DNA of 64,000 nucleotides from an uncultured Gammaproteobacteria bacterium (GCA_964612595.1 CAZTFB010000002.1:6663-70662), one strand, 5' to 3'. Shown: positions 1 through 64,000, counted from the stretch's first letter. Notes: generated from the sequence alone by a model not told the origin. Made by a program: numbers and translations.

Positions 1-1761
1 CTCTTCCACAACCTCTCCCACAAGGTCAACTATGTTTGTTTTTGTAAGGCTAATAAATATTCTTCCAGACTCGATACGTGAAATATTTAACATATCGTTG
101 ACGAGTTTTATTAAACGATCAACGGAATTGTATGATCGTTGCAAGTAATATTCTTGTTTTTTTGATAGTTTCCCTCCTTTACCAGCAAGTGCCAACCAGA
201 GGTATGATTTTATTGCCGTCATCGGCGTGCGCAGCTCGTGCGAAGCTACAGACACAAAATCATCTTTCATCTTATCTAATTCTTTGAGTTTGTGGTTTGC
301 TGAGCGAAGGTTATAGGTTGCGTGCTTAATTTTTTCTTGCAATGTTATGTTGAACTGTTTAATCTCATCATACTGCAGAGAATTATTGACCGCAACCGCA
401 ACTTCCGGTGCAAAGATCTTAAAGAGATGCATGTCTTCACTCGAATATGTTTCTCCGGATAGCTTTGAACCAAACCACATAAGACCAATGGGTTTCCCTT
501 CAACCAAAAGCGGAAATGCAATACTCATATCATATTCGCGCATAATGTCCTTCTCTGCACTATCCTGAAGCTCCTCAAACAATAGTATATTGTCGTCTTT
601 TTTCTTAAGTGCTGCCTCTATGAGAAAGAATATGTAGTCACCTACAAAATTATGCTCGAGTGCTTTATTCGTACTTTGGCCATACGACCATATGATCTGA
701 TTATCACGCAAAAGCAAAAGATACCCCTTTGAAATCCTCATGTCTTTGAGGAGTGTCTTGAGGATAAGGTGTGCAATTTCTTTTAATTCTAAGGTTGAGG
801 CCATAATACGTCCAAGCTTTGCAAGTAAGAACCTTGTATCATAGCGGTCTTTGAAAAAAAGCTTGTCTGTAAGTCGCTCGATAGTATGTAATAGCGGCTG
901 GTAAGAAATTGCAATAATAAATGCAAAGAATATAGACACTGCCATGTTTGTTGGTTTAATCTCGTAGCCAATAACATAATTACCTACCAAGAATATCGAG
1001 CCCGTATAAGTTAAGACAAGGATGATTACAACCACTGAGTATGCTATAGATCGAGCAACCAAAAAACGTATATCTAGAAAATTATGTCTAATAATTGCAT
1101 AAGCTGTCATAGCAATAAAAATTGCCGTATATAGAGGCATGAGCGATACAAAACTACTGGATTTGAATAACAAAAGAGGTAAGAGTATCGTGATAATGAT
1201 AAGACCGAGCATTATTAAGATTCCCAAAACTATCCAGCGTAACTGCTCTTTTTCTTTCCCATGAGCAAGTTTCAATCTTCTAAACAAAACATACACTGCA
1301 AGCATACTGAAATTCGTTGTGACTAATGAAAACAACAGCATTCCTGGTCCTGTAATAGGAAGCGGTGTGTTGTTAACTATTTTGATTCCGCTGATAGCTA
1401 ATGGAGATACCACCACGAGCATCGTTAATAAGGTAATGCTTATTGCGCCATAAAGTGCCTTAGGACTGAGAAGAATTTTTTCACTTGGAAGTGTATGTGC
1501 AAGCAGAAAAAATAATAAACTCACTGGCACAGCAAAAAGAAAGCTCATACGTGTCCAAAAAAGACTAACGTTTATTAGGTTGGGTTGTACTGAAAAAAAG
1601 TTGAAACTTAACCAGAGAGAAATAATACAAGCTAAAAGCGTAAAGATTTTGTTCGTTGTGCTTCGAGGATTACTTTTATATACGAATGCAGCTAAGATGA
1701 GGTCAACAACAATAACACAGACGATTATTGCAAAACTTGATATCTCATAAAAACTTAACAT
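1..1761 (-). CDS. Sensor histidine kinase, C-terminus cut by window edge
   Basis: Absent from the ORF track because it leaves the window. My reverse-strand translation from the ATG at 1761 stays open to nt 1 (587 codons): MLSFYEISSFAIIVC..., about 9 hydrophobic helices, a probable GAF-like middle, then H-box DDFVSVASHELRTPMTAIKSY. It starts 13 nt after the hydrolase stop on the same strand. Confidence 0.8.
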   Translation of the reverse strand, partial: MLSFYEISSFAIIVCVIVVDLILAAFVYKSNPRSTTNKIFTLLACIISLWLSFNFFSVQPNLINVSLFWTRMSFLFAVPVSLLFFLLAHTLPSEKILLSPKALYGAISITLLTMLVVVSPLAISGIKIVNNTPLPITGPGMLLFSLVTTNFSMLAVYVLFRRLKLAHGKEKEQLRWIVLGILIMLGLIIITILLPLLLFKSSSFVSLMPLYTAIFIAMTAYAIIRHNFLDIRFLVARSIAYSVVVIILVLTYTGSIFLVGNYVIGYEIKPTNMAVSIFFAFIIAISYQPLLHTIERLTDKLFFKDRYDTRFLLAKLGRIMASTLELKEIAHLILKTLLKDMRISKGYLLLLRDNQIIWSYGQSTNKALEHNFVGDYIFFLIEAALKKKDDNILLFEELQDSAEKDIMREYDMSIAFPLLVEGKPIGLMWFGSKLSGETYSSEDMHLFKIFAPEVAVAVNNSLQYDEIKQFNITLQEKIKHATYNLRSANHKLKELDKMKDDFVSVASHELRTPMTAIKSYLWLALAGKGGKLSKKQEYYLQRSYNSVDRLIKLVNDMLNISRIESGRIFISLTKTNIVDLVGEVVEE

Positions 1762-1774
1762 ACATATTAGTGTA

Positions 1775-2686
1775 TCACCCCTGGAGAAACGATAGAAGTA
1801 GTTGATTAAAATGTTTTGCTTTCTCTATAAAAGGAATGTGTCCACTATCTTTATAAACATGTAGTCGCACTAATGGATTTTTAACATGCTTTAGGGCAAT
1901 GGGATAATGCATGCTCGTATCTTTTTTACCCCACACAATCAAGGTTTTTGAAGAAATCTTATTAAAATGTGGGAGCATAAAGTACTCTTCTTTTAATTTT
2001 CCTCTGTGCAAAGCCGAAGCTATAAGATGAAATGGACTCTGTGTAGCTTTAACCATGCGAGCAGTGTGGAAATAATTCACAAAATATGGTGATAGTACGG
2101 TCTTTGGTGATGTGGTAGCAGTTCTTAAGAAGGATTCGGTTTTTTCGATACTCTTACCTAACATAAACGTCTGTAGTATCTTTGGAATTAATGGTGACAA
2201 GGATACAATGTTGAATGGCTTAGGAATGTCGCGCGATAAGCCAACTGGATTTATTAGAACAAGTTTCCCAATTCTCTTTGGATACTTTAATGCTAACTTT
2301 GCAGCAACCCAACCACCGAAAGAATGACCAACTACATCATATGGTTGTATTTTTAATAACTCCATGCAACCAGCAACGTTGTCAACAAATAGTTTTTCGA
2401 GTTGCTCTTTTCTAAAATCTACACGAGATGACATACCTGCTCCTGGCAAGTCAATGGCAATGACTTTGTATTTTTTTGAGAGGGTTGAGATATTCCGATA
2501 CCATTGACCCCACCCTAACGTTGCACCATGGAGCATCACAATTGGTCTTCCTTTCCCTGCGGTAATATAATGAATCCTCGTATCGCCAACATGTACGTAA
2601 TGTGAGGTGATGGTAGGATTAATGAAGGAAATCAATTTTTCCTGAGCAATGTCTAAAGGGCTTTTATCTGAGGGTTTCTTTGACAT
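1775..2686 (-). CDS. Alpha/beta-fold hydrolase
   Basis: ORF 1775..2728. Motifs HGATLGWGQW, nucleophile elbow GHSFGG and a late DSGH. The likely start is MSKKPS at 2686. Confidence 0.75.
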   Translation of the reverse strand: MSKKPSDKSPLDIAQEKLISFINPTITSHYVHVGDTRIHYITAGKGRPIVMLHGATLGWGQWYRNISTLSKKYKVIAIDLPGAGMSSRVDFRKEQLEKLFVDNVAGCMELLKIQPYDVVGHSFGGWVAAKLALKYPKRIGKLVLINPVGLSRDIPKPFNIVSLSPLIPKILQTFMLGKSIEKTESFLRTATTSPKTVLSPYFVNYFHTARMVKATQSPFHLIASALHRGKLKEEYFMLPHFNKISSKTLIVWGKKDTSMHYPIALKHVKNPLVRLHVYKDSGHIPFIEKAKHFNQLLLSFLQG

Positions 2687-4913
2687 TTCTTCTGGGCGAA
2701 TGCGTAATAGGCATTTTGCTGTAACCAATTCTTAAAAAAACCTGCGGTTTTTCAAGTGTGCCCAGCATTGTTGCTAATGTTTTTCGCGCATTATTCTCCT
2801 CAATCATTGCGGCATGTATTGAATGATGAACACCTCTAGTCCCTAGAAGCAATACGACTCTTTCGTAAAGCTGACCTGCTTTTATCCAATCTGAAACGAC
2901 ATCAGTCTTTGTCGCTATGACCACTATACCGGATGAATGTCGCAGCATTAATGCTTCTCTACTTTCCTCGGTTGGGCTCTCTAAGTTAAACTCGTGCATT
3001 AAAAATGGTGCCAGAAGTGATTGAATATCTGGCAAGCCGATACTAAACCCATCGTGTAACTTTGTAAAATTATTGCGAATCCAGAAAGCCAATTCTTTAC
3101 GAAATGCTGCATTCTTCATTATGTTTCGAGACGCGCTCGCAAGTTCTTTAGCAAGCGCACCTTTACTTTTTTCGTCATCAACGAAATAGAGCGAGCATTG
3201 TGAATCGATAGATAGTTTCCTTATCTCAGCAAGTACGCTGGGTTGAATTTTATGTGCTGCAAAAAATGACCGATCAGTAAAGCGCATTTCTATTTGATTA
3301 AAAAGCTCAGGTAGGTAGCTCACCTTTTTATTATCAAAATCAACTCTAATCATACAATCGCCATTTTTTTCTATAAAACTAACGTTCGTTGATAGATCAA
3401 ACCTCCCTGCAGCAATAAGAACATTCTCAAGTGCTGCACCCAAACTTATATACATTTCACGTTTGGTAGGATCTGAAACAGGTAAAATACGCTCTGGATC
3501 AGGAGTAATGAAGAGACTATGAGCATCAATATGAAATATCCACGGCTGTGTATTATGTGTAGAGGGGGCAAGTATCGCATACTCTAAAAGGAACTGTATT
3601 TTTGCAGAAATAGACTTCTTGACCGGAAAGTCATGTACATCAATGCGTTTAGCAGGATGGCTTACTTTTGCTTCGAGACTATTAATATATTGAATAAATT
3701 CATTTGTTTTTTCTTTGCGCTTCTTAACAGAATCTTCATTCATATATCCATCAAGAAAAATTTCATCAAGTGAAACGTATTTTTTACCTGAAGAAATAGG
3801 CATGCCCAAAAGTAATGCCTTCGCATTGTACGCAGCATTTACTCCTCCCAAGAATGCTGATATGCCCAGCTGGGGCCATGATGCGATAGTAGAGCCGACT
3901 TCTTTTAATGAATCTTGCATGCGTGGCGCTACACCTTCAGGACCAACTATCTTGCTGGATAACCTAATTTTTTCATCAAGTGTCAGGTTAAATGATTCAC
4001 CAAAATCTATGCCTCGTATCACAGTATCAAGGTCCATCATAGGAAGCTGTCCAAATGGCCCCTGTTTCTGATCGAGATCAAACCTATCGACATCGATAAT
4101 ACCGTTGTCACCATTGTCTGTTGCCATAAGCACTGGCATTTTAATTGCACGAGCAGCTAATCGAATAAACAATTTCATCTTAAGCTGATCCATTTCATCT
4201 ATGACGATATCGAGCTTTGCGCTACCAATAAGAAAATCTTTGATTGTGTCTTTTGTTACTCCTTCCGGGTAAAGAACCAACTTTGCATAAGGATTAACTT
4301 CGTAAATTTGTTGCGCTGCAACATACACTTTTTTTAAACCGACATAATGCAAAGGAACTCTCACTCTATTGAGATTTGATACTGAAAAAACATCTGGATC
4401 TGCAAGTTTTAAGGTTCCACCAATGCCAGAATAAGCTAAGCATAATGCAACACTATTACCCACACTAAGACCTGCAATACCTATAACTGCTCTGTATAGT
4501 TTCTTTTGCTCTTCGGGAGTTATTAAGTATCTATTTCGATACGTGCGCGCCTCAAAATAATCCCTCTCATCAAGTGTGTGGAGCAATGTTTTTGTCCACG
4601 GATAATAGACCCATGTTCCAGCGTTGTCATAATTGCTACTCTTTCCTACATATTTTTGCTGAAACTTTTCTAGTGGCTTCAGGGATTCTGCAGAGCCTTC
4701 TTTATATTGAGGGTTTTTGAGATAGAAAAGTTCAGAAATCTGATCCTTTAACGTATCGTGAACATAAAGCACCTCGTACTCTTTGATGAATGCCGCAAAT
4801 TTTTTGACAAAGTCTTTATTCTTAGTTGGAAAAATTGAAGGTGTTGGAGGAAACTGAAGATGATCTGTAATTGATCTATATGTTTTTTTTGAAAGTAGCT
4901 CAGAAATATTCAT
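2664..4913 (-). CDS. ThiF/E1-like adenylyltransferase fused to a nitroreductase-like C-terminal half (Rv1355c/MoeY-type architecture)
   Basis: Rossmann segment GIAGLSVGNSVALCLAYSGIGG..LADPDVFSVSNLNR is typical of ThiF/MoeB. The C-terminal half carries the nitroreductase signature APSTHNTQPW. 749 aa. Confidence 0.7.
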   Translation of the reverse strand: MNISELLSKKTYRSITDHLQFPPTPSIFPTKNKDFVKKFAAFIKEYEVLYVHDTLKDQISELFYLKNPQYKEGSAESLKPLEKFQQKYVGKSSNYDNAGTWVYYPWTKTLLHTLDERDYFEARTYRNRYLITPEEQKKLYRAVIGIAGLSVGNSVALCLAYSGIGGTLKLADPDVFSVSNLNRVRVPLHYVGLKKVYVAAQQIYEVNPYAKLVLYPEGVTKDTIKDFLIGSAKLDIVIDEMDQLKMKLFIRLAARAIKMPVLMATDNGDNGIIDVDRFDLDQKQGPFGQLPMMDLDTVIRGIDFGESFNLTLDEKIRLSSKIVGPEGVAPRMQDSLKEVGSTIASWPQLGISAFLGGVNAAYNAKALLLGMPISSGKKYVSLDEIFLDGYMNEDSVKKRKEKTNEFIQYINSLEAKVSHPAKRIDVHDFPVKKSISAKIQFLLEYAILAPSTHNTQPWIFHIDAHSLFITPDPERILPVSDPTKREMYISLGAALENVLIAAGRFDLSTNVSFIEKNGDCMIRVDFDNKKVSYLPELFNQIEMRFTDRSFFAAHKIQPSVLAEIRKLSIDSQCSLYFVDDEKSKGALAKELASASRNIMKNAAFRKELAFWIRNNFTKLHDGFSIGLPDIQSLLAPFLMHEFNLESPTEESREALMLRHSSGIVVIATKTDVVSDWIKAGQLYERVVLLLGTRGVHHSIHAAMIEENNARKTLATMLGTLEKPQVFLRIGYSKMPITHSPRRNVKETLR

Positions 4914-4915
4914 AA

Positions 4916-6448
4916 TTATTTAATCTTAGATACCCATCTTTGCTTGGTACCTGGTTTAAAATAAAGTGGGTCTTCATACTTCCACAAAACAATTTTTGGC
5001 AGCACTTTCTTTCCTTTTTGACTATATGTCTCTCTATACTCTGAACTTTCAATAACAAGGCTCTTAAAAATTATCTCCTTTAGCTTTTTTGTAAGTGCTT
5101 TGTCTGGTAGTTTATTGCGCTTCATTTCGATATGTATAATCAAAACCTGATCTTGATTCTTATCAAATTCTACCATCATTGTGAATTTTGTGGTAATGCT
5201 ACTTATTAAAGGACTTCGTTGTAGGGCCTTTCTTATTGTCTCGGGATATATTTGGAATGCATGAAAACTAACTGAGAAATCGCTTCGCTCATACACGTAT
5301 ACAAATGGTAATTGTGAAACAGTATGAGAAATTTGTGCACGCTCCGTATCTTCTGATAGATTACGCCCCTCCGTATCGTACATTTTTTTTAGTTCAGAGA
5401 AATTAAAACACCCCCCATTATCTTTCAAATCGTAACGAACTAATGGTATACCACTACGTGCTGAGCAAAGTAAACCATTCTGCATTGTCTGTTCAAAGTA
5501 AAATAGCCGCGGATCATATTGACATAATGTGGGGAGCCTATGTGTTGGACCAAATAGGTCTTTGTATAGTCGTGATGATTCTATAGCTCGGCGGCGAACC
5601 ATTATTGCAAGAGGTGTCTCATAAGCCATAGTGCCTAAATCCACAGTCCCATAATGATTCAAAGAGTCCGTATACACATTGGATGACCCAGCCTTTTCTA
5701 AAATAGAATCACGAAATTCTTCAGAGAAACCTTCTGCTGAAAATACAAATTTAATATTATATTTTTTCCAATCTAAACCAGCAGCTTCGCCATCATCTAA
5801 AACATCTTTCAAAAAGGGCCCGTACGAGCCAATGATTATCTGATCGTAGTACGAGCCAAGGTTCTTTATAGATTTAATAATTTCCTCTTTATGTATACCG
5901 GGTGTAATAATGCTCATATCATAATTTCCGCGGTCAGAAAGGTATTGAAGAGCTTGATACGTAAAAACTCCGCCTATCCAAATACCCATTGGAAAACCAA
6001 TAATATACAATGTTGATTGCTTGTGAATCTTGAAATTAGTTCTAAGATATACCTCCGCTACCGCTGCATATTGGAGATCTTGTTCCTTAGTACGCGGAAA
6101 ATAATAGGGATCACCAGTTGAGCCTGATGTCGCCGATACGCTGTACTGTCCATGAGGGAAGCTACCATCCCAACTCAAATCTTTTAATGAATAACAACGC
6201 AAATAATTATTTTTATCAAGCGTAGGCAATTGCTCAAAATCTTGTATAGTTATTATTTTACGAGGATTGATATTATATTTTTGTAGAAAATCTTTATATG
6301 CAGGAACCCTAATCGACATATCATGAAACAACTTTAAAGCACTTTCTTGACCATTCTTAATCCAGAATTTTTCATTCTTTTTAAGATAGTTATCGCTCAG
6401 TTTTTTTCCGTTCAAATATGAATTGTGTAGACTACTCATGATGATCAA
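4916..6448 (-). CDS. Adenylate-forming enzyme, PaaK / coenzyme F390 synthetase-like
   Basis: P-loop-like SATSGSTGDPYYFP; 510 aa. There is a 2-nt gap to the downstream gene and an ATGA overlap with the upstream gene. Confidence 0.65.
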   Translation of the reverse strand: MIIMSSLHNSYLNGKKLSDNYLKKNEKFWIKNGQESALKLFHDMSIRVPAYKDFLQKYNINPRKIITIQDFEQLPTLDKNNYLRCYSLKDLSWDGSFPHGQYSVSATSGSTGDPYYFPRTKEQDLQYAAVAEVYLRTNFKIHKQSTLYIIGFPMGIWIGGVFTYQALQYLSDRGNYDMSIITPGIHKEEIIKSIKNLGSYYDQIIIGSYGPFLKDVLDDGEAAGLDWKKYNIKFVFSAEGFSEEFRDSILEKAGSSNVYTDSLNHYGTVDLGTMAYETPLAIMVRRRAIESSRLYKDLFGPTHRLPTLCQYDPRLFYFEQTMQNGLLCSARSGIPLVRYDLKDNGGCFNFSELKKMYDTEGRNLSEDTERAQISHTVSQLPFVYVYERSDFSVSFHAFQIYPETIRKALQRSPLISSITTKFTMMVEFDKNQDQVLIIHIEMKRNKLPDKALTKKLKEIIFKSLVIESSEYRETYSQKGKKVLPKIVLWKYEDPLYFKPGTKQRWVSKIK

Positions 6449-7500
6449 CTTTTACTTTGAAACATGCGCTCAGTTAGATGATTTGCAGCTCTACTCATAC
6501 TGGTATTATGTGTGTGGGCATAGTTAATTACATTCTGTAAATTCGTACCGACTTTTTTAATCTGTTCATCTAAATCGTGTTTGTTGAGCTTTTCATGCTC
6601 ATACTCATATACGACACTCATTACACCTCCCGCATTCACGACATAATCAGGTGCATAAAATATTCCCATTTGATGTAATTTATCCCCGATCTCATCATTT
6701 TCTAACTGATTATTGGCACTGCCTACAATAAGTGGAGATATAATCTTATTAATACTTTTGCTATTGACCACTCCTCCCATTGCACATGGGCAAAAAATAT
6801 CTGTTTTTTGTTTATAGATATCATCTGGGGATACCACGATAATGTTTTTATAGAGCCCTAGGTATTGGTTAACAACTTTCTTTTGTGTGTCGGCGATGTA
6901 TATGGATTTAACTTTATTATGTAATGACTGTATAAGCTTTGCTCCAACCTTCCCCACACCTTGTATTGCAATCGTTTTTTCACTCATGTCCTCTGTGCCA
7001 AAGACTTCCTTAACAGCAATATTCAAACCACATAATAGACCTTTCACCGTATATAGCACTGGATCAACTTTTGTACCCACAATAAATTGTTTGCTCACTT
7101 TTTTCATTGCTTTTACATCTTCATTCGAAACACCTACATCTGCTCCAGTAATAAATCGTCCTGATAAAAAATTAATAAATCGAGCATAACGTAAAAGTAA
7201 CGCCCGTTGCTCAGAGGGGTTAGTTAATGAAGAAACAATAATTCCTTTAGCTCCACCATATGGTGTTCCCGCCATTGCATTTTTATACATCATTGTCTTT
7301 GCGAGCCTCAGGGCATCCTCTACTCCATCTCGATATGAGGGATATTGCCATACTCTTGTCGCACCAAATGCAGGAAAGTCCATATTCAATCTATAGAATG
7401 CTACAAAGCCTTGAGCACCTGTCGGAGGATCAATGAAGGTAGCTAAGGCAGCATGTTTATCATAGTTTTTATAGGTCGTCACATTTAGGTCTGTAACCAT
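6445..7500 (-). CDS. Glu/Leu/Phe/Val-family amino-acid dehydrogenase (Leu/Phe-dehydrogenase size class)
   Basis: Catalytic-Lys motif TPYGGAKGII and NAD fold AIQGVGKVG; 351 aa. This is the first gene of the minus-strand operon. Confidence 0.8.
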   Translation of the reverse strand: MVTDLNVTTYKNYDKHAALATFIDPPTGAQGFVAFYRLNMDFPAFGATRVWQYPSYRDGVEDALRLAKTMMYKNAMAGTPYGGAKGIIVSSLTNPSEQRALLLRYARFINFLSGRFITGADVGVSNEDVKAMKKVSKQFIVGTKVDPVLYTVKGLLCGLNIAVKEVFGTEDMSEKTIAIQGVGKVGAKLIQSLHNKVKSIYIADTQKKVVNQYLGLYKNIIVVSPDDIYKQKTDIFCPCAMGGVVNSKSINKIISPLIVGSANNQLENDEIGDKLHQMGIFYAPDYVVNAGGVMSVVYEYEHEKLNKHDLDEQIKKVGTNLQNVINYAHTHNTSMSRAANHLTERMFQSKS

Positions 7501-7534
7501 AAAAGAGGATTATAACATAGTTGTGGATGGCTCC

Positions 7535-7563
7535 TTGACATTTATTATATAGTGACATAGACT
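7535..7563 (+). promoter_or_regulatory. Sigma70-type promoter of the response-regulator gene
   Basis: TTGACA (7535-7540), 17-nt spacer, TAGACT (7558-7563). The ATG is at 7574, so the leader is very short and has no SD. Confidence 0.55.
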
Positions 7564-7573
7564 TATTGTTAAT

Positions 7574-7939
7574 ATGCATAAACTTTTGGTGGTCGATGAT
7601 GACGAATACATTCGAGATTTGTACGAAGAAGTATTAAAAGACGCTGACTTTGATGTTGATACCGCTATAGATGGTAAAGATGGTCTCGAAAAAATAACGT
7701 CCGGATCATACGACCTTATCTTACTCGATATTATGATGCCAAAGATGGATGGCGTCGAGGTACTCAGAAATCTTTCAGAGAATTCAAAGACAAACGCATC
7801 TAAGGTAGTGCTACTTACCAACCTCGCACATGATCCTGTTATGAAGGAGGCGCTTAGCCTTGGTGCAAAAGCATATCTTATTAAAGCCGATATGACTCCT
7901 GATCAACTCGTTGAGAAGATTAAAGAATATCTTAAATAA
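7574..7939 (+). CDS. Single-domain response regulator (CheY-like receiver only)
   Basis: LLVVDDDEYIRDLY...DLILLDIMMPKMDG...LIKAD; 121 aa with no output domain. Confidence 0.9.
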   Translation: MHKLLVVDDDEYIRDLYEEVLKDADFDVDTAIDGKDGLEKITSGSYDLILLDIMMPKMDGVEVLRNLSENSKTNASKVVLLTNLAHDPVMKEALSLGAKAYLIKADMTPDQLVEKIKEYLK

Positions 7940-7946
7940 AATTCCA

Positions 7947-8714
7947 TTACCTTTTTTTACTCTTTCCCTTTTTCTCGTTTGAGGTATGAACTAGTTTTTT
8001 ACCTGTAACCGAGACCTCAAACTCCTCGATAATACCTAAAGATTCCTCACCGAGTTTAGCTATCTTCTTTAATGATGATTGTGCTTTCTCTTTCCCCTCT
8101 GTCTGAGCAAAAATTGCCATCTGTTTCATATCATTAACCGGCTGGCGGAGCGTGACAGCGAATTTAATGATGCGATTATGCAAGGCTTCATCAACCTTAT
8201 TACGTAAGACCTGCGTTTCCTCTTGCAGAATTAATACTTGGTTCTCCTGTTGACGGAGATACAAGTACTCTTTTTGAAGGAAAAAGGTTATTGGAACAAC
8301 AGAGAACAAAGACATGATGGTAATAAAATCAAGTGTAATGTCGATCGAGCCTATGTTTGGAATAAAAAGCCCAACAAGCGTCATAATGAAGAGCAAGGTC
8401 GAAAAGGGTGATAGAAGAAAAGAAAGAATAATCGCAAGCAGATAAAGCAAATAAAAGAATGGTGAGAAAAACCACCCAGTCACTCCTACTAAAAAGAGCA
8501 CTGCAACAAAAATAAACAGACCATAGACGATAAGAACCGATCTATTTCGTACATTTTTTCTCATAATCGGAAAGTACAATGACCCGAAAAGCACAATACC
8601 AACGTAGAGCAGAAAAAGCGAATTAACAAACGAACTTGTGGCGGATAGTGTTGTCAATAAAAACACAAGTATAGTAAGAATTGCGACAGTAATACCACCC
8701 ATGGTTTTATGCAT
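7947..8714 (-). CDS. Polytopic membrane protein with a cytoplasmic coiled-coil tail
   Basis: ORF 7947..8777. Start chosen at MHKTMGGITV. About 5-6 hydrophobic helices, then QQENQVLILQEETQVLRNKVDEAL...FAVTLRQPVNDM. Confidence 0.5.
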   Translation of the reverse strand: MHKTMGGITVAILTILVFLLTTLSATSSFVNSLFLLYVGIVLFGSLYFPIMRKNVRNRSVLIVYGLFIFVAVLFLVGVTGWFFSPFFYLLYLLAIILSFLLSPFSTLLFIMTLVGLFIPNIGSIDITLDFITIMSLFSVVPITFFLQKEYLYLRQQENQVLILQEETQVLRNKVDEALHNRIIKFAVTLRQPVNDMKQMAIFAQTEGKEKAQSSLKKIAKLGEESLGIIEEFEVSVTGKKLVHTSNEKKGKSKKR

Positions 8715-8796
8715 ACTACATGGTAATAGACGGTGAAAGGACTTGTCAATACTCCACGATTTTCGGTTGACAAACAAATCCTCACATCGTAAACTG

Positions 8797-10893
8797 ATGC
8801 AATCACGTATGCAAGCATTCCTTCATAAAGCCCGAACCATTTTGCTCTATGCAACCGTATGTGCAATTCCTTGGTTCTTTCTACCCATAACGCAAGAGTT
8901 TTTCCTCACACAAAAGTTTTACCTTCTATTATCCTCCGTTCTTCTCTCGTTGATGCTTATCGCAGTTTCTCTTTTTATTAATAAGAAAATTTCTATTCTA
9001 AAAACATCATTCGACAAGATTTTAATTTTTTTTGGGCTATCACAAACTATAGCGGTCTTATTCTCCTCTACAAACAAAATTCAAGCTTTGACATCTATCC
9101 CTTGGGGCTTGGGACCAATCCTTACATGCATTGGCCTCTATTTTGTGCTTGTAAATACTTTGACAAAAAAACGACAGACCGTAACACTAAACAACGCATT
9201 AGTTTCAGGAATGCTGTTTGCTGGTTTAGTTGCAATCATTTTTTGGTTTGAACCACTCAAAAATATTCAGCTTCCATTAGGCTTAGATTTTCTTAAAAAC
9301 ATGAGATTTTCTCCTATTGGGAATGTTCTTGACACACTTGTCCTAACTGGATTACTTACAGCAATCTCACTTGCAGGGATTTTACAGAATGTTATGAGCA
9401 GCAAGAAACCATCAATGCTTCTCATCGCTGGGATGATCGTCGGACTAACAGCCTTTCTGCTTGTTGGATCCCGTGCCGTATTCCCACCAAAGGGTCAACA
9501 AGCATTACAGCTCCCTCCTCTGGAGGCTTCTTGGGTGGCAACAGTAGATAGTATGAAGTCTCTCCAAACTGCTGTCGTAGGCGTTGGTATTGATAACTAT
9601 GAAGTAGCATTTACTGCTGCAAAGCCTCGAAATTATAATGCTACAGATTTTTGGCAGGTAAACTTTAATTTGGCCAGTTCAATGCTTTTACATATCTGGA
9701 CAGAAACAGGCTTATTAGGTTTGCTTACTTATCTACTTATCTGGGTATATATCATTCGTGAAGTACATGGTCTATTTGCTGAAAACGACAAAGACAGTAA
9801 GGTTTACGCTACGTGGGCCGTATACCTTGGCATAGTCACAATAATATTACCTGCCTCATTTATTACCCTCATATTAACAACACTGCTTTGTGCATCCCTT
9901 GCGTTGAAAGCATATGCATATGGCGATGAAGAGGTGTCGGTTGATGTGAGCAAGCTACCTCTTCTTTATGTGCCACTTACAATTTTCCTTATTGCGATAG
10001 TCATTGGCCTTGGATACGTCGGGTCAAGGGCTTACGCTGCTGAAGTTTTTTTTAAGAAATCAGTCGATGGTGTACGTAGCAATGATGGGAAAGCCGTTTA
10101 CAATAATCTTGTTAAAGCACTGCAATACAACCCTTACATTGAGCGATACCATATACAGTTTAGTCAGGTAAATTTACTGCTTGCCAATAATATCGCCAAG
10201 AAAGAGAAGCTTTCAGACACAGAACGTCAAGAAATTGCACGATTCATACAAATAGCAATTAGCGAAGCTAAAGTACCTGTCCAGCTAAATCCAGGAAAAG
10301 TCGGTTACTGGAATAATCTTGCTGTCATATATAGAAATATTATTAATGTAGCTGAAGGTGCGGAATCATGGACAATAGCGTCTTACCGTCGAGCAATTCT
10401 GCAAGATCCCAATAATCCGCTCATAAGACTTAACCTTGGCGGCGTGTACTACTCTCTTAAAGACTATGAAGAGGCTGAAAAGCTATTCGAAGTGTCAGCG
10501 GCACTTAAACCTGACTGGTCAAATGCGTTCTATAATCTTGCGTGGGCACAATTCCAAAATAAAAAATATGATAAGGCGATCAAGAATCTTGAGAGCGTCT
10601 TAGAGACTCTAGACAAGGGCTCTGAGGACTATAAAAAAGCACAAGAAAACCTAGAGGCATTTAAAGCAGCTGCTGATGACATAAAGAAAAAAACACAAGA
10701 AGCAACAGACTCTGCAGCTGTACGCCAAGGAAAAGATTTGGGTCTTCCAGAAGATCCAAAACCACAGCTTTCTCCTGCTATAGAATTACCAAAAGATAGT
10801 GGCCCAGAGAGTGAAATTAAGGTAACTCCAAGCCCTGAGCCAACGGTGGCAGAACAGGGAGAAACACAAATTGTACCTTCTCCTAAAAACTAG
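8797..10893 (+). CDS. O-antigen-ligase (Wzy_C)-like membrane protein with C-terminal TPR repeats
   Basis: ORF 8743..10893. Many TM helices, Wzy_C-like LHIWTETGLLGLLTYL, and TPR-like AFYNLAWAQFQNKKYDKAIKNLESVLE. The start is probably MQSRMQAF. Confidence 0.7.
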   Translation: MQSRMQAFLHKARTILLYATVCAIPWFFLPITQEFFLTQKFYLLLSSVLLSLMLIAVSLFINKKISILKTSFDKILIFFGLSQTIAVLFSSTNKIQALTSIPWGLGPILTCIGLYFVLVNTLTKKRQTVTLNNALVSGMLFAGLVAIIFWFEPLKNIQLPLGLDFLKNMRFSPIGNVLDTLVLTGLLTAISLAGILQNVMSSKKPSMLLIAGMIVGLTAFLLVGSRAVFPPKGQQALQLPPLEASWVATVDSMKSLQTAVVGVGIDNYEVAFTAAKPRNYNATDFWQVNFNLASSMLLHIWTETGLLGLLTYLLIWVYIIREVHGLFAENDKDSKVYATWAVYLGIVTIILPASFITLILTTLLCASLALKAYAYGDEEVSVDVSKLPLLYVPLTIFLIAIVIGLGYVGSRAYAAEVFFKKSVDGVRSNDGKAVYNNLVKALQYNPYIERYHIQFSQVNLLLANNIAKKEKLSDTERQEIARFIQIAISEAKVPVQLNPGKVGYWNNLAVIYRNIINVAEGAESWTIASYRRAILQDPNNPLIRLNLGGVYYSLKDYEEAEKLFEVSAALKPDWSNAFYNLAWAQFQNKKYDKAIKNLESVLETLDKGSEDYKKAQENLEAFKAAADDIKKKTQEATDSAAVRQGKDLGLPEDPKPQLSPAIELPKDSGPESEIKVTPSPEPTVAEQGETQIVPSPKN

Positions 10894-10912
10894 AAAAAGC
10901 TGACTGATGCAC

Positions 10913-11674
10913 TCAGATACTTTTTTTCTCAAACCCATTTGCGACTTGGCGAACTACTCTCTGGTGTGCAAACTGCTCCAATGCTGATCTTAAAATAACA
11001 CCAGTTTTAATCTTCTCTGGCTTAATATTTTCAGGCTCTGCTACATAGTCACTATATAACCTCGTTCTTTCAATCAATCCTTCATGTGTTAATTCTGGAT
11101 GAAATGTAAACCCATAAGTTATATCGTTAAACCGTGCCGCTTGTATGGGACATTTATCACTATATGCAAGACGAATAGCTCCATCTGGTAGTGAAACTAC
11201 CGAAGTTTTGTGTCCTAACACAGCTTTAAACGGAGCTTGTAGCTGTGAAAATATCACATCATTTCTTCCTTGCTTAGTAAGGTTTACTTTAAGCAATCCC
11301 CCTTCAGCCATACTCTTATTTACTTCAAGCCTACCGCCCAAAGCATCAGTCATAATCTGAAATCCAAAACATATACCAATAAGTGGCTGACCATTCGCCA
11401 CTATATGGCGAATGAGTGGAATAAGCTTCTTCCTAGCAATTGCAAGTTTTTTTTTGCCTAAGGCATCAGTGCTTTCATACCCTGCCTCTCCCCAACCACC
11501 AATGATCCAAATATTGTTATTCGTATGTTTCGCAATTTTTCTCGTGTTAAACGCACTATTCAACACGTTTAGAAAAGTGAATCTTGAATATTGGAGTCCA
11601 CACGTATCGTATATGCATTTAACCTCATGAGGTCCAGATGCATCTGTGCGAAATTGGATTACTGTAATGTTCAT
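10913..11674 (-). CDS. Class I glutamine amidotransferase-like protein
   Basis: Nucleophile elbow PLIGICFGFQ and a late FHPE motif. ATGA overlap with the upstream gene. Confidence 0.75.
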   Translation of the reverse strand: MNITVIQFRTDASGPHEVKCIYDTCGLQYSRFTFLNVLNSAFNTRKIAKHTNNNIWIIGGWGEAGYESTDALGKKKLAIARKKLIPLIRHIVANGQPLIGICFGFQIMTDALGGRLEVNKSMAEGGLLKVNLTKQGRNDVIFSQLQAPFKAVLGHKTSVVSLPDGAIRLAYSDKCPIQAARFNDITYGFTFHPELTHEGLIERTRLYSDYVAEPENIKPEKIKTGVILRSALEQFAHQRVVRQVANGFEKKSI

Positions 11675-13275
11675 CGTTGTAATTGCTCAATAACATTCAA
11701 ATCACATGATCTACTCACACCTTCAATTATACTGCGAAATTTTTCATGCACTTGAGGTTCAGCATTTGGTCTCATTCCCAAGACAACCGAAGTAATTGCT
11801 CCTTGATCATTATGTTCAACAGGCAACCTTGGCGCGATAAACATATGGTCATGCAATAATTTTTCGTTCATTTCTTCTATCCATTTAACGAGTTCTTGGG
11901 TTGTGGATACTCTGTCTGGAGCATGTACGAAGTCCCATACGGCAAACCCGCCAACTCTTCCATCAGGCAGGGGTTTGCCATAGAATGCTTGAATATCGGC
12001 ATAGGTGATGTCGTCAGCGTTTCGATTTGCAAGTCGATTTTCATATAATAACAGAGGCCAGACTGACAATGACAATGAAGTCATACGTGGATTACATTCT
12101 GCTATCCCCACCTCAATAATTTCATCTTTATATAAATGCATTAGCTGTGGATTTTCCCTCATGAGTCGGAGTAATTGTTGTTCGTGCGCCCCTGCAATCA
12201 TATAATCTATACCTACATGAGCGGATTCTGTCGTGTCACCAACAGCCGTACTCACAATAGCTTCGGTAAGTGCTTGCATATAGTCTTGATATTTAATCAT
12301 TGGTGAGTCTGAATCGATAAACTTGCCGTTCTGAGAAGATCCGCCCACACAACTCCCATTTTCAATAAACTGTTCTGTAACTGGTAACGGCATTACCTCG
12401 TCGTAATTGACATATGTTCCTACGCTTGGACTGTCATCCAAATCAACATAGCGAGTCAATTTACATTGTCCACCAGCTTCAACTAATAATGCACCTAAGA
12501 CGTTTTGCGCTTCACCATAACTATCAAACTCTTGCACTTTCTTATCAGCAAGTATCTGCCACTTGTCATCTTTTTGTCGCAATATCACTGTTCCATATCC
12601 TCCGTCTCCACCTGATTGTTGTACTACTACCCCTAAGGGATATTCTCCTGCCTCAGGATCTATTTCAGCAAAAGCTTCATACATTTCTCTACTAGCTTCA
12701 AGGCGTTGATCAATTGCGGATAATGCGTCTTCGGGGACCTCGATAACACTGTAGGGCAACACCGTAGTTGGATGAACATCGTGATCAATAGAAACAGTAC
12801 TCGTAAGATCATGATTATCAAGTACGAAATCAGCAAAACTTACTTTATTTTTGAGCATAGCAGCCGTCTCATGTGGAAGCCCCCATATAGTATTCCCTTC
12901 ATATCGCTCTGCAGAAAAATAAGGCACCACCACTGGGCTATCTGACTCTATATCTAAAGGTATTTTTTTTTCGGTACCATCTGTTATTACATACTGCACA
13001 CCTAAATGGCGTCTGCCCCATCCCACCAACGCTATTACATCGTTTAGATTTTGGGCATTTGCAGAAACCATTGCACTATCACCAGAGCGAAGAGGCATGA
13101 GATGATGAAATGCTCGCTGTCCATAATGATGATCAATCATTACTACTTTATCAGGAGGAAGTGTTACCAAATCACTGACATTGTGTTCCAGTCGTGCGAC
13201 TGGACCCTTTCCTTCAATGTTACCGGCACTACGTAAAGTGGGTATTTGCCTTCCTGGCATTGATTCTGTACTCAT
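11671..13275 (-). CDS. Putative ATP-grasp-type carboxylate-amine ligase
   Basis: 534 aa. The only family clue is the ATP-grasp-like Mg-site motif IIEVGIAECNPRMTS near the C-terminus. Translationally coupled to the GATase gene. Confidence 0.4.
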   Translation of the reverse strand: MSTESMPGRQIPTLRSAGNIEGKGPVARLEHNVSDLVTLPPDKVVMIDHHYGQRAFHHLMPLRSGDSAMVSANAQNLNDVIALVGWGRRHLGVQYVITDGTEKKIPLDIESDSPVVVPYFSAERYEGNTIWGLPHETAAMLKNKVSFADFVLDNHDLTSTVSIDHDVHPTTVLPYSVIEVPEDALSAIDQRLEASREMYEAFAEIDPEAGEYPLGVVVQQSGGDGGYGTVILRQKDDKWQILADKKVQEFDSYGEAQNVLGALLVEAGGQCKLTRYVDLDDSPSVGTYVNYDEVMPLPVTEQFIENGSCVGGSSQNGKFIDSDSPMIKYQDYMQALTEAIVSTAVGDTTESAHVGIDYMIAGAHEQQLLRLMRENPQLMHLYKDEIIEVGIAECNPRMTSLSLSVWPLLLYENRLANRNADDITYADIQAFYGKPLPDGRVGGFAVWDFVHAPDRVSTTQELVKWIEEMNEKLLHDHMFIAPRLPVEHNDQGAITSVVLGMRPNAEPQVHEKFRSIIEGVSRSCDLNVIEQLQR

Positions 13276-13291
13276 AATATATATTTAGCAA

Positions 13292-13395
13292 CAAAAAAAC
13301 CCGCCTCTTGGGCGGGTGTCTGTGTGCATTCACACTTCTTCCTCGCCCTAGATGGCGATAATAAGGAAGAAAATAATGAATGATGACACGTTTCT
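13292..13395 (-). promoter_or_regulatory. Structured 5' leader ending in an intrinsic terminator (candidate attenuator/riboswitch)
   Basis: On the minus strand the hairpin is ACCCGCC-caaga-GGCGGGU (13299-13317). It is followed by a U7 run and only about 17 nt before the ATG at 13275. Further upstream there are CUUCCU/AGGAAG and CGCC/GGCG pairings. No gene lies upstream on this strand. Confidence 0.45.
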
Positions 13396-13446
13396 CATAG
13401 CAATCTAGGTAGAATAGCACATCACATTTATTTTTGCAAGATTTAT

Positions 13447-13454
13447 TGTATAAT
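13447..13454 (+). promoter_or_regulatory. Extended -10 box, leaderless geometry (M20 peptidase gene)
   Basis: TGTATAAT with 6 nt to the ATG at 13461. Confidence 0.5.
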
Positions 13455-13460
13455 CGAATC

Positions 13461-14819
13461 ATGGACCAACCTGCACTATTCGATCGCTATGTCAAATTGT
13501 TAAAGGAGTTCGTCGCGTTGCGCAGTATTTCTACTAATCCAGAATTCGCAGGCGATATCGAGAAAACTGCACAATATCTTAATAATTTGCTTGTTGAGAA
13601 TGGATTTGGCGTTGAACTAATTACTGGCTTCGATAACCCTATTGTGCTTGCACACTTTAATCACAGTGATGGCAAAGATCGACAGCGTGTCTTGATATAT
13701 GGTCATTATGATGTGCAACCAGCAGCAAAAGAAGAAGGGTGGTCGAGCGATCCCTTTACCTTAACCGAGAAAGATGGCCGCCTCGTTGCACGAGGCGCTG
13801 TAGATAACAAGGGACAGATAATGATATATATGGCAACGGTTATCGAGCTGATTAAGCAAAATAAACTTGCTTATGATGTGAGTTTTCTAATCGAAGGTAA
13901 CGAAGAAACAGGTTCCGATCACTTTGAAGAGTTCATTCGAACACATAAGGATAGGTTAAATGCAGACTTTTTGCTTGTTTCAGATGGCGAAATCACTGCC
14001 GGCCACCCTGTTATTGAGGTGGGATTTCGCGGCGTAATAAATGTTGCGTTAACCATCACAACTTCGACTAAAGACAATCATTCGGGGCTCTATGGAGGGA
14101 TAATACCAAACGCCCCTGAAGAGCTGGCGCGTTTTCTCAACGCATTATTTATCATAGAAAATGGCGAGAAGAAAGTTGCCCTAGATGGATTTTATGATAA
14201 TCTTAAAGCCCCAACCACTGAAGATTTGGAGGCAAACAGTCTCATTCCCTTTAATGAAAGCGACTTTAATGAAACCACAGGCTCTAAAGCTCATTTTGCG
14301 CGCGAAGGTTGGAACATACATACACAGTTAGGATTCCTCCCATCACTTGAGATTACCGGCATACAATCTGGCTACACTGGTATTGGTTTCCGCAACAGTG
14401 TTCCTGGCTCTGCAACAGTAAAAATGAATGCGCGCATTGTACATGGTCAAAGTATCCAATCGGTATCGGATGCGATTAAGAAATTTGTAAGAGAGCATCT
14501 GCCGTCATACTGTAGTTATACGCTCACTGTAGGTGATGGAAATCCAGCGGTTCACATTCCTACACAGGGACTATTATTCGATAAAGCTATTGCTACGTTG
14601 GAAAAAGTATATGGAACCACTGTACTTAAAAAGTATTGCGGCGCCACTATTCCTATTGCCGCCCTCTTTGAGGAGTTATTGAAAATTCCACAACTCTATA
14701 TTCCATTAGCCAATGAGGACTGTAATATGCATGGCGCCGATGAAAATTTTACTATCGAGCTTGCTAAAAAAGGCTTGATGTTTGCTGAGCACTTTCTCGC
14801 TGACAAGCCCGCGGCTTAA
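13461..14819 (+). CDS. M20-family metallopeptidase / dipeptidase
   Basis: Motifs YGHYDVQP, RGAVDNKGQ and EGNEETGS. ORF 13434..14819, with the start taken at MDQPALF. Confidence 0.8.
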   Translation: MDQPALFDRYVKLLKEFVALRSISTNPEFAGDIEKTAQYLNNLLVENGFGVELITGFDNPIVLAHFNHSDGKDRQRVLIYGHYDVQPAAKEEGWSSDPFTLTEKDGRLVARGAVDNKGQIMIYMATVIELIKQNKLAYDVSFLIEGNEETGSDHFEEFIRTHKDRLNADFLLVSDGEITAGHPVIEVGFRGVINVALTITTSTKDNHSGLYGGIIPNAPEELARFLNALFIIENGEKKVALDGFYDNLKAPTTEDLEANSLIPFNESDFNETTGSKAHFAREGWNIHTQLGFLPSLEITGIQSGYTGIGFRNSVPGSATVKMNARIVHGQSIQSVSDAIKKFVREHLPSYCSYTLTVGDGNPAVHIPTQGLLFDKAIATLEKVYGTTVLKKYCGATIPIAALFEELLKIPQLYIPLANEDCNMHGADENFTIELAKKGLMFAEHFLADKPAA

Positions 14820-14833
14820 AAGGGTCGTGTCTC
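14805..14833. repeat. Intergenic repeat family 2, copy i (AAGCCCGCGGCTTAAAAGGGTCGTGTCTC)
   Basis: 27 of 29 nt identical to 62501-62529. It contains the stop codon of the M20 gene. Confidence 0.6.
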
Positions 14834-14838
14834 AAATG

Positions 14839-15930
14839 TTACTGTAAATAGCCAAGAGGGTTTTGCAATGCTCCACCCTTTCTTATTTCAAAATGTAGAT
14901 GAGGTCCCGTTGATCGTCCTGTTGAGCCGACAACACCTATTTGTTGCCCTTGACCCACATTTTGACCCGCATTAACGTCAATACGAGAAAGATGTGCATA
15001 TAATGTTTGGAAGCCATTGCCATGCTCAATAATAACGTGACATCCATATCCATACCCAACACATCCCGAAAAAGAAACACTGCCGGTATCTGAAGCGATA
15101 ACAGGTGGAAGTGAGCGATTCGCAATATCAAGGGCCATATGGTAATACACAGGATATTGACTGACATTTCCTGTTGTTGGCCAGATAAAACGCCCGCTTC
15201 CAGGCTGGCCAGCGACAATATTGACTCGTTGTGGAGCCTTACCTCTTACTATTGTTGGTTTCTCTTGAGGTGGTGTACCTCCTGGAACAATAAGCGTTTG
15301 ACCTACGTTGAGTGAAAACGTATCTAAATCCTCAAATTCATTGAAGGGGAAGTTGACAATTGCCTGAGCATCAACGCCATATCTTTTAGCAATAGAATAT
15401 ATGCTCTCACCTGATTTGACCTTATGCGCAACGCCAGAAACCGGCAATATTCTAAGGGCTTGGCCAGGTTTGATAGTATCTGCTTTGAGATTGTTCTCCC
15501 ATTTAATGGCGTCAACGCTAATATCAAATTGATCAGCTATGCTTGCAAGCGTATCACCATCCTTGACCTTGTACTCACGAACTTCAGCGCGGGGTTTATT
15601 TGAAATGGTAGTTTGGACCGAAAGATCGCTCAAATCTGTAGCTAAAACACTCTGTACCGACCCTTCCTGGGTTTGAAAGTAATCGGCAATAAACGGGTTA
15701 TTTTCAATAATAACGGGACCGGCAACGAGAGTCGCACCAACGAGGAGGAAAAACGAGGTGTTAAGAAACGACTGGGAATACTTACCTCTCTTAACAACTA
15801 AGAAGGCAACGATTATATCTTTGATTCGTTCGAATTTTGTTCCCCAACCATGGAGTCGGAGTTTTATATAGCCTGCAAGGAAACGAATGAACTCAGCAAG
15901 CTCCCCTGCGAAGGTCTTTTCCGAAATCAT
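14839..15930 (-). CDS. LysM-LysM-M23 peptidoglycan metalloendopeptidase
   Basis: Two LysM repeats (YKVKDGDTLASIADQF, HKVKSGESIYSIAKRY) and M23 motifs HMALDI...GSTGRSTGPHLHFEI. Confidence 0.9.
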   Translation of the reverse strand: MISEKTFAGELAEFIRFLAGYIKLRLHGWGTKFERIKDIIVAFLVVKRGKYSQSFLNTSFFLLVGATLVAGPVIIENNPFIADYFQTQEGSVQSVLATDLSDLSVQTTISNKPRAEVREYKVKDGDTLASIADQFDISVDAIKWENNLKADTIKPGQALRILPVSGVAHKVKSGESIYSIAKRYGVDAQAIVNFPFNEFEDLDTFSLNVGQTLIVPGGTPPQEKPTIVRGKAPQRVNIVAGQPGSGRFIWPTTGNVSQYPVYYHMALDIANRSLPPVIASDTGSVSFSGCVGYGYGCHVIIEHGNGFQTLYAHLSRIDVNAGQNVGQGQQIGVVGSTGRSTGPHLHFEIRKGGALQNPLGYLQ

Positions 15931-15996
15931 TGAGAACTCTATTATAGCAGAAAAGGGCTACATTCATCGAAGTTCAAGGCAGTTAAAAGTAGGTGT

Positions 15997-16032
15997 GGTC
16001 TGGGGCGAGCGAACTTGTCGCCGCCCCAGACC
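15997..16032 (-). terminator. GC-rich hairpin 3' of the cassette A ORF
   Basis: GGTCTGGGGCG (15997-16007) pairs with CGCCCCAGACC (16022-16032). Confidence 0.55.
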
Positions 16033-16049
16033 GTGCACCTCATATCGCG

Positions 16050-16766
16050 TCAGGGCAAGAAGCGCTTGAGCTTGTCGACCAAACTCTTTCTTCCTTCTTC
16101 TTCCAGGAGACGCTCGACGATCGCCGCTTCGTCCTCACCCTCTTGCGAGAGCCCATTGTAGCGATCAGTCATAGTTACAAAGTCCGCCTCCCAGAGAAAG
16201 AAGATCTCGTTTCCGTCACAAGGCGTACCGGCGGTCTGTGTGCCATTCGGGTCGTAGCTCACCAGAACACGGCCATCAGTCGTATGAGCGATCTCATAGA
16301 CCTTGGCGCCTGGATTGGTGCCACAAACTTCCCCGTATGGAGCACCCGGATTGACGATGTCGACCCAGGACCACTCAGGTACGAACTGTACGCGTGGATG
16401 AACTGATCGGCCTTCATGAAGCAGCCTTTCAACCTCAGCCTTCTGACGGGTGCGGCGAGTAACTTCCGCCTCGTAGCGCTTCGTCATGGACTTATAGTCT
16501 TTGACATCGAGGAAAAACAGCTCCTCACCGTCACAAGGCGTACCGGCGGTCTCGCTGCCCAGGTAACGAACCAGCACTCGCGCGCCGGATCGACCGATGA
16601 GCTCGACCGTATTCCCGAACTGAATGCCGCAAGTTTCACCCTCGGGCACACCGGGGTTGACGATGTCGACCCAGGACCATTCCGCCACAGTGGCGGTAAT
16701 CGGAAGAGTCGGTTGAACGACGGGACCGCGCAGAAGCGCGGCAGCCAATACGATCATAGGGAACAT
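16050..16766 (-). CDS. Cassette A: secreted protein built from two ~100-aa tandem repeats, no family assignment
   Basis: High-GC ORF 16050..16796. AGGAGG lies 6 nt before the ATG at 16766. Signal-like MFPMIVLAAALL. Repeats EWSWVDIVNPG..GE.CG...RVLV.Y...AGTPCDG.E.FF occur twice. Confidence 0.7.
   Translation of the reverse strand: MFPMIVLAAALLRGPVVQPTLPITATVAEWSWVDIVNPGVPEGETCGIQFGNTVELIGRSGARVLVRYLGSETAGTPCDGEELFFLDVKDYKSMTKRYEAEVTRRTRQKAEVERLLHEGRSVHPRVQFVPEWSWVDIVNPGAPYGEVCGTNPGAKVYEIAHTTDGRVLVSYDPNGTQTAGTPCDGNEIFFLWEADFVTMTDRYNGLSQEGEDEAAIVERLLEEEGRKSLVDKLKRFLP
16213..16680. repeat. Internal tandem duplication (period about 306-315 nt) inside the cassette A ORF
   Basis: CCGTCACAAGGCGTACCGGCGGTCT occurs at 16213 and 16528. 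TTGACGATGTCGACCCAGGACCA occurs at 16351 and 16657. Confidence 0.85.
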
Positions 16767-16779
16767 GGACAGCCTCCTG

Positions 16780-16866
16780 TTGTGCACTGATTTCACACTA
16801 CTCGATGTAGTGTGGCGGAATTTATAGCAAGAAATAATTTCGTACTAAAATTCCGCCAGTGCACAA
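16780..16866 (-). promoter_or_regulatory. Three-way-junction leader RNA abutting the SD of cassette A
   Basis: P1 16780-16789/16857-16866 (10 bp), P2 16794-16801/16807-16814 (8 bp), P3 16815-16823/16848-16856 (9 bp). The SD starts 1 nt after P1. Confidence 0.45.
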
Positions 16867-16891
16867 ATGCGATATGTAAGGTGCGAATGTA

Positions 16892-16920
16892 ATTCTAGCA
16901 GAAATACTATAGGTTGTCAA
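16892..16920 (-). promoter_or_regulatory. Near-consensus promoter driving cassette A
   Basis: Minus strand TTGACA (16915-16920), 17-nt spacer, TAGAAT (16892-16897). Confidence 0.55.
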
Positions 16921-16940
16921 GTTGGCCTAGGAAAGATGCC

Positions 16941-17159
16941 CTACACTCTGAAGATTTGTTCGAGAAGTTTATCAATTTTAGCCTTGTTTTTTCCTGAGGC
17001 TTCACCAAGCTCTTCTTTTAGTACCAACATGCCAATCTTTGTAAGTGCTTCGCGTGCCGCGAGGATTTGTTGTACGACGTCGCCGCTCTTTCTCTTACTA
17101 TTTATCATGCGACGAATTCCCTCGATTTGACCTACAAGTCGATTTATGCGTGTGTCCAT
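16941..17159 (-). CDS. CsoR/RcnR-fold (DUF156-like) small repressor lacking Cys/His ligands
   Basis: INRLVGQIEGIRRMINSKRKSGDVVQQILAAREAL aligns to RL.RIEGQ.RG..RM......C.D...Q..A...AL, with the Cys position occupied by Ser. Confidence 0.55.
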   Translation of the reverse strand: MDTRINRLVGQIEGIRRMINSKRKSGDVVQQILAAREALTKIGMLVLKEELGEASGKNKAKIDKLLEQIFRV

Positions 17160-17164
17160 ATAAG

Positions 17165-17188
17165 AAGACCGTAACCTGACTAGGTTCG
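17165..17188 (+). repeat. REP copy a: AAGACCGTAACCT-gact-AGGTTCG
   Basis: 5-bp stem AACCT/AGGTT. Lies between the csoR-like gene and the RAYT gene. Confidence 0.7.
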
Positions 17189-17234
17189 CTAACTTAATAA
17201 GATCTTAACATTAATGCTATACAATTTCCACACT

Positions 17235-17846
17235 ATGCCATCACGACATGAGCGAAAGGAATTTGTTGTTGGAGGAATCTACCACATATATAACCGTGGC
17301 ATAAATAAAATGGAAATATTTCACAGTGTTAGTGATTACGCATACTTTGAGAGAGGTCTAATTATGTATTTGAGCACAGCAAATGAGCTATACCCTGCTC
17401 TACAGCGATCAACACTCCCAATGGATGCTACCCATCTTTTACTCCTGCTTCGCAGGGCGTCCCAACAGAAAAACTATGCTAACGAGATAAAGCTCTTAGC
17501 CTTTTGCTTTATGCCAAATCACTTTCATCTTCTTATACAACAGAGTGGTGAACGCTCCATTTCAAAATTCATGAAATCGCTTCAAACTAGTTATGCAATG
17601 AGTTATGGGAAGAAATATAAGCACATAGGACCACTATTCCAGTCACGCTACAAAGCAATTCATGTCAAAAATGACATATACTACAAAACCGTTCTAAATT
17701 ACATCCACAACAACCCGGCTGAACTTAAACTTTTTAAAAAAATCCCAGAGAAATACCCATGGTCAAGCTTGAGTGATTATGTTGGCAATCGAAAGCGAAG
17801 TTGGATAGTGAAAGAAACGAACCTCGAAAGGTTACGGTCTTCTTAG
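17235..17846 (+). CDS. REP-associated tyrosine transposase (RAYT, IS200/Y1 HUH family)
   Basis: HUH motif MPNHFHLLIQ and catalytic-Tyr region LNYIHNNPAE. ORF 17214..17846, with the start at MPSRHERKEF. Confidence 0.8.
   Translation: MPSRHERKEFVVGGIYHIYNRGINKMEIFHSVSDYAYFERGLIMYLSTANELYPALQRSTLPMDATHLLLLLRRASQQKNYANEIKLLAFCFMPNHFHLLIQQSGERSISKFMKSLQTSYAMSYGKKYKHIGPLFQSRYKAIHVKNDIYYKTVLNYIHNNPAELKLFKKIPEKYPWSSLSDYVGNRKRSWIVKETNLERLRSS
17818..17844 (-). repeat. REP copy b (inverted): CGAACCT-cgaa-AGGTTACGGTCTTCTT
   Basis: Overlaps the convergent stop codons of the RAYT and gdhA genes. Confidence 0.7.
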
Positions 17847-19124
17847 CATCTCGGCTGCAAGAATACGCTCAACCGCAAGAATATATGCAGCTTTTCTGAG
17901 GCTAGCACCCTTTTTATCTTTGTATTTGAGCTCTTGATACTTTTTCCACATTGCTGCGAAAGCCTTTGCCATAATTTCTTCCAACTTCGCATCAACCTCA
18001 GCCTCACTCCAGTAGTATCCCATGCGGTTTTGAACCCATTCTAGGTATGAAACAGTCACGCCACCGGCATTTGAGAAGATATCAGGCACAACTAAAACGC
18101 CATTCTCAGTCAATATCTTGTCGGCTTCACTTGTGAGCGGGCCATTCGCCATTTCTACGACTACTTTTGCCTTAATCTTGCCTGCGTTATCCTTATGGAT
18201 GACGTTCTCCAAAGCCGCAGGCACCAAAACATCAACATCAAGCTCAAGTAGCTCGTCATTTGTTATTTCCTTACCTTTTCCAAGCTCACACACCCCTCCA
18301 ACACAGTAACAATTAGAAATCTTACCCTTTTCTTCCTTGCACGCAAGTGTTGCTGCAGGATCAAGGCCTTCTTCAATATACACACCACCTTTTGAATCAG
18401 AAACGGCAACAATGCGAAAGCCTGCATCTGAGGCTATTTCAGCGAAATAGTAACCGACATTGCCAAATCCTTGAACTGCAATCGTAATCTGAGCTTTTGG
18501 CTTATCAATAACATCTTTAATTTGTTCAAGCAAGGCTTGTAGTGCAAGAACACCACCGTACCCTGTCGCTTTTGTACGTCCTTCAGAGCCACCAATTTCA
18601 AGCGGCTTACCTGTTAATACGCCAGGCTCATGATGACCGCGAATTTTTTCATATTCATCAAGCATCCAGGCCATAATCTGCCCATTTGTATTCACATCTG
18701 GCGCAGGTACATCTTTATCAACCCCAATATGAGGCTCGATAAAGGTAATGTAGGCTCGAGATAGACGTTCAAGTTCTCCAACACTTAAGTCGCGAGGCTC
18801 TACAATAATCCCACCCTTGCCGCCTCCATATGGAATGCCTGCTATGGACGTCTTCAAAGACATCCAAAGAGATAAGGCTTTAACCTCGGACTCTGATACA
18901 TTGGGGTGAAATCGAATGCCGCCCTTGTAGGGGCCGAGTGCGTTATTGTGCTGCGATCGAAATGCCTGAAACTTCTTCTTCGTACCATCATCCATGGTAA
19001 TTTCGATCTCGCCTTTGACAATATTTTGGGGTTTTTGGAGTCTAGAAAGATATTTCTGATGCTCTGCGGAAAGATTGGATTTAATGTTATTGAGGAAAGT
19101 TAAGGCATTTTCAAATGGATCCAT
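17832..19124 (-). CDS. gdhA: NAD(P)-specific glutamate dehydrogenase
   Basis: GPYKGGIRFHP, IPYGGGKGG, VQGFGNVG; 430 aa. Confidence 0.92.
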   Translation of the reverse strand: MDPFENALTFLNNIKSNLSAEHQKYLSRLQKPQNIVKGEIEITMDDGTKKKFQAFRSQHNNALGPYKGGIRFHPNVSESEVKALSLWMSLKTSIAGIPYGGGKGGIIVEPRDLSVGELERLSRAYITFIEPHIGVDKDVPAPDVNTNGQIMAWMLDEYEKIRGHHEPGVLTGKPLEIGGSEGRTKATGYGGVLALQALLEQIKDVIDKPKAQITIAVQGFGNVGYYFAEIASDAGFRIVAVSDSKGGVYIEEGLDPAATLACKEEKGKISNCYCVGGVCELGKGKEITNDELLELDVDVLVPAALENVIHKDNAGKIKAKVVVEMANGPLTSEADKILTENGVLVVPDIFSNAGGVTVSYLEWVQNRMGYYWSEAEVDAKLEEIMAKAFAAMWKKYQELKYKDKKGASLRKAAYILAVERILAAEMLRRP

Positions 19125-19231
19125 AGTTTGAACATTTTACTCCACAGAAAATGGATGTGCAAGTGCTAGGACCAGGTCCTGAGAGGATCGCGCCCTACAC
19201 TCTAGCTACAAATTTTGTAGATATAGTGCAA

Positions 19232-19259
19232 GGCGCCTCGGGTTTTATCCCGAGGCGCC
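19232..19259. terminator. GC-rich hairpin 3' of the cassette B operon
   Basis: GGCGCCTCGGG-ttttat-CCCGAGGCGCC. There is a T-run on the plus side only. Confidence 0.5.
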
Positions 19260-19300
19260 AGGTTTTTGGAGTATTCAGTTGTACCCCAGCGCTGTGCAGG

Positions 19301-20185
19301 CTAGCTTGCTTCGTTGCCCTCCTGCGCAAACACTTGCGGGGTTTGGGGGTCGACTACCTGACCGACCCCCAGCCAGTCCCCGGCGGTACCAGGGTCGCGA
19401 CCATCGAACCAGACCAGTATCGAGTTGGGGTCGGTCACATCGAGTCCGCCGGCCAGGGCCAGGACGTGGGCCACCCGGACGGATTCCGGGAAGTATGCGC
19501 CTTCGTCACTAGTTACCCATTGTGAGTTGCCGATGGTCGATACGACCCATTCGCCGCCCACCGTATTAAGGCGAAACGGTGTGCGATCAACCGCGACAGA
19601 GGCGTCGTTGAGTCTCGCGCTCATGGACCTGCCGTAGGCTTTCGCAGCCGTATACATCTCATCCCGTTCTGCCGCCGTGTACTCGTATCGCTTCAACAGC
19701 AACCAACTCGGCTTCGCACCGTCGGTGAGTGAAAGCTGCACGAGCATGAAACCGCCGCCCTCACCTTGGGGATCGTCATCCATCGGGTGAAGCTCAGCAC
19801 CATCGAACTTCTGATCACCTTGAGAAGGGTCGTGAGTCCACTCCTCACCTGCCGCATGGCGCAACTCCTTGATGAGATACGCCGCAACCACGGTAAAGAT
19901 CGTACCGAGGATCTCAACATGATCGCCATAGACAAGCCTCTTCAGACGCTTCGATGCCCGTGCCAGTCTCGTGGGTCGATCCTGCGGCGGGTCGGCTTCC
20001 TCAACAATGACCTCCTCAGGCTCGGTAGTCAGGAGGTACACTGTAAGGAGCCGCTTCACCTCCTTTGAAAAGGGGCTCTCGGGGCGGGTTTTGACCCACC
20101 AGTAGACGAAGATGATGGCGCCGGCACTCGCACCTAGGGTAGCGAGCGCAAGGCCCAACAGATTGAACCCGAAGGTCATAGACAT
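19301..20185 (-). CDS. Cassette B gene 2: membrane protein with a C-terminal globular domain, no family assignment
   Basis: High-GC. AAGGAGG lies 8 nt before the ATG at 20185 and overlaps the stop of gene 1. TM segment FGFNLLGLALATLGASAGAIIFVYWWV. The ORF-track start at 20308 is an out-of-context extension. Confidence 0.65.
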   Translation of the reverse strand: MSMTFGFNLLGLALATLGASAGAIIFVYWWVKTRPESPFSKEVKRLLTVYLLTTEPEEVIVEEADPPQDRPTRLARASKRLKRLVYGDHVEILGTIFTVVAAYLIKELRHAAGEEWTHDPSQGDQKFDGAELHPMDDDPQGEGGGFMLVQLSLTDGAKPSWLLLKRYEYTAAERDEMYTAAKAYGRSMSARLNDASVAVDRTPFRLNTVGGEWVVSTIGNSQWVTSDEGAYFPESVRVAHVLALAGGLDVTDPNSILVWFDGRDPGTAGDWLGVGQVVDPQTPQVFAQEGNEAS

Positions 20186-20198
20186 GTCCTGTTCCTCC

Positions 20199-22082
20199 TT
20201 ATGGGAACGCGTCGTAGTTGTTACGACTGGGTGAGCTGAACGAGTCGTAGTTGCTGCGCGATGGGCTCGTGTAACTACTGCCCCCGCCACAACAACTTCC
20301 ACCGCCACCGTAGTCGTAACTACGGTTCATCTGTTCCTGGAGCTGTTGAGCTCTCTCGGCCGCTTCACGCGCTTCCCGAGCAGCTCGCTCCTGTTCCTGT
20401 CGCTGACGCTCGATCTCGGCTTGGCGAGCACGCTCTCTTCGAGCCATCTCTTCGTCGTAGTCGACTTGAGCGTTCCTGCCTGCGCTACGAGCTTCGACTG
20501 CTGCGCGCTGTGCGCGATCAACAGCCGGTTCGAACCACCGATCCGCAGCAAAGCCCTCACCTTCGTGGAGCAGTGCTTGTGCGCTCGATAGTCCACTCAC
20601 CGCCCTAGGGCTGTAACCAGCGAACATGCTGACCGGCCCCTGGGCCGACGAAATGGCTGACTGAGCTCCGGAACGAGCTCCCGGCCACGATGCACGAGCA
20701 GCTTCAAGCTTGGCTTGCAACGAACTGACCGCTTCATCAGCAGCTTTGGCTTCCGCTAGGTTTGCCAATGCTTTACGACCTTCGTTCTGAGCCTCTTTGA
20801 ACTGCTGCTCGGCACGGAAACGGTTCACTTTGATTAGCTGGGTGGTGACGATCTCGATGGTCACCTTGACATTGTAGACGTTGTTGGCGACCTGAGACCA
20901 CGTGGATTCATTGTGCTGCGCAGCAAGCACAGCAAGGTCGGCTCTGGCTCGACCGTTGAGCCCTTGAACCTCGCTAATACCGCTTTGCAGTTGCTCTGTG
21001 ATCAGAGCCGATTCCTCGTCGGCTGCAATCTGAGCGTCCACTTCGACATCGGCTGCTTCCGCGGTGGACTTGGCAGTCTGAGCCACCTCATACACACCTA
21101 CGAAATCAACCTTTCCTACTGCTCGAATAGCCTGCCAACCGCCTTGCGAATGCGCCTTCGCCTGAGCGAGCAATGAACTCGCGACGCTCAGTGCTTTGTC
21201 CAGCTCGTACCCACGGTTATGGACTACGGTCTGAATGTGCCTTTCAGCAGAGGCAATCGCTTGATCGGCCAGCAGAAGTGTGGGCTGGGCTTCTCGACGA
21301 GCCGTCGTGAGCCGGTCTACGTTCGCACGAGCTCCCACGACGGCATCATTCTGATTGCTCAGAGCTTCGCTAATCTGTGGGATGAGCTCGAGCGCCCTGG
21401 CGGGATTACCGATCCCCGACTGATCATCGGCTTCCGGCAAGAGACTGAGCGCCTCTGCCATAAGCTCGTCAATCGTCGATGCTTGCACGTCGATGGCTTC
21501 GATCTCTTGGCGGATGGGATCCAACCGACTATCCGGATACTCCCTGCTTTCCACCTCAAAATGCTTTTCCATCTCGTACCGAGCACCGCTAATGCCAAGG
21601 AGAAGCTTGTCCCTCTCCGCAAGCTCCGAACGGGCAAGTTCGCGACTAGCCTCAGCATCTGTGATGATAACTGAGGCAGCCTTGAGCAGCTCCTTCGCCT
21701 CACTGAGCTTGTTTCGTCCTGTGGATGCAGCTGAAATAGCCTGATCCAGGTTTGAAGTCCCCTTCGCGATAGCCAGCTCCCCTTGTGCCTCCGAAACCTT
21801 GGCATTCACCGCGCTGAGTTGGGTATCGAAGCGATCCGAATACGATTGTGCGTACCACTGATCGACCTCCTCCCACCTCAGATTCACGGTGTTTGCCGCA
21901 GCAACTTCGGCATTGATTCCATTCGTGAGCGATGTGATGCTGCGCTCACGAATCTGTGTCGGTACGGTGGTGACATACAGTCCACTCACCATAACCGACA
22001 AAGACAGAGCTAGGGCCAGACCGAGACGGGTCGGTGTTTTCACGACCTCATCCATAAGCCTGGCAAGGTTTTGAGTTGTCAA
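20199..22082 (-). CDS. Cassette B gene 1: membrane-anchored long Ala/Glu/Gln-rich coiled-coil protein with a Gly/Ser/Cys tail
   Basis: GAAGGAGG lies 6 nt before the TTG at 22082; the alternative ATG is at 22055. TM segment TRLGLALALSLSVMVSGLYV. The tail is ERQRQEQERAAREAREAAERAQQLQEQ...GGGGSCCGGGSS with SPSR(S/N)NYD(S/A)F twice. The part of the ORF above 22100 is AT-rich and probably non-coding. Confidence 0.65.
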   Translation of the reverse strand: MTTQNLARLMDEVVKTPTRLGLALALSLSVMVSGLYVTTVPTQIRERSITSLTNGINAEVAAANTVNLRWEEVDQWYAQSYSDRFDTQLSAVNAKVSEAQGELAIAKGTSNLDQAISAASTGRNKLSEAKELLKAASVIITDAEASRELARSELAERDKLLLGISGARYEMEKHFEVESREYPDSRLDPIRQEIEAIDVQASTIDELMAEALSLLPEADDQSGIGNPARALELIPQISEALSNQNDAVVGARANVDRLTTARREAQPTLLLADQAIASAERHIQTVVHNRGYELDKALSVASSLLAQAKAHSQGGWQAIRAVGKVDFVGVYEVAQTAKSTAEAADVEVDAQIAADEESALITEQLQSGISEVQGLNGRARADLAVLAAQHNESTWSQVANNVYNVKVTIEIVTTQLIKVNRFRAEQQFKEAQNEGRKALANLAEAKAADEAVSSLQAKLEAARASWPGARSGAQSAISSAQGPVSMFAGYSPRAVSGLSSAQALLHEGEGFAADRWFEPAVDRAQRAAVEARSAGRNAQVDYDEEMARRERARQAEIERQRQEQERAAREAREAAERAQQLQEQMNRSYDYGGGGSCCGGGSSYTSPSRSNYDSFSSPSRNNYDAFP

Positions 22083-22365
22083 GACATGCCTCCTTCTAGT
22101 AGGTTTGGCGACAGAATGAGTTGTTGGTTGATAAATTGAGAGTCTTGCGTGAGCAAGGCTGCAGCAAAAAGCACTAGATAAAAGCACGATCGAGCAACTA
22201 ATACTCTCAACTACAGCCTTGTTTACAAGTCTCGCAAATTTATATTTCTGAATACTCCAAATTTTCAATGTGCGCTCAATTTTATTGTGGCATGCAAATA
22301 GATACAATAAAAAATGAGCTCAACAATTATATACTATAGGCTTGGAAAAGTCAACTTTCCAGGCA

Positions 22366-22398
22366 CAAAAAAACGCCCCAGATTTCTATCCGAGGCGC
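22366..22398 (-). terminator. Intrinsic terminator of rho
   Basis: Minus-strand RNA CGCCUCG-loop-UGGGGCG followed by U7. Confidence 0.6.
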
Positions 22399-22412
22399 TT
22401 TTTCATAAGGCA

Positions 22413-22436
22413 CGAACCTGAACAGGTTACGGTCTT
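22413..22436 (-). repeat. REP copy c (inverted): CGAACCT-gaac-AGGTTACGGTCTT
   Basis: Lies immediately 3' of the rho stop codon. Confidence 0.7.
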
Positions 22437-23742
22437 ATTTCCCTACCGTAAGCTCCTTAAGAAACTCTTCATTGGTTTTTACTTTTGAAAGCTTGTCGAT
22501 CATGGTCGTAATGCGCTCATCTTTGTCCAAAAGAGCCATCATACGACGAAGCATCGCAAGTTTTTCAAGCGTATCCTTATCGAATAGGAGCTCATCATGG
22601 CGAGTGCCCGATCGCTCAATATCGATCGCTGGATAAATACGCTTATTTGCAGAATCACGGTCAAGATGAAGCTCCATATTACCGGTACCCTTAAACTCTT
22701 CATAAATAAGGTCATCCATTCTGGATTCCGTATTCACAAGAGCCGTACCTATAATTGTTAAACTTCCACCTTCTTCACAATTTCGTGCCGCACCCAAGAA
22801 TTTCTTCGCTGGATACAAAGCCGCAGGATCAAATCCACCCGAAAGTGTTCGTCCTGAAGGATTGACAGCAAAATTGTACGCACGTGCAAGTCTCGTAATT
22901 GAGTCAAGTAAGATAACCACATCTTTACCTGTCTCAACCAATCGTTTCGCACGCTCAAGTCCAATCTCAGCTGCGCGAATTTGATCTCGAGGTGATTGAT
23001 CAAAATGCGAAGAGACAACCTCAGCCTTAATTGAGCGGGCTAAATCAGTTACTTCCTCTGGTCGCTCGCCGATCAAAATTGCGATCAAATGCGCATCCGG
23101 GTGATTTGTAATAATACCGTTGGCAATCTGCTTCAAAAGCGTTGTTTTACCTGCTTTCGGAGGTGAAACAATAAGTCCACGCTGGCCAAATCCGATTGGT
23201 GACACCAGATCCATAATGCGCGTCGACAAAATATCAGGCTCGGTTGCAAGCTTGATCTGTCGATCAGGATACATAGAGGTAAGCGAACTAAATCGCTTCC
23301 TATTGCGACTATCATCCTCACTCATTGGAATATTGTTAACCTTCTCTATTTTCAAAAGACCATGATATTTCTCATTATCCTTTGGCGGGCGGATGAGACC
23401 TTCAACTTCGTCGCCTGGGCGAAGCCAAAATTTGCGAATCTGTGATTGCGACACATAAATATCGTCCTGTGAAGGAGTAAATTTAGGGCGCAAAAAGCCA
23501 AAACCTGAGGGCGTAACCTCAAGAATACCCTTTCCTGGGAAAGAATTTTTAAGATCTTCCTGTATGCGTTCTTCAAGAGGAACGTCCTCACGCATGCCGT
23601 TCATCTCGCGCATAGGCATTGGTGGTCGAGGTGCCTCTGGCTTCTGGATCGAAGTTTCTGGCAAATCTTCAACGGGAAGAATTGGATGAGCATCCTTAAA
23701 GTGGAGGTCATCGGGGTTCAAAAGTGTGTCATCATCTGACAT
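22435..23742 (-). CDS. rho: Transcription termination factor Rho
   Basis: Walker A SPPKAGKTTLL, an RNA-binding N-terminal domain, and the Q/R-loop region; 435 aa. Confidence 0.95.
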   Translation of the reverse strand: MSDDDTLLNPDDLHFKDAHPILPVEDLPETSIQKPEAPRPPMPMREMNGMREDVPLEERIQEDLKNSFPGKGILEVTPSGFGFLRPKFTPSQDDIYVSQSQIRKFWLRPGDEVEGLIRPPKDNEKYHGLLKIEKVNNIPMSEDDSRNRKRFSSLTSMYPDRQIKLATEPDILSTRIMDLVSPIGFGQRGLIVSPPKAGKTTLLKQIANGIITNHPDAHLIAILIGERPEEVTDLARSIKAEVVSSHFDQSPRDQIRAAEIGLERAKRLVETGKDVVILLDSITRLARAYNFAVNPSGRTLSGGFDPAALYPAKKFLGAARNCEEGGSLTIIGTALVNTESRMDDLIYEEFKGTGNMELHLDRDSANKRIYPAIDIERSGTRHDELLFDKDTLEKLAMLRRMMALLDKDERITTMIDKLSKVKTNEEFLKELTVGK

Positions 23743-24047
23743 ATATTTAGAATTGAATGGATAATAATAAATGACTAATAATAATTACGTTGTACGAAAT
23801 CAAGAGTAATAAGAAACTGTGGGAAATAAATGACCCTCCTAAATTAAAGGGCTATACAGAAAGTTTTTCCATGAAGCAATGGGTGGGTGCACCCGCGACA
23901 TACTCTAAACCGAGCAGAGGATCCCGGGATACCGCCAGATTCCCATACTTAAATGTTTTCAATCTAAGCATGAGTTACCCTGACTTATGAAATTGTTAGA
24001 AAAACTTTTTCAATGTACTTGCCTCTTTGTAAAGGAGGATCAACGTT

Positions 24048-24077
24048 ATTATACGTTGCGCCTCTACTGCTTGTCAA
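24048..24077 (-). promoter_or_regulatory. Consensus promoter for rho, giving a ~300-nt leader
   Basis: Minus strand TTGACA (24072-24077), 18-nt spacer, TATAAT (24048-24053). Confidence 0.55.
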
Positions 24078-24095
24078 GCAGGTCCAGTATTTATC

Positions 24096-24124
24096 TTGTC
24101 AAAAAAGTCATAGTGTGTTATACT
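24096..24124 (+). promoter_or_regulatory. Promoter driving cassette C
   Basis: TTGTCA (24096-24101), 17-nt spacer, TATACT (24119-24124). Confidence 0.5.
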
Positions 24125-24275
24125 ATCGGTCTTAACTTTCCTAGTATGATCGCACCATTAGTATCGCATTATTGTTGCTATTGTATTGGGAGTTGTACTT
24201 TGAAAAGGAGAGAGTTGAAAAATTATATGGGTCTCTGTTAAGGGAACTTTCTTGCATAGGGGGAAGGTATGTTGC

Positions 24276-24358
24276 GGGTACGCCAAATGACGTATCTGCA
24301 GCATGTCTTCCCTCTCCTGCACCGGAAGACCACCAATGAATTTTTCATTGGCGTACCC
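24276..24358 (+). promoter_or_regulatory. Structured leader of cassette C with mutually exclusive pairings
   Basis: P1 GGGTACGCCAA (24276-24286) pairs with TTGGCGTACCC (24348-24358). Inner hairpin 24305-24311/24324-24330. A competing hairpin CCAATGAA/TTCATTGG (24333-24351) overlaps the 3' strand of P1. Confidence 0.4.
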
Positions 24359-24407
24359 TTGCAGGGAACCCATTCGCCAGCGCAACCCCAAAGGAGACAG
24401 CGCAACC

Positions 24408-25499
24408 ATGTCCAAGCTGAATCGCATCGCCAAGTCCATCCTCGCGGCCGTCGCCATCATGGCGGTCACCATCCTCGCCGGCAACGCCGGCATCGCCAGT
24501 GCAGCGCCGGCCCAGCAGGCCATCGCCGCCAACGTCGCCTTGACCATCCCGGCCGCCCCCAACGTGGGCGGCAACTACGACGAGACGCCGGGCCAGAGCT
24601 GGGTGTGGCTGTACCGGGTCGCGGACCACAAGTCCTACACCGGTACCGTCGCGACCGCGCTCAAGAGCGGCATCGATGTTGGCAGCCCCGGGAACCACGA
24701 GCTCAAGCCGAACGGCAATCGCCTGTTCCGCGGGAGCGCGGACGCCGGCGATTACTTGTTCGTCGCTCACCTGGGCGCCAACACCGTCGTCATGGACAGC
24801 ATCGTCTCGGTCGCGAACGGCGACCAGTACGGCTCCAGCCAGACGGCGCAGGTCACCTGGAGCGGCACGTCCACGGGCATGAGCTCGTCGGCGCCGACCA
24901 AGCCGGTGACGGTCAAGGTTGCCAAGGCGGCGCCGGTCGTCCTGACCCCGCTCTGTTTGGCGATCCTGCCGCTGGCCAAGACCGGCGGCGCGACGTTCGT
25001 CATGTCCGGCGGGGTGTTCTCCGGCAAGGTCGCGTTCGTCCTCGCGACGAACACGTACGTCCTGTCCGTGGAGGCGGCCGAAGCGATGGTGAAGGCCGAC
25101 GGCGACAACGCCGTCATCGTGGACTTCACCGGAGTGCCCCTCGGCACGCCGGTGGAGATCCCGAGCGGCCCGTACCAGACCTTCACCATCGAGCCCAACG
25201 GGCGGCTGACGCCCCTGGGCTTCCTGAACGCGCCGCCGGTCGTCAAGCCCAACAACATCACGACCGACGCGGCGCTGAAGGGCTGGACGGAACGCGTGGC
25301 GCACACGGCGCTCAATCGGGCCAATGCCACGTGCCCGAAGTACGACACCAGCCTGCTCGCGGCCCATCCCGCCCGCACGGGCAGCGACGACTGGCCCGGC
25401 GGATTGCCGGGCATCGTGCTCGCGGGTATGGCCGGCATCGCGGCGCTCGCCTGGACGTTCTGGCCCCGGCGACGGCAGACGAACGTGACGTTCGCCTGA
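24408..25499 (+). CDS. Cassette C: secreted surface protein with a C-terminal sorting-signal-like anchor
   Basis: About 67% GC. AAGGAG lies upstream of the ATG at 24408. Signal peptide MSKLNRIAKSILAAVAIMAVTILAGNAGIASA. The C-terminus is HPARTGSDDWPGG-LPGIVLAGMAGIAALAWTFW-PRRRQ (motif, hydrophobic stretch, basic tail). There is an internal LAKTGG. Confidence 0.7.
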   Translation: MSKLNRIAKSILAAVAIMAVTILAGNAGIASAAPAQQAIAANVALTIPAAPNVGGNYDETPGQSWVWLYRVADHKSYTGTVATALKSGIDVGSPGNHELKPNGNRLFRGSADAGDYLFVAHLGANTVVMDSIVSVANGDQYGSSQTAQVTWSGTSTGMSSSAPTKPVTVKVAKAAPVVLTPLCLAILPLAKTGGATFVMSGGVFSGKVAFVLATNTYVLSVEAAEAMVKADGDNAVIVDFTGVPLGTPVEIPSGPYQTFTIEPNGRLTPLGFLNAPPVVKPNNITTDAALKGWTERVAHTALNRANATCPKYDTSLLAAHPARTGSDDWPGGLPGIVLAGMAGIAALAWTFWPRRRQTNVTFA

Positions 25500-25520
25500 G
25501 CCACGGACCTGCGCTGGTCA

Positions 25521-25552
25521 GGGCCGCCCTGGGGTCAAACCCAGGGCGGTCC
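25521..25552 (+). terminator. GC-rich hairpin 3' of cassette C
   Basis: CCGCCCTGGG-gtcaaa-CCCAGGGCGG. Confidence 0.55.
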
Positions 25553-25665
25553 GGCCGCACCACAATCGAATAAAAAAACGAGTGGTGAAGCCTCAACTCT
25601 CTCCGCTCGTTCCTTATGTAAAATACCTTTTGCATAAAGAACGAGTAGAACAACTAACTATATAT

Positions 25666-27288
25666 ATGAGTGAATTACAAACAGCCGGCATAGATACAAA
25701 TTTCAACGCACAAGATGCGCAAAAGGTTTTTGAGGCCCAAATGCGCCTTAACGAAGCCAAAATTCAATCTCGTCCACTTTTAGGTAGTTGGGCACAAACC
25801 TTCCGCAGTATATTTGGTCGCATCCAAGATGAACCAACAATTACTGCAGTACTCCCTGACAATCTAAAATCTTCACCCGAAGCAGAAGTTCAACGACATC
25901 TTTTAGGAATAAGAGACAATTATGAGTTACTCACTGCCGATCCTCTTAGAGAACGCATTACTGGTAAAGCACATGCTGATGGCTCATATATTAATCTCAC
26001 CGATACAGAAGTGGCTGCCGTTATTCCTAGCTACATGCAACTTGTTGATAATCTAACAGCTTCTCCAGATAGTGCGCATCTTTTGGAAGAAGGAAAAAAT
26101 GGCAAACTGACACTTACTACTGATGCAAAAGCAATGGCCACAAATCTTATTGACACCTTTCATGCGCAAACAATAGACTCATCTGAATATGATTTACAAA
26201 GCTTGTTTGGACATCAATTGAAGCTTATGTATCAAGGACTAAAACACGATGAAAATAGTCAAAATATTGATATGTCTGTCGTACACAGAATTTTTAGCTC
26301 GGCACGTATGCAATTTACTCGACGCATGGAAGTGCTAGAAACTGCACGACGTGAACAAGAAAGTATTACAGCTTCATCTATTGCTTTGGAAGCGCCACGT
26401 AAGCCTCGTTTTGAACTAGCACGTAAAGTAATCGGTTCAACAATTGGAATCGGACTTCTCGGTTTAGCAGCCTTCGGCTTTGCTGAGCGACAAGCAAACT
26501 CGCTTCCCACGCGCGCCCAAGCTGCTGAAGCATCCACAGCTACCCACACACCAATCTCAATTTCTCCTACCAGAACGACCGAAGTCGTTGCGACAGCAAC
26601 ACTTGACCCTGCATACGTCTTGGCCGATGTCGCACCTGCACGTACCGGAGGCGATGCGCCCTCATTACTTTCGGCTGAAGCAGCTAAAAACAATGACAGT
26701 TTCGACATACGATTTTTCCCAGGAACAGACCATGAAGAAGTAAAAACCGCATATTTTGAAGAGATATTCCCTACCTGGGAAGCTTTTAGAGCATACGTCG
26801 AACATCATGAAGCGACAAGCGAAAACAAACGATTTCAACCGCAAACCATTGATGGATTGCTCGACGTACCAGTTGGCGATCCAGAAAATAACAGTCACGT
26901 TATATTAGGTCATGCAAAAGATGGTTCACAAAAAGGTCCGTTTGAACCGATTCAAAGAGGATTTCTAGAGGGATGGCTTAAGGAAGGCTCGGAGATGCCT
27001 TTCACATTCCCCGATGGTTCGACAAAACTGGTCCGCATAATGAATATCCAAAGAATAGCTGGAAAAGACCCATCTGGTATCCATTATGCATCTCCAACAT
27101 ATTATCCAACATGGTTTGACGATAAGGATCAATATATTGGCATTACGTGTCTCCAAGATACTTCCGGGGATGGGGAGACTGATGAATATGTGAGATTCAA
27201 TATGGAGATTGATGAGAACCTCGAAGTACTCGATGGCTACGGCATAACACTTGTCGCTCCAAAAGGCGTTTTTAGCTACTCACACTAA
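25666..27288 (+). CDS. Membrane protein with a C-terminal sortase-fold (peptidase C60-like) domain
   Basis: ORF 25582..27288, with the start at MSELQTAG. Central TM segment VIGSTIGIGLLGLAAFGF. The C-terminal pattern HVILGH ... YIGITCLQD ... EYVRF matches the sortase His / TLxTC-Cys / Arg layout. Confidence 0.45.
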   Translation: MSELQTAGIDTNFNAQDAQKVFEAQMRLNEAKIQSRPLLGSWAQTFRSIFGRIQDEPTITAVLPDNLKSSPEAEVQRHLLGIRDNYELLTADPLRERITGKAHADGSYINLTDTEVAAVIPSYMQLVDNLTASPDSAHLLEEGKNGKLTLTTDAKAMATNLIDTFHAQTIDSSEYDLQSLFGHQLKLMYQGLKHDENSQNIDMSVVHRIFSSARMQFTRRMEVLETARREQESITASSIALEAPRKPRFELARKVIGSTIGIGLLGLAAFGFAERQANSLPTRAQAAEASTATHTPISISPTRTTEVVATATLDPAYVLADVAPARTGGDAPSLLSAEAAKNNDSFDIRFFPGTDHEEVKTAYFEEIFPTWEAFRAYVEHHEATSENKRFQPQTIDGLLDVPVGDPENNSHVILGHAKDGSQKGPFEPIQRGFLEGWLKEGSEMPFTFPDGSTKLVRIMNIQRIAGKDPSGIHYASPTYYPTWFDDKDQYIGITCLQDTSGDGETDEYVRFNMEIDENLEVLDGYGITLVAPKGVFSYSH

Positions 27289-27305
27289 CCTGCTATACTT
27301 TGGGT

Positions 27306-27782
27306 ATGAAATTTACCCGTCGATCCATCGTCGTCTTCGGATCCTTGCTTATTCTTGTAATTTTTCTCGGTGGATTCCGTCTTGGCCGCACCGTTGAAAA
27401 AGCTGACAAAAATTTCGTACCTCCTACAAAAATTCCTTCACCAACGCCACCAGTAAGTCCAACAATCCCCCCACTCGCATTAAAAACCTTTACTCATCCA
27501 TGCGGCGTCTCGTTTAGTTATCCATCAACACTTGATGTCGGAAACAATGCAAGTTCTGCCGCCGATCTAAAGGATGGAACTCAGTCAATTTCAATAAGCT
27601 GTGAAAAAATAGCCTCAAATTCGGGGAATGTTGTTGCTGATGTTGACGCGATTACACCAACCCCTAGTGGAGACATGTTGATGATGTGGCACGTGCGGAA
27701 TACAAATACCCGTCAGACCATTTCTTTCAAGGTGAGCACAAATCTCGTGGAGCTCGTACTCAAAACACTGAAGCTGTTATAA
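27306..27782 (+). CDS. Small secreted/membrane-anchored protein
   Basis: MKFTRRSIVVFGSLLILVIFLGG followed by a Pro-rich linker. No family assignment. Confidence 0.55.
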   Translation: MKFTRRSIVVFGSLLILVIFLGGFRLGRTVEKADKNFVPPTKIPSPTPPVSPTIPPLALKTFTHPCGVSFSYPSTLDVGNNASSAADLKDGTQSISISCEKIASNSGNVVADVDAITPTPSGDMLMMWHVRNTNTRQTISFKVSTNLVELVLKTLKLL

Positions 27783-27790
27783 TTACAACG

Positions 27791-28867
27791 ATGACTACAG
27801 ACGAAAAAATACAATTAGTATCCCAAGTTGGTGAAGAAATCAATACTCCCGAAGACCTAAAAACACTTTTAGAAAGCGGTAATCCGCTTATTGCATATGA
27901 TGGATTTGAACCCTCTGGTCAGATGCATATCGCTCAAGGCGTGCTTCGTGCAATCAATGTCAATAAAATGATCAAAGCCGGTTTTACCTTCAAAATGTGG
28001 GTTGCTGATTGGCATGCATATTTAAATAATAAGATGGGTGGTGACCTTGAGAAGATCCAAACTACCGGAAAGTATTTTATCGAAGTGTGGCGTGCTTGTG
28101 GTATGGATCTTGATCATGTTGAGTTTCTCTGGGCAAGTGATATGGTAAAAAAACCAGAGTATTGGGAATTAGTAATGAAAGTTGCGACCCAGGTAAGTCT
28201 CAACCGCGTGCTCCGCACAACACAAATTATGGGTCGTGATGATAAAGATGCCCTTACTGCAGCACAAATTCTCTACCCCATTATGCAAACAGCAGACATT
28301 TTTATGTTAGGTGCACATGTAACACAGCTTGGTATGGATCAACGTAAAGTAAATATGCTTGCGCGCCAGATTGGCGAGGAAGTAGGCTACTGGAAGCCGA
28401 TCGTGGTAAGCAATCATATGTTGTTGGGGCTTGGTAAACCTCTGGCTGATGCCACTGACGCCAAAGAAAGAGCAATTGCAAATAAAATGTCAAAATCAAA
28501 GCCCGATACTGCTATATTTATGACCGACACGCGCGATGATATTCAGCGAAAAATTACAAAAGCCTGGTGTCCCGAAGGCATTATTGAGGAGAATCCTATT
28601 CTTGAATATTGTCGCTACATCCTTTTTGAGAAATTCTCTTCGATAACTGTACAACGACCAGAGCAGTTTGGTGGACCAATGACCTTTGCTTCCTACACTG
28701 AGCTAGAAGATGCTTTTGGAAGGAAAGAGGTACACCCAATGGATCTGAAAATGGCCGTTATTGATCTGCTCGACCAATTGCTCCAACCTGTTCGAGCACA
28801 CTTTGAGGAAAATGCCGAAGCAAAATCATTGCTCGAGAAAGTCTCATCATACAAAGTAACGCGATAA
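27791..28867 (+). CDS. tyrS: Tyrosyl-tRNA synthetase, archaeal/eukaryotic type
   Basis: FEPSGQMHIAQG (HIGH region), YPIMQTADI, GMDQRKVNMLAR, KMSKSKP, HPMDLK. Collinear with what I recall of M. jannaschii TyrRS. TATAAT lies 7 nt before the ATG. Confidence 0.88.
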   Translation: MTTDEKIQLVSQVGEEINTPEDLKTLLESGNPLIAYDGFEPSGQMHIAQGVLRAINVNKMIKAGFTFKMWVADWHAYLNNKMGGDLEKIQTTGKYFIEVWRACGMDLDHVEFLWASDMVKKPEYWELVMKVATQVSLNRVLRTTQIMGRDDKDALTAAQILYPIMQTADIFMLGAHVTQLGMDQRKVNMLARQIGEEVGYWKPIVVSNHMLLGLGKPLADATDAKERAIANKMSKSKPDTAIFMTDTRDDIQRKITKAWCPEGIIEENPILEYCRYILFEKFSSITVQRPEQFGGPMTFASYTELEDAFGRKEVHPMDLKMAVIDLLDQLLQPVRAHFEENAEAKSLLEKVSSYKVTR

Positions 28868-28873
28868 CCACAT

Positions 28874-29836
28874 ATGAAAAGCACGCTAAAGCTCGCCTAT
28901 TTCGGTACTCCATCGTTTTCTACTGAGCTTATTAAGAAGATCCTTACAGAGGGCAAAGAAACGTTCAACGTTATTTGTGTGGTAACACAACCTGATAAAC
29001 CTGTTGGGAGAAAACAGGTAATGACACCGTCTCCTGTTAAGCAACTAGCACAAGCATATGGCATTCCGACATATGACAATATTAATAAGGAAGTTAAGGA
29101 AGTATTAGATACATGTGATATCGCGTTGGTTTTTGCATACGGACATATAATTAAGCCGAATCTTCTCAGAGCCCCAAAGTATGGATTCTGGAATGTTCAT
29201 CCATCGGCGCTTCCATTGTATCGTGGTGCTTCACCGCTGGTGTTTCCTATGCTGCTTGGTGATAAAGCAAGTGCTATCAGCCTAATCCGCATGGATGAGA
29301 GAATGGATCATGGTCCAATAATTGCCCAGAAAAGTATCGAACTACCACCCGAAATAATGTATAGCGATATGCTTAATGAGATGGCCCAGATGAGTTACTA
29401 TATACTTCTTGAAAGCGTTCAAAACATTAGTACAAGTAACCTTGTTTTAACTGCCCAAAAAGAAGATAAAGCATCGTATACTCAGCTATTATCTCGCCAA
29501 AGCGGCTATATTTCTCTCTCCCTCCTAAGGAAATTATTGAAGGAAGAAAATCTGACATACGAAGAGCTCCCAGAAATTTTTCTGACATATCTAAGGAAGA
29601 ACCCACATGTTTCTTACAACCCACCTAATGGCATGCAACTTTTGTGGAATATGTATAGATCCCTCTCACCATGGCCAGGCGTATGGACCGAGATTGAGCT
29701 TGAAGGTGTAAAGAAGCGGCTTAAAATCGTCGGTATGGCCTACAATGAGGGAAGTCCGAAGCTCATATCTGTCCAGCTTGAAGGCAAAAATCCAGTTTCA
29801 TATGCATCTTTTTTAGAGTCATACCGTATTACTTAA
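28874..29836 (+). CDS. fmt: Methionyl-tRNA formyltransferase
   Basis: FGTPSFS, VVTQPDKPVGRK, NVHPSALPLYRGASP. Confidence 0.9.
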   Translation: MKSTLKLAYFGTPSFSTELIKKILTEGKETFNVICVVTQPDKPVGRKQVMTPSPVKQLAQAYGIPTYDNINKEVKEVLDTCDIALVFAYGHIIKPNLLRAPKYGFWNVHPSALPLYRGASPLVFPMLLGDKASAISLIRMDERMDHGPIIAQKSIELPPEIMYSDMLNEMAQMSYYILLESVQNISTSNLVLTAQKEDKASYTQLLSRQSGYISLSLLRKLLKEENLTYEELPEIFLTYLRKNPHVSYNPPNGMQLLWNMYRSLSPWPGVWTEIELEGVKKRLKIVGMAYNEGSPKLISVQLEGKNPVSYASFLESYRIT

Positions 29837-29871
29837 TAGAAATTTAACTTTCGTTTTGTATTCTTTCCTTT

Positions 29872-30078
29872 ATGAAGACTGTATTGACTCAAAGACAGAT
29901 TCGAAGACTTGCAAGTATTGTTGATGATGTAAATCAAGTGTGTATAGGCTCAGTTGTCTTGCCGCCCATTATCTTGAGTGATACAATAAACATCAGGGGC
30001 CTGGCAGGTTTCTTAGTCGCAATTACCGGTGTCTGGATATCATTAAGGTTAGAAAGGATTAGCGAGAAAATAATATGA
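29872..30078 (+). CDS. Small membrane protein
   Basis: 68 aa with two hydrophobic segments. Confidence 0.4.
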   Translation: MKTVLTQRQIRRLASIVDDVNQVCIGSVVLPPIILSDTINIRGLAGFLVAITGVWISLRLERISEKII

Positions 30079-30176
30079 GTGTGGCACAAATCAACTCACA
30101 ACTATTAATATACATAGCTTATGGAATATTCTTAATATTGGTTCTAATTCTTGTTTATACAAGAAATAGAGATTAA
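30075..30176 (+). CDS. 33-aa single-TM micro-protein (below the ORF-track cutoff)
   Basis: ATGA overlap with the previous ORF. My translation is MSVAQINSQLLIYIAYGIFLILVLILVYTRNRD. Confidence 0.3.
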   Translation: MSVAQINSQLLIYIAYGIFLILVLILVYTRNRD

Positions 30177-31465
30177 TCCAGGCGTATGCTTCTCAGAAGA
30201 TGAAATGAGCCTGTTATCAGAATGTATTCTGCGCCTGATGTTCTTGACTTCGACAATGCCTGGCTAGGTTCGCTAATCCAGGTATGCGGAATACCAGCAA
30301 GATCAAACGCATCCTCAAGCTGTTTCTTTTCCATCACACGATTAACTCCAGGGTTATGAGGGTCAACAAATTGAGTAAGGAGCACCTCATGAGCTATACT
30401 TTTTAAGTTTTTGGCCATACTAACTACATCCTTCGTCCATTTACAGGAAAAAATAATTGTCGCCTTTTTGTTCGGAAAAAGTGTGCTAAATGTAGCAACA
30501 ACTGAGGCAATTTTCTCCGGATTATGCGCTACATCAAGAATAGTCGTTTTATTTTTTTGCCGAAGAATAGAAAATCTTCCGGGATTTTTAACTTTTTTTA
30601 GTGCTTTTCGCACGCCTCGTTCGAATTTATTAAGGGGATACGCTGGCCCGAGCAACGCTCGGGCTGCAGTTATAGCGACTGCAGCATTATCTGCCTGATG
30701 TGCGCCAATAAGTGCTATATGTAGATCCTCTAGGCGCATATTATCTTCAATCGCATACCCCCGATACGAAAAGATTGTCCCCTTTTCACTTACCTCAACA
30801 TTGTTAACCTCAAAATCCTTCCCAAGATAGCTAGGAAGCACATGCGTTTTTCTCGCAGCATCTGCAATAACTCTTACCACATCATCAAACTGTCGTCCTA
30901 CAATAACTTTTTTGTTGCTTGTTTTAATAATTCCTGCCTTATGTTTAGCAACATCAACCCTATTATTTCCCAATAGTCGTGCGTGGTCGATGCTGATCGG
31001 CACAATTACACTCACCTCACTCTCTACGACGTTCGTTGCATCGTACAATCCGCCCATTGCCGTCTCCACAACAATTACATCAACATTTTCTAATACAAAA
31101 TGCACTAAGGCTCGGGCGGTAAGCTTTTCAAAAGATGTGTATAGTCCAATTTCTGGTACTTCAACAGACGCAACCAGCCGTTCAACAATTTTCCTTGCGC
31201 GCGCATCGGCACGTGGTAATATATGTGTACCATTCACCTGAATAGATTCGCTCGCTTCATACAGATAGGGGGTAACAAAAATCCCTACCCTGAGCCCCAA
31301 AGCCTTTAATATCTCGGCTATCATTATGGCTGTAGATCCCTTTCCCGATGTACCGGCAACATGAAGCACCTTGTAGGTTGGCTTGTACTCTGCCTTAAAC
31401 TGCTCATACAGCCTTCGCATACGCAAGAATCCAATTTCTCCTGGATACATATTTTTCATCGACAT
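30173..31465 (-). CDS. folC: Folylpolyglutamate synthase / Mur-ligase family protein
   Basis: HVAGTSGKGST P-loop and Mur-ligase middle and C-terminal layout; 430 aa. Confidence 0.75.
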   Translation of the reverse strand: MSMKNMYPGEIGFLRMRRLYEQFKAEYKPTYKVLHVAGTSGKGSTAIMIAEILKALGLRVGIFVTPYLYEASESIQVNGTHILPRADARARKIVERLVASVEVPEIGLYTSFEKLTARALVHFVLENVDVIVVETAMGGLYDATNVVESEVSVIVPISIDHARLLGNNRVDVAKHKAGIIKTSNKKVIVGRQFDDVVRVIADAARKTHVLPSYLGKDFEVNNVEVSEKGTIFSYRGYAIEDNMRLEDLHIALIGAHQADNAAVAITAARALLGPAYPLNKFERGVRKALKKVKNPGRFSILRQKNKTTILDVAHNPEKIASVVATFSTLFPNKKATIIFSCKWTKDVVSMAKNLKSIAHEVLLTQFVDPHNPGVNRVMEKKQLEDAFDLAGIPHTWISEPSQALSKSRTSGAEYILITGSFHLLRSIRLD

Positions 31466-31511
31466 ATCCTATTATGCTACAAATACACTCATTGTGCTTT
31501 ATACTTACCTT

Positions 31512-32324
31512 ATGGCACTATCGCTCATCATAGTCGCACACAATGAGGAAGAACACATAGGTAAAACACTTGCTTCTGTATATGATTTTGTAGATGAAAT
31601 TATTCTTGTCGATGCCGCTTCGACTGATGAAACGAGTAAAACCGCCGAAGCAGTCGACAAAGAAAAAAAACTCAGAATATATCACGAAGATAATCCTCCA
31701 AACTTCATTATCAATAAACAGCGCGCATTAGAAAAAGCCACAAAAGAATGGATTCTCGAGCTTGATGCAGACGAAATCGTCACCCCTGAATTGGCTGCTG
31801 AAATGCAGGACCTGGTCCTGAAAGACTCTGGCACCGTCGCCTATTGGATACCCCGCCTTAACCACATAATGAACAAGCCCCTTAGAAAAGGTGGGCAATA
31901 TCCAGACTATACTATTCGCCTCTATAAAAAAGCCCATGCGAAATTTCCTGTCAAAACAATCCACGATCAGGTTCAAATCGACGGCTATAATACAATAAAG
32001 GCCAACGTTCTCGCTAATGAACACATTGGTATGCTCATTAATCCACTCTTACACTACCCCTATAAAAGTCTCGTTACATTTTTTCGCAAGTGGTCTCAAT
32101 ACGCAGTGTTTGACGGCGATGAATGGTATAAAAACGGCATGCGACCATCACTCGGAAATTTCATAAACATTTGTGTGTGGAACCCACTGTATTGGTTTTT
32201 GCTCACTTACTTCCGCCATCGCGGATATGTTGATGGGTTTCCTGGGCTTGCGTTCTCATTCTTTTCAGGTCTTCGTTATTGGGTTAGTTATATGCGTTTA
32301 TACGAACTTTCTACAAAAAAATAA
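31512..32324 (+). CDS. Family 2 glycosyltransferase
   Basis: LSLIIVAHNEEEHIGKTL, VDAASTDET, LDADE. TATACT lies 6 nt before the ATG at 31512. Confidence 0.8.
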   Translation: MALSLIIVAHNEEEHIGKTLASVYDFVDEIILVDAASTDETSKTAEAVDKEKKLRIYHEDNPPNFIINKQRALEKATKEWILELDADEIVTPELAAEMQDLVLKDSGTVAYWIPRLNHIMNKPLRKGGQYPDYTIRLYKKAHAKFPVKTIHDQVQIDGYNTIKANVLANEHIGMLINPLLHYPYKSLVTFFRKWSQYAVFDGDEWYKNGMRPSLGNFINICVWNPLYWFLLTYFRHRGYVDGFPGLAFSFFSGLRYWVSYMRLYELSTKK

Positions 32325-32381
32325 CGGCTTGCATTTTCTATAACTCCTTTATAAAATAACCTTTTCCAACTTTTTACATAT

Positions 32382-34316
32382 ATGGATGCACATTTCCTCA
32401 TAGACGTCATTATTTTTTCAGGATTGTTTTTTGTGGGCATAGCTCTGATGAGTCCACTTACAAAAAAATATTCCTTCCCTTACACCATTGCTCTTTTAAT
32501 TGTAGGTTTCGTGACACAACAGCTCCTCCATTTATTTCATATTGATTCACACCTTGTCCTTTCTCCAGATATTATTTTCTTTGTCTTGCTTCCTATCCTG
32601 CTTTTTGAAGGTGCTCTACATATAAATTTCCACCAGTTCCGGCTTCAATTTAAAACAATTACTGCACTTGCCACATTCGGACTTCTATTGTCAATATTTA
32701 TTGTTGCATTTGGTTTAGCTCGTTTAGCGAATATTCCTTTCGAAGTCGCTTTACTCTTTGGGGCAATCATATCATCAACAGACCCTATCGCTGTTCTCGC
32801 ACTCTTTAAACACTTAGGAGGTCCAAAACGATTATCGCTCCTTGCTGATGGTGAAAGTATGTTTAATGATGCGACTGGTGTTGTTGCCTTTAGAGTAATC
32901 TCTGGATTCGTTCTTGCAGGTAAAGCATTTACCAGCGACGCTATTTTTGCAGGATTTGGTAGCTTTGCTTATATTTTTACCGGAAGTATTATTCTCGGAC
33001 TAGTTATGGGGTACATTACTTCTGAGATTATTCGCCGCATTGACAACGATCCACTTGTTGAAGCGGTGCTTACCGCAGCTTTAGCAATAGGTTCTTTTGT
33101 CTTTGCAGAACATTTCTTTCATCTATCAGGTGTCATAACAACAGTTATGGCAGCAATAACTCTGGGCCATGTAGGACGAACGCGCATTTCGCATAAAACT
33201 GTTCACTTTATTGAAGAACTTTGGGGATTCCTTGGATTTATTTGCGTCTCGCTTGTTTTTTTCTTTGCCTCATTCAACCTGGATATTTCGATATTTACCG
33301 ATAATTACATGGCAGTCATTTACGCGGTACTTATGGTCCTCATCGCACGCGCAGTGTCTGTCTATACAACCTGTTTCTTAACAAATACCCTTCCATTTTT
33401 TAAAGACGAGCCAAACGTTCCGCTATCATGGCAACACATATTAAATTGGGGTGGCCTCAGAGGAGTTATTCCACTTGTACTCGTCTACTCGCTTCCAGAA
33501 AGCTATGCATACAGAGAAGAATTACTCGCCTTTACAATGGGAAGTCTACTTTTTACCTTGCTCTTTAACGGCATTACGATAAAAAATCTACTCCTTTCAT
33601 TAAAACTTCACCTTCCAAAAAACGAAGAAGAAATTATTACTTATGAGTCGGAAGTTTTTGCAGCTGATGCAACATTGAAAAAACTTGAGGAGCTCGATCC
33701 ACGTGAATACGACAAAAAATTGATTAATGATATGAAAAAGCATATTGCCCAGAGCCAAGAAAAATTGAGAAAGAAACTGCTTAAAATTGGTGATGCGGAT
33801 GAGGTGTTGGTAAGTCTGCGACTACAATCTCTCGATATTCAACGCAATATTGTCCGCAACCTCCACGATCGAAGATATGTTAATGAAAATGTGTTCTATG
33901 AGTATGATCTTCAACTAGATATGCAACAAGATGCGCTCGAATATCCAGACGTTTATGCCGAAGAAATATCATCAGCTAAGTCGTTTAGAGCTCGTCTAAA
34001 ACGTATGCAATCTATCGCAAAATCAATGCCGATGTTTAAACGCATCGCATCTGAGTCAAAGGATCAATTGGTAGAAGAGCGCTATTCGTTATTACGAGCA
34101 CGCATTATTGCGAATCTAGAAGTTCTTTCATATCTCGAAAAATGTGAAAAGATTTTTGAGAGCAAAAAGACTTTTGTGCAGAAAGTAAAGATGGTTGAAG
34201 CTATTTATAGGAATCATCAGAAAAATAATAAGGAAGAAATTGTAGCAATTGAGAAGAAATATCCACGCATTGTAAGTTCATACCAAAAAAAACTGCTAGT
34301 AGCCACAATTGGCTAA
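32382..34316 (+). CDS. nhaP: CPA1-family Na+/H+ antiporter (NhaP-like) with a long cytoplasmic tail
   Basis: AIISSTDPIAVLALF, GESMFNDATGVVAF, and about 12 TM segments. Confidence 0.85.
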   Translation: MDAHFLIDVIIFSGLFFVGIALMSPLTKKYSFPYTIALLIVGFVTQQLLHLFHIDSHLVLSPDIIFFVLLPILLFEGALHINFHQFRLQFKTITALATFGLLLSIFIVAFGLARLANIPFEVALLFGAIISSTDPIAVLALFKHLGGPKRLSLLADGESMFNDATGVVAFRVISGFVLAGKAFTSDAIFAGFGSFAYIFTGSIILGLVMGYITSEIIRRIDNDPLVEAVLTAALAIGSFVFAEHFFHLSGVITTVMAAITLGHVGRTRISHKTVHFIEELWGFLGFICVSLVFFFASFNLDISIFTDNYMAVIYAVLMVLIARAVSVYTTCFLTNTLPFFKDEPNVPLSWQHILNWGGLRGVIPLVLVYSLPESYAYREELLAFTMGSLLFTLLFNGITIKNLLLSLKLHLPKNEEEIITYESEVFAADATLKKLEELDPREYDKKLINDMKKHIAQSQEKLRKKLLKIGDADEVLVSLRLQSLDIQRNIVRNLHDRRYVNENVFYEYDLQLDMQQDALEYPDVYAEEISSAKSFRARLKRMQSIAKSMPMFKRIASESKDQLVEERYSLLRARIIANLEVLSYLEKCEKIFESKKTFVQKVKMVEAIYRNHQKNNKEEIVAIEKKYPRIVSSYQKKLLVATIG

Positions 34317-34393
34317 TTACTTTAGGTGCGGACATAAGGAAAGCATCTTATACTCCGTACGTTTGTGCACTTTAAAAACTCGGCGCACGTTAA

Positions 34394-34436
34394 GGACCTC
34401 TATGTGTGGCGAACAACTCGCTCTACATAGAGGTCC
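34394..34436 (+). promoter_or_regulatory. 12-bp stem-loop in the cassette D leader
   Basis: GGACCTCTATGT (34394-34405) pairs with ACATAGAGGTCC (34425-34436). Confidence 0.35.
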
Positions 34437-34485
34437 CTATCCGAAATCCCGCGCAATCTTGCGCATCACCCATGGAGCCAAGTCT

Positions 34486-35778
34486 ATGAACGAAAAACGC
34501 ATAACGATTGGGATCTACATCATCGCACCTGTGGTGATGTTGTTAGCCAATCATTTCCTGAGGGGTGGCCAGGGGATCGGCGCACTCTCTCACGAAGAGC
34601 TTGAGGCGACGCTCTTCACAGCCTACCACTTGATTGCCTGGACGATCTGGCCTGAGGCTCGGTCTACCGGCTTTTGGTCAGGTGTTCACTGGTGGCGACA
34701 GCGGAGCATGAAGACGCTGATGTGGCTCACAGCACCCCTCGCACTACGAGGAGTGTCGATCTACATAGCTGCAAGTGTATTGGATCTCGATCATCCGACG
34801 ATCGTAGCCGGAGCACTTGTGGCAACAGATCCAGCGGCAGTCGGTCTCGCTCTAGGCCTCGTTGGCGAAGCCCGCTACCTTGCCGGTATGAGCTGGCAGC
34901 TGACCGTCGAAAGTCTCTACAACGACGTCATCGGCCTCTTCGTGATCGGTATCGGCATCGGCTTGACTGGGGCGATGCTCGGCGCTATGGTACTAATGAG
35001 TATCCTATACGGACTCATCTTGGCGATCGCGCTTGCCCTGGTCGCGGAAATCCTCCGCGTTGCTGGCCTTGCTCGCCGCCTCGAAGTACCTCTGCTCTCT
35101 GTCGTCATGCTCGCCGCCCTCTACTTCCTGAGCATACAGGGGAGCGTCTCGCCACTTTTCGTCTCAGTCATTGCTGCAAGTGGCTTTGACGTCCTCGACG
35201 CTGTGGTGCTTCGAAATCCTATTAATGGAGATCGTCACCACATTACTCACCAATGGGAATGGGCAAATCGCCTTGGCCTGGCGGGGATCCTCGGCCTCTA
35301 CGGATGGCTCCTCCCCTTGGCATCGATCAATGGCACAGTGTTCATGGGTTCACTTGCCCTGCTTGCCAGTATCGTGGCAACACGATTTCTGTCGGCCTAC
35401 GGCGAAGAACGTGGACAGCCCATCGTCGACAATGAGTCTGGCTTTGTCTATGGCAACGAGGTCAACAAGTTGATCTGGCTTGCCGGCTCGACTTGTTTGG
35501 GAGTTCCTATGCTAGGAGCGATCGAACTCTACGTAAAGGGTGATTCGTTAGCTGGCTCTATGGTTTTCACGACCATCGGGCTTTCACTTCTGTTGATCCC
35601 AGTAACCGTCCTCATGTTTGTGAGGACTGAGCAGAAGTTCGCTCCGCTCTTCGATAAAGCTCTCAACGCGTCGATGGCAACACCTGGCGTCACAAGGCTC
35701 GTCACTGCAGTTCGACGACGCCAGTCACGGAATCGAAAGGCAGATCATCCGGAGGTCCCTCACAACGACGACCGCTAA
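34486..35778 (+). CDS. Cassette D: divergent CPA1-like cation/proton antiporter
   Basis: About 60% GC. GGAG lies 8 nt before the ATG at 34486. VATDPAAVGLAL and VESLYNDVIGLFV parallel the TDP and ES..ND motifs of the neighbouring nhaP. Polytopic. Confidence 0.6.
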   Translation: MNEKRITIGIYIIAPVVMLLANHFLRGGQGIGALSHEELEATLFTAYHLIAWTIWPEARSTGFWSGVHWWRQRSMKTLMWLTAPLALRGVSIYIAASVLDLDHPTIVAGALVATDPAAVGLALGLVGEARYLAGMSWQLTVESLYNDVIGLFVIGIGIGLTGAMLGAMVLMSILYGLILAIALALVAEILRVAGLARRLEVPLLSVVMLAALYFLSIQGSVSPLFVSVIAASGFDVLDAVVLRNPINGDRHHITHQWEWANRLGLAGILGLYGWLLPLASINGTVFMGSLALLASIVATRFLSAYGEERGQPIVDNESGFVYGNEVNKLIWLAGSTCLGVPMLGAIELYVKGDSLAGSMVFTTIGLSLLLIPVTVLMFVRTEQKFAPLFDKALNASMATPGVTRLVTAVRRRQSRNRKADHPEVPHNDDR

Positions 35779-35799
35779 CTAGCGGTTCACAATCGAATA

Positions 35800-35828
35800 G
35801 AGGGACACACGTGCGCCGTGTTTCCCTC
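35800..35828 (+). terminator. Hairpin 3' of cassette D
   Basis: GAGGGACACACG-tgcgc-CGTGTTTCCCTC, 11 of 12 positions paired. Confidence 0.45.
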
Positions 35829-35847
35829 ACCTGATATACTAGTACTC

Positions 35848-36876
35848 ATGGCACTCGTTATTCTTGATCCAGACCAAGGCTCCCACACTAGTCGTCATCG
35901 AGGAGGCGGTCGATTTCTTCAGATGCTGCATGAGAATTTATCAGATGAGGCAACATTTATTGCTGACGTCGACCACGTTAAAGAAGGCGATACCCTACTC
36001 GTACCGTTTTGGCATCCATATCGACCTGCATCTGTAAAAAAACGCTATGCAAAGCGCCAAATTCTCACCATATTCGACGTCATTCCCTTTAAATACCCCG
36101 ACAAATTCCCCATCGGCTTCAAAGGAAAACTAAACTTGATAGAAAATCTCAATAGCATGCATCACTTTGACGAATTCATCACAATTTCTGAAGCTTCAAA
36201 AACCGACATTGTACAGTATTTGAATATTGAGCCAGATAAGATCCATGTAGTTCATCTCACCTCAAGTTCGCCGTTCTTTTCCCAAAAAACAACTGAAAAA
36301 AAGTCCAACATTGACTATATTGAGCCACCCAACCTCCCCTATTGCATCTATGTTGGTGATGTAAATTGGAACAAAAATATCGTCAATATTGCACGGGCCC
36401 TTAAGATTGCCCACATTAAGGGAGTTTTTGTCGGTAAAGCTTTTACAGAAGAATATGTAGATATGGATCATCCTGAAAGAGCAGAAATTAAGGCGTTTAG
36501 ACAAGAGGTAGGCAACGATAATGACGAACTTTTTATGTTTCCCGGCTACCTTTCAGATGAAAACCTGATTACATTCTATAAGAATGCACTGTGTAATGTT
36601 CTCGTTTCTCGGGATGAGGGTTTTGGTTTATCCTATCTGGAGGCCTCAAGCCAACATTGCCCTTCGATATTAAGTGATATCGATGTGTTTAATGAGGTAG
36701 CAGATGATGCAGCGATATTCGCTCAAAGTAACGATCCACAGTCTATTGCACAAAAAATTGTGCGGCTTAGGGATGATAAGACTTTTGCGAAAGAGCTTGG
36801 CAATAAGGCGTATAAACGATCAATGATGTTTAAACCAGCAACATTTAAGAAGGAACTCACATCATGGATATTCTAA
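35848..36876 (+). CDS. GT4/GT1-type glycosyltransferase
   Basis: C-terminal RDEGFGLSYLEA (the EX7E region). TATACT lies 7 nt before the ATG at 35848. Confidence 0.75.
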   Translation: MALVILDPDQGSHTSRHRGGGRFLQMLHENLSDEATFIADVDHVKEGDTLLVPFWHPYRPASVKKRYAKRQILTIFDVIPFKYPDKFPIGFKGKLNLIENLNSMHHFDEFITISEASKTDIVQYLNIEPDKIHVVHLTSSSPFFSQKTTEKKSNIDYIEPPNLPYCIYVGDVNWNKNIVNIARALKIAHIKGVFVGKAFTEEYVDMDHPERAEIKAFRQEVGNDNDELFMFPGYLSDENLITFYKNALCNVLVSRDEGFGLSYLEASSQHCPSILSDIDVFNEVADDAAIFAQSNDPQSIAQKIVRLRDDKTFAKELGNKAYKRSMMFKPATFKKELTSWIF

Positions 36877-37061
36877 CGTATGCCGCCGTATCTGCTGCCA
36901 TCATCATGCTCTGGCACATGGCGTTCAATTCCAACCCAAAGAATTTTGGCCTGATGCAGATGATCGGCATTTTCATCCTCGGCGGCGTTATGGGTTATTA
37001 TATGGAGTCTCTTATTACCGGCATCCTCATGTCTGTAGCACTATCGATGATTTTCATCTAA
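36864..37061 (+). CDS. Small two-TM membrane protein
   Basis: 65 aa, hydrophobic; overlaps the GT4 gene end. Confidence 0.4.
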   Translation: MDILTYAAVSAAIIMLWHMAFNSNPKNFGLMQMIGIFILGGVMGYYMESLITGILMSVALSMIFI

Positions 37062-37089
37062 GCCCGCGGCGCGATCGGGGTGCGGGCTT
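37060..37089. terminator. Bidirectional hairpin between convergent genes (shares the AAGCCCGCGGC motif of repeat family 2)
   Basis: AAGCCCGC (37060-37067) pairs with GCGGGCTT (37082-37089). Confidence 0.45.
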
Positions 37090-37091
37090 GT

Positions 37092-38060
37092 TTAGGATCG
37101 CGCCTTCGCCAGCAACGCTAATAGTTCCTCGGCTTTACGACAAGCTGCAATCTCGACACGCAGCTCTGCCGAACCTGCAAAGTCCCTCACATACATCTTC
37201 ATATACTTTTTTAGTCGATCGAAATGCTTTGTTGATCCCCACACTTCATTATGTAACCTCACATGCTCCGCATAGGTTTCAAGTTTTTCGTTCGGTGAAA
37301 TACTCCCCACATCTCTGTATGCCTCATTTGTACTAAACACCCAAGGATTTTCAAGCATTCCGCGACCTATCATGACGCCATCAACGCCATATTCTTGTAT
37401 CTTTACGAGCCCGTCAGCACGTGATTTTACATCGCCGTTACCTATGAAGACCGTGGCTTTTTTAGATCGCGCCCTCAGCATCACTGCTTTGCCAATCTCA
37501 TCCCAGTGCGCGGGTACCTCAGACATCTCCTTAACGGTACGCCCGTGAATAATTAGTGCCTGGAGATCAAATCCCAAAAGAAAACCTATCCAATCCTCTG
37601 TGCAGATACTGTTTATTCCAATACGCGTTTTTACGCTCACAGGTAATCCACCAGCACCATCTTGTGTTGCCCTAATAATCTTACCTGCCAAGTCATGATT
37701 ATCAATCAACGCTGCGCATAATCCTTTTTTAATGACATCTTTCTGTGGACATCCCATGTTTAAGTCAATACCATCAAACCCTTGATCAGCAATATATTTG
37801 GCTGCATTGTAAAAATGCTCCGGCTTACTTCCCCAGATTTGTGCAACGAGAGGTCGCTCAATTTCAGAATATTTTAATCGTTGCATAACAAGCTCTCTTC
37901 TCTCAGAAAACATGCCGTCAACATTTGTAAACTCCGTAAAATACACGTCGGGTTTACCAAGTTTTGCAATCATCTGACGAAAGACCGTATCGGTTACGTC
38001 CTCCATTGGGGCTTGAATAAAGATAGGCTTAGGGAGTTCCTGCCAAAAATTTCGTTTCAT
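37092..38060 (-). CDS. dus: tRNA-dihydrouridine synthase
   Basis: IFIQAPMEDVTD, GIDLNMGCPQK, HGRT. The true start is MKRNFWQ at 38060. The ORF-track extension to 38294 reads through cassette E. Confidence 0.85.
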   Translation of the reverse strand: MKRNFWQELPKPIFIQAPMEDVTDTVFRQMIAKLGKPDVYFTEFTNVDGMFSERRELVMQRLKYSEIERPLVAQIWGSKPEHFYNAAKYIADQGFDGIDLNMGCPQKDVIKKGLCAALIDNHDLAGKIIRATQDGAGGLPVSVKTRIGINSICTEDWIGFLLGFDLQALIIHGRTVKEMSEVPAHWDEIGKAVMLRARSKKATVFIGNGDVKSRADGLVKIQEYGVDGVMIGRGMLENPWVFSTNEAYRDVGSISPNEKLETYAEHVRLHNEVWGSTKHFDRLKKYMKMYVRDFAGSAELRVEIAACRKAEELLALLAKARS

Positions 38061-38127
38061 GGAGAGCATTATACCTAATAGAATGAAGGAGCCGTGGGGG
38101 TCGGCTCCCTTTTCGACGGCCGAGCCG

Positions 38128-38340
38128 TCAATCCCAGACCGAACCCCTAAAGGCGGCTGCGACGAGGTTGGCGGCATTTGCATCCCCGATATTGCTGAAA
38201 TCGGGAAAGATAACGCCTTGCTGTCGCTGGGATTCAATCTGGCCTGGATCGATCTTAATGTACCGCGAGCCATCTGGCCGTCGCCACACTTCATAAGGCA
38301 TGCCCCAATAGTTGGAGCTCGCTTCGAGCACTTCGTTCAT
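38128..38340 (-). CDS. Cassette E: 70-aa soluble protein, no family assignment
   Basis: GGGAG lies 6 nt before the ATG at 38340. Sequence MNEVLEASSNYWGMPYEVWRRPDGSRYIKIDPGQ... GC is elevated relative to the flanks. Confidence 0.5.
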   Translation of the reverse strand: MNEVLEASSNYWGMPYEVWRRPDGSRYIKIDPGQIESQRQQGVIFPDFSNIGDANAANLVAAAFRGSVWD

Positions 38341-38425
38341 ACCTGACTCCCTTCGATACAATAGATCACAACACTCCCCAAGGAACACGCGCTCCTCGTG
38401 TGTGATACGCTGTTACATGGCTCCC

Positions 38426-38434
38426 ATTATACCA
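38426..38434 (-). promoter_or_regulatory. Extended -10 TGGTATAAT upstream of cassette E
   Basis: Identical 9-mers occur at 41988-41996(-), 53458-53466(+) and 62532-62540(+). Confidence 0.45.
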
Positions 38435-38441
38435 AAGAAGC

Positions 38442-38558
38442 TTATTTAGCAGGCTGTGATTTCATCATTGCGGCGGTATTTTTCGAAACAACATACCAGT
38501 ATCCGCCGCCAAGAACGAGGATTATCAGAACAATAAGTAGGAAATTTTGTTTGCTCAT
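38442..38558 (-). CDS. 38-aa single-TM micro-protein (below the ORF-track cutoff)
   Basis: My translation is MSKQNFLLIVLIILVLGGGYWYVVSKNTAAMMKSQPAK. Confidence 0.35.
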   Translation of the reverse strand: MSKQNFLLIVLIILVLGGGYWYVVSKNTAAMMKSQPAK

Positions 38559-38596
38559 GTGAATTATTGTAGCATAGACTTTGTTATACTATCGCC

Positions 38597-39688
38597 ATGC
38601 TAAAAGTAGGTATTGTTGGGCTTCCCAACGTCGGCAAATCAACCCTTTTTAATGCGCTTTTAAAAAAGCAGGTCGCTGACGTGGCAAATTACCCCTTTTG
38701 TACAATCGAGCCGAATGTCGGTATTATTGAAGTTCCCGATGAGCGGCTTGCAAAACTCGCAATGGTTGTTGAGACAGAAAAAATTGTACCAGCTGCCATA
38801 GAGTTTTATGATATTGCAGGTTTGGTTCGTGGGGCTTCCGAAGGAGCTGGACTAGGAAATAAATTCCTCTCACATATTCGTGAAACATCGCTCATCGTCC
38901 ATGTTGTTCGCCTTTTTGAGGACAAAAATATTACCCACGTAGATGAGGTATTTAACCCGGAACAGGATATTGCAACTATCGAAACTGAGCTTATTCTTGC
39001 CGATCTTACAATGCTCGACAAGCAACGCGAACCTAAATCAAATGCTTCAAAAGAAGAAAAGGCTGCGTGGGAAACTGTCAAATTTGTGAAAGAAAAATTA
39101 AATCAAGGTCAATCTGCACGCGAACTTGAACTCAGTGAGGATCAACTCGACCACATGAAACAATACAATCTCCTTTCGTTGAAACCAGTCCTCTTTCTTT
39201 TCAACGTCTCTGAGCCTCAACTCATGGATCCAAAGGGAACTGAGGAAAAAATAAAAACGTTGCTCGTATCATTAAATAAATCTGAAAATCCCTACTTATA
39301 CCTTTGTGCAAAACTTGAACAAGAACTTTCTGTACTTGAACCTGAAGAGCAAGTTGAGTATCTTGCAACCTACAACTTAGACAAATCTGGCCTTGATCGA
39401 CTTGTAAAACAGGCGTACGACTCATTGGGGCTGATTTCGTTCCTTACTGCAGGTAAAATCGAAGCACGTGCCTGGACTATTCAAAGAGGCACACTCGCAC
39501 CACAAGCTGCAGGTACAATTCATACTGACTTTGAAAAAAAGTTTATTAAGGCCGAAATAGCAAACTACCAAACGTTTATTGACTTGGGAGGTTGGGTAAA
39601 AGCTCGTGAGGCAGGAAAAGTAATATTGGGTGGAAAAGATTATGTCATGAAGGATGGTGACGTTGTTGACTTCAAAATATCCGCATGA
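38597..39688 (+). CDS. ychF: Ribosome-binding ATPase YchF
   Basis: GIVGLPNVGKSTLFNAL, a TGS-like C-terminus; 363 aa. TATACT lies 6 nt before the ATG. Confidence 0.93.
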   Translation: MLKVGIVGLPNVGKSTLFNALLKKQVADVANYPFCTIEPNVGIIEVPDERLAKLAMVVETEKIVPAAIEFYDIAGLVRGASEGAGLGNKFLSHIRETSLIVHVVRLFEDKNITHVDEVFNPEQDIATIETELILADLTMLDKQREPKSNASKEEKAAWETVKFVKEKLNQGQSARELELSEDQLDHMKQYNLLSLKPVLFLFNVSEPQLMDPKGTEEKIKTLLVSLNKSENPYLYLCAKLEQELSVLEPEEQVEYLATYNLDKSGLDRLVKQAYDSLGLISFLTAGKIEARAWTIQRGTLAPQAAGTIHTDFEKKFIKAEIANYQTFIDLGGWVKAREAGKVILGGKDYVMKDGDVVDFKISA

Positions 39689-39703
39689 ATAAATCTAGAG
39701 ATT

Positions 39704-39734
39704 AAGGGTGTCCCGACAAAGCCGGGACACCCTT
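39704..39734. terminator. Bidirectional hairpin between ychF and the Zn-ribbon gene
   Basis: AAGGGTGTCCCG pairs with CGGGACACCCTT (12 bp). Confidence 0.6.
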
Positions 39735-39776
39735 CGCGACTATTGGCCGCAATGTACCAGCCTCATTCTCATTTCT

Positions 39777-39986
39777 TCAATGCCTGTAACCCGGGAAACT
39801 GTTTGGAGGCCAATCCTTTTTTTTATTCGAAAGATCCACATTACAATCAAGGCATCGGTACCTCGCAACAGCCGCTTGTGTAGAGGTGTACACATCTTGA
39901 CATTTCGGACAAATATACAAATACCCTGAACTGTCATCAAAAAACCCAGCCGCATCATCATCCACGATCGTCTCCTTTAGTATCAT
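39777..39986 (-). CDS. Small zinc-ribbon protein
   Basis: CPKC...CLDC pairs. ORF 39777..40040, with the start possibly at MILKETIV. Confidence 0.45.
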   Translation of the reverse strand: MILKETIVDDDAAGFFDDSSGYLYICPKCQDVYTSTQAAVARYRCLDCNVDLSNKKKDWPPNSFPGYRH

Positions 39987-40048
39987 GAGGCTGTACCTGT
40001 ATGTAAGAGGACAGTTTATAGTTTTTTTAAAAGAAGTCAAGCATATTT

Positions 40049-40876
40049 TTATTTTTTTAGGTTGAATAATGTTCGTGCATTCGCAGAAGTGACCTCTGCA
40101 ACACGCCCAAGCGACTCGCCCTTAAGTTCAGCAATCTTCTCCGCGACCAATACCACATTTGAAGGTGTATTTGGATACAATTTCTGACTTTTTAGAGGCT
40201 CGGGCAATAAAAAAGGCGCATCAGTCTCGATCACGAGCATATCTAAAGGCACAGCCTTAATAAACTCCTGTTTCTCTTCCCAATACGTAAGATCGCCATC
40301 AACACCCAAAAATAGACCAAGTTCCTGTGCAAAAGCTAAAAGCTCCATATCAGGCTCACAACAATGAAGCACCGCACGATTTTTCAAGCTTGAATCCCAT
40401 AATTCCCGCACCAGCGGTATAAGCTCATCTTTCGCCTCTCGATTGTGCATAATAATTGATTTTTTAAATCGAACTCCCAGTTCAAATTGAGCCTTAAAGA
40501 GTTGTTTTTGAGCCACAATAAATGTCTCATCAACTTGATAATCTTCATACTTCGTTTGTTCGTATTCATGTCTATCAAGACCAATTTCACCTATTGCAAC
40601 AACGCGATCTTCTTTCAAAAGCAGTTCAAGTTCTTCAACATCCTTCTCTGCCTCATCTTTTTCAAACACATGGTGAGGATGAATCCCAACTGCTGCCCAG
40701 ATATCAAGGCCGTCTTTTGCGTACTTTTGTGCTATTTCAACAGCTTTCTTCGAGGTCTTAATATCTGTTCCCGGGACAACAATACTCTTCACACCAACGT
40801 TCATCGCGTTTTGTACAACCTCATCGAGGTTCTTTTTGAATCGGCTAAAGTTGAGGTGGCAGTGTGTATCGAACAT
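40049..40876 (-). CDS. tatD: TatD-family metal-dependent hydrolase/DNase
   Basis: MFDTHCHL, GEIGLD, HNRE, ETDAPF. Confidence 0.9.
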   Translation of the reverse strand: MFDTHCHLNFSRFKKNLDEVVQNAMNVGVKSIVVPGTDIKTSKKAVEIAQKYAKDGLDIWAAVGIHPHHVFEKDEAEKDVEELELLLKEDRVVAIGEIGLDRHEYEQTKYEDYQVDETFIVAQKQLFKAQFELGVRFKKSIIMHNREAKDELIPLVRELWDSSLKNRAVLHCCEPDMELLAFAQELGLFLGVDGDLTYWEEKQEFIKAVPLDMLVIETDAPFLLPEPLKSQKLYPNTPSNVVLVAEKIAELKGESLGRVAEVTSANARTLFNLKK

Positions 40877-40886
40877 ATGCTATTAT

Positions 40887-40958
40887 AACAAGACCGGGTC
40901 CTGTTTAAGGTCGTGCCCGATTAAAGAGGCACGATCCACAAGAAAACACGGTCTTGTT
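40887..40958 (+). promoter_or_regulatory. Closed stem structure directly abutting the rpiB start codon
   Basis: AACAAGACCG (40887-40896) pairs with CGGTCTTGTT (40949-40958). Inner hairpin TCGTGCC/GGCACGA. Confidence 0.3.
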
Positions 40959-41528
40959 ATGGTCATATATATCGGGGCTGATCATCGCGGATTTGAGCTA
41001 AAGAACCAATTGAGAGACTGGCTTATTGAACAAGGCCATAAGGTAGTCGATTGTGGCAACGACCACGCAGATGCCGAAGATGACTTTCCAGATTTTGCAC
41101 GAGCTGTTGCGCTGAAGATTGTTAAAAGCCATGAGCAAGACCGACCAGCCGATGAAGATACTGACCCTGGTGAAAACTTGGGTATAACGTCAACAAAAAG
41201 CCATATGTATGAGGGTGTTGCACGAGTGCCGAGCGAGGTTCAGAATGATATTCCTGTCGAAGATCACGAGCTCGGTATCTTAGTGTGCGGATCTGGAATT
41301 GGGGTTTGTATAACAGCAAACCGTTATAAAGGAATCCGCTGCGGCGCTGCGTACAGCGCCGAACATGCTCGACATGGTCGCGAGAACGATCATATAAATG
41401 TTCTTGGCCTCGCAGCAGATATGGTTGACTTTGAAAAAGCAAAAGAAATTACGCATACGTTCTTAAATGCCGCTCCTATCATGAAAGAAAAGTACATCCG
41501 CAGAGTGCGTAAGCACGATATGTATTAA
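40959..41528 (+). CDS. rpiB: Ribose-5-phosphate isomerase B with a ~40-aa acidic insertion
   Basis: IYIGADHRGFELK, GILVCGSGIG, RHGRENDHINVL. ORF 40836..41528, with the start at MVIYIG. Confidence 0.85.
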   Translation: MVIYIGADHRGFELKNQLRDWLIEQGHKVVDCGNDHADAEDDFPDFARAVALKIVKSHEQDRPADEDTDPGENLGITSTKSHMYEGVARVPSEVQNDIPVEDHELGILVCGSGIGVCITANRYKGIRCGAAYSAEHARHGRENDHINVLGLAADMVDFEKAKEITHTFLNAAPIMKEKYIRRVRKHDMY

Positions 41529-41546
41529 AACTTTTTTATGAGTGGA

Positions 41547-41577
41547 GTGCACCCCGGCGCAATGCGCCGGGGTGCAC
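41547..41577. terminator. Bidirectional GC hairpin shared by rpiB and cassette F
   Basis: GTGCACCCCGGCG...CGCCGGGGTGCAC. Confidence 0.6.
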
Positions 41578-41594
41578 GACACCTTTCGTCAACC

Positions 41595-41930
41595 CTACCT
41601 GACCCTTTTGTGCGAAAGCGCTCCTCCGCTGCGCATTTCCTCCTGTGAGTGCTCCGCACACAGGCTCGAATCGCCTCCCAGTCCAGGCGTATAAAACGCA
41701 CGGTGGGTTGCCTTCTTATTACAGAAGGCACACTTGGTGGATCCTCCACCATTGCCCATGAAGCGTGGGATATACTTCAAGGCAAGATAGAGACCGCCTC
41801 CGATCAGAAGGAACGGCAAGATCGTCTGGAAGACACCGCCCAGCGTGCTGAGCAATCCTTCCAGTGGCGCCTGCTGCGGGACGAGCTCTTCATCCACCTG
41901 CAGCAAGATCGACATGATGATACCGAACAT
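41595..41930 (-). CDS. Cassette F: small membrane protein with a C-terminal Cys/His (zinc-ribbon-like) tail
   Basis: AGGAGG lies 5 nt before the ATG at 41930. TM segment ILPFLLIGGGLYLALKYI. Tail CAFCNKKATH...LCAEH. Confidence 0.6.
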   Translation of the reverse strand: MFGIIMSILLQVDEELVPQQAPLEGLLSTLGGVFQTILPFLLIGGGLYLALKYIPRFMGNGGGSTKCAFCNKKATHRAFYTPGLGGDSSLCAEHSQEEMRSGGALSHKRVR

Positions 41931-41987
41931 GTGAGCCTCCTGCCCATATGGGCCTTCTTAAGAACGAAAGGTGCGTAGGAACACTCT

Positions 41988-41996
41988 ATTATACCA
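41988..41996 (-). promoter_or_regulatory. Extended -10 TGGTATAAT upstream of cassette F
   Basis: Followed in the leader by the perfect palindrome GCCCATATGGGC (41942-41953), which directly abuts the SD. Confidence 0.45.
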
Positions 41997-42048
41997 AGTC
42001 GCCGCTTTTACTTGACGCCACCGCTATTTTTTCGCTACACTAACTACC

Positions 42049-42729
42049 ATGAACATTTATCCTTCTATCCTTGAAACTGATATTCAGGAACTTTCGAACG
42101 ACCTCACACGACTTACTCCTCACTTCGACTATCTTCAAATCGACATTGCTGATGGCATCTTTGTACCCAACAAAACTATCCAAATAGGCGACATTAAAAC
42201 ACTTATGGAATTCCCCGAATGGGATCTTGCTTACCTACAGTTTGAATTCCACCTTATGGTCCAAGATTATGCAACTCCTCTCCGTGAGCTTGAAGATATC
42301 CCAGATATATACATTCGCAATGTATTCATCCAACTTAAGGCTCTGCAACATACTTTTGATGAGCTATCGGACCATACCCCTTTTGATGTTGGTGTAGTTC
42401 TCAACCCAGAAGAAACGGCGGAAGATTCGTGGGGACAAGTAAAAGATTTCGCATCAATTCAACTCATGACAGTACAGCCAGGTCAACAGGGAAATCCTTT
42501 CCTCCCAGAAGTCCTCGATAAAATTACCCAGCTGCGCGAAAAAGGATATGAAGGAGAAATTGTCCTTGATGGTGCAATCAATGAAGAAAATTTACGAACT
42601 GTTATGCAAAAACCCCATCAACCTGACGCTGTATGCCCGGGAAGTTACTTTAAGACTGAGGATGTCGCCGAACGCTTAGAGAAGCTCCGATCAATTGCCG
42701 GAATAGCTGCTGATCAGGTCGGAGAGTGA
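42049..42729 (+). CDS. rpe: Ribulose-phosphate 3-epimerase
   Basis: YPSIL, IDIADGIFVPN, HLMV, LMTVQPGQQGNPF, LDGAIN. Confidence 0.8.
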   Translation: MNIYPSILETDIQELSNDLTRLTPHFDYLQIDIADGIFVPNKTIQIGDIKTLMEFPEWDLAYLQFEFHLMVQDYATPLRELEDIPDIYIRNVFIQLKALQHTFDELSDHTPFDVGVVLNPEETAEDSWGQVKDFASIQLMTVQPGQQGNPFLPEVLDKITQLREKGYEGEIVLDGAINEENLRTVMQKPHQPDAVCPGSYFKTEDVAERLEKLRSIAGIAADQVGE

Positions 42730-44415
42730 GAATTTTCCATCTTCATTTCTATCAATAGGCAGAAAAACAGGAACCTCGAATGAATTTTGTGTCTTCCCGA
42801 AGTGTACATTAATTATCTGTACTGGAAGGCTACCAGGCCTCAAAACAACAACTCGATAGCTATCATCAAAATTGACCCCTTCAACTTTCGGCAATTCTGC
42901 CATGCCGTTCTGTATCAGAGTCTGTGCTTGAGTAATAAAAGTCTCTGTGTCTTCTTTTATGATTTGTACCTCGGCCACCCCATCAGCAATGGGCGTCCCT
43001 GGAAATCGACGCATATTCGTTAATGTCATTTTAGGAGCAGGATACGTACACACTTCTGTCCTCATCATGCTCATAAGCAATGATCCCCTTCGTGTTAAGC
43101 CAACATTCAGGGTAGGACACCCGGATGTTTTACCCGGGTTAATGGTACACGTTGTACTTAAAACGTTGCGTGGCTTTACCATATGGAAATCACTACAGGT
43201 ATACGTAAAAGGTGACTGTAATAAAAGGCCATAATCATCATTTAGGCCGTTCCAAATATCTGTTCCTTCATTCGTACATTCGATCGTAATTTCGAATGGC
43301 ACGTTTTCTACAACGTCTTTTGGAAAGGTGCTTGTGCATGTTGCTTTATGGATATGTTCGGGATCGCCCTCAATTTTAGGACTCCCCGATATTGCGAATG
43401 CGACTTCATTTCCCATATTCTCTTGATTTACCAAAGAGAATGAATCAAACGGGGGTGTAAGAAATTTATAGGCAAAATAGGTTACCGCCTCGACATCACC
43501 TGCTTCTTGCCAACGATTTAGTGCCAATCGCACACTTTCAGCCGCGTAGCCGATTGGCACACCTTCAATTCCATGCTTCCATCCTGTTTCTGTAATGAAT
43601 GCTTTAAAATCAGCGGCTTTTTTGACACCTATACTCTGTAAAAATTCTTTCTCCCAACGATAACACATTATTGAGCGACGACCATTCGTTGTCGGTGAGC
43701 CGGTAAAATTAAGTGGATAACAATGCGAAGCTAGGGCGTCCCAATAGTCAACTACCTGTGGCACCCCAGAAATCATATCTTGATAAAAGCGGCCGGCATC
43801 GCAAAATGCAGGGCGACTTTCAGGTGCGGCGAGATCGAGGCCTGCCAGCATAAAGACAATGTTGGAATTTTTCTCTTTGAGCGCTTTTGCCGCGGCAACT
43901 GCTGACTGTCCATACGCAACTGGGTCGCAGCTGCCACCAAACTCTGCCCCGTGATTTGTCTCATTAAGCCAAATCACATGAGTATATTTAGTAGCTGATT
44001 TGAAGACTGTGGTATTTTGGGCTTCTCCTTTAGGTTCGATCTGTGAAAAAAGATCGGCGAAATACTTTATAGTCTTCTCGGTCGGCCTTGCCCATGAACC
44101 ATTATCACCAAACCCTGATGCCAAACGATAAATCGGAATGCATTTTTCTTCTCGAAATATGTCTTCGACCTCTTGGAGCTGTTGTACTGTGTATTCCCCC
44201 TCTCGAATAACTATTGTCTGCCAGCCCCATGCTCCCCCATTTGCATTCACCATCCGACAACCATCACGGATATCTTTTTTTGAGGCCGAGATCTGATGAA
44301 CACCCACTAAATTATTCGGCCTATCAAACTGAGCATGCGACCCTTGGGCAGTAAAAAATAACCCGTATCCTACGATAAGCAGCCCCATACAAAAACCAGG
44401 AAGCAATCTACGCAT
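42691..44415 (-). CDS. Secreted glycoside hydrolase, clan GH-A-like (beta/alpha)8 fold
   Basis: Signal/TM at the N-terminus. Candidate acid/base is WLNETNHG and candidate nucleophile is FITETGW. The family assignment is uncertain. Confidence 0.5.
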   Translation of the reverse strand: MRRLLPGFCMGLLIVGYGLFFTAQGSHAQFDRPNNLVGVHQISASKKDIRDGCRMVNANGGAWGWQTIVIREGEYTVQQLQEVEDIFREEKCIPIYRLASGFGDNGSWARPTEKTIKYFADLFSQIEPKGEAQNTTVFKSATKYTHVIWLNETNHGAEFGGSCDPVAYGQSAVAAAKALKEKNSNIVFMLAGLDLAAPESRPAFCDAGRFYQDMISGVPQVVDYWDALASHCYPLNFTGSPTTNGRRSIMCYRWEKEFLQSIGVKKAADFKAFITETGWKHGIEGVPIGYAAESVRLALNRWQEAGDVEAVTYFAYKFLTPPFDSFSLVNQENMGNEVAFAISGSPKIEGDPEHIHKATCTSTFPKDVVENVPFEITIECTNEGTDIWNGLNDDYGLLLQSPFTYTCSDFHMVKPRNVLSTTCTINPGKTSGCPTLNVGLTRRGSLLMSMMRTEVCTYPAPKMTLTNMRRFPGTPIADGVAEVQIIKEDTETFITQAQTLIQNGMAELPKVEGVNFDDSYRVVVLRPGSLPVQIINVHFGKTQNSFEVPVFLPIDRNEDGKFSLSDLISSYSGN

Positions 44416-44467
44416 ATGAATTATTATACCCGATACCACCTATCCTTCGGCTGTATAATAGAGCTGC

Positions 44468-46114
44468 ATGAATAAGAAACTGCCTCCCTTCATTCGTATC
44501 GATAGCGACATAAATTTCAGACCGCGCAGCCGCACGCGGAGCAGTCTTCGCATTTATGCTATTCCTTTTCTCATAGCCACTATGTTCCTCATCTTCACCA
44601 TACGCCTCTTCCATCTGACCCTTGTAAAGGGTACCTACTATAAATTCGCATCTGAAGACAATCTTATAACTGAGGTGTCTATTGAAGGTAAACGCGGCAC
44701 CATTTTTGACCGCAAAGGTCAAAAAATTGCTTACTCAGAAGGTGAAGATAAAAAGTTTCGACGCGTGTATCCTCATGCTCAAGCCCTTGCACATATTCTT
44801 GGCTATCGACAAATCGCATCAGAAGTAAACCTTAAAGTTGACGCCTGCAAAGAGCCTCTCAAATTAAATGATAAATTAGGTGTGAAGGGTGTTGAAAAAC
44901 TTTTCGAATGCTCCCTGCGCCCTATTAAAGGTCGTGAGCTCATAGAAACAAACGCTCGAGGTAAATTTATAAAAACCATCTCGAAAATTGAGCCACAGTC
45001 GGGAAAAGATATTGCTCTGAGCATCGATGCAGAGCTGCAAAAAAGAGCTTACGATGTCATTGATCAAAACTTGCCAAAGAGTAATGAAATTGTAGATTAT
45101 CCCAGCAAAAAAATCTCCATTATCGGCCTTAAACCTAAAACAGGTGAGGTTCTTATCATGTTGTCTTACCCTTCGTATGATCCACAAGCATTTGAAGATG
45201 GTACAAAGGATCTTGTGCAAGCATATCTTAAAAGCGAAGCACAACCACTCTATAACCGTGCGCTACTTGGCACATATCCGCCGGGGTCGGTATTTAAGCC
45301 GGTTGTCGCAGCGGCAGCGCTGGAAGAAAAGGTTATGACTCCTTCTGATCTCATCGAGGATAACGGCTATATTGAGGTCGGTACAAACAAGCAAAGATTT
45401 CATAACTGGTTTTATACAAAATATGGAAAAACCGACGGTATGGTTGATATGGTAATGGGCCTACAGCGATCAAACGACATATATTTCTATAAAATCGGAG
45501 AAAAACTCGGCAATGAAAAAATAAAAAAATGGTCAAGTACTTTTGGCTTTGGTAAACATACAGGCATTGATCTCGATGATAGTACGGGACTCATTCCTTC
45601 AGACTTTTGGAAACGTGAGAAAGTTGGAGAAAAATGGTATTTGGGTGATACGTACAATCTTTCAATTGGCCAGGGATATATGCTGGTGACGCCGATCCAG
45701 CTTGCTCTCTCAATTGCCGTGTTTGCTCAAGACGGTAAATATTGCTTACCACAAATTTTGAAAGTATCCGATGTTATTAAGCCGCATTGTGAGGATCTTG
45801 GATTGGAGAAAGAAACCCTTGAGACGGTGCGTGAGGGTATGAAAAAAGCGTGCGAAACGGGTGGAACGGGATGGCCGTTCTTTAATTTTGAGCCCGTCAC
45901 AAAGGGCGAAAAGGTTGAGGTAGGCTGCAAAACAGGAACGGCACAGTCGCATCTTAAAAGTGGTATTCCTCACGCGTGGTTTACAATATTTGCCCCATTC
46001 GATGAGCCTGAGATTGTATTGACTGTGTTGGTTGAGGAGGGTGGTGAGGGTTCGAATATAGCAGCACCGATTGCGAAGGAAATCTTGACGACGTATTTTC
46101 AGCGCAGCGAATAG
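44468..46114 (+). CDS. Class B penicillin-binding protein (PBP2/FtsI-type transpeptidase)
   Basis: SxxK GSVFKP, SxN RSNDIY, KTG CKTGTA, and an N-terminal TM segment. Confidence 0.9.
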   Translation: MNKKLPPFIRIDSDINFRPRSRTRSSLRIYAIPFLIATMFLIFTIRLFHLTLVKGTYYKFASEDNLITEVSIEGKRGTIFDRKGQKIAYSEGEDKKFRRVYPHAQALAHILGYRQIASEVNLKVDACKEPLKLNDKLGVKGVEKLFECSLRPIKGRELIETNARGKFIKTISKIEPQSGKDIALSIDAELQKRAYDVIDQNLPKSNEIVDYPSKKISIIGLKPKTGEVLIMLSYPSYDPQAFEDGTKDLVQAYLKSEAQPLYNRALLGTYPPGSVFKPVVAAAALEEKVMTPSDLIEDNGYIEVGTNKQRFHNWFYTKYGKTDGMVDMVMGLQRSNDIYFYKIGEKLGNEKIKKWSSTFGFGKHTGIDLDDSTGLIPSDFWKREKVGEKWYLGDTYNLSIGQGYMLVTPIQLALSIAVFAQDGKYCLPQILKVSDVIKPHCEDLGLEKETLETVREGMKKACETGGTGWPFFNFEPVTKGEKVEVGCKTGTAQSHLKSGIPHAWFTIFAPFDEPEIVLTVLVEEGGEGSNIAAPIAKEILTTYFQRSE

Positions 46115-46138
46115 AAGACCTTAACCTCTCGAGGTTCG
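46115..46138 (+). repeat. REP copy d: AAGACCTTAACCT-ctcg-AGGTTCG
   Basis: Lies immediately 3' of the PBP stop codon. Confidence 0.65.
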
Positions 46139-46145
46139 TATCCGC

Positions 46146-46174
46146 TTGACAAGCTCAAAAAAAAGGACTATACT
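46146..46174 (+). promoter_or_regulatory. Consensus promoter TTGACA-N17-TATACT
   Basis: TTGACA 46146-46151 and TATACT 46169-46174. It fires into the terminator about 20 nt downstream. Confidence 0.45.
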
Positions 46175-46195
46175 GTCTTATAGTAATTTAAAAAG

Positions 46196-46226
46196 AATCA
46201 GCGAAGGCTGATTTTTTTCTTTTTTA
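46196..46226 (+). terminator. Canonical intrinsic terminator
   Basis: AATCAGC-gaag-GCTGATT followed by TTTTTTCTTTTTT. Confidence 0.75.
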
Positions 46227-46387
46227 AAGGGGTTGGACAAACTGTTTGTAACGAAAAGTGAGTCTGAGTCACATTTTTCGCTATAAAGAGCTTGCTCAGC
46301 TCCTTCCCCAGAGACCTGGGGTTGGTCCTTTGAAAATCGATGTCGGATTGAGCAAACCGACAACCGCTGCAAGAAGGAGACCCTCAC

Positions 46388-46597
46388 ATGCAGCCATCAA
46401 CCACCTCGGTGCCGCAAGGCACGCCCATCGTGGTCGATCAACCGCCTGCGCGGTTGGTCGAAGGAGCGGCCGCTGCTCCCCGACGAACGCTCGCCCTGCA
46501 CATCGGCTCAGCGCCGCGGTTCGCTCTTGGTGGGCATCGTGGTCGACGCGCATCGGCGCGCGTTGACTATGCCTGTCGTATGGGCGGCATGAGGTAG
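46388..46597 (+). CDS. Cassette G1: 69-aa basic/Ala-Arg-rich protein, no family assignment
   Basis: AAGGAG lies 8 nt before the ATG at 46388. About 73% GC. The coding frame is uncertain because all frames are open. Confidence 0.35.
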   Translation: MQPSTTSVPQGTPIVVDQPPARLVEGAAAAPRRTLALHIGSAPRFALGGHRGRRASARVDYACRMGGMR

Positions 46598-46656
46598 CCG
46601 CGTGTGCGGTCGAAGTGGCGCTGCGCCACGTAGACCGCTAATGCGGTAGTGCGTTT

Positions 46657-46684
46657 GGGCGGCCCGGGATATCCCGGGCCGCCC
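46657..46684 (+). terminator. Perfect 28-nt GC palindrome 3' of G1
   Basis: GGGCGGCCCGGGAT|ATCCCGGGCCGCCC, then TACTTTCTTT. Confidence 0.6.
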
Positions 46685-46710
46685 TACTTTCTTTAATAGA
46701 TACAGCTAAT

Positions 46711-46739
46711 TTGACACATTCCTCTGATATTTATATACT
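46711..46739 (+). promoter_or_regulatory. Consensus promoter TTGACA-N17-TATACT driving G2
   Basis: TTGACA 46711-46716 and TATACT 46734-46739. Confidence 0.5.
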
Positions 46740-46853
46740 TACACCATCTTTTACATTGTCCATTGGCCCTTTCTATATAAAACACTCCCACATGATATTA
46801 CGTTTTGTATAGCAAGGGCTGATTGACGCCCGTTTTTGTGAGCAGTAACAATT

Positions 46854-47102
46854 GTGTGCTCACATGACACGGAGGATGCCACATTGGCACCGAGGAACGA
46901 CTGGGCCAATCCGAGGAACGGCGATGGTTTCGGGGCGAACCCCCGGGGAGAGAGCCGCGGTGGGCGTAATCTGTCGCCCGCCGACCCTTCCACTGGGCAG
47001 CCGCTGCCCACTCTGGAGCCCACTGGTGTGTGTGCGGACTACTGGACAACGCGCCAGGGTGAAGCCCTGAGTGATGCCGGCAGCGAGGACGAGGAGGAAT
47101 AA
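46854..47102 (+). CDS. Cassette G2: small acidic-tailed protein with NPRN/NPRG repeats, no family assignment
   Basis: High GC3 in this frame. The start may be the TTG at 46884, which follows GGAGGA. The C-terminal tail is SDAGSEDEEE. The rival frame 46852..47070 is not excluded. Confidence 0.35.
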   Translation: MCSHDTEDATLAPRNDWANPRNGDGFGANPRGESRGGRNLSPADPSTGQPLPTLEPTGVCADYWTTRQGEALSDAGSEDEEE

Positions 47103-47128
47103 GTCAAGTCCTCCAAGCTCGTCCTCAA

Positions 47129-47164
47129 CCCGACCTCTGGAGCCTACGCGCTCCGGAGGTCGGG
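47129..47164 (+). terminator. GC hairpin 3' of G2
   Basis: CCCGACCTCTGGAGC-ctacgc-GCTCCGGAGGTCGGG (one mismatch). Confidence 0.55.
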
Positions 47165-47222
47165 ATCCTACTTCCCCCTTCTCGATAAGAATTATTTAAT
47201 ACATCTTCGCTAGAATTTCCTT

Positions 47223-47432
47223 ATGTTCTTTATCAAAGCCCAACATACACAAATATCATCGATAGAGCTTGCAGACAAATTACCAGAGGCACTACATAAT
47301 GCAGAAAAACATGGTCATCTTTACGTAATGAATGACAAAGAACCCGTAGCGATACTATTGTCCATGAAAACATTTAGAAAGCTTCATACGCATGCTGCTC
47401 GCAGCATTATGGATAAAATTAGATCCTTTTGA
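47223..47432 (+). CDS. Phd/YefM-like antitoxin-fold protein (orphan)
   Basis: ISSIELADKLPEALHNAEKHGHLYVMNDKEPVAILLSMKTFRKL resembles the Phd/YefM N-terminal domain. TAGAAT lies 6 nt before the ATG. No toxin partner is present. Confidence 0.35.
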   Translation: MFFIKAQHTQISSIELADKLPEALHNAEKHGHLYVMNDKEPVAILLSMKTFRKLHTHAARSIMDKIRSF

Positions 47433-48825
47433 AGTACGGTTCGGAGGCCTTAATCGAGCCTTTTGAGAATTGATCTTTCATTCTTTTCGCCGTTTCAGGC
47501 ATAAATGGCTCAAGTTCCACAGCAATATCAACAAGACCCTGAACAACAGGCAATAATGCCTCTTTTAGGGCTTCGGGAGAATCTTTTAGTTTCCACGGCT
47601 CGATATGATTAAAATACTTATCAAGCTCGGCAATTTTCATCCAAATATCATCAAGAACCTCTTTAAACGCAAACGATTCTATGCGATGCTCGTATTCATG
47701 GGTAAAAAACTTCCCCTTTCGCCCACCCATATCGATGCCCTCACAAAGTTTCGCGGTACGAGATATAAGATTACCCAATCCATTCGCAAGATCGCTATTA
47801 TACGTATCTGAAAACTTATCAAGTGCAAGATCACCATCATTCCCAAATGTGTAGGCAGACAAGAGAAGATAGCGTGCCCCATCAACACCATATTTTTCAA
47901 CTAACACGTGGGGCGCAATAACGTTACCAAGAGACTTTGACATTTTTTGGCCATTTATCGTAAAAAACCCATGTGCAAAAATCGTTTTTGGTAGCGGTAA
48001 CCCAGCAGCCAATAATAGTGCCGGCCAAATACACGCATGAAACCACACAATATCTTTCGCCATTAATTGCAGCTGATTTGGCCAGAAATCTTCCTTTCCT
48101 TTAATTATTTTTGTCGCTGTATAGTAATTAAAGAGTGCCTCAACCCATACATACACCGTTTGCGACGCATCCCAAGGTATCTGTACGCCCCAGGTAACCC
48201 CTTGGCGTGAGATTGAGATATCTTCTATACCCTGATCAATCCGACCAAGCACCTCATTACGGCGGCTCTCGGGCAATACTTCAATCTCACCACTTGCTAT
48301 TTTAGCACGTACCTGAGCCCCAAAGTCTTTAAGCTTAAAGAAATAATTATCCTCTTTTTGTTGAACTGGTTCTTGATTGGGATGTAGCGGGCATTTCCCC
48401 TCAACAAGGTCTTGCTCTGTCAAATATCGCTCACAACCAACACAATATAGGCCCTCATAAACGCCTTTATAAATAAAGCCTGCATCATACATCTTCTGTA
48501 AAACCTCTTGCGCAATCTTTACATGCTCTGGATGTGTGGTGCGAATAAAATAGTCATACGAAATTCCCGCTTCATCCCACGCTTTTTGAAATGTTGGTGC
48601 AACCTCATCTGCATATTCCTGGGGAGTCTTATTATGCGCTTCAGCAGCCTCGGCTACTTTCGCGCCGTGTTCATCTGTCCCAGTGACAAATAATACATTT
48701 TCTTTTCCAAGTTTTTGTCGATAATAGCGTGCCATCACATCAGCAGCAAGCGTCGTATAAAAATGCCCTACATGTGGCACGTCGTTCACGTAATAAATTG
48801 GCGTATTGACATAATATTTAGACAT
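47419..48825 (-). CDS. metG: Methionyl-tRNA synthetase (short form)
   Basis: PHVGHFYT (HIGH) and KMSKSLGN. 468 aa. Confidence 0.93.
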   Translation of the reverse strand: MSKYYVNTPIYYVNDVPHVGHFYTTLAADVMARYYRQKLGKENVLFVTGTDEHGAKVAEAAEAHNKTPQEYADEVAPTFQKAWDEAGISYDYFIRTTHPEHVKIAQEVLQKMYDAGFIYKGVYEGLYCVGCERYLTEQDLVEGKCPLHPNQEPVQQKEDNYFFKLKDFGAQVRAKIASGEIEVLPESRRNEVLGRIDQGIEDISISRQGVTWGVQIPWDASQTVYVWVEALFNYYTATKIIKGKEDFWPNQLQLMAKDIVWFHACIWPALLLAAGLPLPKTIFAHGFFTINGQKMSKSLGNVIAPHVLVEKYGVDGARYLLLSAYTFGNDGDLALDKFSDTYNSDLANGLGNLISRTAKLCEGIDMGGRKGKFFTHEYEHRIESFAFKEVLDDIWMKIAELDKYFNHIEPWKLKDSPEALKEALLPVVQGLVDIAVELEPFMPETAKRMKDQFSKGSIKASEPYFKRI

Positions 48826-48884
48826 GTGGACATTATAGCACCTTCGTGCTTGAGGGTCAGTCTGTAACGTGGTATGCTGAAGGT

Positions 48885-51458
48885 ATGACTGCGCTTGCCT
48901 ATACTGAGGAAGAATCGCCTTTAAAAAAGTTCGGCGGGATCCTTTTAACCACCATTATTGTGATCACAATAATTGCAGGTGGATTGTATTTTTTTAGACT
49001 CACACATCCGACAAGCAATTTGGGCGACCACCCACAGACAGAGCGCATTACAAAAGCGTTGAACGATCCTAAAACAGCAAGTTTCTACCGCGACTTAATA
49101 CCTGCAGAAACGACAACAGATGATAATGAAAGCGGCGCGCGCAGCGCGCCACAATTTAATGTTGGTCGCTACACCGTAGCGACCACACTACCGTTCCTCC
49201 CTGCTCAAACAAAAATTTACACCTTCAAAAATTCCTTTCCTGAAGATCAGACCCTTACCTTAGCTCAGAAACTTTTATCTAAGGATGCAAAACTTGTAAC
49301 AACTAAAGATGGCATCCGTACCTACAGTAGTACGTTTGGTTATCTCGTCTTTAATACAACCTCGGGTACTTTTGAACTTAACTCGATTGGCGCTACTGCT
49401 CCCTTCGAACAGCTTAAGACCATTAACGATATACGCCCAGCACTCACAACTTATCTTCAAGACAAACTCAATATCATCGATGAAACTACAACACTTAGCG
49501 CCTACTACCAACGTAGTACGTCTCCCGATATCACTTATTACGAATTCCATCGTGACCCAGAAAAAATAGGTTTGCACATCATAAATCCAGTTGGCGTTGC
49601 AAATCTACCCGAAGATATTCCACTCAAAAAAGTAAGTATTAATTCTTTTACTGTTGATAGTGCTAATGATCCAACAATTATCCTCGCCTCAGATTCACCT
49701 GGAAAAGCGCGCCGCAATGACTTTAATACCCTAACAGTCGGTATAAATAGTAGCGGCTCCATCGTTTCACTAGAATCAAACTTGCGCCCCGTGGAATCGT
49801 CTGACTATGTTTCTGGACTTTCTCTCTCGATTCTTTCCCCCGATCAGGCACTTGAAGAGCTTCAAAAACAAGGCGCCTACTTTAGCATAACCGTTCCTGC
49901 AGGACAAGGAACCATTGACTACGACAAGGTATACCTCAACAATCAACTAAAAACACAGGAAGCTGTCATAACAGATATGGCACTTACTTATATTGAGAAG
50001 CCGCCCAATGTTGCCCAGCGTTATTTACAACCGGCATATATCGTTCGCGGCTATGCAGAAACAGATACAGGCGTCCGAGTAAAATTCGTCCAAACCGTAC
50101 CAGCAATCTCTTCGCTCGAAAATACAACCTCGGGGGTTGTTTGGAGCGTCGCACAGCGCTTAATTAAACCTGCCTTTGCTATAGGTGATGAAACCACCAT
50201 CCCTTGTCCTGGCGGATCCGGAATCTGCACCTTTGAAAAATTCAAAACTACACCAACACCTGTCCCACGACAATTTACTCCAACTCAACCAACACCAACG
50301 CGACCACAACAAGTCGCACCAACAAAACCGATTTTAACTACAGATCGATGTGTACTTTATAATACCGCTGGTGATCTTGTAGAAGAAGGACGCGCCATTT
50401 TTGTAACGGGTATAGGCACCGTGTACTATTTTGGCAATCTTCCCACAGGACCTCTTGTTGTGCCAAACTCCTATAGCGATCTTTATTCATCCGCTCAAGA
50501 AGGAGATCCTGCACTTATGAGCTATGCTTTCGAAGAAAAAATTCAAAACGAGCTCATCACAATAGGCGCCCGCATAATGCGCGATAATCCATCGCGCATT
50601 CGTTACGGCAATAACGGTCTCGATATTAAATTTCTTTACCAAACAAACACAGATTTCCAGAATCTCCCAAATGTGGACTATGGCAATGGAACGAGTGAGC
50701 GAGCAATTTACTGGGAATATGTTACTAATGCCCTATACGAAAATAGATTTAATCTCGATCAACTTGCAAGCCAACCTACCCCACTCAAGGATGCAGGACT
50801 TAGCAATGAAATTATCTGGCTATCACGCAGAAACGCGCACCAAATTGGTATCCAATCACGCATATATAATAATTTCACTCTTGATCCAAGATGTCGCTTC
50901 TTAACAACCATTTCCCCACTTATCTTTTTCTACACCCAAACATCAACGAACATGACGCTTACTTTCAACCATTCGAACATAACCTATATTGACCCTGTAT
51001 TGTCGAAAAAACTAGTATTCACCGCGCAACCAAACGGTTCGCTTACTTTTAATAACGGGGTCACACGAGATAAAATCCATTATGAATACGCTCATATTTC
51101 CTTCGAAAGACCAACGTCTGGTTGGATTGTTGCGACAGAAAATATAGAAAAAACTGTCACTTCAATAGCACAGCTATTAGAATTAACAACACAAGAGTCA
51201 ACAAGCTTGCTCAAAGAAACGGTGCGCGCTCAGGCCATTCTACCAACCAACCAGCCGATATTTGTTGGAATTATTGATGAGGCCACACTAAACAAAAAAC
51301 TGCCGTTCACACTATCACCACAACCCAATGAACTGCGCCGCATACATTTGTATTTTGAACCTGTAGGCGCAGCTACAACAACCACAAAACCACACATATC
51401 AGCAATAAAACGAGCCGGATTTACCGTTATAGAACTAGGCACATATGTTGAGCAATAA
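48885..51458 (+). CDS. Large N-terminally anchored secreted protein, no family assignment
   Basis: ORF 48846..51458, with the start at MTALAYTEE. TM segment GGILLTTIIVITIIAGGLYFF. Includes a PT-rich linker. Confidence 0.6.
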   Translation: MTALAYTEEESPLKKFGGILLTTIIVITIIAGGLYFFRLTHPTSNLGDHPQTERITKALNDPKTASFYRDLIPAETTTDDNESGARSAPQFNVGRYTVATTLPFLPAQTKIYTFKNSFPEDQTLTLAQKLLSKDAKLVTTKDGIRTYSSTFGYLVFNTTSGTFELNSIGATAPFEQLKTINDIRPALTTYLQDKLNIIDETTTLSAYYQRSTSPDITYYEFHRDPEKIGLHIINPVGVANLPEDIPLKKVSINSFTVDSANDPTIILASDSPGKARRNDFNTLTVGINSSGSIVSLESNLRPVESSDYVSGLSLSILSPDQALEELQKQGAYFSITVPAGQGTIDYDKVYLNNQLKTQEAVITDMALTYIEKPPNVAQRYLQPAYIVRGYAETDTGVRVKFVQTVPAISSLENTTSGVVWSVAQRLIKPAFAIGDETTIPCPGGSGICTFEKFKTTPTPVPRQFTPTQPTPTRPQQVAPTKPILTTDRCVLYNTAGDLVEEGRAIFVTGIGTVYYFGNLPTGPLVVPNSYSDLYSSAQEGDPALMSYAFEEKIQNELITIGARIMRDNPSRIRYGNNGLDIKFLYQTNTDFQNLPNVDYGNGTSERAIYWEYVTNALYENRFNLDQLASQPTPLKDAGLSNEIIWLSRRNAHQIGIQSRIYNNFTLDPRCRFLTTISPLIFFYTQTSTNMTLTFNHSNITYIDPVLSKKLVFTAQPNGSLTFNNGVTRDKIHYEYAHISFERPTSGWIVATENIEKTVTSIAQLLELTTQESTSLLKETVRAQAILPTNQPIFVGIIDEATLNKKLPFTLSPQPNELRRIHLYFEPVGAATTTTKPHISAIKRAGFTVIELGTYVEQ

Positions 51459-52308
51459 AACAATTATCGGTATAGGCGCACTTCTTTTTTCTGCTGTTGC
51501 AATAGGCTACATAATGATTGGTCTTCAACAGCGCCAAACAACACGCCCCGACGCACAATCTATTGATGTATACAGTTGCCCTCTGGGCACAGTTAAACCT
51601 GATCCCGAAACGGGTCTATGCGAACCAGGCTCAATTCCAATCCCTATTTATCCTTCTGGTGGTGGACAACAACTCATTGACTCTGGATCTCTTGATGGAG
51701 GTTCGAATATAAGTAGCGACATAGGCCCCACAAGCTTAATTCAATCATCACCCACGCCAACAAAGCCAGTACTGGGATTTTGTTGTATTCCCCTTACACC
51801 CACACAACCCGTAGGATCAACACCAACACCGACAACTATTCCCGATATACCAACACCAACCTCATGTCCTGGTGGAGGTGAACAACTTACCGTTGATTCA
51901 CAAGCTGGATGTTCTTCTACAAACCGCTGTGATTTTTCCGTCACAACAGATGGATCTGGCAATATATTAACTCGTTCACTTTGGTCTGATGGAAGCTTCA
52001 GCTTTGGAACCCTAGACCAAGATGTAACGCGTCTTAATGAGCAGACATTTGCGTACGGTACCGCAGGTACATATGACGTATCTTTGACTTGTACTGATAC
52101 AGCAACGGTATGTACAAAACAAATAACCATCACAGATCCAGGCATTTGTAACACACCAACACCAACATCGACCCCGACGCCGACACCATCGCCTTCACCT
52201 TCGCCAACACAAGGTGTCCCTACGCCATCTCCGACACCACCAGCATGTAGAGTACCAATGCCAACATTAATCATACGTTGCCCAAACGGGTGTCCTGAAC
52301 TGAAATAA
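51445..52308 (+). CDS. Anchored secreted protein with a PKD-like domain and PT-rich linkers
   Basis: TM at the N-terminus. PKD-like segment WSDGSFSFG...FAYGTAGTYDVSLTCTD. Tail TPTPTSTPTPTPSPSPSPT. Confidence 0.6.
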   Translation: MLSNKTIIGIGALLFSAVAIGYIMIGLQQRQTTRPDAQSIDVYSCPLGTVKPDPETGLCEPGSIPIPIYPSGGGQQLIDSGSLDGGSNISSDIGPTSLIQSSPTPTKPVLGFCCIPLTPTQPVGSTPTPTTIPDIPTPTSCPGGGEQLTVDSQAGCSSTNRCDFSVTTDGSGNILTRSLWSDGSFSFGTLDQDVTRLNEQTFAYGTAGTYDVSLTCTDTATVCTKQITITDPGICNTPTPTSTPTPTPSPSPSPTQGVPTPSPTPPACRVPMPTLIIRCPNGCPELK

Positions 52309-52309
52309 T

Positions 52310-53395
52310 ATGACAAAAGAAATGTTACGAACAAAAATGATGCTCATACTCATGGTATTGCTCCTTGTGGGCATTACTGCAGGTGTTGCACTTATTCAGG
52401 GACCTATTGACCTTCGTAACCGCGCTGCTGAGCCAAACAAGTGCGAGGGAGCCATCGCCACATGTACTGTTGGAGATATTACTGATCAAGATTTCGATAC
52501 ATTCAAAATTCAAATTATCGATCCAATCACAGGAGAAGTAAAACAAGAAGGTGCAATAGGCTCACCCAATCCAGTGACCGCAGTTGTCGAGCCTGGAAAG
52601 AAGTATATATGTCGCGTAATAGGTGTGACAGCTGGTGGTACAAAACGAACTGATTGTCCAACCAATGATGATGAAAAAACGGCACCCATATGTAGTGGCC
52701 CATCTCCCACTCCAACAACGCCATTAACAAACACGCCTGTTCCATCAAACCCACCATCCCCAACTCCTACAGGGCCTGTAGTTTCGGGTTGCCCTATAAA
52801 CATACGCAACGTTGAACCCATCTTATGTGTTGTGGACGCAGAAGGGCGCTGCCTTGTTGGTGACACAATCACTCTTACTTGTGCAGAAGTTCGAAAGTGG
52901 AAAACAGCCCTATCATCAGCAGATATAAGACTCATCGAAGGATTTAGTTTGATTTATAGACTTGCTGTATATGACCAGAATGGCGGCATTTTAGCTACGA
53001 CAAGATTAAATGATACACGCGATGGCCAACCTGACCAGACAGAGTTACAATTCCCTGCCCAAACTGGACTGATATATACAAGTCGACTTGAGGTATTTGA
53101 CGAAACGCGACTTAACCCGACGATCTGCAATCATATTTCTGGTCGCTTACGTTGCGCTGGCATAACACCACCAATGCGCATTCCAACAACGGTAGTGCCA
53201 ACCTCCTCTCTCACAGCCTGTTCACAATCAAGCGGCGATTTAAATCTTGATGGGAATGTTGATACGCGTGATGTAAATATGTTTGTTCGCTCACAGTTCA
53301 CTCGACACAATCTTTCTGCTTCAGACATAAATTGCGACGATAAGGTCGATAGTGCAGACTGGGCCTTACTCTTCACTCGCGTCTTCGGCCAGTAA
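52310..53395 (+). CDS. Anchored secreted protein with a C-terminal dockerin-like module
   Basis: Two Ca-binding-type repeats, DLNLDGNVDTRD and DINCDDKVDSAD. Confidence 0.6.
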   Translation: MTKEMLRTKMMLILMVLLLVGITAGVALIQGPIDLRNRAAEPNKCEGAIATCTVGDITDQDFDTFKIQIIDPITGEVKQEGAIGSPNPVTAVVEPGKKYICRVIGVTAGGTKRTDCPTNDDEKTAPICSGPSPTPTTPLTNTPVPSNPPSPTPTGPVVSGCPINIRNVEPILCVVDAEGRCLVGDTITLTCAEVRKWKTALSSADIRLIEGFSLIYRLAVYDQNGGILATTRLNDTRDGQPDQTELQFPAQTGLIYTSRLEVFDETRLNPTICNHISGRLRCAGITPPMRIPTTVVPTSSLTACSQSSGDLNLDGNVDTRDVNMFVRSQFTRHNLSASDINCDDKVDSADWALLFTRVFGQ

Positions 53396-53400
53396 CTGAT

Positions 53401-53445
53401 AAGCCCGCGGCACAATCCAGCTCTGGGCTGAAACTGGGTCGTGTC
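53401..53445. repeat. Repeat family 2, copy iii (AAGCCCGCGGC ... GGGTCGTGTC with a 24-nt insert)
   Basis: Shares both arms with copies at 14805 and 62501. Confidence 0.4.
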
Positions 53446-53457
53446 AATTCCTAAAAA

Positions 53458-53466
53458 TGGTATAAT
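53458..53466 (+). promoter_or_regulatory. Extended -10 TGGTATAAT upstream of cassette H
   Basis: Lies in AT-rich DNA about 300 nt upstream of the first H sORF. Confidence 0.45.
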
Positions 53467-53567
53467 ATGGGCAATTTATTTTTTGGTACGTGTGTTGTAC
53501 GAAAGCATGTATTACCCACGTGCCTTGCACTTTTTCATATTTAGAAGGCAATGAATGTTACATAGTT

Positions 53568-53740
53568 GAGAGCCCTTCCAACGAGGTTGTGTCCTATGCG
53601 GATGTGATCTAGTCGGAAGGGCTCTCTGAAGGTGTCGTTAGCCATCAGAAGTCCAACCACAGTCCCTGCACGGGGCTGGGGGGCGACCCGCGTTGGGGCA
53701 GCACCCCCCGAGTCTGTGAAACGATAGCAGCCTCGGGGGG
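53568..53740 (+). promoter_or_regulatory. Highly structured GC-rich leader of cassette H
   Basis: 12-bp stem GAGAGCCCTTCC (53568-53579) with GGAAGGGCTCTC (53615-53626). 9-bp stem CCCCCCGAG (53704-53712) with CTCGGGGGG (53732-53740). Confidence 0.4.
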
Positions 53741-53769
53741 TGTCCCCACCCATCAAAGGAGTTGTTCGC

Positions 53770-53922
53770 ATGGCAGGACCACCACTGATCGATCCGTCTG
53801 ATCGCAGCACCTGGCCGGACTCGGACGACGAACTCGACGAGGAGGAGCTAAAGTACGCTCCGCCGGCAACTGGCCCCTGGGAACCACAGGGAGAGGAGGA
53901 TGTTCGTGTCCGAACCGAATGA
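53770..53922 (+). CDS. Cassette H sORF1: 50-aa acidic Pro/Trp-containing peptide
   Basis: AAGGAG lies 8 nt before the ATG at 53770. Sequence MAGPPLIDPSDRSTWPDSDDELDEEELKYAPPATGPWEPQGEEDVRVRTE. Confidence 0.45.
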   Translation: MAGPPLIDPSDRSTWPDSDDELDEEELKYAPPATGPWEPQGEEDVRVRTE

Positions 53923-54058
53923 CTGGCCGACGCCGGCCGCGGCCGATCCGAACGGGTGGGGACCCGGCAAGCCGCCGCCCCCGCAGACGTGGGACGACCT
54001 CTCACCACGCATCGGCTCCGACGAAGAGCCAGGAGGTGTGGGAGAAGGTCCGTTCTGA
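53900..54058 (+). CDS. Cassette H sORF2: 52-aa acidic Pro/Trp-rich peptide (below the ORF-track cutoff)
   Basis: My translation is MFVSEPNDWPTPAAADPNGWGPGKPPPPQTWDDLSPRIGSDEEPGGVGEGPF. GC3 is very high, a purine-rich GGGAGAGGAGG lies upstream, and it overlaps sORF1 by 23 nt. Confidence 0.4.
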   Translation: MFVSEPNDWPTPAAADPNGWGPGKPPPPQTWDDLSPRIGSDEEPGGVGEGPF

Positions 54059-54168
54059 TCGACATCTTCCGCAGCTGCTGTTAAGCCGGATATGTCGGTA
54101 AACTGCAGCTGCCCGCTGCCCACAACTCAGTGGAGGGGGGCTTGCTGAGTAGTGGGGCAGCATTTGCC

Positions 54169-54210
54169 CAGAGGCGGCCCTGGTACTGACCAGGGCCAGG
54201 GCCGCCTCTG
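54169..54210 (+). terminator. 15-bp GC hairpin 3' of cassette H
   Basis: CAGAGGCGGCCCTGG pairs with CCAGGGCCGCCTCTG. Confidence 0.55.
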
Positions 54211-54243
54211 CGGTCTATTTGACGACATTCATTGTCTTAAAAA

Positions 54244-54289
54244 GGCTGGCGGACCAGGAACCAACATTTATTTGTCCTGGCCGCCAGCC
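54244..54289 (+). terminator. Second long GC hairpin before dprA
   Basis: GGCTGGCGGACCAGGA pairs with TCCTGGCCGCCAGCC (one bulge). Confidence 0.45.
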
Positions 54290-54334
54290 CATTTCCATAA
54301 TTTATTCTTAATCTTCTCCTGCTACACTCGCCTT

Positions 54335-55459
54335 ATGAGCCTCAACATACACTACACCAACGAAACTGAATATTACGTCGCATTCTCACACATACCTGGT
54401 ATTGGACCAATGACCGTTCAAAAACTAATTACACATTTCGGATCAATTCAAGCCGCTTATGAAACCCCCATTGAGAGTCTCGTCAAACTTATTCCTGCTA
54501 AAATCGCACAAGAATTCGCTAATTTCCGTACAGAAAAAAGTCCCTATAGCATTCTCAAATCCCTGTTAAAAAAAGATATACAAGTTCTTACTCCTGACCT
54601 TCCCCAATACCCTTTAAAACTTCGTAATATCGCTGCTTTTCCTCTTTGTCTCTACGTGAAAGGCAACATTTCCATAATCGCTGAACAAAGCCAAACTTCC
54701 TCACAAAAAAGATCACTCGCTATAGCCGTTGTGGGAAGTAGAGATTGTACAAACTACGGGCGCTATCTCACCAATCTTTTTACCGCTCGCCTCGCCTCAG
54801 CCGGCGTTGTTATCATATCCGGTATGGCAGCTGGCATCGACGCACTCGCCCATACCATAACCCTCAAATACAAATCGCACACAGTCGCAGTACTCGGCTC
54901 AGGTATCGATATTATCTATCCTCGCTCAAATAAAGATCTCTACCAGCGAATTCTTACTGAAGGAAGCACGATAATCAGCGAGTTTCCACCAGGTTACAAA
55001 ACGATACCTGCACATTTCGTCACCCGCAATAGGCTCATTTCTGCGCTGTCTGACGGTGTTTTGATTATTGAGGGCACAAAAACCTCAGGCACTCTTAAAA
55101 CAGCAGACCATGCAGGAGATCAAGGAAAACCAATTTTCCTTCCACCCTACAATCTCAACGCAGAATATGGGTATACCTTCTCCCATCTCATGCAAAACGG
55201 AGGCCATTTTGTCTTTTCACCAGATGATATCTTTGAGCACCTGAACGTAAAGCCTCCCGCTCTCCCACCAGAAATGATACTCAACCTCACCGAAAGTGAG
55301 GCTGAACTCATGTCGCTCATTCGCCAAGACATTGCCGACCCTGATAAACTCTCTGAAAAACTGATGACGCCAATTAATCTCATCTTAAACAGACTCTCTG
55401 AGCTCGAAATTCAAGGCCACATTGCAAAAAATAGCCTGGGAGAATACTATGTATGTTAA
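54335..55459 (+). CDS. dprA: DNA-processing protein DprA (Smf)
   Basis: IPGIGPMT, VVGSRDCTNYG, SGMAAGIDALAH. The true start is MSLNIHY at 54335, with TACACT 6 nt upstream. The ORF-track extension reads through the hairpins. Confidence 0.88.
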   Translation: MSLNIHYTNETEYYVAFSHIPGIGPMTVQKLITHFGSIQAAYETPIESLVKLIPAKIAQEFANFRTEKSPYSILKSLLKKDIQVLTPDLPQYPLKLRNIAAFPLCLYVKGNISIIAEQSQTSSQKRSLAIAVVGSRDCTNYGRYLTNLFTARLASAGVVIISGMAAGIDALAHTITLKYKSHTVAVLGSGIDIIYPRSNKDLYQRILTEGSTIISEFPPGYKTIPAHFVTRNRLISALSDGVLIIEGTKTSGTLKTADHAGDQGKPIFLPPYNLNAEYGYTFSHLMQNGGHFVFSPDDIFEHLNVKPPALPPEMILNLTESEAELMSLIRQDIADPDKLSEKLMTPINLILNRLSELEIQGHIAKNSLGEYYVC

Positions 55460-55875
55460 TGAACGTACTTGATCTGAAACGATTTGAACAAATAGAGGAC
55501 ATTATCGGCACTGTACACAAGGCTTTCCCTCATCTTCCAAAAAAAATTCTTACGCTTTTAACCGAATCACTCCCCTACCTTTCATTCGTATCGGCTCTAG
55601 GAACAGCTAGTTACGCCGTTGCCCTTTTCAAAGGATTTGATCAGCTATTTATCTTCAATCGCATACTGCTTCAGGCAGTCTTGTTGCTCTGTTCAACAAT
55701 TCTATTTATGTCCTTTAAACCCCTATCTCTTTGGATGAAGAAGGGTTGGTATAACCTTTTCTACGTATCACTCATCCAGCTACTTCTCACGCTTATGTTT
55801 TTTAACATTTATACATTTTCAGCTCAAATCATAGCGTGGTATGTCTTATTCGAGGTCAAAAAAGAATATTCATAA
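55453..55875 (+). CDS. Membrane protein, no family assignment
   Basis: 140 aa with 3-4 hydrophobic helices. Overlaps the dprA stop. Confidence 0.5.
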   Translation: MLMNVLDLKRFEQIEDIIGTVHKAFPHLPKKILTLLTESLPYLSFVSALGTASYAVALFKGFDQLFIFNRILLQAVLLLCSTILFMSFKPLSLWMKKGWYNLFYVSLIQLLLTLMFFNIYTFSAQIIAWYVLFEVKKEYS

Positions 55876-56998
55876 GAAGAAGACTGTATCCATCTTTGCC
55901 TTTATCGTAGTCTTACTTAGTTTTGCATATATAGTATCCACAAAATCCAAAACTTCTACTTTACCCTCAATTTCCCAGAATATAGTCAAACCGCAGCAGA
56001 TCGAAAAACCACCGCCTATTCCTGATACGTTTGATCCACCAGAAGGCTCAATTTTCATTCCATATTGGAAAGTTGCAAGTATGTCCGGGCCGCTATTACC
56101 GAACACGATACCCCATAAAAAACTCCGTCATATTATCTATTTTGGGGTCACTCCTATGGATAATGGGGCTCTGGATAGAGCTGAATCAGGCTATACTCAT
56201 CTTACCCAATTTGCAGAAAAAGCAACCAATCTCTCAGGCTCAAAACTCTTAACAATACGCATGTTAAATGAAGATACCACAGAGGCAATCTTAAATAATA
56301 CAACCTATCAAGACAATCTTGTCAATGAATCACTCTCGCTCGCGCAAGAACATTCATTCAACGGCATACTTATTGACCTTGAACATTCCGTACTTCCAAC
56401 TCAAGATACAGTCGATAGCATAACTCGGTTTCTTGAGCGGGCTGCAAACCTTACCCATGAGCGCAATCTAACGTTCTCTACTGCCCTCTATGGCGACACG
56501 TTTTACCGCCAACGCCCTTACGATGTAAAAAAAATAGCCTCATTTTCGGACGAAATTATGATTATGGCTTATGATTTTCATAAAAGTTACGGTGAGCCTG
56601 GACCGAACTTTCCTCTCTTTAGAGGAGAGGCCTTCCCCTATGATTTTGCTGCAATGGTGGATGATTACTTAAGTGCAGTCCCAGCAGAAAAAATTACCGT
56701 TCTCTTTGGTCTTTTTGGCTACGACTGGTCGGTAGACGATCAAAACCGCCCCGCCAAAGCAGCAAAAGCCCTCACATTGGGCAACATTGAGTCTGTACTT
56801 ATCCCAAAATGCCCAACCCTAAAATGTAAAAAAAACCGTACTACATCTGCTTATGAAATGACCATTTCGTATATCGAAGAAACTGGACAAAAACATACAG
56901 TATGGTACGAGGATAGCTTATCAATAAAGGCCAAAGTCTCATTTCTCTCAACAAAAAATATCCCTTCTATTGGCTATTGGGCTTTCGGCTATTATTAA
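55841..56998 (+). CDS. GH18-like glycoside hydrolase (chitinase / peptidoglycan-hydrolase fold)
   Basis: FNGILIDLEH fits the DxxDxDxE catalytic motif. MIMAYDFH is also present, with a signal anchor at the N-terminus. Confidence 0.6.
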   Translation: MSYSRSKKNIHKKKTVSIFAFIVVLLSFAYIVSTKSKTSTLPSISQNIVKPQQIEKPPPIPDTFDPPEGSIFIPYWKVASMSGPLLPNTIPHKKLRHIIYFGVTPMDNGALDRAESGYTHLTQFAEKATNLSGSKLLTIRMLNEDTTEAILNNTTYQDNLVNESLSLAQEHSFNGILIDLEHSVLPTQDTVDSITRFLERAANLTHERNLTFSTALYGDTFYRQRPYDVKKIASFSDEIMIMAYDFHKSYGEPGPNFPLFRGEAFPYDFAAMVDDYLSAVPAEKITVLFGLFGYDWSVDDQNRPAKAAKALTLGNIESVLIPKCPTLKCKKNRTTSAYEMTISYIEETGQKHTVWYEDSLSIKAKVSFLSTKNIPSIGYWAFGYY

Positions 56999-57273
56999 CA
57001 AATAATTAAGTTTGACTTTTCCTATAACAAAGTTGTAAAATGAGTGAGCAAGATCGTTGTAGCGTGAAATTTGCAATCAAGTAGGATAGGGTCTATAATA
57101 ACCTATAGACATAGTGATATTTATCCTATAAGATAACTATATGATGCACCGCTCGACAAGATCGAAGTCTTCGTTATCGTTGTTTGCCCATTTTGGGGTA
57201 AGCTTTGTTTCCCCTCTTCAGAATCTCATAGTTACAAAAACTACCATCCTACCTACAAGTTCTATGATCGCAT

Positions 57274-59400
57274 ATGTCAGCTGAAAGCAGACCCTTTACG
57301 AGAGAAATTGCAGTCAGTTTGGGTACTGCGACCGCACTTGGTCTCGCAGTTTTTGCTGCTAGGCATGGTGAGACTAATACTGTCAGAGCTACAGATTTGG
57401 GTGCTGGATCACATTCACCTCACACACTACAACTAGAGGCACTTCCACCTTGGATAGCACACTCATTCCCTGATCAAGATGAACCCACTACTGAACCCAA
57501 ACCGGCAGCTACAGAAAGCTCCCCTGCAACACCTCGTGCTGAATTAGACGATCGGATATTTTTCCCCATTATATTAGTAGGAGGTGAGGTCGTCGATAGC
57601 GAAGATCCTACAGTTGCTCCCACAGCAACTGCTACCCAAGAACCCAGTTCAACACCCTCACCAGAACCAAGCAATACCCCAGAGCCGAGTTTGACACCCC
57701 CACCAGAGCCGAGCTCTACCCCAGAACCAAGCCCAACCGCCGCCCCACCATCTCCAACATCTAGAGTGCCAATTGAGGTAGAACTGAACGGAGCTATCTA
57801 TGAACCCATTATTGCAGAATCGCCAAAAGTAGAATTAAGTAATGGGCCCACCTTCAATAGTCCGCAATATACAGGTCTTGGGCCTGTAGAGATTATTGTA
57901 CCGGGAAGCACCTCCAATACCGGTCGAATAACCGAAGGTGCTAAGCTTGTGGTTGGGGTAAGGCCAATCGTCGAACCCGTTGCCCCATATGTAAACGAAA
58001 ACAATGAATCACCAGAAGTTGCTTTAGTTACAGCTTCAGGAGAGATTATCGCACGACCTGAAGATGAAAGTAATTGGAGTGTGAATGGGGGTAATCCCTG
58101 TGATGAAATTTATGAATCTGATGGATTAAGCGGCGATGTCGACGTGACATTTGGTGCGAGAGAGTCTGAAACTAGTGAGGGCATTGTAACTGAAGCTTAT
58201 GTCAAGTTGGATGGTAGTGAAGCTGGGTATTGTGAAGAGACAATAGTCTTCCCGCCAATTCCAGATAGTTCAGAAACCTCGCGCACACACTATGTGAGTA
58301 TTAGACTCTCTCCAAATACAGGTGGATTTAGCCTGATTGAAGCCGCACGACTGATACAACCTTATGAAGATTTATCGAAATTACTGGAAACAGAAGAAGG
58401 TAGATTGTTACTTAGTCTAGGTGAGGGAAGTCACAACATTGCAGAAATCGGTCGTCCGTATATGCTTGGTACCGCGGATAGATTTTGGCTTGATCCAGAT
58501 GCGCTCGAAGCTCTCATCTATGGGGAAATTGCAGGCGTAGTTGTTGATAGGGGCGACGTACGCCACCTAGACAACCCCCAACAGCCACGCGCATTTGAAG
58601 ACCTACTACTGGCCGCTTTACATAACGTCAATCTGCAGAGAATTGCCATGGGTAGGAACCCTCTTACCCTTATGACAAACTCATGGATATCTAAAGACGG
58701 CCCATCTGAAGTGAGAAGGATTGCTGAACGAGGTGTCCCTCTTCCACCAGACGCTCAAAACGAAATACGAGTAGCTACACGTAAAGGACTCGATGAGCTT
58801 TACGGCCGGTATGGGCATATTCCTGGGTTCAGAGGGGTGGTTGTTGATAGCGTTGCTGATGCTAACGCTCGATATAATCGATATACCTTAGACGCACCTT
58901 GGGGGTCAGCCTTTGGTATTAATGCTCGTTATAAAGGCCTCCACGCAGATATTTTCGGGCGCGCAGTACATCACAGATATTATCAGGGGGGGGATATTTA
59001 TGCCGCCGAAAGAGGAATTCTTTGGAGTATGCCCGAATACACCTATGATCGAGGTAATGTTCAAATTACAAGAGAAAAAGCGCGCAGTAGTGCATGGAAG
59101 AATTTTGCTGAAGGGCGTATAGAGGCAGGTGAATATTTCGGCAGTATGTTTACTGAAGATAGATTACCCCAAGGATCGGGTGAAGTGAATTGGGAATCTA
59201 TACTACGTGATGCTCTACAAAGGAACTTGAGAGCAGCACCCAATATTTTGGTCATAGAAGGAGCAACTGGTGAACCAGAAGACGTGTTAAGTAGACTTAG
59301 AGAATTACGCGCGATAACCGAAGAACACGACGCATTACTCGCAATACCTGGTGGCATGCCAGGTATGAGTGGGATTGAAATGGTTCGTCGTCTAAAGTAA
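57274..59400 (+). CDS. Large anchored secreted protein with a PT-rich linker, no family assignment
   Basis: TM segment VSLGTATALGLAVFAA. Linker EPSSTPSPEPSNTPEPSLTPPPEPSSTPEPSPT. GC is somewhat above the backbone (two 60-nt samples gave 47-50%). Confidence 0.6.
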   Translation: MSAESRPFTREIAVSLGTATALGLAVFAARHGETNTVRATDLGAGSHSPHTLQLEALPPWIAHSFPDQDEPTTEPKPAATESSPATPRAELDDRIFFPIILVGGEVVDSEDPTVAPTATATQEPSSTPSPEPSNTPEPSLTPPPEPSSTPEPSPTAAPPSPTSRVPIEVELNGAIYEPIIAESPKVELSNGPTFNSPQYTGLGPVEIIVPGSTSNTGRITEGAKLVVGVRPIVEPVAPYVNENNESPEVALVTASGEIIARPEDESNWSVNGGNPCDEIYESDGLSGDVDVTFGARESETSEGIVTEAYVKLDGSEAGYCEETIVFPPIPDSSETSRTHYVSIRLSPNTGGFSLIEAARLIQPYEDLSKLLETEEGRLLLSLGEGSHNIAEIGRPYMLGTADRFWLDPDALEALIYGEIAGVVVDRGDVRHLDNPQQPRAFEDLLLAALHNVNLQRIAMGRNPLTLMTNSWISKDGPSEVRRIAERGVPLPPDAQNEIRVATRKGLDELYGRYGHIPGFRGVVVDSVADANARYNRYTLDAPWGSAFGINARYKGLHADIFGRAVHHRYYQGGDIYAAERGILWSMPEYTYDRGNVQITREKARSSAWKNFAEGRIEAGEYFGSMFTEDRLPQGSGEVNWESILRDALQRNLRAAPNILVIEGATGEPEDVLSRLRELRAITEEHDALLAIPGGMPGMSGIEMVRRLK

Positions 59401-59457
59401 CCCACGCCAATCCATTCTTGATTTTTCTCTTCAAAAACCCTAAGCTTTATTGATATC

Positions 59458-61698
59458 ATGAGAAAGCTAGTACTATTTCTCACTCTTACTTTTTGTGGAC
59501 TCGCCTTTTTAGCGTCTCCGTCTCATGTTAAAGCTCAGCTCGGTGATGGATATGCATCATCGGGTCAGGCCTGCAGTGGGTTGGTCTGTGGTTGTAACAA
59601 TACTGGTTCGGCATTAGGTAAGACATGCCCAGTAGGACTCGAAGGACAACTTGTGGATTGCACAGGGCAAGATATGGCAAACGGACTTTGTGAACAAATG
59701 GGTCCAAATCCAAAAATCACAAAATGTGTAAATCCTAGTTGCCCTACTGCCTCAGATTGTGGGTGCTCACACGAAGTATGTAGTGGCGGTGTATGTGCGT
59801 GCAATAACCTTAGCTCAGCATCAGGAAAAGTATGTGTAAGCGCGAGTCTCGTCAATATGCCAGTAGCTTGTTCAGGCAGCGAATTCATTGGTGGACAATG
59901 TGACTCATATGTAGGTGCCGCAACGATCAACAAGTGCGTTAATCCACTCTGCCCAACCGACGGGGACTGTATATGTGATGCTCCAGATCCTGGCGAACCC
60001 GGAGAACCAACAAGTCCAGGCGGACTAGCCACCCCAACACCAATTCCACAGTGTTTTGATACCTGTTCAGGTGTGGGAGCGGCTGGTTGTCCAAACGGTA
60101 CTGTGTGCGGAGCAGTTGGGGGAGGATTCCGTTGTGTGAACCCAAATGCTAACCCGGCTTGCCCTGAAGCTGATGGGGACTGTTGGTGTGCGGAGCCATG
60201 TGGATGCAGTGCTTTACCAGGAGATGTTTTTACGTGTCCGGAGCCAGATCCACGCCAACCGGGAAAAATTGAGGGGCCTGTCTTTGGCGGCGGTGCCATT
60301 CCTGCCTGTTTTCAATGTGATTTAGCCGGTAATCCTGATTGTGCAAAATTAACGCCTGGCGTTCCTCCCCCACAGCCAACCATTCGATTAGATGAATTAG
60401 ATAGTAATCAATGTAAAAGATATAATCCCATCGCAAAAATTGGCAGCTCACTTCCACCTGAAACATGTGATTGTTTAGGCGAAATATGTTGCCCAAAGTG
60501 CTATGCCCCTGTGGTTGTCGAGGGATGTTCGCCTTCATGCAACTTTGATATAGGTGGCCCGAATGGAGGAGATTCTTGCGCATGCTGGGGCTCAAACTGT
60601 AATAATATCACTCTCGATCCTGGAGTTGATCCAGGCTATGAAATCATATTCCCTACAGGAACTGATAACAATCCCATTGGAAATCTTCAACCAGATATAA
60701 GCTGCGTGCAGTTCAATAACGCAGGGGTAAAAGAGCTTACATTAAGGTGTATTGATGGTACGATATGTAAGAAGGAGATAGTGATCGCGTGTAGCTGTAA
60801 TGCCGGAGAAGAACCAACTCCAGGACCTGGTTATGGAGGTTCGTATGATTTCACCTCCTGGTATAAGCTCAAAGATGATCAATTCCATAAACTTGACACA
60901 ATAAACGATCCTATTCCTGATCCTGTTTCACCTTACGATGATGATGACGCGCAAGAATCACCTGACCCAGCATGTGACGTCAACGACCCAACCGACATTC
61001 GCTGTTTGAACCTTAACCAAGCAGGTGTTGTAACAAGCTTGGGTGATCCAATTAATACGAACGGTGCACCAATCTCACATCGCCAATGGAATAGAACATC
61101 CTACTCCAAGAGCAATCAATACACCCCAGAATCATTCCTTGATTATGCTGTTGCACGAAAACCAGTACATGTTATTAGTAACGTTTCCCAATTGTCCACA
61201 CTCCAAAAAGACACCATCAATATCCTCACTGACAATCTTGTCATAGCTGATACGACACAAGAAGGAGCTGATATTATCGACATTCTTGAAGACCCAGCAC
61301 GCGCACCATACGTGCTTATCATACGCGGCGATCTAACTGTAGATCGTGATATAAATGTTCCAGCACCAGTCACAAACTCGCCGCTTCCCATTGCATTTAT
61401 TGTGGAGGGCGGCGAAGGAGCAACAGGAGATTTGAAAATACACCATTCCGTCCAAACAATGGGCGGCGTATACATAAGTGACACCCTTGATTTTTCATAT
61501 GATTCGGACCGTTCACCGTATCCGCTTAAAATCAAAGGGAATGTTGTTTCTTTCGCCGCAGCAAATCCGCTCAAACGCAACAGAGTAGATGACGGATCAA
61601 AGCCATCAGTGTTTGTTGTGTTTGATCCTATTCTCTACCTTAATATAATGGACTTATTATCAGTTAGAACCTATGATTGGAGTGAAATTACCCAATAA
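59458..61698 (+). CDS. Secreted Cys-rich repeat protein (adhesin-like)
   Basis: Signal peptide MRKLVLFLTLTFCGLAFLASPSHVKA. Three modules end in CVNPxCPxxxDCxC. 746 aa. The stop is 1 nt before the PilX-like start. Confidence 0.65.
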   Translation: MRKLVLFLTLTFCGLAFLASPSHVKAQLGDGYASSGQACSGLVCGCNNTGSALGKTCPVGLEGQLVDCTGQDMANGLCEQMGPNPKITKCVNPSCPTASDCGCSHEVCSGGVCACNNLSSASGKVCVSASLVNMPVACSGSEFIGGQCDSYVGAATINKCVNPLCPTDGDCICDAPDPGEPGEPTSPGGLATPTPIPQCFDTCSGVGAAGCPNGTVCGAVGGGFRCVNPNANPACPEADGDCWCAEPCGCSALPGDVFTCPEPDPRQPGKIEGPVFGGGAIPACFQCDLAGNPDCAKLTPGVPPPQPTIRLDELDSNQCKRYNPIAKIGSSLPPETCDCLGEICCPKCYAPVVVEGCSPSCNFDIGGPNGGDSCACWGSNCNNITLDPGVDPGYEIIFPTGTDNNPIGNLQPDISCVQFNNAGVKELTLRCIDGTICKKEIVIACSCNAGEEPTPGPGYGGSYDFTSWYKLKDDQFHKLDTINDPIPDPVSPYDDDDAQESPDPACDVNDPTDIRCLNLNQAGVVTSLGDPINTNGAPISHRQWNRTSYSKSNQYTPESFLDYAVARKPVHVISNVSQLSTLQKDTINILTDNLVIADTTQEGADIIDILEDPARAPYVLIIRGDLTVDRDINVPAPVTNSPLPIAFIVEGGEGATGDLKIHHSVQTMGGVYISDTLDFSYDSDRSPYPLKIKGNVVSFAAANPLKRNRVDDGSKPSVFVVFDPILYLNIMDLLSVRTYDWSEITQ

Positions 61699-61699
61699 T

Positions 61700-62494
61700 A
61701 TGCGTCGTTATACTGCACAATCCGGTCAAGCGTTACTCATAGCGATTTTAATAGCCTCTGTTCTACTTACCATTGGACTTTCGCTCACAAGCACAACCAT
61801 CCAAGAAACACGTATTGCAAAGCTCCAAGAAGATTCGTCACGCGCACGTGCTGCAGCTGAAGCCGGTATAGATTATGTGCTTGATCAGGAACCAGAAGGT
61901 CAAGTCTTACTCGAAGATATTTTGCCCGTAAACGACGATATTACTGGCTATGCAGAAATTACGCTCGAAACATCCAGTATCTTTACCACTCCGCTTCTCG
62001 GCAAAGATGCACAGTACACAATGTATCTTACCGAGTATGATGCAACAAATCACGAAGTTACTGACGGTACATTTACCGATAGTATCGTTATAAATCGGGT
62101 GCTTCCTGAGAGTGCAGATTGTGGTACAAATTCTTTTGCTGTTGAACTTACCTTTATTAATGTAAATGAAGGGGTTGTGACAAGGCGTATTGTTGATCTG
62201 GAATGTGATGTTATTAGTGGCGAAGGGAATGAGGCTGATTTAGGCTTTCCCTCTACAATTGATACAAGCACCTTTAGCGCTGATCCACAAGTGATGATTG
62301 TTCGCATTATCGCGCCAAACAACAATTTTGATGGTGCAAAAATTAGTTTTAGTCGTGTCAGCGAGCAGCCCTGGCCAGCCCAAGGACGATCTGTTATATC
62401 TGAGGCTACCACAGGGGGAAACGTAACGAAAAAAATTAAGCTCTTCCAATCATTCCCACAATTTCCAGCCGAATTCTTTGTGACAACGTTCTAG
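61700..62494 (+). CDS. PilX/TadG-like pilus-assembly (minor pilin-like) protein
   Basis: N-terminus SGQALLIAILIASVLLTIGLSL...ARAAAEAGIDYVL resembles the PilX_N pattern. ORF 61673..62494, with the start at MRRYTAQ. Confidence 0.55.
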   Translation: MRRYTAQSGQALLIAILIASVLLTIGLSLTSTTIQETRIAKLQEDSSRARAAAEAGIDYVLDQEPEGQVLLEDILPVNDDITGYAEITLETSSIFTTPLLGKDAQYTMYLTEYDATNHEVTDGTFTDSIVINRVLPESADCGTNSFAVELTFINVNEGVVTRRIVDLECDVISGEGNEADLGFPSTIDTSTFSADPQVMIVRIIAPNNNFDGAKISFSRVSEQPWPAQGRSVISEATTGGNVTKKIKLFQSFPQFPAEFFVTTF

Positions 62495-62500
62495 CCTTAT

Positions 62501-62529
62501 AAGCCCGTGGCTTAAAAAGGTCGTGTCTC
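62501..62529. repeat. Repeat family 2, copy ii (AAGCCCGTGGCTTAAAAAGGTCGTGTCTC)
   Basis: 27 of 29 nt identical to 14805-14833. Confidence 0.6.
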
Positions 62530-62531
62530 CC

Positions 62532-62540
62532 TGGTATAAT
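62532..62540 (+). promoter_or_regulatory. Extended -10 TGGTATAAT, leaderless geometry (argS)
   Basis: 6 nt between the -10 box and the ATG at 62547. Confidence 0.5.
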
Positions 62541-62546
62541 AAGCTC

Positions 62547-64000
62547 ATGTTGAAGGAAAACGTACAGAATGCTATTGCTGAGGCTCTAGGAAGTGCCGAT
62601 GTTACTCTCCTCTATCCCCGGGATACGTCTTTTGGCGACTATGCAATAAATGTACATCAGTTGAAAAAACTCAGTCTGTCAAACGACGATCTACTAGAAA
62701 AACTCGGTCACATAGAAATGTTTGAACGCATTGAACTTGTCTCAAGTTTTATTAATATTCGCATTAAGCAATCCATATTGATAGAACATCTTAATGCGAC
62801 GCTTGAACATGGGCTGCTAAATCTTATAAATAAAAATCCACAACGTATTAGTCTTGAATTTGGACAACCCAATACACATAAACTCCCACACATCGGCCAT
62901 CTCTTTTCATATACATATGGAGAAAGTATTGCGCGTTTACTTACCTATTCCGGCCATACCATTTTTCGATGCAATTATCAGGGAGATGTTGGTCTTCATG
63001 TAGCTAAATGTCTCTATGTGTTTATGCAAAAACCGACAGAAGAAAAGAACAAACTAAAAAATCTTCAAGAAAAGGCTGCATATCTCCAACTTTGCTATCA
63101 AGAAGGGTCTGCTCTATACGAAGCTGACCCCGAAGCCAAAATAAAAATAGATGTGCTCAACAAAGATATTTATCAACACAGTGAGTATATCGTCCCCACA
63201 TGGGAAGAGACAAGGAATTGGAGTATCGAATATTACAAAGAGTTTGAGAAGCGCCTTGGGACAACATATGATCGCTATTTCTACGAATCAGAAACGAGCC
63301 AATCTGGCATCGATTTAGTTAAAAAACATACAAGTGATATATTCGAAGAAAGTGAGGGTGCAACAGTATTTAAAGGCGAAAAATATGGATTGCATACCCG
63401 AGTGTTCCTAACCAAAAACAATACCCCTACGTATGAGGCAAAAGACATTGGCTTAATAAAGTTAAAGACTGAAGAGTGGCCTTTTGATCAAGCCATTATT
63501 ACGACGGCATCAGAACAAAACGCCTATTGGGCCGTCGTTAAGAAGGCAATAGAACTTATTTTTCCTGAACTTGAGGGAAAAATTAAACATATTGGATTTG
63601 GCATGATTGATCTTAAAGGAGGAAAGATGTCGTCGCGAACCGGCAACATCATTTCAGCAATCGAACTTGTAGATACATTGAAAAAAACAGTCTCCGACAA
63701 TCTTCTTAAAGATAAAACGAATGAAAAAGCAGCGGAAACTATTGCGGTTGGAGCAGTAAAATATGCGTTTCTAAAATCAGAAGCGCGCAAGAATATGCTA
63801 TTCGATATAGATCAGTCGGTATCTGTCCAAGGAAACTCAGGTCCATACTTGCAATATGCCTATGCAAGAATCCGAAGCGTACTCACAAAAGCAGCTTATA
63901 CACCACAAAACATAACCATCAGAGATAACGTTCTCGCTGAGGAAGACATTAATATTCTTCGTCTATTGCCAAAATTCGAAGATACTATCCTTGAAGCAGC
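62547..64000 (+). CDS. argS: Arginyl-tRNA synthetase, 3' end beyond the window
   Basis: Not in the ORF track (no stop in the window). My translation is MLKENVQNAIAEALG...EFGQPNTHKLPHIGHLFS (HIGH)...GGKMSSRTGNII. Confidence 0.88.
   Translation, partial: MLKENVQNAIAEALGSADVTLLYPRDTSFGDYAINVHQLKKLSLSNDDLLEKLGHIEMFERIELVSSFINIRIKQSILIEHLNATLEHGLLNLINKNPQRISLEFGQPNTHKLPHIGHLFSYTYGESIARLLTYSGHTIFRCNYQGDVGLHVAKCLYVFMQKPTEEKNKLKNLQEKAAYLQLCYQEGSALYEADPEAKIKIDVLNKDIYQHSEYIVPTWEETRNWSIEYYKEFEKRLGTTYDRYFYESETSQSGIDLVKKHTSDIFEESEGATVFKGEKYGLHTRVFLTKNNTPTYEAKDIGLIKLKTEEWPFDQAIITTASEQNAYWAVVKKAIELIFPELEGKIKHIGFGMIDLKGGKMSSRTGNIISAIELVDTLKKTVSDNLLKDKTNEKAAETIAVGAVKYAFLKSEARKNMLFDIDQSVSVQGNSGPYLQYAYARIRSVLTKAAYTPQNITIRDNVLAEEDINILRLLPKFEDTILEA

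Follow-up and report, generated by a model that had tools for sequence, protein, structure and literature searches.

A ligase, ThiF and sensor kinase cassette conserved across Patescibacteria, a candidate CoA-independent oxazolone module

The minus-strand operon at the start of the 64,000-nucleotide stretch of DNA analysed here (the window) is one copy of a gene cassette found across ultra-small CPR bacteria. The invariant core of this cassette is a ligase, a ThiF-type enzyme and a 7TM sensor kinase, while a nitroreductase, a deaminating enzyme and a hydrolase are frequent but variable modules. On balance, we favor the reading that the cassette is the form which the oxazolone (azlactone) biosynthetic module takes throughout the CPR/Patescibacteria lineage, independent of CoA and with a product that is probably sensed by its own kinase. 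The most likely product is a reactive small molecule of the oxazolone type, made from amino acids. This product may act as a signal, and the co-travel of the kinase suggests an undescribed chemical signaling system. This kind of synthetase is already known; what is new is the gene context, namely the ligase partner, the sensor kinase and the interchangeable deaminating enzyme.

Operon layout and family of the ThiF-nitroreductase fusion

The operon and its divergent neighbor comprise the following features, given by position in the window:

1..1761, minus strand: sensor histidine kinase, N-terminal 587 aa (7TM sensor region, GAF, HisKA)
1775..2686, minus strand: alpha/beta-fold serine hydrolase, 303 aa (Abhydrolase_1)
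2664-4913, minus strand: ThiF+nitroreductase fusion, whole gene, its two halves split at 3623/3624
2664..3623, minus strand: C-terminal half of the fusion, Acg-like single-chain nitroreductase-fold flavin oxidase (FDO; NF047509, 2YMV)
3624..4913, minus strand: N-terminal half of the fusion, N-terminal extension and ThiF/E1-like adenylating domain (PF00899, PRK07877)
4916..6448, minus strand: adenylate-forming ligase of predicted PaaK fold, 510 aa (AlphaFold model and Foldseek)
6445..7500, minus strand: Leu/Phe/Trp-type NAD(P)-dependent amino-acid dehydrogenase, 351 aa (both ELFV domains)
7535..7572, both strands: back-to-back sigma-70-like promoter matches in the 73-nt divergent intergenic region (promoter scan)
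7574..7939, plus strand: single-domain CheY-like receiver, 121 aa (Response_reg alone)

Successive gaps from the kinase gene to the receiver gene are 13, -23, 2, -4 and 73 nt, and the six open reading frames lie exactly where an initial annotation had placed them, as tightly packed as it described. Its calls of ThiF, nitroreductase, ELFV, hydrolase, kinase and receiver domains were upheld by Pfam and NCBIfam profile searches, which covered the ten proteins encoded in 1-13.3 kb of the window. Scans of the window for tRNA and Rfam families gave no match. The divergent region holds a minus-strand promoter match running from 7572 to 7544 (TTAACA-17-TATAAT, 11/12), the best in the 9 kb scanned, and a plus-strand match at 7535-7563 (TTGACA-17-TAGACT). 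The total number of promoter and terminator matches in the scan was at chance level, and it is the position of the best match that is suggestive of a candidate minus-strand promoter for the operon and a plus-strand one for the receiver.

By its sequence, the fusion is best placed in the OxzB/TrzS (Rv1355c) family of oxazolone synthetases, as a divergent subfamily rather than an equivalog. The Rv1355c-family model PRK07877 matches aa 23-617 with 382 bits (E 5.9e-114), below the NCBI curated cut-off of 476 bits, and the next ThiF-type models follow at about 1e-34 to 1e-17; PF00899 (ThiF) matches at E 1.6e-18. For the Acg-family FMN oxidoreductase model NF047509, the score of 236 bits exceeds the cut-off (199 bits). 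A comparison with Rv1355c, proposed in the initial annotation, proved to be the decisive lead: the fusion aligns over its full length, N-terminal extension included, with Rv1355c-family proteins from Mycobacterium, Sorangium and Cytophagaceae, and is 26-29% identical to the aligned non-CPR members. Invariant positions in the ThiF half comprise the Gly loop (G148/G152), D172/D174, N180/N182/R183, K195 and E240/D242, and those in the flavin half the motifs APSxxNxQPW and RxTNR (R544); the conserved N-terminal extension carries a GxWVYYPW...H motif. Equated by motif rather than by direct alignment, D242 would be D217, the catalytic Asp of Mycobacterium smegmatis TrzS, and R544 would correspond to R540, the FMN-site Arg of TrzS.

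Structural neighbors point the same way. The flavin half matches PDB 2YMV (Acg) in sequence (3e-9) and in fold (TM 0.77), and the nearest solved relatives of the ThiF half in both kinds of search are TcdA and ThiF; TrzS has been reported with these same fold neighbors, Acg 2YMV and ThiF/TcdA (PMC12856293). The second-best fold match of the ThiF half is AclA (9EGB), on which a literature search returned nothing relevant. For OxzB, TyzBC and TrzS the enzymology has been established, and the oxazolone synthetases OxzB/TrzS, described in 2021-2025, cyclize and then desaturate N-acyl amino acids (10.1101/2020.06.11.147165; PMC10404671; PMC12856293). The ThiF half is predicted to be an ATP-dependent cyclodehydratase and the flavin half a C-alpha/C-beta desaturase.

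OxzAB of Pseudoalteromonas rubra and TrzAS (Rv1356c-Rv1355c) of mycobacteria and Rhodococcus share with the window operon a ThiF-like cyclase joined by fusion with an Acg-like flavin oxidase, the N-terminal extension, the ATP and FMN motifs and the tight operon. The window operon differs from them in its added hydrolase, 7TM kinase and receiver, in its CPR host lineage and in sequence (26-29% identity). Assignment of the fusion to anti-phage E1/E2-type defence was rejected, as its PADLOC matches reach at most 39 bits over ~80-120 aa of the Rossmann core, a generic E1 core; the remaining enzymes matched no PADLOC defence model.

Partner enzymes and the two-component pair

The ligase, called PaaK-like in the initial annotation, has no Pfam match and only weak PaaK/FlxY/F390 matches, with FlxY the best in NCBIfam. 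Its AlphaFold model (pLDDT 86.8) nevertheless upheld that call, indicating a PaaK fold in Foldseek comparison with PaaK1 (2Y27; E 3e-21, TM 0.77-0.80). The PaaK equivalog TIGR02155 scores 23 bits against a 646-bit cut-off. The P-loop TSGSTGxP and the C-terminal lysine K502 are invariant. Translation from a TTG start gives 510 aa, and the database copy begins at an ATG three codons later (507 aa). PaaK-family enzymes are typically CoA ligases. Among further structural neighbors are 6SIW/6SIX (‘PaaK family AMP-ligase’) and ClxA (9S3L/9S45), which we take to be CoA-independent condensing ligases of benzoxazole pathways and, as such, a precedent for condensation without CoA. PaaK1/2, 6SIW/6SIX and ClxA have the fold, P-loop and C-terminal lysine in common with the CPR ligase, but identity is 14-16% and the CPR protein is ~80 residues longer and lacks a Pfam match. 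We infer that the CPR ligase forms an amide directly, without CoA.

Both ELFV domains of the dehydrogenase score above the Pfam cut-offs. Its nearest solved structures are leucine (9e-61), tryptophan (5e-53) and phenylalanine dehydrogenase (1e-34), with the ScyB tryptophan dehydrogenase equivalog below cut-off (249 bits against 600), and the operon has in it a dedicated copy of its own, different from the 430-aa GluDH-type gene at 17832-19124. The hydrolase (Abhydrolase_1, E 5e-27) has a GHSFGG nucleophile motif and an intact Ser-Asp-His triad. The nearest relatives are BphD/HsaD-type meta-cleavage-product C-C hydrolases, with all equivalog scores below cut-off. Membership in that type was rejected: the triad is kept, but in our reading of the alignment with 2OG1 the BphD residues N111 and W266, presumably those flanking the nucleophile and the histidine, are replaced by His and Ile.

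The kinase contains HisKA_7TM (aa 13-231), GAF_2 (324-458) and HisKA (498-566, E 8e-18) domains, with SHELRTP as its H-box. An ATPase domain is missing because the window edge cuts the gene, and this domain is visible only in the orthologues of loci L001-L008; the L008 protein, 82% identical, has 761 aa and includes it. The receiver consists of Response_reg alone (E 1e-25), without an output domain. By our reading of its sequence, D52 would be the phospho-acceptor, with D8/D9 as the acidic pocket and with T80 and K103; the L008 receiver is 84% identical. Taken together, the H-box, the ATPase domain of the orthologues and the phospho-acceptor Asp mark the kinase and receiver as a two-component system.

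Conservation and gene context

The ligase was found in at least 344 species-level genomes, and the named ones are nearly all Patescibacteria. Gene context was counted in 53 well-flanked species-level loci. ThiF adjoins the ligase in every one of them, and a HisKA_7TM kinase follows the enzymes in 51. Of the 53 loci, 41 have a nitroreductase (none was detected nearby in the other 12), 24 have the dehydrogenase and 13 the hydrolase (absent from 40); receiver-only genes were counted upstream in 29 loci and downstream in 12. In many CPR loci, ThiF and nitroreductase are separate genes. The grouping is far beyond chance, as the same gene order recurs amid unrelated flanking genes in many genomes. 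Thus the gene-neighborhood comparison that the initial annotation had suggested finds the same genes conserved together in many genomes, although its ‘five-gene enzyme operon’ is not a strict unit of five, the core being ligase, ThiF and 7TM kinase. That annotation had named failed domain calls, or a lack of joint conservation, as what would refute it; neither came about, since every domain call stood and the genes do keep together across genomes.

The gene preceding the ligase varies. Among 80 loci, which are best matches and not a random sample, it encodes a Leu/Phe-type dehydrogenase in 35 and a class-I aminotransferase in 35, and the dehydrogenase and an adjacent aminotransferase are mutually exclusive. 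One apparent case of both, L008, was discounted because the aminotransferase is a distant paralogue (23% identity) 4.4 kb away. A sister cassette (L090-L093) has the order aromatic ammonia-lyase, ligase, ThiF in 4/4 loci, with nitroreductase and HisKA_7TM kinase genes downstream in 3/4. Its lyase is best matched by FlxA, scores below every curated cut-off and could alternatively be an aminomutase or a histidine lyase. The order is that of FlxA/FlxY in flexirubin synthesis (tyrosine ammonia-lyase, then ligase), the best family matches of the sister cassette, again with scores below curated cut-offs; the FlxA/FlxY partner is a polyketide synthase, whereas the partners here are ThiF, nitroreductase and kinase. 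Dehydrogenase, aminotransferase and ammonia-lyase are interchangeable, and all three take the amino group off an amino acid; the reactions of the first two can run in either direction.

Natural fusions join dehydrogenase and ligase; dehydrogenase, ligase and ThiF; ligase and ThiF in either order; ThiF and nitroreductase; nitroreductase and hydrolase (L006); and ThiF, nitroreductase and hydrolase (P0015). Between them they connect the enzymes along the order of their genes, from dehydrogenase through ligase, ThiF and nitroreductase to hydrolase, though gene-calling or frameshift artefacts could lie behind some. Absent from the cassette is the usual partner of an oxazolone synthetase, an acyl-CoA N-acyltransferase: the OxzA/TrzA enzyme is missing, and the ligase of PaaK fold stands beside ThiF instead, together with the deaminating enzyme. 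Searches with the GNAT parts of the acyltransferase-fused homologues P0069 and P0100 found no OxzA/GNAT-like acyltransferase in the window or the 87 loci at E<=1, and none of the 87 loci contains a conserved acyltransferase ORF family.

Known split-gene oxazolone clusters have ThiF and nitroreductase as separate genes, as do many CPR loci, and they can finish with ring-opened N-acyl-2,3-dehydroamino acids, an outcome that would agree with the hydrolase role proposed below. Their first enzyme is an N-acyl amino acid synthase with fatty acyl-CoA or acyl-ACP donors, whereas the donor predicted here is a deaminated amino acid. A Bacteroidota-type ThiF-nitroreductase clade (L088, L089, L094-L173) resembles the window in its oxazolone-synthetase-like fusion, which has a divergent receiver-only regulator beside it and a 7TM sensor kinase after it. 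This kinase, of the 7TMR-DISM type, a Pfam family other than HisKA_7TM, is present in 47/49 loci, and receivers occur in 44. In place of the ligase, these loci have a weakly GNAT-like protein of 236-239 aa; they carry an extra receiver-kinase hybrid and lack dehydrogenase and hydrolase. Literature searches found no description of these Bacteroidota-type loci, nor, in CPR papers on oxazolone, ThiF and phenylacetate-CoA ligase, of the CPR cassette; two major Patescibacteria papers name none of its components.

Proposed pathway, alternatives and signaling

The initial annotation had pictured a small-molecule or peptide modification pathway with its own sensing system, and the small-molecule form of this is supported; the kinase is present in 51/53 loci. 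It had left the pathway without a name; one can now be given in outline, an OxzB/TrzS-type oxazolone module. In the route that we propose, the dehydrogenase would deaminate a hydrophobic or aromatic amino acid to the 2-oxo acid, which the ligase would adenylate and condense directly, with no CoA involved, with a second amino acid at its amino group, giving an N-acyl amino acid. The ThiF half would adenylate the carboxylate of this intermediate, the amide oxygen closing an oxazol-5(4H)-one ring, and the flavin half would desaturate C-alpha/C-beta with O2 as oxidant. The alpha/beta hydrolase could then open or transfer the reactive ring, for example to yield an N-acyl-dehydroamino acid. Most likely, the co-transcribed 7TM kinase and receiver would sense the lipophilic product in an autoinducer-like loop; as the receiver has no DNA-binding domain, its output would be non-transcriptional. 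The substrates and product are predicted, and with nitroreductase undetected in 12/53 loci and hydrolase absent from 40/53, the full five-step route is not universal.

Several other readings share parts of this scheme. In one, the enzymes are the same but the two-component system responds to an external cue, host contact or stress for instance, and turns on the making of an oxazolone or N-acyl-dehydroamino acid whose role is defensive, antimicrobial or membrane-active. Sub-inhibitory antibiotics induce some Proteobacteria to produce oxazolones, and the related N-acyl tyrosines have antimicrobial activity (PMC12856293); the kinase linkage, which shows co-regulation and is not proof that the product is the ligand, is equally compatible with such regulation. 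We regard this as rather unlikely, because the kinase gene sits within the enzyme operon, an arrangement seen in autoinducer circuits, because another phylum shows the coupling with a 7TM sensor that is not homologous, and because a receiver without DNA-binding output makes simple transcriptional control of the operon not evident. It is doubtful that the ligase is an ordinary acyl-CoA ligase, with N-acylation left to an acyltransferase elsewhere or to the hydrolase and all else as in OxzAB. The best structural and sequence neighbors of the ligase are indeed PaaK CoA ligases, FlxY and FlxA (a flexirubin ligase/lyase pair) are the best matches of the ligase and the sister-cassette lyase, and the hydrolase weakly matches the O-acyltransferase OlsI; yet none of the 87 loci conserves an acyltransferase, the hydrolase occurs in 13/53 loci only, and there are fusions in which ligase and ThiF are directly attached to each other.

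It seems improbable that the operon serves, under two-component control, to break down, salvage or detoxify amino acids or host-derived acids, even though deamination by dehydrogenase, aminotransferase or lyase is a classic opening step of catabolism and the nearest hydrolase relatives are catabolic. The BphD-specific N111 and W266 are not kept, and synthesis is favored by the presence of ligase and ThiF, successive activating enzymes that each consume ATP, and by homology to a proven biosynthetic cyclase-desaturase. We give hardly any credence to RiPP-type or protein-directed machinery, in which the E1-like domain would activate a peptide or protein C-terminus (MccB, PaaA or SagC logic) and the nitroreductase would oxidize the product. 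ThiF-like enzymes do act mostly on peptides, proteins or tRNA (PMC12596934), and PaaA is among the weaker fold matches. The SagB/SagC azoline analogy of the initial annotation nevertheless fell away: no YcaO, SagB-type or ocin-ThiF model is among the Pfam/NCBIfam matches of the ten proteins in 1-13.3 kb. The short precursor ORF that it proposed to look for was rejected because the genes are too tightly packed to leave intergenic room, the sole intergenic stretch being 73 nt, and clustering of ORFs of at least 60 aa gave no conserved small-ORF family in 80 loci. Homology extends, N-terminal extension included, to TrzS (Rv1355c), which acts on free N-acyl amino acids such as N-acyl tryptophan (PMC12856293).

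CPR/Patescibacteria have tiny genomes and very little biosynthetic capacity, so a pathway kept beside a sensor kinase in hundreds of species likely matters for their lifestyle. If our oxazolone reading is right, the chemistry would also be new, with a deaminated amino acid as acyl donor and a PaaK-fold ligase replacing the acyl-CoA transferase, and such coupling could serve enzymatic azlactone production. What oxazolones do physiologically is, for the authors of the TrzS study, “a major unresolved question” (PMC12856293); the link to 7TM kinases, in two phyla and with unrelated sensor domains, turns it into a concrete one, whether the product activates the adjacent kinase. Quite tentatively, oxazolones or ring-opened N-acyl-dehydroamino acids might be membrane-active signals that act across phyla through 7TM kinases, the CPR cassette being a CoA-independent autoinducer module whose receiver-only output would be directed at non-transcriptional targets, for example type IV pili or host attachment. 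CPR bacteria would then possess a self-contained autoinducer synthase-receptor module built only from amino acids. The agrBDCA and comQXPA systems likewise co-transcribe signal-making genes with a multi-pass membrane histidine kinase; with peptide signals, DNA-binding regulators and no homology to the cassette, they are a functional analogy only.

Operon layout and identity of the ThiF-nitroreductase fusion

Pfam and NCBIfam searches upheld all domain calls of the initial annotation, and the positions it gave for the six ORFs were borne out on re-examination. The inter-gene gaps across these ORFs are 13, -23, 2, -4 and 73 nt.

Genes of the operon
1-1761, minus strand: kinase with HisKA_7TM region, GAF domain and HisKA domain; continues past the window edge
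1775-2686, minus strand: hydrolase (Abhydrolase_1), nucleophile motif GHSFGG
2664-4913, minus strand: fusion, 749 aa; matches the ThiF model
4916-6448, minus strand: ligase; no Pfam match
6445-7500, minus strand: dehydrogenase, 351 aa; both ELFV domains
7574-7939, plus strand: receiver, 121 aa, without output domain

Leucine, tryptophan and phenylalanine dehydrogenases are the closest solved structures to the operon dehydrogenase. The window encodes a second ELFV dehydrogenase (17832-19124, minus strand) of 430 aa, which is glutamate-dehydrogenase-sized and has strong Pfam scores; the 351-aa operon enzyme is therefore a dedicated extra copy.

The fusion matches the NCBIfam ‘Rv1355c family’ model over aa 23-617 (382 bits, E 5.9e-114), and since this lies below the NCBI curated cut-off of 476 bits we do not call it an equivalog of that family; its match to the ‘Acg family FMN-binding oxidoreductase’ model (aa 442-747, 236 bits) exceeds the cut-off. 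The comparison with Rv1355c proposed in the initial annotation showed 26-29% identity in end-to-end alignments with Rv1355c-family proteins from Mycobacterium, Sorangium, Cytophagaceae and other taxa. These proteins and the fusion have in common an N-terminal extension (GxWVYYPW...H), the ATP loop, D172/D174, N180/N182/R183, K195 and E240/D242 of the ThiF half, and APSxxNxQPW and RxTNR (R544) of the flavin half. A structure model of the fusion has Acg (2YMV, TM 0.77) and ThiF/TcdA as its closest matches in the PDB. Defence-system models matched only the generic E1 core. A likeness to SagB/SagC-type azoline RiPP machinery, noted in the initial annotation, was not borne out: SagB, YcaO and ocin-ThiF models gave no match to the operon proteins in Pfam and NCBIfam searches, and the homology is instead to oxazolone synthetases. 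Given the full-length alignment, the shared motifs, the lack of SagB, YcaO or ocin-ThiF matches and the generic nature of the defence matches, the fusion belongs, as a divergent member, to the oxazolone-synthetase superfamily and not to azoline RiPP machinery.

The enzymology of this central fusion is already known. In Pseudoalteromonas rubra, the ThiF-nitroreductase protein OxzB acts as an ‘oxazolone synthetase’, making tyrazolones or phenazolones from N-acyl tyrosine or phenylalanine (10.1101/2020.06.11.147165); TyzB and TyzC of M. tuberculosis are a split version of this enzyme (PMC10404671). Rv1355c is TrzS, which takes N-acyl tryptophan as substrate; its ThiF half carries out ATP-dependent cyclisation, for which D217 is required, and its flavin half O2-dependent desaturation, for which R540 is required (PMC12856293). 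TcdA is itself an enzyme that forms an oxazolone ring, on tRNA (PMC12596934). The structural neighbours reported for TrzS are identical to those of the window fusion model.

Conservation of the cassette

The gene-neighbourhood check suggested in the initial annotation recovered the order dehydrogenase, ligase, fusion, hydrolase and 7TM kinase in five genomic loci (L001-L005) despite their unrelated flanks; the fusion homologues there are 43-57% identical, and a 130-aa receiver often lies downstream of the kinase. The best conserved cassette gene is the ligase (53-63% identity among the best 120 homologues), for which a profile search of 1.84 billion representatives returned 769 clusters at E<=1e-30. 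Scanning one genome per species found at least 344 genomes with a ligase relative; nearly every named record among these belongs to the Patescibacteria (Roizman-, Gottesman-, Woyke-, Magasanik-, Doudna-, Lipton-, Adler-, Kaiser- and Nomurabacteria, Paceibacterota and Saccharimonadales). The closest relative of the window among the matches is locus L008 (OZ246401.1), a 938-kb chromosome with 70-84% identity, whose kinase orthologue has 761 aa and is 82% identical. L008 shares a Roizmanbacteria-like gene order, though it is titled ‘uncultured Gammaproteobacteria’; many SRP*/binchicken records with the cassette are titled ‘uncultured Gammaproteobacteria’ or ‘Polyangiaceae’, and such labels look unreliable.

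Window proteins were searched by tblastn against the 80 best loci, and counts were made on the 53 with enough flank.

Cassette genes in 53 well-flanked loci (drawn from the 80 best matches, which are no random sample; nitroreductase and receiver counts depend on the tblastn threshold of 1e-8)
ThiF, adjoining the ligase: 53/53
HisKA_7TM kinase, downstream on the same strand: 51/53
Nitroreductase: 41/53
Receiver-only gene upstream: 29/53
Receiver-only gene downstream: 12/53
Dehydrogenase: 24/53
Hydrolase: 13/53

The invariant core consists of ligase, ThiF and 7TM kinase, and the remaining enzymes occur as frequent modules. Many of the cassette kinases lack the GAF domain, which leaves the 7TM region as the conserved part of the sensor.

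Natural fusions link all five enzymes in gene order, which points to a single pathway. They join dehydrogenase and ligase (homologous protein P0381), dehydrogenase, ligase and ThiF (P0424), ligase and ThiF (P0198, P0362; as ThiF and ligase in P0444), ThiF and nitroreductase (the window), nitroreductase and hydrolase (locus L006), and ThiF, nitroreductase and hydrolase (P0015). Any single case could reflect a frameshift artefact, but the fusions recur in a consistent pattern. The canonical partner, an N-acyltransferase of the OxzA/TyzA/TrzA type, searched for with the GNAT halves of the acyltransferase-fused homologues P0069 and P0100, was found neither in the window nor in 87 loci, even at E<=1.

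A proposed ligase-fed route from amino acids

Matches of the ligase to PaaK, FlxY and F390 models are weak. Its AlphaFold model (27 homologues as input, pLDDT 86.8) superposes on PaaK1 (2Y27; E 3e-21, TM 0.77-0.80), on 6SIW/6SIX (‘PaaK family AMP-ligase’) and ClxA; the match to GH3 amido synthetases is weaker. The 6SIW/6SIX and ClxA ligases provide a precedent for CoA-independent condensation.

All ORFs of at least 60 aa in the 80 best loci were clustered to find conserved neighbours. A class-I aminotransferase lies directly upstream of the ligase in 35 of these loci (Pfam PF00155, E 6e-70), and the ELFV dehydrogenase takes this position in 35 others, never together with the aminotransferase; an apparent double case in L008 was rejected, as the aminotransferase there is a distant paralogue 4.4 kb away. 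Through P0045, a more distant fusion homologue, we found a sister cassette in Parcubacteria-type genomes (L090-L093), with a ligase of a second subfamily that shares 36% identity with the window ligase. In all four contexts an aromatic amino-acid ammonia-lyase precedes the ligase and ThiF follows it; three of the four also have a HisKA_7TM kinase and a nitroreductase, the latter either fused or as a separate gene. The best family match of the lyase is FlxA, the flexirubin tyrosine ammonia-lyase (583 bits); as every score is below the curated cut-offs, it could alternatively be an aminomutase or histidine lyase. Dehydrogenase, aminotransferase and ammonia-lyase each yield from an amino acid a carboxylic acid without the alpha-amino group, and the lyase reaction is essentially irreversible. 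The strongest clue to the direction of the route is that all three interchangeable enzymes deaminate, one of them essentially irreversibly. On this reading the acid activated by the ligase would come from the first enzyme, as in phenylpropanoid-type lyase/ligase pairs.

In the proposed mechanism, the dehydrogenase would oxidatively deaminate a hydrophobic or aromatic amino acid to the 2-oxo acid, which the PaaK-fold ligase would adenylate and join to a second amino acid through the latter's amino group. As a conserved acyltransferase is absent and the hydrolase occurs too seldom to act in its place, we infer that this amide formation is direct and CoA-independent. The ThiF half would then cyclise the N-acyl amino acid to the oxazolone ring, as demonstrated for OxzB (10.1101/2020.06.11.147165), TyzB (PMC10404671) and TrzS (PMC12856293), and the flavin half would introduce the C-alpha/C-beta double bond, as demonstrated for TyzC (PMC10404671) and TrzS (PMC12856293). 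In the 12 of 53 well-flanked loci with no nitroreductase detected nearby, the route would end at the saturated ring, or the enzyme would be encoded elsewhere. Finally, the serine hydrolase, in which the triad is intact and the BphD residues N111 and W266 are not retained, may open or transfer the reactive azlactone; related clusters in other phyla give ring-opened N-acyl-2,3-dehydrotyrosines, with the oxazolone undetectable (PMC12479983).

In the searchable literature, no paper describes the cassette or combines Patescibacteria, ThiF and ‘biosynthetic gene cluster’; oxazolone is unmentioned in the top-ranked CPR (Patescibacteria) papers, as are the cassette components in the major Patescibacteria papers examined. 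What appears to be new is the predicted ligase-fed, amino-acid-only route with its interchangeable deaminating step, hydrolase and obligatory 7TM kinase.

Sensor kinase, receiver and other features of the window

The kinase gene is situated within the enzyme operon. The total count of sigma-70-like matches in the 9 kb scanned is that expected by chance; the best of them lies directly upstream of the dehydrogenase, and a second is oriented toward the receiver. The kinase H-box (SHELRTP) and, by inspection, D52, T80 and K103 of the receiver are the residues expected for activity. As the receiver has no DNA-binding domain, its output is probably protein-protein rather than transcriptional. In L008 (15996-16724) the cassette is directly followed by a prepilin-like gene carrying a GFTLVE motif, in L001/L004 (about 13946-15269) by an N_methyl pilin-like gene and in L002 (13831-16818) by PilB/PilC-like T2SSE/T2SSF genes. 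These type IV pilus-related genes could hint at the receiver target or be coincidental.

In two non-CPR loci (L088, from a Cytophagaceae genome, and L089, a second contig), a divergent receiver-only gene lies upstream of the ThiF-nitroreductase gene, which is followed by a 236-239 aa weakly GNAT-like protein, a 7TMR-DISM histidine kinase and a receiver-kinase hybrid. Scanning metagenomes for this Bacteroidota-type clade gave 80 loci (L094-L173) with 42-63% identity. Among the 49 in which the downstream flank is 4.5 kb or longer, the 7TMR-DISM kinase and hybrid are present in 47, the small GNAT-like protein in 46 and the receiver in 44. Two lineages thus combine the same synthetase with different acylating enzymes and with 7TM sensor domains of different Pfam families, and this recurrent pairing points to a functional tie between product and membrane sensor. 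It falls short of proof that the kinase binds the product as its ligand. A signalling role was speculated upon by the TrzS authors from the resemblance to acyl-homoserine lactones and from c-di-GMP gene neighbours; kinase linkage was not reported in that paper (PMC12856293).

Elsewhere in the window, a class-I glutamine amidotransferase (10913-11674, minus strand) overlaps by 4 nt a 534-aa ORF (11671-13275, minus strand) without a match in Pfam or NCBIfam. At E<=1e-5, Pfam also gave no match to five ORFs of 568-870 aa (20199-22307, 25582-27288, 48846-51458, 57274-59400 and 59458-61698). At 24500-25500, a 1-kb island of 69-70% GC, against roughly 40% GC for the genome, has long ORFs open in four frames and may be a foreign (high-GC) acquisition. 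The 398-aa frame there (24303-25499, plus strand) has no Pfam match or tandem repeats and reads as an Ala/Gly/Val-rich protein that begins with a signal-like segment and ends in a membrane anchor.

Follow-up and report, generated by a model that had tools for sequence, protein, structure and literature searches.

The window analysed here is a stretch of 64 kb whose backbone belongs to an uncultured member of Ca. Roizmanbacteria (Microgenomates, CPR). A two-state HMM placed nine intergenic islands of 56–68% GC within a backbone of 39–44% GC, the latter range replacing the 33–45% obtained from counts over 60 nt in a preliminary description. The islands lie at 15992–16746 (58% GC), 19232–22034 (58%), 24259–25561 (68%), 34557–35912 (56%), 38088–38425 (57%), 41544–41954 (58%), 46294–46684 (65%), 46870–47178 (66%) and 53572–54213 (64%), and correspond to cassettes A, B, C, D, E, F, G1, G2 and H, respectively. 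Intact genes with complete Pfam domains flank all nine. The chromosome at the islands carries housekeeping genes, including rho, gdh, trpS, metG, ychF and dprA. GC3 is 0.57–0.70 in most cassette ORFs and 0.91 in that of C, compared with 0.34–0.40 in backbone genes. Non-coding DNA follows the same division (0.53–0.77 GC in the islands versus 0.27–0.43 in backbone spacers). The HMM, the expression signals and the intact flanks agree with the original proposal of nine GC-rich units in spacers of an AT-rich, leaderless backbone. A tenth GC-rich segment, 59944–60306, was rejected as a cassette; it lies inside a large ORF and encodes a Cys/Gly/Pro-rich domain.

The backbone genes are leaderless: a TATAAT-like box is found 4–10 nt upstream of 15 of 44 backbone starts, as compared with 4.2% of all ATGs (p = 4e-10). 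A Shine-Dalgarno (SD) motif containing GGAG precedes 9 of the 11 cassette ORFs but only 1 of the 44 backbone genes (Fisher p = 8e-8). Hence, the strong SD bias described initially stands, with a count of nine rather than ten, and the reported lack of SD sites in the backbone holds as a near-absence. The spacing is 3–13 nt for eight cassette ORFs, and the motif of the second ORF of H (Hb) abuts its ATG directly. B1 has no SD site, and G2 has one only given a start at TTG 46884. A hairpin of 9–15 bp is located 17–66 nt past the end of nearly every unit, the exceptions being D, with a weak 7-bp hairpin, and H, where a 15-bp stem begins ~110 nt beyond the Hb stop; the terminal hairpins first reported as 10–15 bp in each unit were thus largely confirmed. 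Most cassette hairpins have no U-tract. SD sites and I-shaped hairpins without a U-tract are typical of high-GC bacteria.

The promoter scan upheld the view that foreign-looking units are wired to backbone-type promoters in AT-rich DNA. Near-consensus boxes precede A (TTGACA-17-TAGAAT), B1 (TTGACT-17-TATAAT) and both G1 and G2 (TTGACA-17-TATACT), and four of the six best −35/−10 matches to the consensus (11–12 of 12) between 15 and 55 kb are cassette promoters; the other two precede Rho and CsoR. The boxes claimed earlier for A, G1 and G2 were therefore found, that of B1 had been missed, and that of C (TTGTCA-17-TATACT) has a −35 box that departs from the claimed form, scoring 10 of 12. The shared extended −10 element TGGTATAAT occurs four times versus 0.64 expected, and three of the four copies stand before E, F and H, as had been noted.

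Cassette A (15992–16920, minus strand) has its promoter at 16892–16920 and an AGGAGG site 6 nt before ATG 16766. Its ORF (16050–16766, minus strand) encodes a predicted secreted protein of 238 aa with two internal repeats (EWSWVDIVNPG...AGTPCDG), and is followed by a 12-bp hairpin (15997–16032). Cassette B (19232–22354, minus strand; promoter 22326–22354) is a two-gene unit consisting of B1 (20199–22055, minus strand), for an Ala-rich coiled-coil protein of 618 aa with an N-terminal TM helix, and B2 (19301–20185, minus strand), for a protein of 294 aa with one TM helix and an AAGGAGG site; an 11-bp hairpin (19232–19259) ends the unit. Between A and B lies a Y1_Tnp gene (17214–17846), whose placement varies in relatives. 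Cassette D (34486–35912, plus strand), with junctions reproduced in five runs, includes an ORF (34486–35778, plus strand) preceded by a GGAG site and encoding a polytopic membrane protein of 430 aa with a weak CPA1-like TDP...ES..ND motif. It is immediately preceded by a native Na+/H+ exchanger gene and has a leader hairpin at ~34395–34437 and the weak 7-bp hairpin at 35802–35824. No match to D was found in Pfam, PDB, plasmids or IMG/VR.

Cassettes E (38086–38434, minus strand) and F (41547–41996, minus strand) begin with TGGTATAAT at 38426–38434 and 41988–41996, respectively. The E ORF (38128–38340, minus strand) encodes 70 aa, and its 9-bp hairpin (38086–38110) adjoins the leaderless dus promoter. 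The F ORF (41595–41930, minus strand), with AGGAGG 5 nt before ATG 41930, encodes a 111-aa protein in which a TM helix is combined with a Cys-rich tail; its hairpin (41547–41577) has 14 bp. Cassette G1 (46146–46684, plus strand; promoter 46146–46174) contains an ORF for 69 aa (46388–46597, plus strand) with an AAGGAG site and a structured 3′ UTR with a terminal 12-bp hairpin (46657–46684). In G2 (46711–47178, plus strand; promoter 46711–46739), the ORF occupies the frame of 46854–47102 on the plus strand, likely starting at TTG 46884 after GGAGG, and gives a small acidic product with a C-terminal EDEEE; a 15-bp hairpin follows at 47129–47164. Cassette H (53458–54213, plus strand), reproduced in L180, has TGGTATAAT at 53458–53466, a 12-bp leader hairpin at ~53568–53630, and two overlapping, putatively coding plus-strand ORFs, one of 50 aa (53770–53922; SD AAAGGAG) and Hb of 52 aa (53900–54058), both for small, acidic, Pro/Trp-rich products. 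Its 15-bp hairpin is at 54169–54210, and the leaderless dprA starts downstream at ~54336. The cassette proteins gave no match in Pfam, NCBIfam, PHROGs or PADLOC, which bears out their first description as secreted, membrane or small acidic products of no placeable family.

Cassette C (24096–25561, plus strand) has its promoter at 24096–24124, a conserved 5′-UTR element with a 25-bp hairpin (24194–24345, plus strand), an AAGGAG site and an ORF for 363 aa (24408–25499, plus strand; GC3 0.91), and ends in a 13-bp hairpin (25521–25552). Gene callers choose an antisense ORF (24345–25367), which was rejected as the GC3 periodicity picks the plus-strand frame. The Ala/Gly/Thr/Val-rich product has a predicted signal peptide and a predicted TM anchor at its C-terminus, along with two putative beta-rich domains; its AlphaFold model is poor (pLDDT 44). 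Among 1.84 billion representative proteins, searched exhaustively with HMMER, only eight relatives of C and no high-GC donor were found, and every relative with a checked genomic context lies in this CPR setting. Eight C alleles, seven of them from relatives, share the same Rho...TrpRS synteny. Their GC3 is 0.82–0.96, compared with 0.21–0.44 in neighbouring genes, and the A+T content of fourfold sites is 0.04–0.12 in the six alleles tallied. Diverged pairs have a fourfold-site identity of 0.53–0.69, for a saturation expectation of 0.50–0.54. C is a gene for a hypervariable predicted surface protein with silent sites that are nearly pure G/C across several species. Each genome fragment has a single copy of the conserved leader, and none was found at the other cassettes. 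Other fast-evolving orphans of the same genome, such as the neighbour n568 (GC3 0.25) and x870, are AT-rich.

Comparison with relatives revealed different ages for the cassettes. A, present in Logan contigs of at least nine runs at 99–100% identity, is restricted to the species of the window; it is missing from L197 and L006, and its site in L005 holds a different island of 309 bp and 60% GC. The B site has no insert in L005 or L006. Between Rho and GDH, the spacer is ~45 nt long in the former and 32 nt in the latter, and the CsoR–M23 spacer measures 76 nt in L006. Thus, the suggested check for empty sites in relatives revealed empty or differently filled spacers in these two genomes. B has an orthologue in L197, a genome of ~85% nucleotide identity, with 83–84% amino acid identity versus 97–99% for Rho, GDH and M23. 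Its fourfold-site identity to L197 is 0.65–0.71, and that of the flanking Rho, GDH and M23 genes 0.49–0.65; B has co-diverged with the backbone and evolves fast at the protein level. In a small sample, polarised SNPs in B comprise 15 GC>AT and 6 AT>GC changes (42 and 35 in flanking genes), an excess that may represent a drift back toward AT. A was gained after the L197 split, B before the L197 split and after that of L005, and C was in place before any of the seven relatives diverged.

When strains that are otherwise nearly identical are compared, C, E, G1 and G2 stand out by hyper-divergent segments with sharp boundaries. L087 matches the window except at 24301–24775 in C, where the identity falls to 52–75%, and C alleles are domain mosaics in which the N- and C-terminal domains pair with different relatives. 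In strain L182, the G1 ORF body (46370–46605) is swapped for an unrelated GC-rich ORF of 76 aa, whereas the promoter is 100% and the 3′ hairpins >86% conserved. In the same strain, a 3-nt indel and ~70 nt that cannot be aligned leave the frame and stop of G2 unchanged, which indicates that G2 is coding and locally hypervariable; F is identical. In the SRR29243453 strain, E has 112 differences per kb compared with 4–16 per kb in its flanks. From YWGMPYEVW onward, the E protein is unchanged; the gene is therefore real, and its divergence sits in the leader and N-terminus. Recombination patches occur also in backbone genes, without GC enrichment. No silent donor copies of the variable cassettes were found in the 64 kb.

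With moderate confidence, the cassettes are interpreted as genuine chromosomal accessory modules that entered spacer hotspots at different times, part of them being hypervariable and held GC-rich. Each module is a complete leadered unit, slotted exactly between the terminator of one leaderless, tightly packed backbone gene and the next promoter. Its sigma-70-type promoter lies in AT-rich DNA; the 5′ UTR, often with a hairpin, leads to an SD site and one or two ORFs, and the unit closes with a GC-rich hairpin that has no U-tract. The modules would come from GC-richer sources and be inherited vertically after their acquisition. It is composition and signals that suggest this foreign origin. A donor was found for no cassette, the valid large-protein-database search covering A, B and C. 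Insertion was probably by transformation and illegitimate recombination, dprA being present. A stable class, A, B and F (56–58% GC), to which D is assigned by composition, behaves like ordinary old imports. A hypervariable class of C, G1, G2, E and perhaps H, mostly of 64–68% GC (E 57%), is marked by sharply bounded divergent stretches, or by the replacement of an entire ORF, in strains otherwise 98–100% identical, and species exchange C alleles, which are domain mosaics. The GC-richness of this class appears to be actively maintained rather than fading, and the force should be regional because the UTRs are GC-rich as well. The leading candidate for this force is frequent exchange between divergent alleles followed by GC-biased repair (gBGC); selection at the level of DNA or mRNA is a weaker one. 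The AT-rich n568 and the unenriched recombining backbone genes speak against gBGC. The products probably serve in the cell envelope or in contact with a host, and would be under diversifying selection.

An assembly chimera, contamination or an artificial construct, raised at the outset, would have the sharp GC switches seen here, and some Logan contigs stop within C, B or G2. Barring an assembler artefact common to all data sets, it is virtually excluded, since contigs of 14 sequencing runs from ~9 accession series, assembled independently in many projects, cross every junction at 98–100% identity, and the diverged relatives L005, L197, L085, L088 and L200 show the same arrangement. Repeated, very recent gain from high-GC Actinobacteria-like donors, for instance by an episymbiont taking surface genes of its host, was the original reading. 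The GC3 and Ala/Gly/Thr/Val-rich composition of C resemble those of actinobacterial genes, the SD sites and I-shaped hairpins would suit such donors, and A is confined to one species; nevertheless, this reading is decidedly improbable. B is common to L197 with a silent-site divergence like that of flanking genes, C has syntenic orthologues in seven relatives at near-saturated silent sites, and both are thus older than speciations. These syntenic orthologues are all high-GC, the opposite of the low-GC ones envisaged earlier. Homologues outside CPR contexts were not found, and the cassettes are fixed at 98–100% identity in samples of many projects. A very recent gain is thus contradicted for B and C, and the cassettes are best seen as old residents, not fresh imports.

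A more serious alternative, possible though unlikely, is an origin in situ, in which native, lineage-specific, fast-evolving genes originated de novo or as diverging duplicates with no foreign donor, and their GC, SD sites and hairpins were made and kept locally by gBGC or by selection on leadered structured mRNAs. Any such mRNA could need an SD site in an otherwise leaderless genome. Consistent with this are the absence of a detected donor, the CPR setting of all C-family members with checked context, the persistence of GC3 in C through silent-site saturation, the CPA1-like motif of D beside a native exchanger, which hints at a diverged duplicate, and GC-rich islands for secreted or membrane proteins at other Microgenomates loci (L081, L058). 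However, the net GC>AT change in B is that expected of an import out of equilibrium, close relatives lacking A and B have tight empty spacers, the boundaries are abrupt with a U-tract-less terminator type of its own in each unit, and n568 and x870 are AT-rich. A dedicated capture system for hairpin-ended cassettes, either integron-like or using a Y1 (IS200/RAYT-type) transposase, is very improbable. Strong hairpins at the unit ends, the variably placed Y1_Tnp gene and a GCGCCTCGG arm at both ends of B favour it, but the hairpins have no common sequence, the GCGCCTCGG 9-mer is not enriched (11 matches versus 7.6 expected), and the cassettes are dispersed with a promoter each. Neither a tyrosine or serine recombinase or IntI nor a shared att-like hairpin was found in the window, B shows no target duplication relative to the empty site, and the C leader is confined to C.

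The accessory modules proposed here resemble the amelioration islets of Lawrence and Ochman in their atypical composition, patchy presence, location in core-gene spacers, orphan genes and the GC>AT excess of B. They differ in being GC-richer than the host, bacterial orphans and islands usually being AT-richer, and in having no mobility genes, tRNA sites, repeats or detected donors. Furthermore, amelioration is least advanced in C, the oldest cassette, and such persistence of silent-site GC is not predicted by ordinary gene-transfer theory. Phage morons likewise have their own promoter and terminator, deviant GC and a position between intact backbone genes, but here the backbone is a housekeeping chromosome, and neither a PHROG match nor relatives in IMG/VR were found. 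Integron gene cassettes are also small ORF units, mostly function-unassigned, each ending in a hairpin-forming site; here, there is no integrase, attI/attC consensus or tandem array, and each unit has its own promoter.

In 11 of 14 bacterial groups, GC3 is raised in genes that recombine (Lassalle et al. 2015, PMC4450053), and the cassettes share with bacterial gBGC as described there the link between recombination and GC3, the inclusion of non-coding DNA and the rise of non-optimal, G/C-ending codons. The published effects amount to a few GC3 points, as compared with ~0.37 to 0.9–0.95 here, and in the window only a few small loci show the effect. Expression sites for antigenic variation that work by segmental gene conversion, such as Borrelia vlsE, Treponema tprK and Neisseria pilE, are also comparable. 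They differ in their silent donor copies, whereas here several unrelated loci are involved and variation is seen between strains and species. GC is elevated at the vlsE, tprK and pilE loci relative to the genome. Like these sites, the variable cassettes are GC-richer than their AT-rich genome and combine conserved flanks or a leader around a variable body, sharply bounded mosaic segments between near-identical strains and, as predicted, surface products.

Segmentation of the window by a 400-nt GC profile and a two-state HMM gave a backbone of 39–44% GC and ten high-GC segments. Nine of these correspond to the cassettes of the preliminary description: A (15992–16746, 58% GC), B (19232–22034, 58%), C (24259–25561, 68%), D (34557–35912, 56%), E (38088–38425, 57%), F (41544–41954, 58%), G1 (46294–46684, 65%), G2 (46870–47178, 66%) and H (53572–54213, 64%). 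The segment at 59944–60306 (+), with 57% GC, was rejected as a tenth cassette, being a compositional Cys/Gly/Pro-rich domain within a 746-aa orphan ORF. As judged by codon-position GC, the GC3 is 0.34–0.40 in backbone genes, 0.57–0.70 in most cassette ORFs and 0.91 in C. Non-coding DNA has 53–77% GC in the islands, as compared with 27–43% in backbone spacers, and hence the shift is regional. The HMM, GC3 and expression signals together confirmed the nine GC-rich cassettes in a low-GC backbone, and their earlier delineation proved to be near base-accurate. An Rfam scan of the window gave nothing at gathering level, and ARAGORN found no tRNA in it.

A chimeric or artificial assembly had also been considered in the preliminary description. 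Logan contigs obtained via exact-protein look-ups span the junctions of each of the nine islands with 98–100% identity in 14 runs (SRR15237799, SRR15237800, SRR15237813, SRR15237815, SRR15237816, SRR29243453, DRR774217, SRR35845086, SRR22392799, SRR22392800, SRR24315801, SRR24315803, SRR26809237 and SRR32799350), and the arrangement is also present in diverged relatives. Thus, an artefact is excluded.

A Shine-Dalgarno (SD) sequence is nearly absent from the 25 nt upstream of 42–44 backbone starts, and a TATAAT-like box lies 4–10 nt before the ATG at 15 of 44 backbone starts, as compared with 4.2% of all ATGs (p=4e-10). Examples of starts led by such a box are 38060 (dus), 38597 (ychF), 40876 (tatD), 48825 (metG) and 27791 (trpS). 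The closeness of the -10 box to the start and the lack of an SD indicate that the backbone is largely leaderless. A GGAG-containing SD precedes 9 of the 11 cassette ORFs versus one of 44 backbone genes (p=8e-8); B1, the first of the two ORFs of B, has none, and G2 has one only if TTG at 46884 is the start. One genome therefore combines two translation-initiation regimes, with leaderless core genes and SD-led accessory genes; no paper linking Patescibacteria with leaderless or SD usage was found in the literature. The six best matches to the -35/-10 consensus between 15 and 55 kb (11–12 of 12 positions) precede A, B1, G1 and G2 and, in two cases, Rho and CsoR; the C promoter matches at 10 of 12. 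The extended -10 element TGGTATAAT occurs four times, as compared with 0.64 expected, and three of the four copies precede E, F and H. Each unit ends in a GC hairpin of 9–15 bp, except for a weak one of 7 bp in D, and the U-tract is usually missing; at backbone terminators, for example downstream of PBP2 and Rho, a U-tract is present. A perfect 12/12 promoter (TTGACA-18-TATAAT) at 24048–24077 (-), divergent from that of C, is directed toward rho about 300 nt upstream of the rho start. Thus rho has a long leader, unlike its leaderless neighbours.

A genome scan with Rho identified Candidatus Roizmanbacteria and other Microgenomates MAGs as the best relatives; metagenome scanning with YchF gave only distant relatives (≤65% identity). 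The backbone carries the housekeeping genes rho, gdh, trpS, fmt, a mur ligase gene, ychF, tatD, rpiB, rpe, the PBP2 gene, metG, dprA and dus, together with genes for an M23 peptidase, a CsoR-like repressor and large orphan surface proteins. The RpiB homologue at 40836–41528 (+) was matched by the Pfam model in two stretches and seems to include an acidic insertion of ~60–80 aa near the N-terminus. Neither an integrase nor a reverse transcriptase was found in the window. A single gene for a Y1 (IS200/RAYT-like) transposase, of normal GC, lies at 17214–17846 (+) between gdh and the csoR-like gene, and no repeated palindromes associated with it were seen. It is found in L005, the closest GTDB genome (92% aa identity in Rho), and missing in the relative L006.

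Cassettes A and B are absent from the syntenic sites of close relatives, whereas C is present in all seven. The Rho-GDH spacer, which holds B in the window, is only ~45 nt long in L005, and hence B is absent there. The A site of L005 is occupied by another island (309 bp, 60% GC) that includes a 79-aa ORF, and its C site by an island of 67% GC. In L006 the order Rho-GDH-CsoR-M23 has spacers of 32–76 nt, which we take to be the ancestral empty state. The Rho-GDH spacer has other contents in L008, L009 and L010, and this variety marks it as an insertion hotspot. Two genes in this spacer of L009, of 617 and 310 aa, approximately match B1 and B2 in length; they lack homology to them and were rejected as counterparts. 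In the relative L197, of ~85% nucleotide identity, B1' and B2' are present and A is missing, CsoR together with Y1 is inverted, and the C site is occupied by an island of 67–70% GC. Identity between the window and L197 at 4-fold sites is 0.71 for B1 and 0.65 for B2, as compared with 0.65 for Rho, 0.55 for GDH and 0.49 for M23, and aa identity is 83–84% for B versus 97–99% for Rho, GDH and M23. These values indicate that B already existed in the common ancestor and diverged in step with the backbone, and that its proteins evolve fast. Polarisation of SNPs between the window and strain L171, with L197 as an outgroup, gave 15 GC>AT and 6 AT>GC changes in B, as compared with 42 and 35 in GDH and Rho; these small numbers are suggestive of slow amelioration of B.

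The cassette proteins gave no match in Pfam, NCBIfam, PHROGs or PADLOC, and IMG/VR scans with A, B2, C and D revealed no relatives. Large protein searches with A, B and C found neither a donor lineage nor homologues elsewhere in the databases. The A product is secreted and contains two repeats, B1 has a coiled coil and a TM helix, and B2 and F are single-pass membrane proteins. The C product combines a signal peptide with two beta-rich domains and an anchor at the C-terminus, and its AlphaFold prediction from five sequences was poor (pLDDT 44.5). D (34486–35778 (+)) had no match in PDB or plasmids; it includes a CPA1-like TDP...ES..ND region alignable (E=0.07) to the adjacent native Na+/H+ exchanger at 32382–34316 (+), and could represent either a duplicate that has diverged strongly or a xenologue. 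Small acidic Pro/Trp-rich peptides with recurring NDW, WP and GPW motifs are predicted for G2 (46884–47102) and the two ORFs of H, Ha (53770–53922) and Hb (53900–54058), and these could all belong to a single family of small peptides that are secreted or intrinsically disordered. The sequence features and the hypervariability described below suggest that the cassette products are envelope or host-contact proteins under diversifying selection.

A word-indexed search of 5.8 billion proteins gave only four homologues of C (82, 46, 42 and 41% identity), and eight matches in total came from 1.84 billion representatives searched exhaustively with a HMMER profile. In every C-member contig examined (L085/L086, L087, L088/L089, L198/L199, L200, L005 and L197) the gene is located upstream of the orphan-orphan-TrpRS block or adjoins an AT-rich gene. 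The GC3 of C members is 0.82–0.96 versus 0.21–0.44 in neighbouring genes, and A+T at 4-fold sites is 0.04–0.12 in the six alleles tallied. Third-base identity at conserved amino acids between C alleles is 0.53–0.65 (0.69 for L088/L005), as compared with 0.50–0.54 expected at saturation from each gene's own codon usage. Saturation also holds for backbone TrpRS when the window is compared with L085 (0.32 versus 0.29 expected). Despite silent-site saturation, the composition of C has not decayed toward the host. The silent sites of C have thus almost fully turned over yet are G/C in every lineage, which contradicts recent import as well as passive amelioration.

Downstream of C, the AT-rich 568-aa orphan n568 (25582–27288 (+)) has a GC3 of about 0.25. 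Its L085 counterpart shows 69% identity, and in L005 its position (6348–7805) is occupied by an unrelated protein of 485 aa. Its replacement or divergence between relatives characterises n568 as a surface gene with fast turnover but without GC-richness. Upstream, a 5'-UTR element of ~150 nt at 24194–24345 (+) is near-invariant among relatives that have reached saturation at the silent sites of the backbone (L005 9010–9164 (-), L085 659–809, L088 479–634, L087 4–154, L197 1820–1971 (-) and L200 1127–1243). It occurs once per genome fragment, at the C locus only, and gave no credible match in Rfam. It folds into a 25-bp hairpin with an outer stem, and the few substitutions seen preserve pairing; the six G-U pairs in the hairpin make the fold specific to the + strand. 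As judged by conservation and predicted fold, this leader may be a regulatory or processing element. In Logan gene calls, an antisense Arg-rich ORF at 24345–25367 (-) is called instead of the true + strand C gene, and therefore exact-match indexes lack the true protein. Systematic errors of this kind may affect high-GC genes in low-GC MAGs, and genes such as C are probably under-reported as a result.

L087, which comes from another project, is 97–100% identical to the window on both sides of 24301–24775, whereas within this stretch, which covers the variable part of the leader and the N-terminal third of C, identity falls to 52–75% with indels. Domain-wise comparison of eight C alleles showed that the N-terminal domain in the window is nearest to L088 (60–75%) and the C-terminal domain to L085 (58–78%). 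The C-terminal domain of L088 is in turn nearest to L005 (60–100%), although the N-terminal domains of these two are unrelated. Such different nearest alleles for the two domains demonstrate domain-wise mosaicism. In strain SRR29243453, the backbone of which is 98–99% identical to the window, the G1 ORF is swapped for an unrelated GC-rich 76-aa ORF, with the promoter 100% conserved and the 3' hairpins conserved. In G2 the frame and the stop are preserved, although ~70 nt cannot be aligned; the conserved reading frame does not support interpretation of G2 as a structured RNA. E shows 112 differences/kb versus 4–16/kb in its flanks, concentrated in the leader and the N-terminus, and the remaining protein is identical. 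A, B and F are no more divergent than the backbone. Hypervariability mostly coincides with the highest GC content among the cassettes, a correlation that, with nine units, is only a hint.

These data could be accounted for if accessory modules had entered terminator-promoter boundaries on separate occasions, insertion at such places being harmless. A stable class would behave as old imports, and in a hypervariable class GC-richness would be actively maintained across the whole unit, UTRs included, by GC-biased gene conversion acting most where divergent alleles recombine. Such conversion has bacterial precedent (PMC4450053). This step is proposed with modest confidence, since published effects are small and backbone genes that recombine in this genome show no GC enrichment. 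We put forward tentatively, as possible rather than probable, the reading that a force enriching GC at specific loci, and over the whole region of each, acts in this CPR lineage, either unusually strong GC-biased gene conversion at hypervariable recombination hotspots or a targeted process. It would hold certain envelope-protein genes, with C as the model, above 90% G/C at silent sites in a 41% GC genome, and would persist through speciation while alleles are shuffled as domain mosaics.

The lack of a donor in databases would also be expected if the cassettes were purely native, an origin that we regard as rather doubtful. Recent transfer from a host is improbable: the very recent acquisition proposed in the preliminary description fails for B, which co-diverged with L197, and for C, the silent sites of which are saturated among relatives, and the Actinobacteria-like donor suggested there was not found. 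Its view of the cassettes as foreign-looking modules was upheld; they are located at hotspots. A dedicated cassette-capture system is very improbable, there being no integrase and no shared ends; the 9-mer GCGCCTCGG, found at both ends of B and tried as a shared end motif, is not enriched, and the C leader is confined to its own locus.

An island of deviant composition is routinely interpreted as a recent transfer, the signal of which is lost with time. In this genome the oldest island has faded least, and the accessory genes exceed the host in GC, not in AT. The unexpected element is the persistence of a GC3 >0.9 through speciation in C, a mosaic surface-protein gene, and the system would allow testing of whether a local force, e.g. 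biased gene conversion, can override genome-wide mutation bias in bacteria. The hypervariable envelope proteins are likely determinants of host or phage contact in Roizmanbacteria, which are known here from metagenome assemblies only. In the Rho neighbourhoods of 64 Microgenomates relatives, 1.09 Mb in total, the same HMM detected 0.27 islands per 10 kb, as compared with 1.4 in the window and 2.3 within 15990–54290. Islands of 55–73% GC encoding signal-peptide/TM proteins in backbones of ~40% GC also occur in Microgenomates/Levybacteria loci (L081 3935–6886 and L058 2363–4199), and GC-richness of envelope genes may be more general in the Microgenomates class. Genomic islands have been described in Patescibacteria, with transfer mostly among Patescibacteria themselves (PMC12455944), and a hypervariable surface-protein gene has been reported in Gracilibacterium (PMC6851277). 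Modules that are persistently GC-rich and SD-led within a leaderless CPR backbone were not described in the literature searched.

The cassettes share deviant GC and GC3 with genomic islands and islets but lack their mobility marks, there being no tRNA or integrase in the window and no duplication at the B junctions. Integron arrays consist of IntI, attI and tandem promoterless attC cassettes, whereas the units here are dispersed, have their own promoters and unrelated hairpins, and are not accompanied by an integrase. Unlike phage morons or prophages, they are neither embedded in phage genes nor have phage-family homologues. Variation in C and G2 differs from that produced by diversity-generating retroelements, since the window has no RT domain and no internal repeat of the variable segments, and the differences span all base types and indels instead of being adenine-specific. 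As in REP/RAYT systems, a Y1_Tnp gene is present, but the hairpins are all different, in place of many copies of one palindrome. Silent paralogues of C or of a variant segment are absent from the 64-kb window. The combination of conserved flanks and segmental mosaic variation that characterises antigenic variation is found in C, G1 and G2.
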